Made by a program: the position numbers and the translations under genes. Shown piece by piece: positions 1-33,146 of a stretch of 33,146 bases of DNA. Below the pieces are notes generated by a model. That model saw only the letters and a program-made list of their open reading frames with translations, made no database searches and was not told the DNA's origin. Source of the stretch: Rickettsiales bacterium. Its GTDB lineage: Bacteria > Pseudomonadota > Alphaproteobacteria > Rickettsiales > JALZUV01. Every line of letters begins with the position of its first letter. Position 1 is the first letter of the stretch. The DNA lies in contig JALZUV010000087.1 in NCBI GenBank assembly GCA_023301245.1, positions 1-33,146 of the forward strand, in the 5' to 3' direction.

Positions 1-284
1 CGAAGAGGACGAAGCCGAAGAGGACGAAGCCGAAGAGGACGAAGCCGAAGAGGACGACGAAATCACGGAAGACGCCATCCTCGAAATGTCACACAAAGAG
101 CTAAAAGAGGTCATCGAAGAGAACGAACTCGAAATCGACCTCAACGAGTACAAGAAGACGGCTAAGGGCCTCAAAGAGCTACGCGCCGCCGTCATCGAAT
201 ACCTCGAAGAGGACGAAGAGGAGGACGAAGAGGACGACGAAATCACGGAAGACGCCATCCTCGAAATGTCACACAAAGAGCTAA
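1..284 (+). repeat. Intragenic repeats: 15-bp tandem unit and 59-bp exact duplication
   Basis: CGAAGAGGACGAAGC x3+ from position 1; 46-104 is identical to 226-284. Confidence 0.9.
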
Positions 285-592
285 TCGCCCTTTGCGAAGA
301 CGAAGAGCTGGAAACAGACCCTGACGACTTTAAGAAGTCCAGCAAGGGTACTGCCAAATTCGCCAAAGCCATCATTGCGGAACTCTCCGAAGACGACGAA
401 GCCGAAGAGGACGAAGAGGAGGACGAAGACGAAGAGCAGCCTTACACAAAGAAAGAGTTAGAGGCGATGCCAATAGCTGACCTCAAGAAACTCTTCTCTG
501 GTTGGGACTTGGGCAAATTCCCTAAGGGCGCTGAAAAGGTCCAACGGAAGAAAGCCATCGCGACTATCCTTGAAGCGCAAGACGAGGATTAA
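1..592 (+). CDS. Very acidic protein with repeated Rho_N/HeH-like modules (5' truncated)
   Basis: Frame open from the window edge; D/E tracts separate helical repeats; the C-terminal ELEAMPIADLKKL...KKAIATILEAQ resembles the Rho N-terminal domain. Confidence 0.65.
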   Translation, partial: EEDEAEEDEAEEDEAEEDDEITEDAILEMSHKELKEVIEENELEIDLNEYKKTAKGLKELRAAVIEYLEEDEEEDEEDDEITEDAILEMSHKELIALCEDEELETDPDDFKKSSKGTAKFAKAIIAELSEDDEAEEDEEEDEDEEQPYTKKELEAMPIADLKKLFSGWDLGKFPKGAEKVQRKKAIATILEAQDED

Positions 593-597
593 ATCTT

Positions 598-1707
598 ATG
601 CCGATCAAGAAACGACCAATCAAAATGGGCGGGTCTATTCGGAAAAGAAAGGGCGCGGGGAAACCTGCGCCCAAATCTTTTAAGTTAGCGGGTACAGAGG
701 TAGGCGAAATCCTTCTCGACGCTAACACGACCTACGGCCTAGGTACTGCTCAAATGGGCAGAGACATCAAACCCATAAAACGTATTCGTACAGGGATATT
801 TGCGTTAGACGTAGCGTTAGGTGGTGGTTGGATGCCCTCTCGTGCCGTTATGGCGTACGGGGAAAAATCCACAGGTAAGACGTCCATAGCCATGCGTACA
901 GCGGTAAGGATGCAACGACTATTCCCAGACCAAATCGTCGTATACATCGACGTAGAGCACACATTCGATATGATTTACTTCGTCAAGCTCGGCGGAGATA
1001 AGGACCGTATACTTATTGTGGAGCCAACATCTGGCGAACTAGCTGTGGACATGGCCGATGCTATGATACGCGCAGCCGAAGTCTCTCTCGTCGTTGTGGA
1101 CAGTATAGCTATGATGGTCCCTATGGCGGAAATCGACGCATCAGCCGATGCAAACCAAGTGGGCATACAAGCGCGTCTTATAAACAGATACGTGCGTAAG
1201 ATGACACAAGCCATCATGGCCGAACGTCATCGCGGACACAGGCCCTTGGTATTCAACATCAACCAGTTCCGCATGAAGATCGGCGTATCCTTCGGGGACC
1301 CTAGGACACTTCCGGGAGGCAAGGGATTGGAGTTCTCTACCTCGCAGCAACTAGAGACCCGTATTAAAAAGGATATGGACAAAAACAAAATGGTTATGCG
1401 TAACGAGCATACCGTTGTGGTCACGAAAAACAAAACAGGCGGACGTTATACCGAAGCCAAGTTTAAAACCGTTGTCACGCCCCATAAAGGCATGCCAGAG
1501 GGTTTCATCGACCAGACGCGGACCATCGTTGATTGGGCTAAGCGATACGACTTATGCGAAGGCCAATACTACATCCCTCTATTGGACAAAAAGTTCCGAA
1601 CCTACGATGAAATTACAGCGGAGTTCGTAACGGACCCCGAAGCGTGTGATGCCTACCAAGGCGAGATTATACACGCCATCATGGACGATTGGGGCTTGCT
1701 TCAATAA
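598..1707 (+). CDS. recA: RecA/UvsX-family recombinase
   Basis: TGIFALDVALGGG, Walker A GEKSTGKT, YIDVEH, Walker B LVVVDSI, INQFRMKIGV.FGDP..PGG.GL.F. Confidence 0.96.
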   Translation: MPIKKRPIKMGGSIRKRKGAGKPAPKSFKLAGTEVGEILLDANTTYGLGTAQMGRDIKPIKRIRTGIFALDVALGGGWMPSRAVMAYGEKSTGKTSIAMRTAVRMQRLFPDQIVVYIDVEHTFDMIYFVKLGGDKDRILIVEPTSGELAVDMADAMIRAAEVSLVVVDSIAMMVPMAEIDASADANQVGIQARLINRYVRKMTQAIMAERHRGHRPLVFNINQFRMKIGVSFGDPRTLPGGKGLEFSTSQQLETRIKKDMDKNKMVMRNEHTVVVTKNKTGGRYTEAKFKTVVTPHKGMPEGFIDQTRTIVDWAKRYDLCEGQYYIPLLDKKFRTYDEITAEFVTDPEACDAYQGEIIHAIMDDWGLLQ

Positions 1708-2111
1708 TGACAGGTCATAGAGAAAACCCATGGATGTCCCGCAAACGCAAACGTTTGCAAACCTCCGAAGGGCAACGCCGTTCCCCCAAACAGGAAAAAC
1801 AAACGGCTAAACGTCTGGGGGGACGAACGGTCCATGGCTCGGGGCGGTTCTCTAAGAAAGGGGACGTATACGTGCCAGACCTCCTACGCGTCGAGAGTAA
1901 AACCACACAAGCCAAAAGCTTTAGGGTAACTCTCGACATGTTTGCCAAGGTAGAACGGGCGTCCTTACTCTGTAATGAAATCCCTGCTATGGATATTGAG
2001 TTCCTAGACGATAGGGGCAAACCCACTAAACAATTCGTAGTTCTCGACTTTAGAGACTTCGAAACTCTTATAAAAAGGCTACAAGATGCCGAAGCTCAAA
2101 ATCCCTCGTAA
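1707..2111 (+). CDS. Hjc-like PD-(D/E)XK Holliday junction resolvase
   Basis: E...AKRLGG...GSG....KGDV......VESKTT..SF motif; start taken at the TAATG overlap with recA. Confidence 0.75.
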   Translation: MTGHRENPWMSRKRKRLQTSEGQRRSPKQEKQTAKRLGGRTVHGSGRFSKKGDVYVPDLLRVESKTTQAKSFRVTLDMFAKVERASLLCNEIPAMDIEFLDDRGKPTKQFVVLDFRDFETLIKRLQDAEAQNPS

Positions 2112-2988
2112 CGTAGTTCTAGACACGTTCACACAGCCTTTCTACGATAACTATAGAACCCGCCTTACCAAAGACTACCGCTTCCATGTATCGGATATCA
2201 TACAGACCGAAAAATCTAGGGTGTTCTGCCCTCGCCAAAAGGTATTGTGGTTCACACAACCTCGCGAGGAAATGCCCCGCCGCATCACGCCGGGATTTGA
2301 GTTGTTGTTTGCGCGCGGCAACTTCCTTCACGATTACATAAGAGACCGCTTCGCAGACAGAAGCCCCTACGGACACACGCTTTACGGTTGGTGGAAGTGC
2401 CGAAACTGCAAACACGCCCTACCCGACGCTACCCTAAAGAAAGTAGTCCGTAAGAAATGCCCGTCTTGTAAACGTCGTAACAAGAACAAGATAAACAACA
2501 TATGGCAAAACGAGTTATGGGAATACCAAGAGCTGGACCTAGAACACCCATCCCTGCACATAGTCGGTCACCCAGACATGATACTCTTCAAGGACGGGAA
2601 GTATTACCTATACGAGATAAAATCTATTGATCGCGCTGATATAGACTTCTCGGAATTAGATGCACCCTTAGGCGACCATACATTGCAGGCCAGCTTCTAC
2701 TATTACCTTATGAAGATCGCGGGATACAATGTGTCTCCCTATATACGATACATATATGTTGACCGTAGTAACAGCACATTATTCAAAGGGTCCTTCGTCA
2801 AAGAGTTCACAATAAAGCGCAGCCCGTACTCTCGACTAGAGCCTTTTTTGAAGAAGGTCGCCCAAGCGGGAAAAGGTATTGAAAAAAGAAAGTTGCCACC
2901 GAAGATATGCAAGAGTATAACGGGGTCACGAGCCAAGGAATGTGGTCGTGCCGTAGAATGCTTCGCAAAGAGAACCCGCAATGTATAA
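2086..2988 (+). CDS. Cas4-like PD-(D/E)XK exonuclease with Zn-ribbon insert
   Basis: N-terminal CPR, G...H, GHPD, YEIKS, Q...Y, three C-terminal Cys; CxxC...CxxC insert. Confidence 0.8.
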   Translation: MPKLKIPRNVVLDTFTQPFYDNYRTRLTKDYRFHVSDIIQTEKSRVFCPRQKVLWFTQPREEMPRRITPGFELLFARGNFLHDYIRDRFADRSPYGHTLYGWWKCRNCKHALPDATLKKVVRKKCPSCKRRNKNKINNIWQNELWEYQELDLEHPSLHIVGHPDMILFKDGKYYLYEIKSIDRADIDFSELDAPLGDHTLQASFYYYLMKIAGYNVSPYIRYIYVDRSNSTLFKGSFVKEFTIKRSPYSRLEPFLKKVAQAGKGIEKRKLPPKICKSITGSRAKECGRAVECFAKRTRNV

Positions 2989-3520
2989 AACTTTCGTATG
3001 TATAGACTTCTCCCTACGGTCCACGGGCCTTGCTATCATGGACCACATGGAGAACGTAGCGGCAACACACCGCATCACAACGAAGTCGGGGCTTTCCGAC
3101 CATAAAACCACGGATGAAATCGTCGGGCAGGTATTCGACATTGTAAACGAAAACCCACACATAGGGAGCATAGAGGACACACTCGTCGTTATAGAGGATT
3201 ACGCCATGGGGCGTTTTCAGGGTAAGAGCTTTGCCCGTGCGGAATGCGTAGGCGCGCTGCTATGGAATTTCCGCCAAGACAGCTACCCTATTATAGCTGT
3301 ATCCCCAACAACTCTGAAATCCTATGTCGCGGAAGGCTATACGGCGGGCAAAGCGGGGAAAGCCACCAAGGCTGAGATGCAAGCCGCCGTACACGGTATA
3401 ACAGGGAATTGGTATGCCAACGACGATATAAATGACGCGGTAGCTCTCGGCTTGTTTGCTAACGCCGTATTCACACAGGGAAAAAAGCTCACATACAGAG
3501 CACGTACGCAAATGGTATAA
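2981..3520 (+). CDS. ruvC: RuvC-like Holliday junction resolvase
   Basis: IDFSLRSTG, VVIEDY, SPTTLKSY, G.ATK.EM, DDINDAVAL. Confidence 0.85.
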   Translation: MYKTFVCIDFSLRSTGLAIMDHMENVAATHRITTKSGLSDHKTTDEIVGQVFDIVNENPHIGSIEDTLVVIEDYAMGRFQGKSFARAECVGALLWNFRQDSYPIIAVSPTTLKSYVAEGYTAGKAGKATKAEMQAAVHGITGNWYANDDINDAVALGLFANAVFTQGKKLTYRARTQMV

Positions 3521-3550
3521 TTATTATTCGCAAACGTTTGCAAAACCCGC

Positions 3551-3578
3551 TTGACATTTTATCCCCATGCGTCATTAT
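3551..3578 (+). promoter_or_regulatory. sigma70-like promoter, with palindrome at 3530-3541 just upstream
   Basis: TTGACA-16 nt-CATTAT. Confidence 0.6.
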
Positions 3579-3635
3579 CCATTCATCGGAGCAACATTGC
3601 CCCGTCCAGTAAGCCAACAAACGAGGTAATCCATC

Positions 3636-4814
3636 ATGGCACTTAAAAAAAGCACCGCTAAGAAACCAGCGGCAAAAAAGACTTCTTCTAAGCTGAAAAC
3701 CAGCACCGCGAAGAAAGCAGCCCCCAAAGCAACGAAGAAAACAAACAATAAAGTTGCACGCACGCCGTCATACAAAGTCGGAGATCACGCAACGTTCAAT
3801 GGTTATTCCAGCGACAATGACGACCCGCTCTTCGAAGCTGGCGATACGCTTGCAGTGGTAGGCATCGCCAAAGACAGCGAGAAAAACAAGGTCATCCAAG
3901 TGGTTGCCGTCGAAGACTTCGAAGAGCACATGGCCGACCCGAATGCCAAAGACGGCCCAGACGGCGACGAAGTTCTGCCTTCCGAACTTACGAAGATCAA
4001 GAAAGAGAAAGTCGTCAAAGACCCATACGCTCTCAAAATCACTCACGTCGCCGGTATGGAAGAATATCTCGAAGGTGATTTGGTCAACAACGCCAAGGAG
4101 CTTCAAGACGCCGCTGCGCGTTCCACGTTCTACCTTGGGGGTCTTATCACTGAGCTTTACAAGGACCAGCGTTTCCGCAAGGATTACAAAGGTTACGAAG
4201 ACGAGCTTAACGATGACGAGACACCTCGCAAGGGTACTGGTTGGGCGAAGTTCTGTGAGGAAGAGCTTGGCATGTCCACACGGAAAGCTAGCGACCTTCA
4301 AATGGTCTACATGAACTTCGGTACACTCGAAGACTTCGGTACAGACCAGCTCGACGACATCGGTTGGTCCAAGGCGGTCATCATCGCGCCGTACGTTACC
4401 AACGCCAATGCGGAAGAGGTTATCAAGATTGCCGAGAACACGGGCGTCCGTGACCTTCGTGAGGCAATGAAAACCGATTACTTGGAAGATCGTACGTCTG
4501 GCACAAACCGCGTATCTACGTCTATGAAGCGCATCACGTTCGGCCCATTCAAACTTCTCGAAGACCAAGCGGAAAGCGTCGAAGAAATCTTCAAACGCGC
4601 CCGCAAACAGTTCGGTATCGACGACGCCGACTTGTTGTTCGAAGCCATCGTCACTCAGTGGGCTATGGAAAATCTTGGCGAGACAGCATCCAAAGCTGCC
4701 CGCGCTAAGCGCAACAAGAGGCGTAAAGAGCTTAAGGGCAAAAAGGTTGACGTGTCTGCGTCGGTAGAGCACGAAAAGCGCTTGAACAAGCTTATCGAAA
4801 AGAACGACGTCTAA
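3636..4814 (+). CDS. Probably abundant protein with histone-H1-like K/A/T tail; putative DNA-binding
   Basis: AKKPAAKK tail; GAGGT RBS; strong codon bias; central W..FCEEELGMS.RKA..L..VY HTH-like segment. Confidence 0.7.
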   Translation: MALKKSTAKKPAAKKTSSKLKTSTAKKAAPKATKKTNNKVARTPSYKVGDHATFNGYSSDNDDPLFEAGDTLAVVGIAKDSEKNKVIQVVAVEDFEEHMADPNAKDGPDGDEVLPSELTKIKKEKVVKDPYALKITHVAGMEEYLEGDLVNNAKELQDAAARSTFYLGGLITELYKDQRFRKDYKGYEDELNDDETPRKGTGWAKFCEEELGMSTRKASDLQMVYMNFGTLEDFGTDQLDDIGWSKAVIIAPYVTNANAEEVIKIAENTGVRDLREAMKTDYLEDRTSGTNRVSTSMKRITFGPFKLLEDQAESVEEIFKRARKQFGIDDADLLFEAIVTQWAMENLGETASKAARAKRNKRRKELKGKKVDVSASVEHEKRLNKLIEKNDV

Positions 4815-4839
4815 ATTGTAATAGACATCGTTTAGGGGG

Positions 4840-4869
4840 AGGGTCGGCCTGTGGGGGCTGGCCCTTTTT
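4840..4869 (+). terminator. Rho-independent terminator
   Basis: AGGGTCGGCCT-gtgg-GGGCTGGCCCT followed by TTTT. Confidence 0.85.
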
Positions 4870-4905
4870 CTATTCAAAGGTTGTAAACGTATATGGATAC
4901 GCGTA

Positions 4906-5430
4906 ATGAGTAAGATGACATGGTATCACAAGATACCGCTACCTCAGGGGCGAACAAACGGCAGGGTAAGAAAACGGATAGCCAACTCGTCCAAAGGGAT
5001 AGAGCGCACTATAGCTATAAAGAACCCCCACAACATATACCGTACAAAGAACCTAGGCACCTACCACCACATAGTCGGGGTCCGCGTTAAGTTATTCTCC
5101 CTCAATGACGTTGCCAAATTCTTAGGACTGAACTACCATACACTTAAACGTTGGTACAAAGACGACGCATTGCCCACACCCTTCATCACTTTCAAAGGAC
5201 AGGACCGTTCTCAGCCTATGTGGATAGCGGGTCAGATAAATTGCTTTGTCCGCGTTCTTAACGATATTTACGCTGGTGGTTACGTAAGCGTCCCGTGGCG
5301 GTCCCTACCCAGACATGTAGGTATGATCGAAGCGGGGGCTAAAGAGGCCGTAGACCGCTGGAACCGTAACAACACGGGGGAAAAAGAGGTGGATACTACC
5401 GATAAGTATGGTATCGAATTACACGATTAG
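4906..5430 (+). CDS. MerR/Xis-type HTH protein
   Basis: FSLNDVAKFLGLNYHTLKRWYKDDALP. Confidence 0.7.
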   Translation: MSKMTWYHKIPLPQGRTNGRVRKRIANSSKGIERTIAIKNPHNIYRTKNLGTYHHIVGVRVKLFSLNDVAKFLGLNYHTLKRWYKDDALPTPFITFKGQDRSQPMWIAGQINCFVRVLNDIYAGGYVSVPWRSLPRHVGMIEAGAKEAVDRWNRNNTGEKEVDTTDKYGIELHD

Positions 5431-5445
5431 TATGTCCTACACCTC

Positions 5446-5474
5446 TTGCTTTACCTGCACTATTACCCTATAAC
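5446..5474 (+). promoter_or_regulatory. sigma70-like promoter
   Basis: TTGCTT-17 nt-TATAAC in an intergenic gap. Confidence 0.6.
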
Positions 5475-5515
5475 TAACCATACATAACCCCACCCCAAAC
5501 CAATCGAGCGATATA

Positions 5516-6850
5516 ATGGTTTCCTTACTTAATGCCAAGCGTTACGCTAAATTCCCAGAGAACCCCGACGACTACCCCTACGACAAGTTCGAAAGCCTAC
5601 ACCCAGCCCTACACCGCACAGGGACGTATCGCGATAAAGTCACGGGCATCGAATACTTTATCGACCTAGAGTTAGGCGAATGCGAATGCAAAAACGGTAA
5701 CGCATGGATGTGGGACCGCAAGGGCGAGAAATACTACGCAAACAAATATTGTAAGCATAAGCTTAAGCTCATGGCCTCCGCTATCGACGCGGCCATAGCG
5801 GACAAAGGGTCCCGCTGGGATGACGACGAATTACTGTGGACGTATATCAAAGCGACGGGGACCCGCTACAACGTATGGGAAGTCGTCAGCGCTTTCCACA
5901 AAGAGCTACGCCGCGCTGACTTTCCTAAAGCTTGGTTCTGGGGAAATATCCTAATGACCAAGCGCGGGGGCAAAGGTCTCGCTAAGTACATGCTCAATAT
6001 CATATACGAAGAGACACGCGACCACGAACTAGCCGACAGCCTTATTGTTCTCGCTGGCTTGAAGCAACCGTCACCTAAGCAATTGCACAGACACATCGCA
6101 TGGTTCTGCGCTTCGGTTAAAAAGTGGGAACTAGACCACCGCTACGAGGTATTCGAAAGCGAAATGGCAGGCTACGCGTGGCTCGTTAAGAACTACGGCA
6201 AATCTGTAGCCAAGGGTGGGGAAATCATTGACAGCGCCGAATACCCCAAGCTTCGCAAACGTTTGCTAAGTGGTTACAAAAAGCGAGACAAAGCTAAATT
6301 CCAATCAGGCCTTAAGGGTATACAAAAGATGAAAACCATCGGGGGCCAAAAACTAGACGATCACCGCGTGGATTTATTCAACGAGCTTATGCAGATAGCC
6401 GAAGACTTTGGCGAGGACGATGCAATGCGGGTAGGCGAAGTCGTCATGCGCCGCGTTAATAAAGGCTTTCCTATCGGTTACCATGAAATAAACGCCGTAG
6501 CTGACGCGCTAATGGGCGAGACATACGAAGCGGGCCTATTACCCAAAAAGGACAGAAAACACGCCCTACGCATCCCTTTCAAGTCAATAAAGAGGGGTCA
6601 CTTCCCTAATATACCTCTTTACGCTCAAGATAATCATACGTGGCTCGGCAAGGGCCTGCTGCGTAAGCACCCAGAACAACTTCAACCGAACGTTAAGCAA
6701 AAAAACTTAGACTTCCGTATATGCGGGGCGTACTACGGTGTGTGCTGGCGAACGCTTGCCTATAAGCAATTCCAAGCGATTGATTGCGAGTGGCACGAGG
6801 TTAACTGGCCCAAGCATTTACACAAAACAGTCTCCGACCTCTGGTATTAA
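5516..6850 (+). CDS. SWIM Zn-finger plus MgsA/RarA C-terminal-like helical domain
   Basis: CEC...CKH; VSAFHKELRRAD...A..W; IPLYAQDNHT. Confidence 0.6.
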   Translation: MVSLLNAKRYAKFPENPDDYPYDKFESLHPALHRTGTYRDKVTGIEYFIDLELGECECKNGNAWMWDRKGEKYYANKYCKHKLKLMASAIDAAIADKGSRWDDDELLWTYIKATGTRYNVWEVVSAFHKELRRADFPKAWFWGNILMTKRGGKGLAKYMLNIIYEETRDHELADSLIVLAGLKQPSPKQLHRHIAWFCASVKKWELDHRYEVFESEMAGYAWLVKNYGKSVAKGGEIIDSAEYPKLRKRLLSGYKKRDKAKFQSGLKGIQKMKTIGGQKLDDHRVDLFNELMQIAEDFGEDDAMRVGEVVMRRVNKGFPIGYHEINAVADALMGETYEAGLLPKKDRKHALRIPFKSIKRGHFPNIPLYAQDNHTWLGKGLLRKHPEQLQPNVKQKNLDFRICGAYYGVCWRTLAYKQFQAIDCEWHEVNWPKHLHKTVSDLWY

Positions 6851-6859
6851 GGAAAACAC

Positions 6860-7330
6860 ATGCCCGACCAAACTAAGGCAACCGCCGCGCACATATACCA
6901 AGACGGGGGGATATACAGAGACGTTCACGTAGAGCACATGTACGACGCGTTCTTTAACAACGTGGATATATCCGATATTACGCTTGGCAATTTGCAAACA
7001 TACACAAAGATATTTCACGGTGACGACCACCTTGCACCAACAAAAGGTATGTTCGAAAACCTCGCCCTCGCCCACCCATTCTTTACCCAGTTCGGCCACG
7101 TCACGTTGCTACCTGTCGAACCCGAAGAGCAAGTCCCAGCCTTTGCTCATGGTAAAACACACAAGGCATCTATCATATCGTTAGGCGGGGTTCACACCCA
7201 GTACCAATACGCAGACAACTTAGTAAATGCGGGCTTCCTCGCTTACTTACAGCTTGTCCGTCATTACGTTATGGAGCAGTGCACAAACGGAGCCTTAGAC
7301 GGCCTCAGCACAGGTAACACTAAGCACTAA
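6860..7330 (+). CDS. Hypothetical protein
   Basis: ORF with AAGGA RBS, tight packing. Confidence 0.75.
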   Translation: MPDQTKATAAHIYQDGGIYRDVHVEHMYDAFFNNVDISDITLGNLQTYTKIFHGDDHLAPTKGMFENLALAHPFFTQFGHVTLLPVEPEEQVPAFAHGKTHKASIISLGGVHTQYQYADNLVNAGFLAYLQLVRHYVMEQCTNGALDGLSTGNTKH

Positions 7331-7355
7331 TACCAACCACTGGCAGGAGCGAACA

Positions 7356-7802
7356 ATGCCAATACGTAAAAGAATATCCGACCCCTTCGGCAAAGACGTA
7401 AAAATCGTCGAACGTAATATGAAGTACGGTAAGCCCCCCAAGAAGCCTGCACGACCACGCTGGCGGGGGGAAGCAAAACCACTCGGTGACGCCCTAATGA
7501 AAATCCCGCTTAACCATATCATTAAGCGCAAGGACTACCTTATCTACCTCAAAAAGTATTCCAAGTTATTCGCTATCTACGGCGTAACGGTAGACCTCTA
7601 TCCCTGCTACGATAACCTCACGCTTGACGATGCCCACAAGGTATGCACGGGCGTCATGGTTACCCTACACAGACCTATGGTCCACAAATCTCTTTACCCA
7701 AAAATGATCCTAAAAGCTTCCACGGAAAAAGGCATAAGACAAGAGCGATGGTTAGGGACCGTACTTGATTGGATTGAGACCGAAGTTTACGGTAAATTAT
7801 AA
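7356..7802 (+). CDS. Hypothetical basic protein (MPIRKR N-terminus)
   Basis: AGGAG RBS; ORF. Confidence 0.8.
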   Translation: MPIRKRISDPFGKDVKIVERNMKYGKPPKKPARPRWRGEAKPLGDALMKIPLNHIIKRKDYLIYLKKYSKLFAIYGVTVDLYPCYDNLTLDDAHKVCTGVMVTLHRPMVHKSLYPKMILKASTEKGIRQERWLGTVLDWIETEVYGKL

Positions 7803-8776
7803 TGACCAAACGCGCCCGAAGAAAATTAGTAAAGGTTGATGTAGCTGCCGTCCGTGCAGCCAAAAAGCAAGACCTTATAGAAACAGCCGTCGTAGATATA
7901 TTGTCCAACTTTCCTATGGGTTCCCTACGTATACGGTTCTCCGTTAAGACGGTACGCGCTTACATCTGCATACCTAGGGTGCATGACGTACAGCCTATAA
8001 ACACCTTGGCTAGAAAATTTATATATCATGCCACACACGCGGGGACTTCACTGCGCAATCGCAAGGCTGACCCCCCGTCAAGGGTATTGCACATACTAGG
8101 CGAAAACCCTTCCGACAAACTTTCCGAAGCGTTTGGCGATCTGTGGCGTCGTTCTCGTGTAACGGGTACGAATACCTATTGGGTGGGGTCATTTAACTCC
8201 GCTATAGCCGAAGCCCGCAAAGCCCGCAGCGATGATATGCTACGCCCCGAAATTGACGCCACAATGGCCCGCGCCATTAAAGCCTTTACGGACCTACCTC
8301 GCGGACCTTACATGGAGCCAGCGGCCTTAAAAGATACTATAGCGGACCTTACCGCAGCGATTAACCCACCCCTTAAAACCGCGAATTACTTGGAGCGGTA
8401 CGAAGGCATCGGCGGCGACCACAATATCTACATTGTAACGAAACCTTTCGCAGTAGCGGGCAGGCACCACAAGGTCGGAGAGACCTTAGACTTCGCAAAT
8501 GCAGGCGCGGCTAACCGTTACCTACAAGGCGGTGTACTAACACGCGTGGACAACACACAAGTAACTACGGACGATGTACGAAACGCGTCGACCTTCCTAG
8601 CCAGAAAACGAGTCCAGCACCACGCCGCTAGACGTAAGGCTCCCGACAAACCCTTGAGCTTAAGCGAGATAAAGGCTAAAGCGGGTATAACGCCCAGACC
8701 TAAAGTCCCGCCCAAAACTATCCATAGCGCAGAGACGTTCACAGATACTAACGATTGGAACCTAAACGATGACTAA
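7802..8776 (+). CDS. Hypothetical protein
   Basis: 324-aa ORF, TAATG coupling. Confidence 0.8.
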   Translation: MTKRARRKLVKVDVAAVRAAKKQDLIETAVVDILSNFPMGSLRIRFSVKTVRAYICIPRVHDVQPINTLARKFIYHATHAGTSLRNRKADPPSRVLHILGENPSDKLSEAFGDLWRRSRVTGTNTYWVGSFNSAIAEARKARSDDMLRPEIDATMARAIKAFTDLPRGPYMEPAALKDTIADLTAAINPPLKTANYLERYEGIGGDHNIYIVTKPFAVAGRHHKVGETLDFANAGAANRYLQGGVLTRVDNTQVTTDDVRNASTFLARKRVQHHAARRKAPDKPLSLSEIKAKAGITPRPKVPPKTIHSAETFTDTNDWNLNDD

Positions 8777-9350
8777 TGCAGACAAAGTACCCAACCTAGC
8801 GGAAGCTGGTATAGTCGTGCCCGAAAATATGATCGTAGGCAAAACGGAGAAAAGACCTCCTATGGGGTTACAGTTAAAGCTATCCGCACGAAAAGAAGCC
8901 TTGCTTTTATGTACGTTGATACGGGCGGGGACGACCCAGACCATAAAGATGCTTTGGCCTATTGTCTTTTCGTCAAAGTTTGTAAACGCATTGAACATGG
9001 CGGAGAACGAACTTGTCAGGAGTGTCGATGCGAAAGTGCTCGGCAATATAGCCCGCACTATTAAAGCATTCTCAGATGACGAAGGCGTAGCAGCCTATAG
9101 GAACTCTCTCACACAAGAGACCTCTTTGCTTGCCGCAGTATATGTCATAGGTGACTTGGTAGGGCGCGGATATGCAGCACCAGAAGGCAGCGCCCTAGCC
9201 TATGTAATGACAGCGGCTACACAGGGCGCACCCATACTTTTTAGGGACACCACGGAAGACATGGACCGCGTAAATGAATATGCGGAAGTCTTGCTTAGTG
9301 CGGCAAAAAACCATGGCTTTTTATTCGAGCCTCGTTTACTTTCCTCTTAA
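8769..9350 (+). CDS. Hypothetical protein
   Basis: 193-aa ORF with a short overlap of the upstream gene. Confidence 0.75.
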   Translation: MTNADKVPNLAEAGIVVPENMIVGKTEKRPPMGLQLKLSARKEALLLCTLIRAGTTQTIKMLWPIVFSSKFVNALNMAENELVRSVDAKVLGNIARTIKAFSDDEGVAAYRNSLTQETSLLAAVYVIGDLVGRGYAAPEGSALAYVMTAATQGAPILFRDTTEDMDRVNEYAEVLLSAAKNHGFLFEPRLLSS

Positions 9351-9383
9351 TAACGGAACACACCACCACGCGGAGCAAAAAGC

Positions 9384-9497
9384 ATGGAACAAAATAAAAA
9401 TCAAAAGGCAAGCGAATACTGGCTTGCCCCGATAGCCCGTATCCTAGGCTGCTTGACTATCATCATTTTTGTGCTAAAATTTTTATTAGGAGTTTAA
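9384..9497 (+). CDS. 37-aa single-pass membrane peptide (not in ORF track)
   Basis: CGGAGCA RBS at 9371; MEQNKNQKASEYWLAPIARILGCLTIIIFVLKFLLGV. Confidence 0.65.
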   Translation: MEQNKNQKASEYWLAPIARILGCLTIIIFVLKFLLGV

Positions 9498-9498
9498 T

Positions 9499-10212
9499 GT
9501 GACCTCTTCCCAATACCACATCGGCGGCTACTACTGGTCAACGACATTTCACAAAACCTTGATACTACAAAAGATCGAAGGTACTGCATTCAAACTCAAA
9601 GATGCAGACGGAAAAGACTACCAAGAGTTAAACCCCAACACACTCATATGGGTAGAGAAGCCCATCCCAGACGGAAAACCCGAACCTGCACAGACGAGCA
9701 AGATAACTAGCGGGGAGCCAGACGTAAACGGACGCATGAAGCGCTCGGACTACGATAGTAAGCTGCACACCACCATGCGCGAAGACGCCATTATAGCCGA
9801 CAGTGCATTTACTGGCCTCGGCGTCGAGATTGAGTTTTCTTACTACGTCGGCTATAACTTCATGGTAGGTAAGCGGGAAGTGTCAGGCTTGCTACTGATG
9901 CACTCAGCCGCCGCATACCACAGACAGACAAACGCCGTGCTAGCCTTTCTTAAAACGGCTAGTAAAGAACAACCTAAAGTCACCTTCAAGCACTTTATGG
10001 AATTACCTGAACAGCAGATAATGGCTTACTTATCGCAAAGCTTACAAGCTCACTGTGTAAAATGTGTTGACTTAAACTTCGAAAAAGGGCAACTAACTAT
10101 CGAAGCACAAGATGCCTTTGCCAAAAAAGCGATGCAACGCGACACAGACGACTATTTAAAAAGCGCTGGAAGTCTACGCGACATCATAGAACAAGTCCTT
10201 AAAGGGACTTAA
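9499..10212 (+). CDS. Hypothetical protein
   Basis: GTG start, AGGAG RBS. Confidence 0.75.
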   Translation: MTSSQYHIGGYYWSTTFHKTLILQKIEGTAFKLKDADGKDYQELNPNTLIWVEKPIPDGKPEPAQTSKITSGEPDVNGRMKRSDYDSKLHTTMREDAIIADSAFTGLGVEIEFSYYVGYNFMVGKREVSGLLLMHSAAAYHRQTNAVLAFLKTASKEQPKVTFKHFMELPEQQIMAYLSQSLQAHCVKCVDLNFEKGQLTIEAQDAFAKKAMQRDTDDYLKSAGSLRDIIEQVLKGT

Positions 10213-10302
10213 AAGAGCACGTTGCTCCGTGCAAAGTCCCCTGCATCCAAACCTGTAAAGGAACAGAGGTGCGGGGGCACCCAACAAAGGTTGTAAACGT
10301 AC

Positions 10303-10647
10303 ATGGGAAAGTACCAAATAAAACTAGAAGATGGAACCCTAGTAGACATCCTGCCCTCTGCGATGAAAGTTCCTTGTATAGATTGCCCTTTCCATGATAA
10401 CGGACATATGGCGGCAAGCCTAGGCACAGCCCGAATGGCTGAGATCACCGAACACGCTACAGACGGCGGCTTCTTTCCTTGTCATAAATCCACGGGCGTA
10501 GATGGTAAGAAACTCGACGAGCGCATACCCAAGGAATTGCAATACAGACAATGCGCTGGCGCTATACGCGTAAAGGACGCGGCTGGCACAACTGGCGAAG
10601 ATTACATACGCAAACACCGAGACCCGAATTACGTTAGACCTACTTAG
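10303..10647 (+). CDS. Cys/His-rich putative metal-binding phage protein
   Basis: PCIDCPF...FPCHK...QCAGA pattern. Confidence 0.7.
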   Translation: MGKYQIKLEDGTLVDILPSAMKVPCIDCPFHDNGHMAASLGTARMAEITEHATDGGFFPCHKSTGVDGKKLDERIPKELQYRQCAGAIRVKDAAGTTGEDYIRKHRDPNYVRPT

Positions 10648-10769
10648 CAAACGTTTGCGAAGCGGATGACTACTCTAAACCTCTTGCACCCTTTACCTAA
10701 ATTTGCTTATATCTAATCAACGGGACAGCACACCGCATATCCCTAGCCAAAACTGCATAGGAGCAACAA

Positions 10770-11171
10770 ATGGCAGCAAAACGTAAACTCGTGAAAACGA
10801 AGACAAAAGAAAAAACAGCACCTAACAATGATGCGCCCGCAACTATCCGAAAGGCACCCCGTATCACTCACGATATGTCACCTTCGTATAGCGGCACCTC
10901 GTCAACAATCACGTCCCGCATGTCTAGGACGCCGATTGACTTCTCTCGGTTCAATACAATCGCCGATGCGAAATTGACGGCTCGTGACCGTTCCGCTATC
11001 AATGACCTTGCGTCAACTTACGGAAAGCGACAGTTCCAACGAGGCAACTTGGATACTGGTATCCTACGCCGACTTGGAGCGCGGGGCATTATTGCGCACG
11101 TCTCTGGGAGCGACGTTTCCCTAGAGACACGCTTCAAGCTTACCCCTCTGGGTATTCGGGAAGCTGCGTAG
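10770..11171 (+). CDS. Basic-tailed winged-helix-like protein; probable paralog of 26108-26701
   Basis: AGGAG RBS; upstream TTGCAC-17-TTATAT; LDTGILRRLGARGII...FKLTPLG. Confidence 0.7.
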   Translation: MAAKRKLVKTKTKEKTAPNNDAPATIRKAPRITHDMSPSYSGTSSTITSRMSRTPIDFSRFNTIADAKLTARDRSAINDLASTYGKRQFQRGNLDTGILRRLGARGIIAHVSGSDVSLETRFKLTPLGIREAA

Positions 11172-11200
11172 TTCCACCAACGCCCCCTGAGTGGAACAGG

Positions 11201-11230
11201 CCCCCAGCTTAACGGTTGGGGGTTTTTCTT
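11201..11230 (+). terminator. Rho-independent terminator
   Basis: CCCCCAGCT-taac-GGTTGGGGG followed by TTTTTCTT. Confidence 0.85.
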
Positions 11231-11253
11231 TGTCATAGGCACGTCTAAAATCA

Positions 11254-11282
11254 TTGCTAAGCCTTGTCGGATTTGCTACATT
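11254..11282 (+). promoter_or_regulatory. sigma70-like promoter with extended -10
   Basis: TTGCTA-17 nt-TACATT preceded by TGc. Confidence 0.55.
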
Positions 11283-11310
11283 AAATTATAACCACAGCGG
11301 AGCACACGCC

Positions 11311-11652
11311 ATGTCACGACCATTCACACTAAGACGCATGCCCAAACGTTTTCGGGATGCAGACTGCCCTGAGGGCGTACTCGATATCTTTGACGAGGGA
11401 CCAGACGGAAGCGCCGACCGATACACCGTCATATACACGAGAGTTATGGGCGATACCTTCTCTCGCTACGTAGGTTATCGCGGTATGTCCAGCCACCCGA
11501 CACACCCACAAGGTATAGGGATTTACGGGGAATTCAAAGTTCACGAATGTATGAACTACCGACGAGCCTGCGCAAAGAAACGCGTTAAATGGTCTGACCT
11601 ACCCAAAGACGTTAGAGCCGTTGTACTTCACGATTGCAAAGACGATGCGTAG
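11311..11652 (+). CDS. Hypothetical phage protein
   Basis: CGGAGCA RBS places the start at 11311; DRYTV...GMS..P.HPQG.G...W.DLP motif recalled from other phage ORFs. Confidence 0.75.
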   Translation: MSRPFTLRRMPKRFRDADCPEGVLDIFDEGPDGSADRYTVIYTRVMGDTFSRYVGYRGMSSHPTHPQGIGIYGEFKVHECMNYRRACAKKRVKWSDLPKDVRAVVLHDCKDDA

Positions 11653-11920
11653 GCAATCTATACGAGAAGCTAGGACACCTACGACAGGCGTACTAGCACC
11701 CTCCGTAATGCGTTTTGTTTTCGAGGGTAACGGTTACGAGTATGAAGCTTTCGGGGAAACAGCCTCTATGGCCATGGACACGCTAGGTGACAAGGTATTC
11801 AACCTAGGAAACTCGGGCGACCTTATGACAGCCACTGATGCCCACGGCAACAAGACTATATTCGAATTTCACGATATGGGCATAGATATATTCGAGGATG
11901 GGCATAGTTATGAAGCGTAG
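11645..11920 (+). CDS. Hypothetical protein, paralog of next gene
   Basis: Shares the LGDKVFNL domain; ATG at 11645. Confidence 0.7.
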   Translation: MRRQSIREARTPTTGVLAPSVMRFVFEGNGYEYEAFGETASMAMDTLGDKVFNLGNSGDLMTATDAHGNKTIFEFHDMGIDIFEDGHSYEA

Positions 11921-12377
11921 ACGCCGCCCCATAAGGAAGGTCAAGTATCACAACGACCCATCACGTATAGACGAGGCTAACCAGCTCCTATCGTGCTCAC
12001 AGCACCAAATGCCTGATTGCTCTTTGTGCAAGGCTATACGGGAACGTCGTACGCTAACGGGCGAGGAGTATTTAGCGCTAAGTGAGCTTGATACACTCTT
12101 CGTACCAGACAAACTAACCCCACCCCTGATAAAGTACACTTTCTCAGGCAGCGGTCTCACCTTTAAGGCTAAGGGCTTTACACCTATCCATGGTGCAGAG
12201 CGCTTAGGCGACAAGGTATTCAACCTCGCATGGACGGGGGAGACCTTTATATGCACGGACCCCGACCAAAACGAAATAGTATTGGAATTCCAAGCCAGCA
12301 ACTCCGTGGGGGATGACGATACCATAATCTACCACAGCCCGCCCAAAGAAAAAGAGAAAGACGACGAAGGATGGTAA
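11910..12377 (+). CDS. Hypothetical protein, paralog of previous gene
   Basis: LGDKVFNL domain plus N-terminal Cys cluster. Confidence 0.7.
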   Translation: MKRRRRPIRKVKYHNDPSRIDEANQLLSCSQHQMPDCSLCKAIRERRTLTGEEYLALSELDTLFVPDKLTPPLIKYTFSGSGLTFKAKGFTPIHGAERLGDKVFNLAWTGETFICTDPDQNEIVLEFQASNSVGDDDTIIYHSPPKEKEKDDEGW

Positions 12378-12631
12378 ATTTTGGCAACAAAGTAAAAGCA
12401 AGGGTAGCCGCCCGAAACGCGGGTCGCACAGAACGCAAACGTTTGCTAAAGTCTTTCCCTGACGGGGCCAAGCCACAGATCACAACCTTTCACGACGAAG
12501 CTGGAGCTATCCTTATTACATTGACTACCATAAAAGCCTTGGATAAGCATGTACGAGCTGCTACTATACAACAGCACCCGCGCACCAGATACGTTTACGA
12601 CGCAGCGGGTTTCATAGGAGCAACCACATGA
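12371..12631 (+). CDS. Hypothetical protein
   Basis: ORF tiling between neighbours. Confidence 0.65.
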   Translation: MVNFGNKVKARVAARNAGRTERKRLLKSFPDGAKPQITTFHDEAGAILITLTTIKALDKHVRAATIQQHPRTRYVYDAAGFIGATT

Positions 12632-13368
12632 CAGACTACGTTAAGAAAATACTTTATCGCGGGCATACCATTTGCCTCTACCAAGATACAGACCCCATAA
12701 ACCCCGTAGAAGATTACGACCAATTCGGGACTATGGTATGCTGGCACGGGCGCTACAGTTTAGGCCACGACCACACCTACGCAAACCCCGACGAGTTCTA
12801 CGCTGCACTTTATGATGACATGCCCTGTTCCAAGCCGCAGTGGTATGAAGAGCAAGGCGAAGACGGTGCGACACAGGAGCAATGGGACGCAATTAAAGCC
12901 AAAGTTCGAAAGGCTCACGTTATCCTACCCCTTTACCTTTATGACCACAGCGGCATCACTATGAGGACAACGGCCTTCTCTTGTAGCTGGGACAGCGGAC
13001 AGGTAGGCGAGGTTTACGTTACCCGTGAGGACGCCCTTAAGGAAAGCACAGGCACCTATCTCAGTAAAAGTGTCAGAGCGAATGCCGAGCGCATAATGAA
13101 AGCTGAGGTAGAAACCTACGACCACTACCTAACTAATACATGTTACGGCTATGAGGTGTTCCAAGGAGATCACATGTCTTCCGATGACGATGACCTAGAC
13201 AGCCTCGACGCGCTAGATAGTTGCGGCGGCTATCTAGGCGATTACGATAACAGCGGAGTGCAAGACCAAGCCAAATCTTTCATAGACGCACAGCACCGCC
13301 CCCCAAAGGCTAAGACAGCTTACAACTTCACCGCCGCAGACATTGACGCAATCGTAGCTTCCACGTAA
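12628..13368 (+). CDS. Conserved phage protein of unknown function
   Basis: LPLYLYDHSGITM...F...WDSGQVG motif; AGGAG RBS. Confidence 0.8.
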   Translation: MTDYVKKILYRGHTICLYQDTDPINPVEDYDQFGTMVCWHGRYSLGHDHTYANPDEFYAALYDDMPCSKPQWYEEQGEDGATQEQWDAIKAKVRKAHVILPLYLYDHSGITMRTTAFSCSWDSGQVGEVYVTREDALKESTGTYLSKSVRANAERIMKAEVETYDHYLTNTCYGYEVFQGDHMSSDDDDLDSLDALDSCGGYLGDYDNSGVQDQAKSFIDAQHRPPKAKTAYNFTAADIDAIVAST

Positions 13369-13376
13369 GATAGGTA

Positions 13377-13730
13377 ATGGACACCCAACCACCCAGACTG
13401 CATAGCCGTATGCTACGAGACGATTTAACGTTGGACGACGGCAAGTTGCAGCTCTGGGACGGTTGGGACAAACTAGTAGAGGCGGAATTCGACACACCCT
13501 TTACGCACGAAGATTGGATAGACAGGAATGCCTTAATCGTCAGGAAGCTTATCAAAATAATATACGAAGACTACATTGACAGAAAAACCCGCAGTGACTT
13601 GATTACATTGCTTAACCAGTACCACGCCGCATTTGAAAGGCCTTACCGATATGGAACCCCAGACCAGCATACTACCCTCAACAGTGCTAGGCCTCGTAAT
13701 GGATTACGGGACATTTATTACCTCATATAA
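13377..13730 (+). CDS. Hypothetical protein
   Basis: ORF with AGGT RBS. Confidence 0.65.
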   Translation: MDTQPPRLHSRMLRDDLTLDDGKLQLWDGWDKLVEAEFDTPFTHEDWIDRNALIVRKLIKIIYEDYIDRKTRSDLITLLNQYHAAFERPYRYGTPDQHTTLNSARPRNGLRDIYYLI

Positions 13731-13944
13731 GGTACGCAAGGATGGTGTTAAATACGTCATAGACAAGATGAAAGAGGGCAAGGTTATTGGCGTGCTAGGC
13801 GGAAGAGAACGCCATATACATACTCAACAGATACGCTTGCGGAATATTTTCGAGAGACATAACCCACCTACCCCCGCTAGCACCGCCACGGCCTACCTTG
13901 TGTACCCTTGCAACAAGATACAATTTAAACACTTGGGGTTTTAG
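13699..13944 (+). CDS. Hypothetical protein
   Basis: Fills the gap to the next promoter; start uncertain. Confidence 0.5.
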   Translation: MDYGTFITSYKVRKDGVKYVIDKMKEGKVIGVLGGRERHIHTQQIRLRNIFERHNPPTPASTATAYLVYPCNKIQFKHLGF

Positions 13945-13996
13945 CAAACGTTTGCTACCTTAAATAAACAACAACCACGCGGAGCAAACGCACATG
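13933..13996 (+). promoter_or_regulatory. Palindrome-containing promoter/RBS cassette
   Basis: TTGGGG-5-GCAAACGTTTGC-TACCTT...CGGAGCA..ATG. Confidence 0.7.
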
Positions 13997-14674
13997 AAAT
14001 ACGTACCCTTAGTCGCTAAACGTGACGGCATAGACAGCAGCCAACTAGGCTGGTCGCTCGCAAACGCGAGATCAAACTTCGAAGGATTTATGACTGCTTT
14101 CGGACCTACCACGGGTAGGCTACTCGCCCACGATATTATTGAGCACCAGAACGGCGCATGGGCGATAGGTACTGTTGCCGACGAGCTAGAAGCCATCGGA
14201 GCCATGTATTATGTGCGGGGCTACAACGGTCAACTACACAACCGACACCATACCTGCGAAGACACAATGGCCACGGACATACACTCTACCTTTGTTGATA
14301 GTATCCACTACGAAGAGTTGTATATGCCACGCATACACAGGACCTATTCTTGCGAAGACTTCGACCCCCAAATAGACGACGTATTCGACCGAGCACGGCC
14401 CCTGCTTAGGCACGAGATGGAGAATAACGAACACGTTGATATCCTGCGCATACAAAACTTCTTAGAGCGGACCCGCCACTATATGCGCCGAGGTTACCGT
14501 AAAGCGAGAAAGCGCTTCGCTAATGAAGGCCAAGCGGGGGATTACTTCTACCGTGTTAAAGACGCGGGGAACCGCCTAGGTAACCCAGACTACGAAGGTC
14601 AGCGGGCCTATATCGGATACACTCTGTACGAAAGTAGATGCCGCGTAATAGAGGAACCAGACTATGGCCTATAA
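13994..14674 (+). CDS. Hypothetical protein, possible metal-binding
   Basis: AHDIIEH...DELEAIGA; cassette RBS. Confidence 0.8.
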   Translation: MKYVPLVAKRDGIDSSQLGWSLANARSNFEGFMTAFGPTTGRLLAHDIIEHQNGAWAIGTVADELEAIGAMYYVRGYNGQLHNRHHTCEDTMATDIHSTFVDSIHYEELYMPRIHRTYSCEDFDPQIDDVFDRARPLLRHEMENNEHVDILRIQNFLERTRHYMRRGYRKARKRFANEGQAGDYFYRVKDAGNRLGNPDYEGQRAYIGYTLYESRCRVIEEPDYGL

Positions 14675-15032
14675 ACGTGTAATCCCACGGGACCTATTCA
14701 ACGAAGCCAAGCTACTAAAGTGCCTAGGCATGATAGCCCTTATTGCACACGAGAAGGGACTACCTAATTCGTGGACGTTAGAGCACAGGAACGGATGGGA
14801 AGCATTCACTATACAGCAGGACAACTCAGATGGTTCCCTATATTGTGGGAACGTTTTTCTGCGACATACCCCAACAGCTAAGACGTTGTTATTTAACACG
14901 CCGTTAAACTCTAGGGAACCTCACCCGCTCTATATCATTAGACAGAGCGACGACGAAGTTATTGAGGTTTTCGCTATGGATGGCACCCTATCCTCACAAT
15001 TCATCCTGCACTTAATGGGGGTCACAGCCTAA
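14664..15032 (+). CDS. Conserved phage hypothetical protein
   Basis: YKRVIPRDLFNEAKLLKC...TPLNSR.P.PL; GAGGA RBS. Confidence 0.8.
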   Translation: MAYKRVIPRDLFNEAKLLKCLGMIALIAHEKGLPNSWTLEHRNGWEAFTIQQDNSDGSLYCGNVFLRHTPTAKTLLFNTPLNSREPHPLYIIRQSDDEVIEVFAMDGTLSSQFILHLMGVTA

Positions 15033-15235
15033 TGGCCATACGCCGCCGCCTAACGGGTACGGGTGAGGTTACGGCTTACGCGGGTTCATCCCCCGTCCAA
15101 TCGTTTAAAAGTCTAGCGGAGGCTATACGTGTACTCTCGCCGCGCTATAACTGCTCTTTCCCCATGGTCACACTGCTGCTAAAGAACAAGCACGGAAAAA
15201 CGTTGCACACACTATCATGGACACCCTACTTCTGA
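15032..15235 (+). CDS. Small hypothetical protein (MAIRRR N-terminus)
   Basis: TAATG coupling. Confidence 0.65.
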   Translation: MAIRRRLTGTGEVTAYAGSSPVQSFKSLAEAIRVLSPRYNCSFPMVTLLLKNKHGKTLHTLSWTPYF

Positions 15236-15441
15236 TGCCCATACGCAAACGTTTCGGCGACACACACAAGTACACACTCTGGGAATGCGATAATGAAATA
15301 GGACCTTGCAACACCCAAGCCGAAGCGGCTGACATGGCGGTAGCAGACCACTCAAGGGCTGGCCGACCTTTTCAGATGCGGGACGCAAATGGGAATATAG
15401 CATGGGCCTTTGTTACGAAAACAATGGATAGACGAAAATGA
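15235..15441 (+). CDS. Small hypothetical protein (MPIRKR N-terminus)
   Basis: TGATG coupling places the start at 15235. Confidence 0.65.
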   Translation: MPIRKRFGDTHKYTLWECDNEIGPCNTQAEAADMAVADHSRAGRPFQMRDANGNIAWAFVTKTMDRRK

Positions 15442-15653
15442 TTGAAAAAGATATTGACGATAAAACAAATCAAGAATGCGTCTGCGACTATTGCAAAACA
15501 ATCCAAGGACAATTCAACGTATTTGACCGAGAAGACTTTTTAGACATGGTTGAGATACTAAAGTCTAAAGGCGTCCGCATACGTAGAATGCACGGCGTGT
15601 GGCATCACTGGTGCTCCCCCGAATGCGAACTGGGATGGTTACACGATAATTGA
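15438..15653 (+). CDS. Small Zn-finger-like protein
   Basis: CDYC...WCSPEC; ATGA overlap. Confidence 0.7.
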   Translation: MIEKDIDDKTNQECVCDYCKTIQGQFNVFDREDFLDMVEILKSKGVRIRRMHGVWHHWCSPECELGWLHDN

Positions 15654-15725
15654 TATATCGAAAGCGCTGGTAATCGCTGCAAACGTTTGCTACCTTAAAT
15701 AAACAATAACCACGGAGCAAAAGCT

Positions 15726-15959
15726 ATGACACCCGAACGCGCAAAACAACTTGCCGTACTCGCCCTGAGAGATAAAATCGTCGTCAATAAACGACAACTC
15801 GCCAAGATGCGAAAGTACCTGCCAGCCAACGCAGGACCCGACAACTTCGAAGTAGCCGCATACGCGGAACTACAATGTATTGTCGCGGAGCAAACAGCAG
15901 CAGCCAACCTACTAGGAAAAGGCAACACAATCCTGCTATACCCCAAAGAGAGCGCGTAA
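15726..15959 (+). CDS. Hypothetical protein
   Basis: Follows palindrome promoter at 15679 and CGGAGCA RBS. Confidence 0.75.
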   Translation: MTPERAKQLAVLALRDKIVVNKRQLAKMRKYLPANAGPDNFEVAAYAELQCIVAEQTAAANLLGKGNTILLYPKESA

Positions 15960-16247
15960 ATGGCCCGAGATAACGACGCACCAAACCCACATGTACCCTT
16001 ACGGGCCATACGAAACGCAACCCTTGTCACGGCCAAACGTATTCACGCAGACCACGGCTTTGTTAACTGCACGGCAATGATCGACGGTAAGCAAGTCGTC
16101 GGTCACACGATTTATAATTTCAACCAGCCCGAAGTCGCGGGTATTGGGTGTGCCGCACAACAGCGCCTCGACGAGATCGCAGCCAAGAGAGCCAGACAAT
16201 GCGCTGCGGCTATCACGGACGAGTTGAAGCTCGTCAACAAGTTTTAG
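15960..16247 (+). CDS. Hypothetical protein
   Basis: Abuts the upstream stop. Confidence 0.7.
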   Translation: MARDNDAPNPHVPLRAIRNATLVTAKRIHADHGFVNCTAMIDGKQVVGHTIYNFNQPEVAGIGCAAQQRLDEIAAKRARQCAAAITDELKLVNKF

Positions 16248-16249
16248 TC

Positions 16250-16402
16250 ATGGCATGGCCCATCGAAAAGAGCGGCGCGTTCATCGACGGTGAATACGTT
16301 TCCGCAGAAGAGCTAGAAGCAGCATCGGACTTTTACGAGCGCGTAGTTACACCTCTTGCTCGGGGCGAAGTACCCAAAGCATATAAGGACGAAAACAAAT
16401 GA
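16250..16402 (+). CDS. Small hypothetical protein
   Basis: MAWPIEKSG...; start re-assigned by tiling. Confidence 0.6.
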   Translation: MAWPIEKSGAFIDGEYVSAEELEAASDFYERVVTPLARGEVPKAYKDENK

Positions 16403-16881
16403 CTGTAATGAAAATGCAAGACTTCATGGAAACGCATATCTGGCCTTGCTGGATACACGGCAAGGAAGTGAAACGCGTAGAGACACCAATGCTGTTTCCC
16501 GTGGACAAGGTATACGATGTATTCTTCTTCGATGGCAAAGTAATAACCGTACCCCACGACCAACTCGTATCCCTAGAGGGTTGCCGACACAATCCCAAGC
16601 AAATATACGCGGGGGACGTAGATGGTTGTAAACGTATGGATACCCTGCCACCACTCGCAGTAGAAGACACGACACTTTTAACGGTTGTAAATCACGAGCA
16701 TGTATGCTTTGACCTACCTTATAAGAAGGACCAGAGTACGTTACAATTCTTGAAGGACAACACAGAAAGTATAGCCCCTCACTTATTGCGGTATGGTTGT
16801 ACTTTTCACATTCGGTTCCCTGACAGTCCAAAGCTCTTCCCCATCACATGGCACCCGCAAACGGGCTTCTCTCACCTATAG
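16399..16881 (+). CDS. Hypothetical protein
   Basis: ATGA overlap, AAGGA RBS. Confidence 0.75.
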   Translation: MTVMKMQDFMETHIWPCWIHGKEVKRVETPMLFPVDKVYDVFFFDGKVITVPHDQLVSLEGCRHNPKQIYAGDVDGCKRMDTLPPLAVEDTTLLTVVNHEHVCFDLPYKKDQSTLQFLKDNTESIAPHLLRYGCTFHIRFPDSPKLFPITWHPQTGFSHL

Positions 16882-16896
16882 GTACTAATTACACGC

Positions 16897-16961
16897 TGGA
16901 CCACTTCGCAAACGTTTGCTAAAAGCGGGTAACAACCACAACGCGGAGCAAACGCAATGAC
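16897..16961 (+). repeat. 65-bp exact direct repeat, copy 1 (promoter-operator-RBS-ATG)
   Basis: Identical to 20493-20557. Confidence 0.95.
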
Positions 16962-17184
16962 CGAATACACATTTCACGTATTTCTAAACGACCCAGATAG
17001 TAACGTGTGGGCGCAAGAAGTAACAGCCACACACAAAAAAGACGCTATACAAAAAGCCATTGAGACTTGCATAGCCGAGTGCCGAAGGAACGAAATAGGC
17101 TTCGAGGGTTACGATGGCCCCGACGACGTTAACGCCGACAACTTCGAAGAATTTAGCTGCATAAGAGGCGGGGAGCGAGTATAA
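16957..17184 (+). CDS. Small acidic hypothetical protein
   Basis: Cassette RBS. Confidence 0.75.
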   Translation: MTEYTFHVFLNDPDSNVWAQEVTATHKKDAIQKAIETCIAECRRNEIGFEGYDGPDDVNADNFEEFSCIRGGERV

Positions 17185-17696
17185 TGGATACGAAACTTTA
17201 CGAACCCCACAGAGACACCGACATTGAAATCGTGTCTAACGAAGACTTTAGGACAAGCGGACTGCGCTTTGCCAATACAGCTAAAGAGGGTGACATCATA
17301 CGCGCTTTCGACTTCCGACCTAGCGCAGACAGGTCAGACCAATGGGTGCAGGGGAAAGTATATCGGTATATCCGAAAGCATGGCGTCTTATTCTACGAGG
17401 TACAAATCTCCGACGCCAGCGAGATAAACCATCGCATAGGCCTAATGATACTCGTACCTGCGGGCCTCGCTTGTGGTGATTGGGAAACACGCATTACGCT
17501 GCAATCCACGGCACAGCCCTTGTTCACGCACCTATTCACTATCCCTTGTCCGTCTGCTATTGATATCGACCACATTGATATAATGCACAGCACAACGGCT
17601 AACACATTTGAGGCTATTTACTACGATAAGGACGGCAAGATAATGGACACTGCCTTACTTGACAATCTAGCCCGACTAGAACTACCTTTCGCCTAG
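17184..17696 (+). CDS. Hypothetical phage protein
   Basis: TAATG coupling; GDIIRAFDF.P...D..V.GKV segment. Confidence 0.75.
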   Translation: MDTKLYEPHRDTDIEIVSNEDFRTSGLRFANTAKEGDIIRAFDFRPSADRSDQWVQGKVYRYIRKHGVLFYEVQISDASEINHRIGLMILVPAGLACGDWETRITLQSTAQPLFTHLFTIPCPSAIDIDHIDIMHSTTANTFEAIYYDKDGKIMDTALLDNLARLELPFA

Positions 17697-17705
17697 GAGA
17701 CGATA

Positions 17706-17918
17706 ATGACTTACCAACATATAACCCCAGACCAGCACGAGCGTATCAACGCCATTGTAAAAAAGCACTTAAGGAAGCGTGATAGGTCCACACACGAGAT
17801 GCGTTATCAGGACTGCGAACGACTAGGTATGGATGCCGTCAATAAATACTGCCGAACGGAAGGTATACCAACCCTCGGCACACATATGGTAAACGCAGCA
17901 ATCGCGTTGGCAGGCTAG
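17706..17918 (+). CDS. Hypothetical protein
   Basis: AGGAG RBS. Confidence 0.7.
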   Translation: MTYQHITPDQHERINAIVKKHLRKRDRSTHEMRYQDCERLGMDAVNKYCRTEGIPTLGTHMVNAAIALAG

Positions 17919-17927
17919 GGGACGGCA

Positions 17928-18266
17928 ATGACTAAAGGATTAACAAGCGGACGCGGCAGCGAAGTAAACCGCGCTAAGATCGGTGGCACAACAACGCTAC
18001 TAGGCGACCCTACAAAGAAACGTGAGAAGCCATATACTATCCTACTATTTCCCGGAGGGCATGTAGAAGTAGCCCGCTGCGAAGACGGTAGCTACTGGGT
18101 CCACGTTGCGACCAAGGAAACCCCCGACTGCGCCACAGCCAAGATCACCAACGCCCGTGTAGACGCGGAAGGGCGGTACTGCGACGAGACAAATGGAGCA
18201 CTGCAAGCGGAGATAGACAAGGGCGGGGTCAACCATATCGCCTTCCTTGTATCCCCACCCAAGTAG
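17928..18266 (+). CDS. Hypothetical protein
   Basis: ORF with AGGGGA RBS; FPGGHVEVARCEDGSYWVHV. Confidence 0.75.
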   Translation: MTKGLTSGRGSEVNRAKIGGTTTLLGDPTKKREKPYTILLFPGGHVEVARCEDGSYWVHVATKETPDCATAKITNARVDAEGRYCDETNGALQAEIDKGGVNHIAFLVSPPK

Positions 18267-18309
18267 CGCCCGTTAACCATACTTCCTTACGGAACCTTAG
18301 TTACTATCC

Positions 18310-18355
18310 GTTAGCTTACACCTATCGGCGGAATTCACCGCCCATAGGAGCTAAC
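18310..18355 (+). promoter_or_regulatory. RBS-sequestering hairpin upstream of the cell-wall hydrolase
   Basis: GTTAGCT/AGCTAAC, CCTAT/ATAGG and GGCGG/CCGCC nested; SD AGGAG lies in the 3' arm. Confidence 0.75.
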
Positions 18356-18356
18356 C

Positions 18357-18911
18357 ATGTTAAACCGTTTTCACGTAACGGGCCTTGTATTCACGGGCCT
18401 TGCCGCAATCATCTCCCAGTTCTCGGGACCCGTAGAGTATATCCCACCACAAGGCGCGCGGCCTACGGAACAAAAAGATATAGCCACACAAAAAGCCGAA
18501 GAGTACGAACGGGTAAAGCAAATGGCTTGCCTATCCATGACTGTATGGGGCGAAGCGCGGGGCGAAAGCCTTCTAGGGCAACACGCCGTCGCAAGTGTCA
18601 TAGCGAACCGTATAGACGACCCACGCTTCCCTAACACGGCATGTGGCGTGGTACACCAGCCTAAGCAATTCTCAATGTGGAACGCGGGCGACCCTAATGG
18701 TCCAGCGGCCCTAACCGCCTTTAATTACAAAACAAGTCCCAGCGAGGATATACTTGAAGCTATACACGTATCTATGAAAGCCCTAAGCGGGGACCGTAAC
18801 CTCCCACGCACAAGTGTAAACTACCACAGCGCGGCAGTTAAACCCATCTGGCGTAAAGGACTAGATCACTATGAGCAAGTGGGCGCACATATCTTTTACG
18901 TCTACAAGTAA
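18357..18911 (+). CDS. SleB/CwlJ-family cell-wall hydrolase (Hydrolase_2) with N-terminal hydrophobic segment
   Basis: WGEARGE...GQ.AVA.VI.NR..DPRFPNT.CGVV.Q..QFS; YH...V.P.W; G.HIFY. Confidence 0.92.
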   Translation: MLNRFHVTGLVFTGLAAIISQFSGPVEYIPPQGARPTEQKDIATQKAEEYERVKQMACLSMTVWGEARGESLLGQHAVASVIANRIDDPRFPNTACGVVHQPKQFSMWNAGDPNGPAALTAFNYKTSPSEDILEAIHVSMKALSGDRNLPRTSVNYHSAAVKPIWRKGLDHYEQVGAHIFYVYK

Positions 18912-18986
18912 CACCTAAAACATTTGTGCCACTAGCAAACGTTTGCTAACTTAAATCATCAACCACAGCTTACACGGAGCAAAACG

Positions 18987-19505
18987 ATGTTTTCCTTAGA
19001 GGAACTTCAAACCAAGACCCACCTAACCCTAGGCTTCATACGAAGCGACGGAGACCTAGAGGTACTAGCTACCTTCAACAACGGCGCTGAGCAACTACCG
19101 CAAGCAATGTTCGTAACTCTCGTCATGTCCTACCTAACTACGGTACAAACAGAGCACAGCGATGCGCAATTATTCGATAGAGACGATGCACTCGATGTCA
19201 TCCAACTTACAAAAGCCGTACCAGATAGTAACACGTCAAAACTACTCGTCCTCGCTGGCTACAACGCAACAGAAGAGCACGTAGTCGAGCTACCCGAGGG
19301 CCGGCAATTTTCCGACATAAAAGAGTGGTATATGCGTTATGGCCGCTTCTTCTGCACATTCAGCGACGGGCTTGATTGGGTGCAAACAGAGGCCAACGAA
19401 GCCGAGACAGAGGTTACGGATTACAAGAGGCCGTCTTACGTCACACTATACGCGACAGACGGAGAAACCCACGATTACGACACTGTTCTAGCAGAGACGG
19501 GATAG
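18987..19505 (+). CDS. Acidic hypothetical protein
   Basis: Follows palindrome promoter at 18935 and CGGAGCA RBS. Confidence 0.75.
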   Translation: MFSLEELQTKTHLTLGFIRSDGDLEVLATFNNGAEQLPQAMFVTLVMSYLTTVQTEHSDAQLFDRDDALDVIQLTKAVPDSNTSKLLVLAGYNATEEHVVELPEGRQFSDIKEWYMRYGRFFCTFSDGLDWVQTEANEAETEVTDYKRPSYVTLYATDGETHDYDTVLAETG

Positions 19506-19509
19506 AGCG

Positions 19510-19875
19510 TTGCCCATACGAAAAAGACATACAACCAAACAACCCTTTAGGACCGACAAACGCAATATGCGTCAGTTGACGGATTGGCTTTCGGTACAAT
19601 CGGGAAAGGTACTCACCTTCGTTGAATACGACGGGTTCCTATTACACTTCGGCATCGAAGAGCGGTGGACTTACCACGCAACACACCTAGACGGGTCGGA
19701 AACACCCGCTAAAGAGGTACTGCCTTACGAGTTCAATGGTCGCATGCTGCCTTGCGGTGGTTACCCCAAATACTTTGCTTTCACTTGTTACCCGTGCCAA
19801 CTTACGGACGACGACGCCGTTTACTTACTAAAGAACGGCCTAACACAAAAGCGCCATGAAAGGTTCGAGCAATGA
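19510..19875 (+). CDS. Hypothetical protein (MPIRKR N-terminus, TTG start)
   Basis: ORF starting 4 nt after the upstream stop. Confidence 0.7.
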   Translation: MPIRKRHTTKQPFRTDKRNMRQLTDWLSVQSGKVLTFVEYDGFLLHFGIEERWTYHATHLDGSETPAKEVLPYEFNGRMLPCGGYPKYFAFTCYPCQLTDDDAVYLLKNGLTQKRHERFEQ

Positions 19876-20135
19876 TTATAGTTCACACACCGAGCGGTCC
19901 CAAGACTGTCATCATTGACAAGCGGTACACGTCCCTCTCTCTTTGGGATGACGGAGACGGAAACTTTACCGTCGCTAAGAACATTGAAAACGACCAGCCG
20001 CATATAGGCATCCGTACTGACGCAGTGTTCGACAACCAAGAGGACGGACTTCGCTGGCTAGCGTACAACTTCGGCCACTCTCGGCAGATTTGGTGTGAGC
20101 GGGACACAAGCTTCGAACTCATGGAGCTAGTGTAA
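19872..20135 (+). CDS. Hypothetical protein
   Basis: ATGA overlap. Confidence 0.7.
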   Translation: MIIVHTPSGPKTVIIDKRYTSLSLWDDGDGNFTVAKNIENDQPHIGIRTDAVFDNQEDGLRWLAYNFGHSRQIWCERDTSFELMELV

Positions 20136-20317
20136 TGGTTGTAAATGCACATACGATAGCAGAGCGACACAAAGTAGATGAAACTACGGCTAAGGCATTG
20201 ATATATGAGACGGGCAACTACGGTTTCGAGAAAGACCACCCTAGCTTTATGGCCGTGCTGGACACCCTCGCGGATGTTTGGCCTAATACCGAACAAGCCG
20301 ACTTTAGCTGGGCTTAA
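20135..20317 (+). CDS. Small hypothetical protein
   Basis: TAATG coupling, GGAG RBS. Confidence 0.65.
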   Translation: MVVNAHTIAERHKVDETTAKALIYETGNYGFEKDHPSFMAVLDTLADVWPNTEQADFSWA

Positions 20318-20321
20318 GAAT

Positions 20322-20480
20322 ATGTCTCGTACTAAGCAACCAAGCCTATCGACGGTACAATACGTACTCGGTTACGAACGTGTTACACAGGCGCACAAGA
20401 CATGTATAAACTCAAATAGTATACTCCTGTGGTTGGAGCGGGGACGGCTTTATGAACCGTCCCCAACATCCCACAAGTAA
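20322..20480 (+). CDS. Small hypothetical protein
   Basis: MSRTKQPS...; tiling only. Confidence 0.45.
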   Translation: MSRTKQPSLSTVQYVLGYERVTQAHKTCINSNSILLWLERGRLYEPSPTSHK

Positions 20481-20492
20481 CCTATTATTACA

Positions 20493-20557
20493 TGGACCAC
20501 TTCGCAAACGTTTGCTAAAAGCGGGTAACAACCACAACGCGGAGCAAACGCAATGAC
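20493..20557 (+). repeat. 65-bp exact direct repeat, copy 2
   Basis: Identical to 16897-16961. Confidence 0.95.
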
Positions 20558-20873
20558 TTTATCCAATATACATGACGGCCCCGCCGACGAAGCCCAGTCC
20601 TTCAAGTTGATAAATCGCGGTTATGCACCCGATGTTTACAGCGCAGGGCAATACTTCGAGACCTGCGAAGACATGTACGACCACATGCTAAACTGCATGC
20701 CTCCCAAGTTCTTTGACGGCAACGCCTTTATGATGTCCGAAGCCAGCACGGGAAACCTAGCCGAAGTCTATGTACGCATCGACGGGCGTTACTACTGCAT
20801 CACTTGTGAGAACACCTCGCAGCTCGTTATGAACCGCACCCTTCACGCCCTACGCAGCGAAGTGGGGGACTAA
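20553..20873 (+). CDS. DUF1419-like protein
   Basis: Y.AG.YFE..E..YD.ML..MPP......F.M.E..TG.....Y.RIDGR pattern as recalled for DUF1419. Confidence 0.6.
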   Translation: MTLSNIHDGPADEAQSFKLINRGYAPDVYSAGQYFETCEDMYDHMLNCMPPKFFDGNAFMMSEASTGNLAEVYVRIDGRYYCITCENTSQLVMNRTLHALRSEVGD

Positions 20874-20874
20874 C

Positions 20875-21129
20875 ATGTTCTCCTTCTCCATGCACTTAAG
20901 CCAGAACGACTATAAAACCCTACGCCTCGCAGCCATGGGTATAGGCCCTCCCTTTCACCATGAATTCACTCGGGACCCTACGTCTCAGGACGTAACATTT
21001 ACTACAACAAATGTACGTAAACTATGCGCGCAGCTTGAGCACCTATTTGACTTTGGGGCAACATCGGCATATGATGTTATGGATATGCACATGACCGCAG
21101 AAACACACGGTTACTACACTATAGGATAG
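20875..21129 (+). CDS. Hypothetical protein
   Basis: Tiling, GGGGA RBS. Confidence 0.7.
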   Translation: MFSFSMHLSQNDYKTLRLAAMGIGPPFHHEFTRDPTSQDVTFTTTNVRKLCAQLEHLFDFGATSAYDVMDMHMTAETHGYYTIG

Positions 21130-21137
21130 CTCATACT

Positions 21138-21320
21138 ATGACATATGTAATTATTATACTACTAAAACTACTGATTGGACTTCTCGGGGTAGTCCTCATA
21201 CTTACGGCCTTTCTTGAGGACAGTTTCAGGCCAACACCATACGGAGTTATAAACTGGCGATTATTTTGGGTAGGAATATTAATCCTCGCTTTCTTAACTA
21301 CGTGGCAGGTGTTCCCATGA
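21138..21320 (+). CDS. Small two-TM membrane protein
   Basis: Two hydrophobic stretches; AGGA RBS. Confidence 0.7.
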   Translation: MTYVIIILLKLLIGLLGVVLILTAFLEDSFRPTPYGVINWRLFWVGILILAFLTTWQVFP

Positions 21321-21514
21321 CCTGCAATAAAGAAACCCGAAAGCCTCCACAGGTAAGGTCGACTATTATAACTTGTACGATATTCCTCGTGCTTGCGATT
21401 GTCGGTCCCGCGATACACGACCAGTACCAGCAAGGACAATCGGATAAAGAATACGAAGAATGCGTCCGATTTAAGGAAATGTTTCAGACCCGTATCGTCA
21501 AATGCAAGGGGTAG
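21317..21514 (+). CDS. Small single-TM protein
   Basis: ATGA overlap; IITCTIFLVLAIVG. Confidence 0.65.
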   Translation: MTCNKETRKPPQVRSTIITCTIFLVLAIVGPAIHDQYQQGQSDKEYEECVRFKEMFQTRIVKCKG

Positions 21515-21589
21515 TAGCCTCGAAAACGCTGGACCACTTCGCAAACGTTTGCTATATTAAATAAACAACAACCACGCGGAGCAAACGCA

Positions 21590-21856
21590 ATGATCGACTT
21601 AGTACAAGCCATGCAAACCCTCAGGGTAGCAATGCAAGGGGCTAAAGAATTCTCATCCTTCGCCCTAGGTGAGGAACGCGGACACGGCCTCTTCACCAAG
21701 GACACACTACGCTGGGACAACGAAGAGGCGGGGAGCACAGAGAGTGATATTCACTACTGCCAATCTAACCCGCTAGTTCTCGCTTACGCATCCTACAACG
21801 CCGTAACAGGGGAAGCTCGCATCTTACCCACACCTACGCCGGAGGAATTGTCGTGA
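21590..21856 (+). CDS. Hypothetical protein
   Basis: Follows palindrome promoter at 21541 and cassette RBS. Confidence 0.75.
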   Translation: MIDLVQAMQTLRVAMQGAKEFSSFALGEERGHGLFTKDTLRWDNEEAGSTESDIHYCQSNPLVLAYASYNAVTGEARILPTPTPEELS

Positions 21857-22077
21857 TCGTAACCCTAGGACATTTTGCCACAAGACTAAACGAGCGCGTC
21901 TTACACGACGTTGTAGCCGTTCGAGTACAACGGGCAGCTACGATAATTGAATTTGACAACGGAACCCAAGAGGTCGCGTTGTTCTGGGACAATACACTAG
22001 ACGGAGACGATATACCGTTCACGTATGATGGCGTAACATACGAAACACTAGCCATAGGCGAGGTTACTCATGCCTAA
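21853..22077 (+). CDS. Hypothetical protein
   Basis: GGAGG RBS, GTGA overlap. Confidence 0.7.
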   Translation: MIVTLGHFATRLNERVLHDVVAVRVQRAATIIEFDNGTQEVALFWDNTLDGDDIPFTYDGVTYETLAIGEVTHA

Positions 22078-22333
22078 GCATATGGAGAAAACTCTCATAC
22101 GAGATCGTTGGTTCGCATCTACCCATGTAGGGACAATCGACTACCTCTATCGGGGTACGCAAGGCATAGTTGCAGATGTTCATACGCACAAGCCTACCCG
22201 TTTCCGCTTCACTTTGGGCTGGTCATCTACCATCGACCCGAAGTTCCACGTAAAAGATTTATGGCGACCGACCCGCGCATGGGCCATAGCCTCCGTAATA
22301 AAAAGGATTGAAACTTACCATGGCCAAACTTAG
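22070..22333 (+). CDS. Hypothetical protein
   Basis: GAGGT RBS. Confidence 0.7.
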   Translation: MPKHMEKTLIRDRWFASTHVGTIDYLYRGTQGIVADVHTHKPTRFRFTLGWSSTIDPKFHVKDLWRPTRAWAIASVIKRIETYHGQT

Positions 22334-22556
22334 CCCAGACGACCAGCATCTTTTAACCGAGCTACCTAAAGTCTCCACGAATTTACGCGCCGAAGCCGAC
22401 ATATGGGCGAAAAGTCCCGAGAGCCAATCCGCAGCGGCCAACACTAGGAGGATGGCGGACAACGTAGATTTAGCCATACGCAGGATTAAAGCATTAAGCG
22501 ACACAAACGACCGATTAACTAAAAGATTGGGGAAATCCGATGGCCGAACTCATTGA
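22320..22556 (+). CDS. Small coiled-coil protein
   Basis: AAGGA RBS; helical composition. Confidence 0.65.
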   Translation: MAKLSPDDQHLLTELPKVSTNLRAEADIWAKSPESQSAAANTRRMADNVDLAIRRIKALSDTNDRLTKRLGKSDGRTH

Positions 22557-22971
22557 CACACCTTGCCCCTCTTTATACACTCGCGTCCTTGTAACCCTAC
22601 AGTTATCGTTGCTTATGAACTTCTCCATCGCGATTTGCCCTACGCGACACGGCAAGGAAGCTATCACAGAGCAGAAACGCCTCTTGCGATTTGCCCTTCT
22701 TATGAGCTACAACCCTCTCGCCTTGCGTATCGTGAAAACGCTACAGCGAGAGCGGGAACCCTTCACAGCCCCAACCATGTTGATACGAAACGTCTCACGG
22801 CGGGGGGATAGCGAACGTAAGCTACAGCGTACACTAAGAAAGCTAGAGAAGGCGGGAATAGTAATACGGTTCACGAAGCAAGAAGACCTAGACGGCATAT
22901 TTCTCATTGGCGGTGACCGCAGCTTCTACCGCCTTACAGAACCCTACAACACCATGGAGCTACCCGCATGA
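22540..22971 (+). CDS. Winged-helix DNA-binding protein
   Basis: SERKLQRTLRKLEKAGIVIRF...D.RSFYRLT. Confidence 0.65.
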   Translation: MAELIDTPCPSLYTRVLVTLQLSLLMNFSIAICPTRHGKEAITEQKRLLRFALLMSYNPLALRIVKTLQREREPFTAPTMLIRNVSRRGDSERKLQRTLRKLEKAGIVIRFTKQEDLDGIFLIGGDRSFYRLTEPYNTMELPA

Positions 22972-23255
22972 CACACACTACGAGAGACCTCGCACTCTCC
23001 CTAATGCCTCTTATAGAGAAGGGCGACCACATGGCACAGGCCGACGTACTCGGGTCTATGGGCGTCCGTATACACTTGATGATCGACGATGCGCCGCGTA
23101 GCTGGGATACACACGCATGCTTATATAGTCTAGGGACCCTCTCTCGGCCAAGGGGTAATGAGGACTTCGTGGGAAGAATTCGTCTTACACAACATCCCGT
23201 ACGTAGAGCGAGTAAGGATTTCCCTCACTTCCACCCAACGTATCACGAAGTATAG
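22968..23255 (+). CDS. Hypothetical protein
   Basis: GGAG RBS, ATGA overlap. Confidence 0.65.
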   Translation: MTHTTRDLALSLMPLIEKGDHMAQADVLGSMGVRIHLMIDDAPRSWDTHACLYSLGTLSRPRGNEDFVGRIRLTQHPVRRASKDFPHFHPTYHEV

Positions 23256-23268
23256 GAGGCCCCATAGA

Positions 23269-23790
23269 ATGATTTGGACAAGCAACGAAAACGCTAAAAA
23301 GATGTCCGAGGGCGCTACAGAATGCCCTTTGTGTGACGCAGGCGTACCTACATCCGCACCACCACAACCCGTTAGGAACATGCAGCTACAGAGCACGTCT
23401 TCCTTACTTGCACAACGCAGCTTTCACCATATGAACGCGGGGGAAGAGCAAGTCCTTTCTACTGAAAAGGCTATATACGAATATATGCACGAGGGCTTAT
23501 ATGATGATCTAGCCGCCTTCCTAGGCGAGCACGGCTTCCGCATACATGCCCTCATAGACTACCCAGAGCACTCGCGACATGATTACGAAGCAGGCTGGTC
23601 TTACTCATACGGGGCCTTGCATACTAACGATGTACTCCGTAAAAAAGACGAACGACTAGCCCTATACCTAGGGTTTGCACGTATGGTTTATACATACGAA
23701 GGTATAAAGTACGAAACAATGCAGAACATCTCTATAGGGAACAATGCACCAATCGTATGCCGTCCAATACAGGACACAGAATTGTTTTAA
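23269..23790 (+). CDS. Hypothetical protein
   Basis: AGGAGG RBS at 23254 supports the start at 23269. Confidence 0.7.
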   Translation: MIWTSNENAKKMSEGATECPLCDAGVPTSAPPQPVRNMQLQSTSSLLAQRSFHHMNAGEEQVLSTEKAIYEYMHEGLYDDLAAFLGEHGFRIHALIDYPEHSRHDYEAGWSYSYGALHTNDVLRKKDERLALYLGFARMVYTYEGIKYETMQNISIGNNAPIVCRPIQDTELF

Positions 23791-24600
23791 TTCAACGCCT
23801 TAGGGCGGGGGCCGACCCTTCTACATCTACCATCACCTATAGAATACACATACGTCTTATATGATCGTATAAAGCATATATAGGCCAATCCCTATACATA
23901 CCCCACGTAACCCCATATAGTCCCCCAGCGGCATCCTAGCAAACGTTTGCCAATCCCCACAGGGCGGGGGGCTAACACGAAACCCTACCATAGTCATAAC
24001 ACCCAATAGACCAAACTCTCCACATCTAATCACATCGGGGCGGGGGGAGATACGTCATACACCTATCATATACTCAATATAACCAATAACATAAGTAATA
24101 CTATATTCTTGCTATTCCTCTACTAGCACGTATGATCTCTCCTATGCTCTATCTACCAGTTCCTACACCCTATGACACTACAGACTGTAACAGTTGATGT
24201 AGGTGGAAGGTAAAAATTTTGCCGTAGAAGGGCCTGTAGGTTGTAAACAGCACATACGAAGCCTCGTATAGTAGGTTGTAAACGTATGAGACCTCCTATA
24301 TATAAGGTGTTGTAGGTGGAAACCGCATGGTTGTAAACGACACAAGTCCTAGAAGTCGATGAAGTAGAAGAAACTTCCTTATATGGGACAAGTCGGTCTT
24401 TTCTGTTATTACTCCTTGTTGTTGTTGATGTTGTTGGAGAAGAAAAAAGAAAGGTTGTAAACGTATGGTGGCTTATATATAGCACCCCATGTAGTAGAAG
24501 TAGCTGATGATGGCCGGACACGACTGATGAAGTAGTTGATGTATATAAGGCCTTGTATGTAACCTCTAAACCTATGGACACCGTTGCAAACGTTTGCTTA
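23791..24600. other. Long non-coding region with G-run motifs and four GGTTGTAAAC copies (ori/terminus candidate)
   Basis: No credible ORF; local switch from A/C-rich to G/T-rich + strand at about 24190-24560. Confidence 0.55.
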
Positions 24601-24632
24601 AATCGGGACCTAACCACACTATGGAGCACACC

Positions 24633-24890
24633 ATGCTTAACTACTCAGCCATCGCGGCAATGATGATCGCGGACGAAGCCCCTCACGTAGAAGAATACGT
24701 ATCCTGCGCTATCGAACAATTAGCAGATGGGACCTATGCGTCCTGCGCCACGCTCGGCTGCGACGATTATGATGAAATGTGGGTGCCCGAACGTAAATCC
24801 TACTGCTTTGCCACCGATAATGTAGTTGCTTATGCAGCCTACGATAAGAAGACGGGCCAAATGACCATACTACCCACCCCGAACGCGTAA
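24633..24890 (+). CDS. Acidic hypothetical protein
   Basis: TGGACA-5-palindrome-TTAAAT promoter; GGAGCA RBS. Confidence 0.75.
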   Translation: MLNYSAIAAMMIADEAPHVEEYVSCAIEQLADGTYASCATLGCDDYDEMWVPERKSYCFATDNVVAYAAYDKKTGQMTILPTPNA

Positions 24891-24919
24891 CCCACACAAC
24901 CCAAGCATAGGAGACTACA

Positions 24920-25138
24920 ATGAAGATCAAATTATCAACACCTCGCGGACCTAGGAAAGTCCTGCACGTAGGAGAGGTATCATTACATTCACGCGGAGCA
25001 CGGGTCGCGGGGGCTAAAGGCATAGAGATATACCTAGGCCTAGAAGAGGACCCATGGTCTAAGTCTATACAGGTCAACGAAGACGGAACCTTCGTATATG
25101 AAGGCACCGAATACGTAGAGCTACATATACTGCCGTAG
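24920..25138 (+). CDS. Hypothetical protein
   Basis: AGGAG RBS. Confidence 0.75.
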   Translation: MKIKLSTPRGPRKVLHVGEVSLHSRGARVAGAKGIEIYLGLEEDPWSKSIQVNEDGTFVYEGTEYVELHILP

Positions 25139-25210
25139 TCACGTCGCAAACGTTTGCTAAACAAAGTGCGTTTACCTATATTCGGGCAACCACAACCACG
25201 GAGCAATACC

Positions 25211-25501
25211 ATGCTAGATACTATCTATTTAGATGTCCAAGTAGGGCCTTACAACAACCCACGAGCCGTAGCCTTTAAGTCAGGAGAGGACGGAATTTAC
25301 GTAGATCACGTATTCGTACTAAAAGACGAAAGCGCAGCTAATACCACAGAGGGGTCTATATACATACTAGCGGACTTGCTAAGTGCGGCATACCCTAACA
25401 GCACGTTTGCTATCTATAAGACAGACATCCCTGTTAAGAACACGACTACGGACATCGCCGCCGTACTTGCGTTCATCCACCAGTTACGCACAGCGACATA
25501 G
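25211..25501 (+). CDS. Hypothetical protein
   Basis: CGGAGCA RBS at 25199. Confidence 0.75.
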   Translation: MLDTIYLDVQVGPYNNPRAVAFKSGEDGIYVDHVFVLKDESAANTTEGSIYILADLLSAAYPNSTFAIYKTDIPVKNTTTDIAAVLAFIHQLRTAT

Positions 25502-25510
25502 GAGATCATC

Positions 25511-25669
25511 ATGCACGTCGTACATATGAAAACAGAATATGGCTCAACTCGGGGGGAGGTACAATCAATACCCTCAACCACTATGGAAGAAGCATCTAAC
25601 GACCTGAACTACGTAGGGCTAGAACTCGGACGTAACGTACTGCTCGTTATCGACGGTGGACTTACCTAG
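25511..25669 (+). CDS. 52-aa hypothetical protein (not in ORF track)
   Basis: AGGAG RBS; MHVVHMKTEYGSTRG...VIDGGLT. Confidence 0.65.
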   Translation: MHVVHMKTEYGSTRGEVQSIPSTTMEEASNDLNYVGLELGRNVLLVIDGGLT

Positions 25670-26107
25670 TAGGGTTGTAAATATACACGCGTAGCCATAG
25701 GAGTTGTTGATGTAGAAGTCAGCAGCTTCTTTGTCTTGTAGATCGCCGGAGAAGCGCTTGATGAAGGTTGTAAACGTACGCGCACACATATAGTCATATA
25801 TAGATGATGATGTAGAAGCGTGACATGACAAGATGACAATTAAATAAAAGGTGTAGAAGCGAAGTGGCCCAATTAAATATATGTGCAGACCCTTATTTAA
25901 TTATCGGCAAATTGCATTATCTACTTGCATCGACTTGCTATATATGCCCTCGCGCATGCGCGTCCTTATATATCTTTATTCATGCGCCCATTCATATACG
26001 CATGCACGCCATGCGGCATTCGTTCTTCCATAACTAAACCGCATAACCTACCTATAGCCCATCGGACGAACGCAATAACGCACTAGCCGACATACGGAGC
26101 ACGTATA

Positions 26108-26701
26108 ATGCCTATCACAACTAAAACGACTAAAGCCATCCCTGCGACTAAAACGACAAAAGCCGCACCTGCGACTAAAACACCCGCTGCGACTAAAACA
26201 GCACCTGCGACAAAAGCCGCAACACCAGCCGTACCAAGCGGCCCTAGCACAAGCGAATTGCGCCAAGCTGCAAACGCTCTAGCGGGTAAAGCCGTATCAG
26301 CGTTCTATAGCGGCTCTAGCTTGCCATTTAAAGCCGCAACGCAACGTCTTAGCGCGGTTAACCCTAACAACGCAAAAAAGCCAAGCGTTCGCCAAGCCGC
26401 CGCAATCGCCGCCGCGTTTACATACGGCGTCGGTTCAATCTCTAAAACGGGTATTTTTACGAACGGCACGTTCAATATACCGTCAACCCTCGTAAACCCT
26501 AAAGCGAAAGCGGGCGAAACAATGCTTGCACAAATCGAAAGCGGCGCGCTCGGCAATATGCTCGGCAATGCTATCGACCTGCACAGCGACGGAACGCGCT
26601 ACGTATTCAATATCGCTAACATCCGCGCGCATTACTTGCCGCTACTCGATAGCGACGTCCGTTCCAACGCTATCAAAGCAATCGACGCTATCGCCGCCTA
26701 A
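26108..26701 (+). CDS. H1-like PATK-repeat tailed protein; probable paralog of 10770-11171
   Basis: CTGCGAC(T/A)AAA repeats at 26142, 26169, 26187, 26205; CGGAGCA RBS; own terminator. Confidence 0.8.
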   Translation: MPITTKTTKAIPATKTTKAAPATKTPAATKTAPATKAATPAVPSGPSTSELRQAANALAGKAVSAFYSGSSLPFKAATQRLSAVNPNNAKKPSVRQAAAIAAAFTYGVGSISKTGIFTNGTFNIPSTLVNPKAKAGETMLAQIESGALGNMLGNAIDLHSDGTRYVFNIANIRAHYLPLLDSDVRSNAIKAIDAIAA

Positions 26702-26726
26702 CTAGCAAACGTTTGCTAAGCATACA

Positions 26727-26758
26727 GCCTCGCCCATAATCGGGCGGGGTTTTTCTTT
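26727..26758 (+). terminator. Rho-independent terminator
   Basis: GCCTCGCCC-ataatc-GGGCGGGGT followed by TTTTCTTT. Confidence 0.85.
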
Positions 26759-27164
26759 GCCTACATATACACCCCTATATATAGCCCCTCCCATATAAGC
26801 CCCATACAGCACGGTTTCTACAACTTCCATACGTCGGGGGCCTAACACGTACCCCCTACACTATAGCCATCCTAGCGGCCCTCAGCACGTCAACCCCCTA
26901 TTTTCTAAAAACCAGCACTTTTTACCTCTCCCCCCACCTCTCTGTAAGACGCCAAATTACTCGGGCAAAAAATTGTGCAAAGATCGAATGGCCTTCTAAA
27001 AATTATTTCCGAAAAAATGTAGAACTCGTAAGACCTCTCCGTAAGAAGTTTACGTAAGTAGAATTATATATGGAAGATTATATATGATAGCCAATATAGC
27101 CTTGCTCACATAAGAGCTATCGGGTAAGCTCGGGGGACACAAACATGTAAACACGGAGCACACC

Positions 27165-27287
27165 ATGTGGGGATTAATAACCACCGTAATACTCGTAGCA
27201 CTACCACTAGCCGCTGCGCTGGTAGGTATATGGGCAGTATTGGTCGGGGTAGCTGCCGCACGTAACTCAGACCATCATAATATATAG
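27165..27287 (+). CDS. 40-aa hydrophobic peptide (not in ORF track)
   Basis: CGGAGCA RBS; MWGLITTVILVALPLAAALVGIWAVLVGVAAARNSDHHNI. Confidence 0.65.
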   Translation: MWGLITTVILVALPLAAALVGIWAVLVGVAAARNSDHHNI

Positions 27288-27315
27288 AAGCATATAAAAA
27301 GGAATGGAGCACACC

Positions 27316-28209
27316 ATGCAACCCATAGAATACCTGATTAAAAATACGAAGGACATGATCGAACGAGACTTAAATGCTCTCGGTGCTCAGGGCTGGAACC
27401 TCGTAGCCGTAGAAAGCTACAAGCGGATAGCGTATATATTTAGTCGTCCAGTGTCGAACACTATGTGTGAAAATTCGACGCGTCCTACTGCTACCAATGA
27501 GATCGCTTCGCGCTCCACTGTGGATGTCCCCGAAAATACGGCGTCTACCGACCTTATTATAGCGTTGCTGCGCGCCGAGGAGAGCGATGTTAAAGCGGAA
27601 ATGACATCGCTAGGAATTACATACAAATCTATGCGCAAACAAGCGATGCCCCATACGTGGGTCGTCTTTGGCTGCTCGAATATACCGAACCCGTTGCCTT
27701 CCTATATTAAGAGGCGGGTTTTGCAAACGTCTGCGGCGGCTTCAAGTCTGCAAGCAGAATTCGCTGATATCGACGAGCCGATTACACTGGTAGCCGATTA
27801 TACGCACCCTGCTATAGGGAAATCGACACGGGTGCAGGTATCGGAACTCGTGCGAAGACACGGCATACAATATACAAGCTGGGACGTGCATGCGACCACA
27901 CAGAATATGCACTTTCATATGTGTAAAAAAATTCCCGACGAACTACCGCCATGGCTTACGCCATTGACTGCCGTACCCGCACCTAGACAACGTGCCGCTG
28001 CCAGACCAGACGACATGAACCAGCCCTGCGACCTTATGGTAACGCAGCACCATATGCTTGGGCGTACACATGTAGCGATAGGCCAAACGATAACCACCCT
28101 CGGTATTAAATACACAGGCTTCCGCATGGACGACGCTGGACGTAACGCGATATTCGAAGGGTGCACAAACTTGCCCGACACCTTGCCTATCTGGCTTCAC
28201 CGCATATAA
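27316..28209 (+). CDS. DUF4177-like N-terminal domain plus three internal repeats
   Basis: EY...LNALGAQGWNLVAV...FSRP; 3x GI.Y...C..(I/L)P..LP.(W/Y). Confidence 0.7.
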   Translation: MQPIEYLIKNTKDMIERDLNALGAQGWNLVAVESYKRIAYIFSRPVSNTMCENSTRPTATNEIASRSTVDVPENTASTDLIIALLRAEESDVKAEMTSLGITYKSMRKQAMPHTWVVFGCSNIPNPLPSYIKRRVLQTSAAASSLQAEFADIDEPITLVADYTHPAIGKSTRVQVSELVRRHGIQYTSWDVHATTQNMHFHMCKKIPDELPPWLTPLTAVPAPRQRAAARPDDMNQPCDLMVTQHHMLGRTHVAIGQTITTLGIKYTGFRMDDAGRNAIFEGCTNLPDTLPIWLHRI

Positions 28210-28274
28210 GTAACAAAGCCTCGGTCAAAACACAGAACTGACCGAGGTTAGCAAACGTTTGCAAAGGACACACA

Positions 28275-28523
28275 ATGAGCAACACGCCGTGGCTTGATTT
28301 ATCGGAGCCGTTACGAAAGCGATTGAAGGTTGCCTACACAATGAACGGGTCCTTCGTACACAATACAGAGGGGTGTAGAGCATTGCATGATTTACTGATT
28401 ACACTTACCTCTCGTATTGACGAGCGCAATGAGATCATCCTTAAACTAGAGGCGGAAAATGCTGCGCTTAAGAAAGCGGCTGCTGCCAAGGGCCTTAAAA
28501 AACGATGGCACATATTCTCTTAG
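28275..28523 (+). CDS. Small coiled-coil protein
   Basis: AAGGA RBS right after palindrome 28251. Confidence 0.7.
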   Translation: MSNTPWLDLSEPLRKRLKVAYTMNGSFVHNTEGCRALHDLLITLTSRIDERNEIILKLEAENAALKKAAAAKGLKKRWHIFS

Positions 28524-28568
28524 CCTGCTATACAAAACTCGCAAACGTTTGCTAACTAAGGACTTCCT

Positions 28569-28790
28569 ATGTCAGACGCCAGAACCAGTACCTCCGCCCT
28601 CATTCGCACTATTGCGAACCAGCTAGACGAACCAGATAATTGCGTACTGATGGCTCACCCGAGAAGCATACTACTCGAAGCCCAACACGCAGGGGCCATA
28701 CCGCTAACGGTTGACCGCTATAGCACGGACTTACAGAGGCATATACGTAATTTGCAGGAAGCTATAATAGGCTTAAAGGGTGCACTATGA
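28569..28790 (+). CDS. Hypothetical protein
   Basis: AAGGA RBS after palindrome 28541. Confidence 0.7.
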   Translation: MSDARTSTSALIRTIANQLDEPDNCVLMAHPRSILLEAQHAGAIPLTVDRYSTDLQRHIRNLQEAIIGLKGAL

Positions 28791-29617
28791 CTACTTATTT
28801 TCCTATGTGGGATGAACACGCAAGGTGGTTCACAAAGAGCGGAGGGGCAATACCCGAACGGAAGTATCAAGTCGTACGCGAAGATCGGACCGAACTAACC
28901 ATAATGAAGCACCCCGATTTCAAGACGGGAGCCAACACACCAGCGGACATACCTTATAGGTATTTAGAAGAGCTACCGCACGATACGTTTTACGTTGAAG
29001 GGCCGGAGAAAGACCCGATTGGTTTCTTAGTCGAACGCATGCCAGACGACAGCTTGCAGCTCACCGTCGCAGATGACGAGCACGTATCCTTCTTGCACCT
29101 ATCATCCAACGCACGAAACATATCAGACGCCATAGCATCCATGGCCGATACCAAAGTGGTCCCTTCGGAATTCGGGAAGACTTACACCATCGACGGCGTG
29201 ACGTGCTTCCTTTCCATTATACGTAAAGGTGAGCACACGGCCATCGTAACTAACCCCAAGTTCGGCAAACGCTACATCCGTCTATACCTCTACGCCCTAG
29301 TGTTGCTTTTACTGTCGTTACAGGGGATTAAAAGCACACAACGTGTACGGCAGGGGGTAAAGATCAGCGCAGCGCCAGTATTCACTGATTATAAGGGGGA
29401 TATTGAGACAATAAGAACCATATGGTCTGGGTATTCAGAATATGCCGCCGCCGACGATGCCCAAAGGTTTGCAATAAGAGCACGAAGACGGGACCACGGC
29501 GTAAAAGGGCATTGGAGAACTTACAAAGACGGAAAGATAGTTTTCATCGCTGCACACAGGCGCGGAGATAAAAAACTAGGCACCGTCACATCCCACGTAG
29601 TTATAAAGGACAAATAA
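28787..29617 (+). CDS. Phage protein with C-terminal H-x-x-x-GHWR...RGD..LG motif
   Basis: RRDHGVKGHWRTYKDGKIVFIAAHRRGDKKLG, a recurrent basic phage motif. Confidence 0.75.
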   Translation: MTTYFPMWDEHARWFTKSGGAIPERKYQVVREDRTELTIMKHPDFKTGANTPADIPYRYLEELPHDTFYVEGPEKDPIGFLVERMPDDSLQLTVADDEHVSFLHLSSNARNISDAIASMADTKVVPSEFGKTYTIDGVTCFLSIIRKGEHTAIVTNPKFGKRYIRLYLYALVLLLLSLQGIKSTQRVRQGVKISAAPVFTDYKGDIETIRTIWSGYSEYAAADDAQRFAIRARRRDHGVKGHWRTYKDGKIVFIAAHRRGDKKLGTVTSHVVIKDK

Positions 29618-29618
29618 T

Positions 29619-30083
29619 ATGCTGCCATTAGACATACAAGAATTCGGAGAGCACGAAGATGCCCACCACATGACTTCGGAAGAGGAAAAAGATTATTATT
29701 CAGGCGTCGGGAAGTTGGTAATCTTCATCATACAGAATACCAAAGACAACTTTGAGTTCGACGTACTCGAAAGTAGCGGATGCGCGCGATGGCTGTGTGA
29801 GGGCCTAGGAGCGGACTACGCCCTTACGGAAGAATGGTTCGGAAGCCTCGCTTGGTATAAGGAAGGCACAACCTGCGCCATTGAGGATATATCCGTGAAT
29901 TATATACGCGGCGACGGCTGGGCGACAGACGACGATGAAGAATGGGACTACGGGGCAAGACACAAAACAGCCAAGCCATTAGCCTTGTTACTTTACAAGA
30001 TCGAAATAATTGCATGGAGACGTAAGTGCGACTTCCTACGCCTCGCTAAAAAGGCCTTAAATATATTATTGCGTAACACGTAA
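29619..30083 (+). CDS. Hypothetical protein
   Basis: AAGGA RBS. Confidence 0.7.
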   Translation: MLPLDIQEFGEHEDAHHMTSEEEKDYYSGVGKLVIFIIQNTKDNFEFDVLESSGCARWLCEGLGADYALTEEWFGSLAWYKEGTTCAIEDISVNYIRGDGWATDDDEEWDYGARHKTAKPLALLLYKIEIIAWRRKCDFLRLAKKALNILLRNT

Positions 30084-30102
30084 AACCTGCTACTATACAT
30101 CT

Positions 30103-30445
30103 GGGCGGTATAACGGGTACGACATCTCCCAGATGTATATAATCTCTCCGATACCCGTGGACTTTCGATGTACCGCCCACTTAACACTTTGCAGGCTTTC
30201 CCTTCTTCCATCACACTGCGCCCCGATGGGGGTAGGGAAAAGCTTGCGCAGCCCTTCACCATACGCTATATAATAACCGAGCGGTGCGTCGTTACCATCT
30301 GCAACGGGAAGGCCTTCCTAGCAGAGATCGCGAGCGTCGTCTTTGGGTAGACACAAGTGCAACCAGCAACAGAACCCTCTGAAACGCCTGCAACGAACCT
30401 AGTGATATTGCTATATCTGGGGGGCGTGCGGGGCCGCTTATTTAA
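30103..30445 (+). ncRNA. Candidate structured non-coding RNA(s)
   Basis: Promoter TTGCGT-16-TACTAT (30069-30096); several long helices with G-U pairs on the + strand; no credible ORF. Confidence 0.5.
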
Positions 30446-30464
30446 CATTGTCGGAGCGACGAAC

Positions 30465-30662
30465 ATGAACTACACAGTAATAGCATTATCCTCAGCCTGC
30501 ATACTCGTAGGTATCTGCGGACTTATATCTCGGGACAGGGATATAAAAAACATACCCAACATGTATAAAGAGACCCTTGTTCTTTGGAACATATTCGCCA
30601 AGATGGCATACGTAGTTATGCTTATTTCCGCAGGCCTGATTGCACGGGAATTATTGAAATGA
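30465..30662 (+). CDS. Small two-TM membrane protein
   Basis: CGGAGCG RBS; two hydrophobic stretches. Confidence 0.7.
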   Translation: MNYTVIALSSACILVGICGLISRDRDIKNIPNMYKETLVLWNIFAKMAYVVMLISAGLIARELLK

Positions 30663-30715
30663 CGGTAGGTTTTAAAACAGCAGCGTTATACACTGTGGAG
30701 GTGAAGTCATAAACC

Positions 30716-31144
30716 GTGCCAATCCGTAAACGAATAAAGACGACTAAACCCCGTAAGCTTAAGCGAAAACCTAGTACCCTTAAACGCAAACAGGTTTTAG
30801 ACAACGGCATATGTGTGGAAACGCGCTTACGTATAAAAGTATTGCTCGGGGCTTACACGTATGAGTTATGTGATTGGGACTACATGCACGACAGTCAATT
30901 CGACAAGCTATGTCTACTAGTCAATCTTGATCGACCAACGCACAGGCCAGACCTAGACAAATGGTTTAAAGAGAATTTCAGCCCGCACACGGGACAGTGG
31001 ATACACAACTTCCCAGAGCTTGGTAAACTAGACGTGCTTTGCAAACGTCTGCAAAGTTACAATATCGTTTTCAAGGACCGAGACAAATCCCTGAAAGTCG
31101 CCAAGAAATTAAAGAAAAAGAAAAAAAGAAAGCGCATCGTATGA
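30716..31144 (+). CDS. Stand-alone NAD-dependent ligase domain-Ia-like protein with basic tails (MPIRKR, GTG start)
   Basis: AYTYE...D.YMHDSQFDKL resembles LigA YY..D.P.ISDAEYD.L; GGAGG RBS. Confidence 0.6.
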   Translation: MPIRKRIKTTKPRKLKRKPSTLKRKQVLDNGICVETRLRIKVLLGAYTYELCDWDYMHDSQFDKLCLLVNLDRPTHRPDLDKWFKENFSPHTGQWIHNFPELGKLDVLCKRLQSYNIVFKDRDKSLKVAKKLKKKKKRKRIV

Positions 31145-31293
31145 CCATCCTCTTTATGCTGCTATCCCGCCTTGCTATAAACAGGGTAGTCGACGGTAAC
31201 TTGCGGTTCCGATCAAGAAAAGATTTCAAATACTTCTGCATTGTAGTTTGGCTATTCTTGCTGCCACGCGGCCTATTTATAGTAATTGCTTAA
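31141..31293 (+). CDS. Small hydrophobic protein
   Basis: ATGA overlap. Confidence 0.5.
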   Translation: MTILFMLLSRLAINRVVDGNLRFRSRKDFKYFCIVVWLFLLPRGLFIVIA

Positions 31294-31295
31294 CC

Positions 31296-31583
31296 ATGGC
31301 AATTCGTAGCAGGTTCCTAAAGGTAAGCGAGTTAGAGATGGGCATGCTCTACTGGCTTTACGTACCCAAGTCTGACCAGCAGACACGCACCCTAGCCACA
31401 ATGGCCGAGGCATACAAAGCCAATGAGGGTTTACTGCGTGGACACTTGATTAAACTTGCCATGGAGGGTCATATATATGAGGTCACAGAGCCGCACGAGC
31501 ACTGGGTAATCACACGGTCTACAAAGATACGGGTCAAACAACATATGGGCAATAGCTGGGGGTCTAAAAATGAAAAGACGTAG
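31296..31583 (+). CDS. Small winged-helix-like protein (MAIRSR N-terminus)
   Basis: TLATMAEAY...LRGHLIKLAMEGHI...W.IT. Confidence 0.55.
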   Translation: MAIRSRFLKVSELEMGMLYWLYVPKSDQQTRTLATMAEAYKANEGLLRGHLIKLAMEGHIYEVTEPHEHWVITRSTKIRVKQHMGNSWGSKNEKT

Positions 31584-31821
31584 ACAATCCATAAAGAAAG
31601 CCAAAGCGTCTGAGGCTCAGCCACCTAAGAAAGTCTTAAACGTCGCTACAGCAGAAAGAGACGGCAACAAACTCACAATGAACATCATGCTCTCCCGACC
31701 TAAAGTAAGAGCATCGGACCCGAAAGACTTCGAGCAAATACTGAGAGACCTTCGCACAGAGGAGGAGCGTCGAACACATGCCCCCAGACGAGAAGACGCG
31801 AGAAGACGGGTCTGGCGGTAA
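31570..31821 (+). CDS. Basic hypothetical protein
   Basis: GGGGGT RBS; MKRRRQSIKK. Confidence 0.7.
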   Translation: MKRRRQSIKKAKASEAQPPKKVLNVATAERDGNKLTMNIMLSRPKVRASDPKDFEQILRDLRTEEERRTHAPRREDARRRVWR

Positions 31822-31840
31822 CTAGACCGTAAATTTAATC

Positions 31841-31868
31841 TTGCACAAGCCGACAAACCTGCTACAAC
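31841..31868 (+). promoter_or_regulatory. sigma70-like promoter for tRNA/ncRNA transcript
   Basis: TTGCAC-16-TACAAC; shares AAACCTGCTAC with the promoter at 30069. Confidence 0.55.
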
Positions 31869-32067
31869 GGACACATAGCGAAAGCTATTCAGGTCTTTGT
31901 CATTGCCTGCGATTATAGTTGTTTTCTTAACTGCAAACGACAACACGGGTACACCCGTAACACTTGCGGCTGCTGCGTAAGCACAGTCCACGCGCCATAT
32001 GTGATTAGGCGGTGAACGGAACACATCGGAGGCTCGGCTTATCTGTCGGGCCTTCGTCACATTTTGG

Positions 32068-32144
32068 GCGGGGTTAGCTCAGTTGGTTAGAGCCGTCCGC
32101 TCATAACGGATTGGTCGGGGGTTCAAGTCCCTCACCCCGTACCA
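32068..32144 (+). tRNA. tRNA with CAU anticodon, probably Ile2 (lysidine), alternatively elongator Met
   Basis: GCGGGGT/ACCCCGT acceptor, GCTC/GAGC D-arm, GTCCG-CTCATAA-CGGAT, TTCAAGT T-loop, encoded CCA. Confidence 0.95.
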
Positions 32145-32162
32145 CACAGGAGAACGATACTT

Positions 32163-32384
32163 ATGTTTTTAATACTAGAATGGGCGGGCTTCATCGGCGT
32201 CTTACTAGGGACTTGGCTATACGGAAATCAAAAAGTCTCAGGCCCCTTGGTATGCCTCGTATCTGCATTGATACTTATAATAGTTGGACTTGTTCGAGAC
32301 ATACACCCTTTATGGCTGACGAACATAATTTTCGCTGTCATACATAGTAGAAACGCTTACAAACTCTGGGGCAGTAAACCCTAA
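32163..32384 (+). CDS. Three-TM membrane protein, half-PnuC/SemiSWEET-like
   Basis: AGGAG RBS; W.G.IG.LLG.WL...G.L..LVS...N..F...W pattern. Confidence 0.6.
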   Translation: MFLILEWAGFIGVLLGTWLYGNQKVSGPLVCLVSALILIIVGLVRDIHPLWLTNIIFAVIHSRNAYKLWGSKP

Positions 32385-32464
32385 ACACCTTGCGCACATT
32401 GCAAACGTTTGCTAACGTAATTAAGCGGGGAGGGGTTTACCCACCTAATTACGGAGCACGAGCA

Positions 32465-33146
32465 ATGCTAAAGAAACGACGCCAAAGCGTCTTACAGGCT
32501 AAAGAGGGAAAACCCCCCTCTTACACAAGGCCGTCCGTAATACTAACAAACGCACAAGAGTTAGAACGCGTAATGCGGGAAGATATTGCGAAATTAAACG
32601 CCGCGAGGGGACATCGCTTCGGCTTCCTAGACATACTAGATGCAAACACTCATGCCTCCTCCGAACGAGTAGCGGGTTCCGCAAGCGCAGCCAGCGCCGC
32701 TCGGGACTTAGGAAGGTGTGCAAGCCGCGCATCGACAGCTATGAGTTCGCTGAGACAAGAACTAGAACGACAAGAACTAAGCATAGAGGTCTCCACGGGA
32801 TTACCTTCGTGGGTACAGGAAAGCATACAAGAGGGAGACCTTAGTGATTACTCTATAGGGGGAGCGTTTACGCGCCGCGCTAGCTACGATAGACCAAACC
32901 CACCAGAATGCGTGATGCCGGATATTGATTACGGGTCTTTTGAACGTCGTATAACTGCTCATATGATAAACGTAGCATCCGAAGTTGCGGATAGGGAACT
33001 TACAATAACCATAGACGAAGCACAGTTGATGGCTTACGCCAAAAACATGCCTACCGTCACACCCAAGGACCCGCCTAACCACAGCCCTAACATGGCACGT
33101 AAAAACAGAAACAGTGTATGGCCCAAAAAGCCACTTCCCGTACACA
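32465..33146 (+). CDS. Hypothetical protein, 3' truncated (not in ORF track)
   Basis: TTGCGC-5-palindrome-TAACGT promoter; CGGAGCA RBS; MLKKRRQSVL... frame open to the window end. Confidence 0.75.
   Translation, partial: MLKKRRQSVLQAKEGKPPSYTRPSVILTNAQELERVMREDIAKLNAARGHRFGFLDILDANTHASSERVAGSASAASAARDLGRCASRASTAMSSLRQELERQELSIEVSTGLPSWVQESIQEGDLSDYSIGGAFTRRASYDRPNPPECVMPDIDYGSFERRITAHMINVASEVADRELTITIDEAQLMAYAKNMPTVTPKDPPNHSPNMARKNRNSVWPKKPLPVH

Follow-up and report, generated by a model that had tools for sequence, protein, structure and literature searches.

The N-termini of otherwise unrelated proteins of a siphovirus share a hexapeptide, M-[P/A]-I-[R/K]-[K/R]-R, and our analyses showed this peptide (below, the tag) to be a short linear motif that is under peptide-level selection, is conserved across a clade of phages and is biased towards DNA-handling modules. 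The window analyzed here, a contig of 33,146 nucleotides (C87), and another of this phage's contigs (C44) close into one genome of approximately 94.7 kb, belonging to a phage of an alphaproteobacterium.

Occurrence of the tag at protein N-termini

Scanning all six frames of the whole bin (2,172,413 bases in 318 contigs) with the pattern x-[PA]-I-[RK]-[RKS]-R gave 96 matches, 17 of them on start codons. Thirteen of these 17 were followed by at least 67 open codons, with seven located on C87 and six on C44, and the remaining four had just 10–28 open codons. The remaining 2.08 Mb of the bin contained no start-codon match with an open frame of at least 40 codons. Among the 127 +-strand phage proteins encoded by C87 and C44 (27,466 residues), approximately every tenth hence carried the tag, and there were no internal copies. 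The initial annotation had proposed comparison with shuffled N-termini, and against these 13 cases we obtained an expectation of 0.019 upon shuffling of residues 2–11 within each protein (maximum 2 in 20,000 shuffles) and of 0.09 upon column shuffling (maximum 3), with only 0.0012 expected from composition. This confirmed that the tag occurs far beyond chance and that the observation is real. The gene calls were crude, with the TTG, GTG and 31296 starts discussed below being supported by position alone, but chance or wrong start calls must be considered a negligible explanation with regards to these numbers, to the lack of matches both on open frames of at least 40 codons in the rest of the bin and in five related phages (coding strands, ≈503 kb in all), and to the agreement with annotated starts in Agrobacterium phage JP1. 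That phage has five strict tags, for four of which the annotated CDS start is the tag start codon, while in the fifth it lies one codon earlier. The six tagged proteins on C44, as well as the presence of the tag in the cultured phage JP1, extend what was initially noted.

Nine of the matches were found in the window, every one on the + strand, and seven were at start codons (ATG at 598, 7356, 15032, 15235 and 31296, TTG at 19510 and GTG at 30716), precisely as initially listed and with the codons and start codons differing between copies as had been claimed. These tagged starts are credible because AGGAG/AGGAA-like sequences are found 5′ of several of them, because those at 15032 and 15235 overlap the preceding stops, and because those at 19510 and 30716 are in first-start positions. 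The N-terminal tag of RecA (gene 598–1707) is MPIKKR at 598–615. MPIRKR at 7356–7373, with an upstream AGGAG, begins a 148-aa protein of unassigned function (gene 7356–7802) that had no match in Pfam, PHROG or NCBIfam and no homologue among 10 related genomes. Two small adjoining genes encode a 67-aa protein with MAIRRR (15032–15049; gene 15032–15235; overlap TAATG) and a 68-aa protein with MPIRKR (15235–15252; gene 15235–15441; overlap TGATG), and for neither was a homologue found in Pfam, PHROG or the 10 related genomes. In the 121-aa protein of gene 19510–19875, PIRKR follows a TTG (19510–19527) that is the first start codon, with an in-frame stop six codons before it and the preceding gene ending 5 nt before. 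The 142-aa protein of gene 30716–31144 has PIRKR after a GTG (30716–30733), again the first start codon, one codon past an in-frame stop and with GGAGGTGA upstream; this protein also has a polybasic C-terminal tail (...KKLKKKKKRKRIV, 31100–31141) and therefore carries basic tails at both ends. The weaker tag MAIRSR (31296–31313) begins a 95-aa protein (gene 31296–31583), with its start located 3 nt past the preceding stop and having no clear Shine–Dalgarno sequence. The two matches without a start codon were at 5628 (ATC) and 31206 (GTT), the latter encoding V-P-I-K-K-R (31206–31223) in frame and 30 codons 5′ of the 31296 start, two codons past a TAA, possibly representing a decayed start.

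Comparison of the tags at the nucleotide level showed 76% identity at codon positions 1 and 2 and 28% at position 3, with the flanks at 28–29%. The tag is thereby conserved and under selection as a peptide only and not as DNA, which bears out the initial proposal of peptide selection rather than DNA duplication, as does the retention of the tag across orthologues in which the adjoining 40–80 residues diverge. Pairwise BLASTP comparison gave no matches between the tagged proteins at E ≤ 1e-3, in line with the earlier statement that they share no visible similarity downstream. In a relaxed search, in which position 3 could also be V or L and position 6 could also be K, Ile and Arg were still present in all 13 hits. 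Since the strict class occupies the first six codons, its codons or nascent peptide could have served to improve initiation or early elongation, but this appears very improbable considering that third positions are random (0.28 identity), that the tags use synonymous codons as the rest of the genome does (A/T at 38 of 65 third positions, with 34.5 expected), that predicted folding at −20 to +40 is the same as for untagged genes (−8.00 versus −7.65 kcal/mol, p = 0.74), and that C-termini are also enriched in similar basic clusters.

Conservation of the tag and the wider pattern of basic termini

The tag is retained on orthologues of the RecA, SSB-like and Zn-ribbon proteins in phage JP1 and in uncultured relatives, and it is kept across the SSB-like family and in the protein encoded upstream of RecA. 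It sits at the tip of extensions of 30–85 residues, which are missing from more distant homologues or replaced there by a different start, as the initial annotation had suggested examining. The identity of the RecA is supported by Pfam PF00154 (E 7.1e-53), with the match beginning at residue 55, and by TIGR02012, beginning at residue 46. A second I-R-K-R is found at residues 14–17 of this protein, and an internal x-I-[KR][KR]R copy also occurs in the extension of 21 of its 61 closest homologues. An M[AP][IVL] start was seen in 46 of these 61 versus 1 of 59 more distant homologues (M[AP]I in 33 of the 61), and in a tree that excluded the N-terminal 60 residues, 43 of 44 tagged RecAs fell in one clade of 60. 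All five members of the Zn-ribbon family begin with M[PA]I, with the following ≈60 residues diverging. Since the RecA and DUF1643 domains of the tagged proteins begin at residues 55 and 49, respectively, and the PaMx31 homologue of the DUF1643 protein lacks the 35-aa extension, the tag is an add-on to these proteins. Its carriers include the RecA, SSB-like, DUF1643 and Zn-ribbon proteins and, in relaxed form, a terminase, a DNA polymerase and an AAA ATPase.

Going beyond what was initially noted, the tag is also the sharpest form of a habit, seen throughout the proteome in this siphovirus lineage, of placing Lys/Arg clusters at either terminus. Such clusters were found within 20 residues from the N- or C-terminus of 34 of 120 phage proteins, mainly packaging and replication proteins, and per 1000 residues the N-terminal 20 positions had 9.2 occurrences of the [IVL][RK]3 pattern, the C-terminal 15-residue zone had 5.2 and the interior had 0.71, to be compared with 0.51, 0.63 and 0.28 N-terminally, C-terminally and internally in host ORFs (n = 1474). 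Basic tails were commoner among packaging/head plus replication proteins (20 of 41) than among those of the neck and tail (3 of 17; Fisher p = 0.039), and 7 of 10 packaging/head proteins, including the portal and the putative scaffold, had them. C-terminal basic tails are conserved in orthologues of the terminase, the ParB-like nuclease, the AAA ATPase and a 528-aa protein, the JP1 member of that last family ending in ...PAIRKRIKVRK. Of the basic triplets, 13 of 27 near the N-terminus were preceded by Ile, compared with 1 of 10 near the C-terminus and 3 of 35 in the interior. Members of the broader class on the + strand of the window include a 392-aa protein beginning MALKKSTAKKPAAKK... (3636–3680), a 324-aa protein beginning MTKRARRKLVK... 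(7802–7846), a 133-aa protein beginning MAAKRKLVKTKTK... (10770–10814) and a 155-aa protein beginning MKRRRRPIRKVK... (11910–11954), in which P-I-R-K is shifted by 5 residues.

A possible DNA tether and its alternatives

With regards to function, we tentatively favor electrostatic tethering of the tagged proteins to a polyanion, a plausible reading for which the position, selection, conservation and add-on nature of the tag, the basic tails at both termini, the module bias and the precedents given below all speak. Three exposed basic residues and the amino terminus freed by Met removal would grip the polyanion, most probably DNA, be it the host nucleoid or the DNA of the phage under replication, and could thereby gather replication, recombination, packaging and small early proteins at sites of phage-DNA handling, with the 30–85-residue leash leaving each tethered protein free to work. 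The KRRR core of adenovirus pVIc is described as binding to and sliding on DNA, with the same expected for exposed NLS-like clusters, and a free N-terminal amine as doubling the sliding rate (PMC4797294); the phi29 terminal protein is likewise described as having an N-terminal domain that targets the nucleoid by binding DNA non-specifically (PMC4974454). According to the former source, however, DNA binding by three basic residues is weak (Kd ≈0.2 to >1 µM, at 2 mM NaCl). Also counting against the tether, simple electrostatics does not explain the strict [P/A]-Ile cap, which should be superfluous for non-specific DNA binding; RecA and SSB-like proteins need no help to bind DNA; and 8 of the 13 tagged proteins had no homologue in 10 related genomes (tblastn), so that their link to DNA is a putative one. 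The fixity of Ile and Arg together with the N-terminal Ile bias look more like a docking motif that is read by a protein.

The main rival is docking on an acidic scaffold, for which the D/E-rich protein noted initially at 1–592 is the candidate partner. This protein is real and constitutes the C-terminal 196 residues (2–592, + strand) of a 335-aa protein with its gene beginning on C44 (61259) and lying just 5′ of that of RecA, having a basic N-tail, a core of ≈100 aa, (EEDEA)n acidic linkers and three helix–extended–helix-like modules; matches to SAP and Rho_N were weak and sub-threshold, and the core had no SSB fold recognizable by sequence (best PDB profile match E 0.61). By analogy, the tag may be a docking code by which this protein recruits tagged clients into a replication and recombination assembly, although we consider this doubtful. 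The fixed cap would suit recognition by a protein, the acidic protein is multivalent because its modules are repeated, and it begins in a tag-like manner itself (MAIRKAGRP, MAIKRSGKP, MALKKKP, MARKPAK), so that it could self-associate. The long acidic form (264–335 aa, 27–35% Asp+Glu) was found in the MAG phage, JP1 (28%), V1–V4 and RcDurkin, and a short orthologue (104–139 aa, ≤20% Asp+Glu) in RHph_I4, L338C, PaMx31 and other IMG/VR loci; the long form was seen in 4 of 80 IMG/VR loci, the same four that have a tagged RecA. The acidic hub proposed earlier thus gains one correlation, with the long form confined to the tag-bearing clade, but the co-occurrence comes from one clade and hence from a single event in evolution. 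The acidic form is also present in RcDurkin, the coding strand of which holds no canonical tag, and Rhizobium phages without the acidic extension still have Arg-rich N-proximal motifs (V-R-T-R-x-R) on their short orthologue as well as on RecA and the SSB-like protein. Moreover, tag counts (13, 5, 5, 2–3 and 2) vary across similar scaffolds, untied to their length or acidity. Recognition could instead be of the free [P/A]-Ile-basic end as such, by a protease adaptor, modifying enzyme or chaperone of host or phage that would set the lifetime or activity of the cohort, for which it speaks that strict tags are always at the extreme N-terminus, that Pro or Ala at position 2 permits Met excision under the specificity of methionine aminopeptidase, and that in the Zn-ribbon family and in RecA [P/A]-Ile is conserved at least as well as the basic part. 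This we regard as rather unlikely, with the internal copies in RecA homologues, the tag-like C-terminus in JP1 and the equal enrichment of basic tails at C-termini all speaking against it, and with no candidate enzyme or adaptor found among the phage proteins in Pfam, PHROG and NCBIfam profile searches.

Loading into the virion for injection, as with T4 IPIII or P1 DarB and as suggested initially, fits poorly and is unlikely, even though N-terminal peptides are reported to be enough for loading proteins into the capsids of T4 and P1 (PMC9024508), two tagged C44 genes (13147 and 14281) are situated between those of the terminase and the portal, and most packaging/head proteins have basic tails. 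The RecA, SSB-like and DUF1643 carriers, or the relaxed-form terminase, DNA polymerase and AAA ATPase, are not expected in a virion, positions 7–13 hold no conserved residue that could mark a protease site for maturation cleavage, and ≈10% of the proteome would be a heavy load for one head. Anchoring by the tag to anionic lipids, which would bring replication or assembly to the inner membrane, is judged from the peptide to be unlikely as well; a chain-end aliphatic residue with a basic cluster would make a minimal peripheral membrane anchor and the oligomeric state of many carriers would add avidity, but no amphipathic helix follows the tag, with residues 7–40 being polar (63% disorder-promoting, 28% hydrophobic). 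Considered overall, the initial interpretation was partly supported.

Relation to known terminal peptides

Among the closest parallels to the proposed DNA tether is adenovirus pVIc (GVQSLKRRRCF), also a viral chain-end peptide in which three or four basic residues come after an aliphatic one and which is portable between cargos, and the boost of sliding by a free N-terminal amine described for such sleds fits the extreme N-terminal position of the tag (PMC4797294, PMC4740752). However, pVIc is a single C-terminal peptide that is freed by proteolysis and then joined to the protease, and a cap like the fixed [P/A]-Ile is stated to be unneeded, whereas the tag is genetically fused to at least 13 proteins, mostly N-terminally, with DNA binding being putative. 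The phi29 terminal protein similarly has a basic N-terminal region, in a phage replication protein, that sets the replication machinery on the nucleoid, and phage terminal proteins are described as carrying NLS-like signals, the phi29 region being NLS-like by composition (PMC4974454). As likened here by its description, that region is a helical domain of ≈73 residues in one protein family, unlike a hexapeptide common to unrelated proteins. Similar in format are the T4 IPIII and P1 DarB signals, short portable N-terminal peptides that are common to unrelated proteins of a given phage or can be moved onto them; these are on head-internal proteins, with that of T4 removed by the prohead protease, and the P1 Dar proteins are described as having no consensus (PMC9024508). 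The tag differs by its clear consensus, by the lack of a cleavage motif after it and by having largely replication and recombination proteins as carriers.

For the docking alternative, the comparison is with the phage SSBs T4 gp32 and T7 gp2.5, whose acidic C-terminal tails serve as hubs for recruiting proteins of the replisome. In these, a disordered acidic stretch in a protein of phage DNA metabolism touches basic surfaces of several replisome and recombination partners, and the gene of the acidic protein adjoins that of RecA in the present phage, but the T4 and T7 partners use folded basic patches where a shared terminal peptide is found here.

Phage genome and occurrence of the terminal tag

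The window makes up all of contig C87 (JALZUV010000087.1), from a bin of 2.17 Mb in 318 contigs whose RpoB is about 64-70% identical to that of many Alphaproteobacteria. Judged by its genes, C87 is phage DNA, encoding RecA, two Holliday-junction resolvases, a Cas4-like exonuclease, an endolysin and many small uncharacterised ORFs, nearly all on the plus strand. The rest of the phage was found on C44, a second contig of the same bin (61.7 kb), whose products include a ParB-like nuclease, terminase, portal, protease and major capsid protein, a lambda-like tail containing a 3135-aa J-like protein, an AAA ATPase, a DnaB-like helicase, DNA polymerase, primase and a helicase. C87 and C44 share sequence at both pairs of ends, 57 nt where C44 runs into C87 (window 1-57) and 99 nt where C87 (33048-33146) runs back into C44, so that the two join into a circle of about 94,661 bp, here called the MAG phage, with an uncertain repeat number at the C44/C87 join because the 57-nt overlap falls within a 15-nt tandem repeat encoding (EEDEA)n. 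The closest match in gene order and proteins was the cultured Agrobacterium phage JP1 (96.9 kb; capsid protein 43% and RecA 42% identical), with more distant matches in Rhodobacter RcF phages, Rhizobium phages L338C and RHph_I4, Pseudomonas PaMx31 and Stenotrophomonas DLP_3. Past RecA, the recombination cassette (window 1707-3520) encodes a resolvase matching phrog_2002 (annotated as Holliday junction resolvase), an exonuclease of the Cas4-like PD-(D/E)XK type and a resolvase resembling RuvC; JP1 likewise has two different junction resolvases. A tRNA-Met (CAT) gene lies among small ORFs at window 32068-32144.

The seven window proteins for which the initial annotation had proposed a shared N-terminal peptide, M-[P/A]-I-[R/K]-[K/R]-R (the tag), were each found to begin with it on a start codon exactly where it had been placed, with varying codons and start codons. 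Scanning the whole bin with the pattern M[PA]I[RK][RKS]R gave 13 start-codon matches having at least 67 open codons downstream, all on C87 (seven) or C44 (six, at 2846, 6905, 13147, 14281, 55988 and 58292), and the remaining four start-codon matches were open for just 10-28 codons. Among the 127 plus-strand proteins the tag occurred 13 times at the N-terminus and never internally, against 0.0012 N-terminal tags expected from composition. Enrichment over shuffled N-termini, proposed as a check at the outset, was evident: shuffling residues 2-11 within proteins gave 0.019 expected tags (at most two in 20,000 shuffles) and column shuffling gave 0.09 (at most three). Relaxing the pattern in the MAG phage by adding V/L at position 3, S/Q/N/T at position 5 and K at position 6 returned the same 13 proteins, in all of which positions 3 and 6 are Ile and Arg. 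Three consecutive basic residues, as in molecular-sled or NLS-like DNA-binding clusters, are found in 12 of the 13 tags, the exception being the protein at 31296 (R-S-R). Upstream of that start (window 31197-31298) we noted an in-frame V-P-I-K-K-R, 30 codons ahead of MAIRSR and two codons after a TAA, which has no start codon because its first codon is GTT and which may represent a former start, since decayed, of that gene.

The tagged proteins gave no matches among themselves. Pairwise identity within tag codons 2-6 was 0.76 at codon positions 1 and 2 but 0.28 at position 3, and the flanks were no more alike (0.28 over 30 nt upstream, 0.29 over 30 nt downstream). The earlier view that the peptide is selected, rather than DNA duplicated, was therefore upheld, and a repeated DNA cassette, such as a promoter/RBS/start module spread by recombination, was rejected for lack of nucleotide similarity in flanks and third codon positions.

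Conservation of the tag, and the extensions on which it sits

Strict tags were found at ORF starts in JP1 (five) and in four related IMG/VR records, V1-V4 (V3 five, V4 two, V2 two, and one in V1, which is a partial record), with the relaxed pattern giving three each in V4 and V1. The CDS start chosen by the JP1 depositors was the tag start codon in four of the five cases and lay one codon upstream in the fifth. No strict tags were found on the coding strands of the related phages RcDurkin, L338C, PaMx31, RHph_I4 or DLP_3. The IMG/VR relatives were recovered using an alignment query, a single RecA sequence having given none. An IMG/VR scan for a Shine-Dalgarno motif plus tag codons returned at least 119 stretches, each of the 80 listed being a single match per contig, which is uninformative on tag spread, and the sister phage to which an 89%-identical RecA (P0002) belongs was not found in two metagenome scans.

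Among 120 database homologues of RecA, a start of the form M[AP][IVL] was present in 46 of the 61 closest (P0001-P0061; 33 of these being M[AP]I), against one of the 59 more distant. In a quick maximum-likelihood tree of 112 of these homologues, with the first 60 residues left out, 43 of 44 tagged sequences fell within one clade of 60 (SH-aLRT 95), in which several untagged rows are visibly truncated gene calls. In 21 of those 61 closest homologues the RecA extension has a further x-I-[KR][KR]R, at an internal position. Across P0001-P0061 the order of elements is conserved, with the tag followed by G-A-G-K-P-A-P-S and then by G-G-I-[KR][KR]-R-[TS]-x-L-P, and since the order is kept, the RecA tag belongs to a longer conserved and probably unstructured region. 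For the Zn-ribbon family (C44 14281), all five homologues start with M[PA]I, followed by about 60 unalignable residues, and the SSB-like family and the protein upstream of RecA begin with drifted variants of the tag.

The tags are carried on add-on extensions. Pfam matches start at residue 55 in RecA and residue 49 in the DUF1643 protein, placing the tag 48-54 residues ahead, and residues 7-40, which follow the tag, are 63% polar or disorder-promoting. The expectation that orthologues elsewhere might lack the extension was borne out by the PaMx31 DUF1643 homologue, which begins where the 35-residue extension stops. Eight of the 13 tagged proteins, including six of the seven in the window, had no homologue in ten related genomes by tblastn; one of the eight, at C44 6905, gave a weak BLASTP match to tagged gp002 of JP1 (E 1e-5). 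When 17 proteins (the 13 tagged and four others) were compared with NCBIfam, RecA was the sole one recognised. Neither searching the ESM Atlas with the protein at 7356 nor searching PDB with the SSB-like protein (best E 0.16) yielded a usable match.

Basic tails across the proteome

Basic clusters at protein ends were not confined to the tag. The pattern [IVL][RK][RK][RK] was seen 48 times in MAG phage proteins against 9.3 expected, and its density per 1000 residues was 9.2 over the N-terminal 20 residues, 5.2 over the last zone of 15 residues and 0.71 in between; the corresponding JP1 values were 4.1, 3.4 and 0.27. Limiting the comparison to ORFs of at least 150 aa, N-terminal, C-terminal and interior densities were 6.7, 7.0 and 0.75 for the phage (n = 67), and 0.51, 0.63 and 0.28 for the host (n = 1474). 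A basic triplet within 20 residues of either end was found in 34 of 120 proteins, distributed over modules as 7/10 in packaging and head, 13/31 in replication and recombination, 3/17 in neck and tail and 8/47 in small ORFs; the first two modules combined differ from neck and tail at p = 0.039 by Fisher test. Proteins having C-terminal basic tails include terminase, ParB-like nuclease, DNA polymerase, AAA ATPase and a 528-aa clade-specific protein, and these tails are kept in clade orthologues, with the JP1 528-aa protein ending in ...PAIRKRIKVRK. A directly preceding Ile sets the N-terminal basic clusters apart (13/27 N-terminal, 1/10 C-terminal and 3/35 interior clusters).

The 528-aa protein (C44 7860-9446), both ends of which are basic in the MAG phage, is the best-conserved clade-specific protein, with 51-57% identity in JP1, V2-V4 and RcDurkin and no counterpart in the Rhizobium phages. 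It gave no match in Pfam (E<=0.01), PHROG (E<=1e-5) or NCBIfam (E<=0.01), and the JP1 record annotates its copy as glycosyltransferase. The AAA ATPase is of the classical type (PF00004) and kept in all ten compared relatives; in C44 (45400-48494) its gene lies 665 nt, holding one 212-aa ORF, upstream of that for a DUF1257 protein, and a 66-aa ORF comes next. In RHph_I4 and L338C a different motif, V-R-[TA]-R-x-R, recurs near the N-terminus of RecA, of the small protein encoded upstream of it, of the SSB-like protein and of two or more other ORFs, which suggests lineage-specific versions of the same device. Two window proteins (26108-26701 and 3636-4814) contain histone-H1-like low-complexity Lys/Thr/Ala/Pro repeats (MPITTKTTKAIPATKTTKAAPATK... 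and MALKKSTAKKPAAKKTSSK...), those of the MPITTKTTKAIPATKTTKAAPATK protein being partly encoded by tandem repeats at 26120-26215; both add to the basic-protein load of the phage and are probably DNA-coating.

The acidic neighbour of RecA and possible roles of the tag

Just upstream of RecA, window 2-592 encodes the C-terminal part of a 335-aa protein having a basic N-tail, a core of about 100 aa, poly-acidic linkers and three helix-extended-helix-like modules. Its matches to SAP and Rho_N were weak and sub-threshold, and a profile search with the core against PDB sequences gave nothing usable (best E 0.61). The long acidic form is present in the MAG phage, JP1, V1-V4 and RcDurkin; the orthologues in RHph_I4, L338C and PaMx31 lack the acidic part and measure 117-131 aa. 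Among 80 IMG/VR loci the long form was found in four, the same four as have a tagged RecA, a correlation that spans a single clade.

With regards to function, we tentatively place an electrostatic tether to DNA ahead of the other readings, though at somewhat less than even odds, since it suits the composition of the tag, its place at the end of what resembles a leash and the preference for DNA-handling modules; reports on the adenovirus sled (PMC4797294) and on nucleoid targeting by the phi29 terminal protein (PMC4974454) offer precedents. A tether to DNA leaves the fixed [P/A]-Ile cap unexplained, however, and for that reason a specific receptor stays in play. The sole nameable candidate is the acidic neighbour as a putative docking partner, and such docking we regard as rather improbable, though likelier than the remaining readings. 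More doubtful still is that the tag could be an address code on a tenth or more of the proteome, read by this multivalent poly-acidic SAP/HeH-like protein, such that marked proteins, reader and DNA together would build a membrane-less compartment for replication, recombination and packaging; the acidic scaffold would then itself bear the mark. If true, a phage of ordinary size would encode its own client-scaffold system, in which a portable tag of six residues serves for import.

Head loading by a capsid targeting sequence of the T4 type would agree with a short N-terminal peptide common to 13 proteins of one phage, but internal head proteins would be the expected carriers, whereas the annotated ones include RecA, an SSB-like protein and DUF1643, and positions 7-13 hold no conserved residue across the 13 tagged proteins (the commonest being found in at most 4 of 13); this role is therefore unlikely. 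A start-site effect of the tag is likewise unlikely, because of the C-terminal use, the internal copy in RecA and the negative RNA-level tests: synonymous codons in the tags follow genome usage, and predicted 5' mRNA folding did not differ between tagged and untagged genes. Two further candidates were rejected by eye. In the N-termini inspected, residues past the tag are polar or charged, with no hydrophobic h-region as in Sec/Tat signal peptides, and the protein at 31296 (MAIRSRFLKV) alone comes near the Tat consensus (S/T-R-R-x-F-L-K), with no hydrophobic core after it. A kinase site was unconvincing: Ser/Thr came just past the tag in about half of the 22 tags viewed, where roughly one in three would be expected.

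Portable peptides at the termini of unrelated viral proteins are a known kind of feature; what is new is a sharp consensus on about a tenth of a phage proteome, kept across an alphaproteobacterial siphovirus clade and tied to proteome-wide basic end-tails. To our knowledge few cases of short portable peptides sorting viral proteins exist (head loading in T4 and P1, and the sled of adenovirus), none with a clear consensus on about a tenth of the proteome kept across a clade. Our searches of the literature on phage capsid targeting sequences and polybasic N-termini found no description of the tag, those for JP1 found no papers, and "N-terminal" and "mass spectrometry" are both absent from the text of the Rhodobacter phage paper. 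Should the tag be a tether, whether to DNA or to a scaffold, it would show how a mid-sized phage can concentrate its DNA machinery in the absence of a shell-like compartment, the six residues would provide a handle to direct cargo to that site, and the tag would serve as a sequence-only flag for functionally linked ORFans, such as the eight tagged proteins without tblastn homologues. As the tag is present in the cultured JP1, and degenerate forms of it in the Rhodobacter RcF phages, the question is directly testable.
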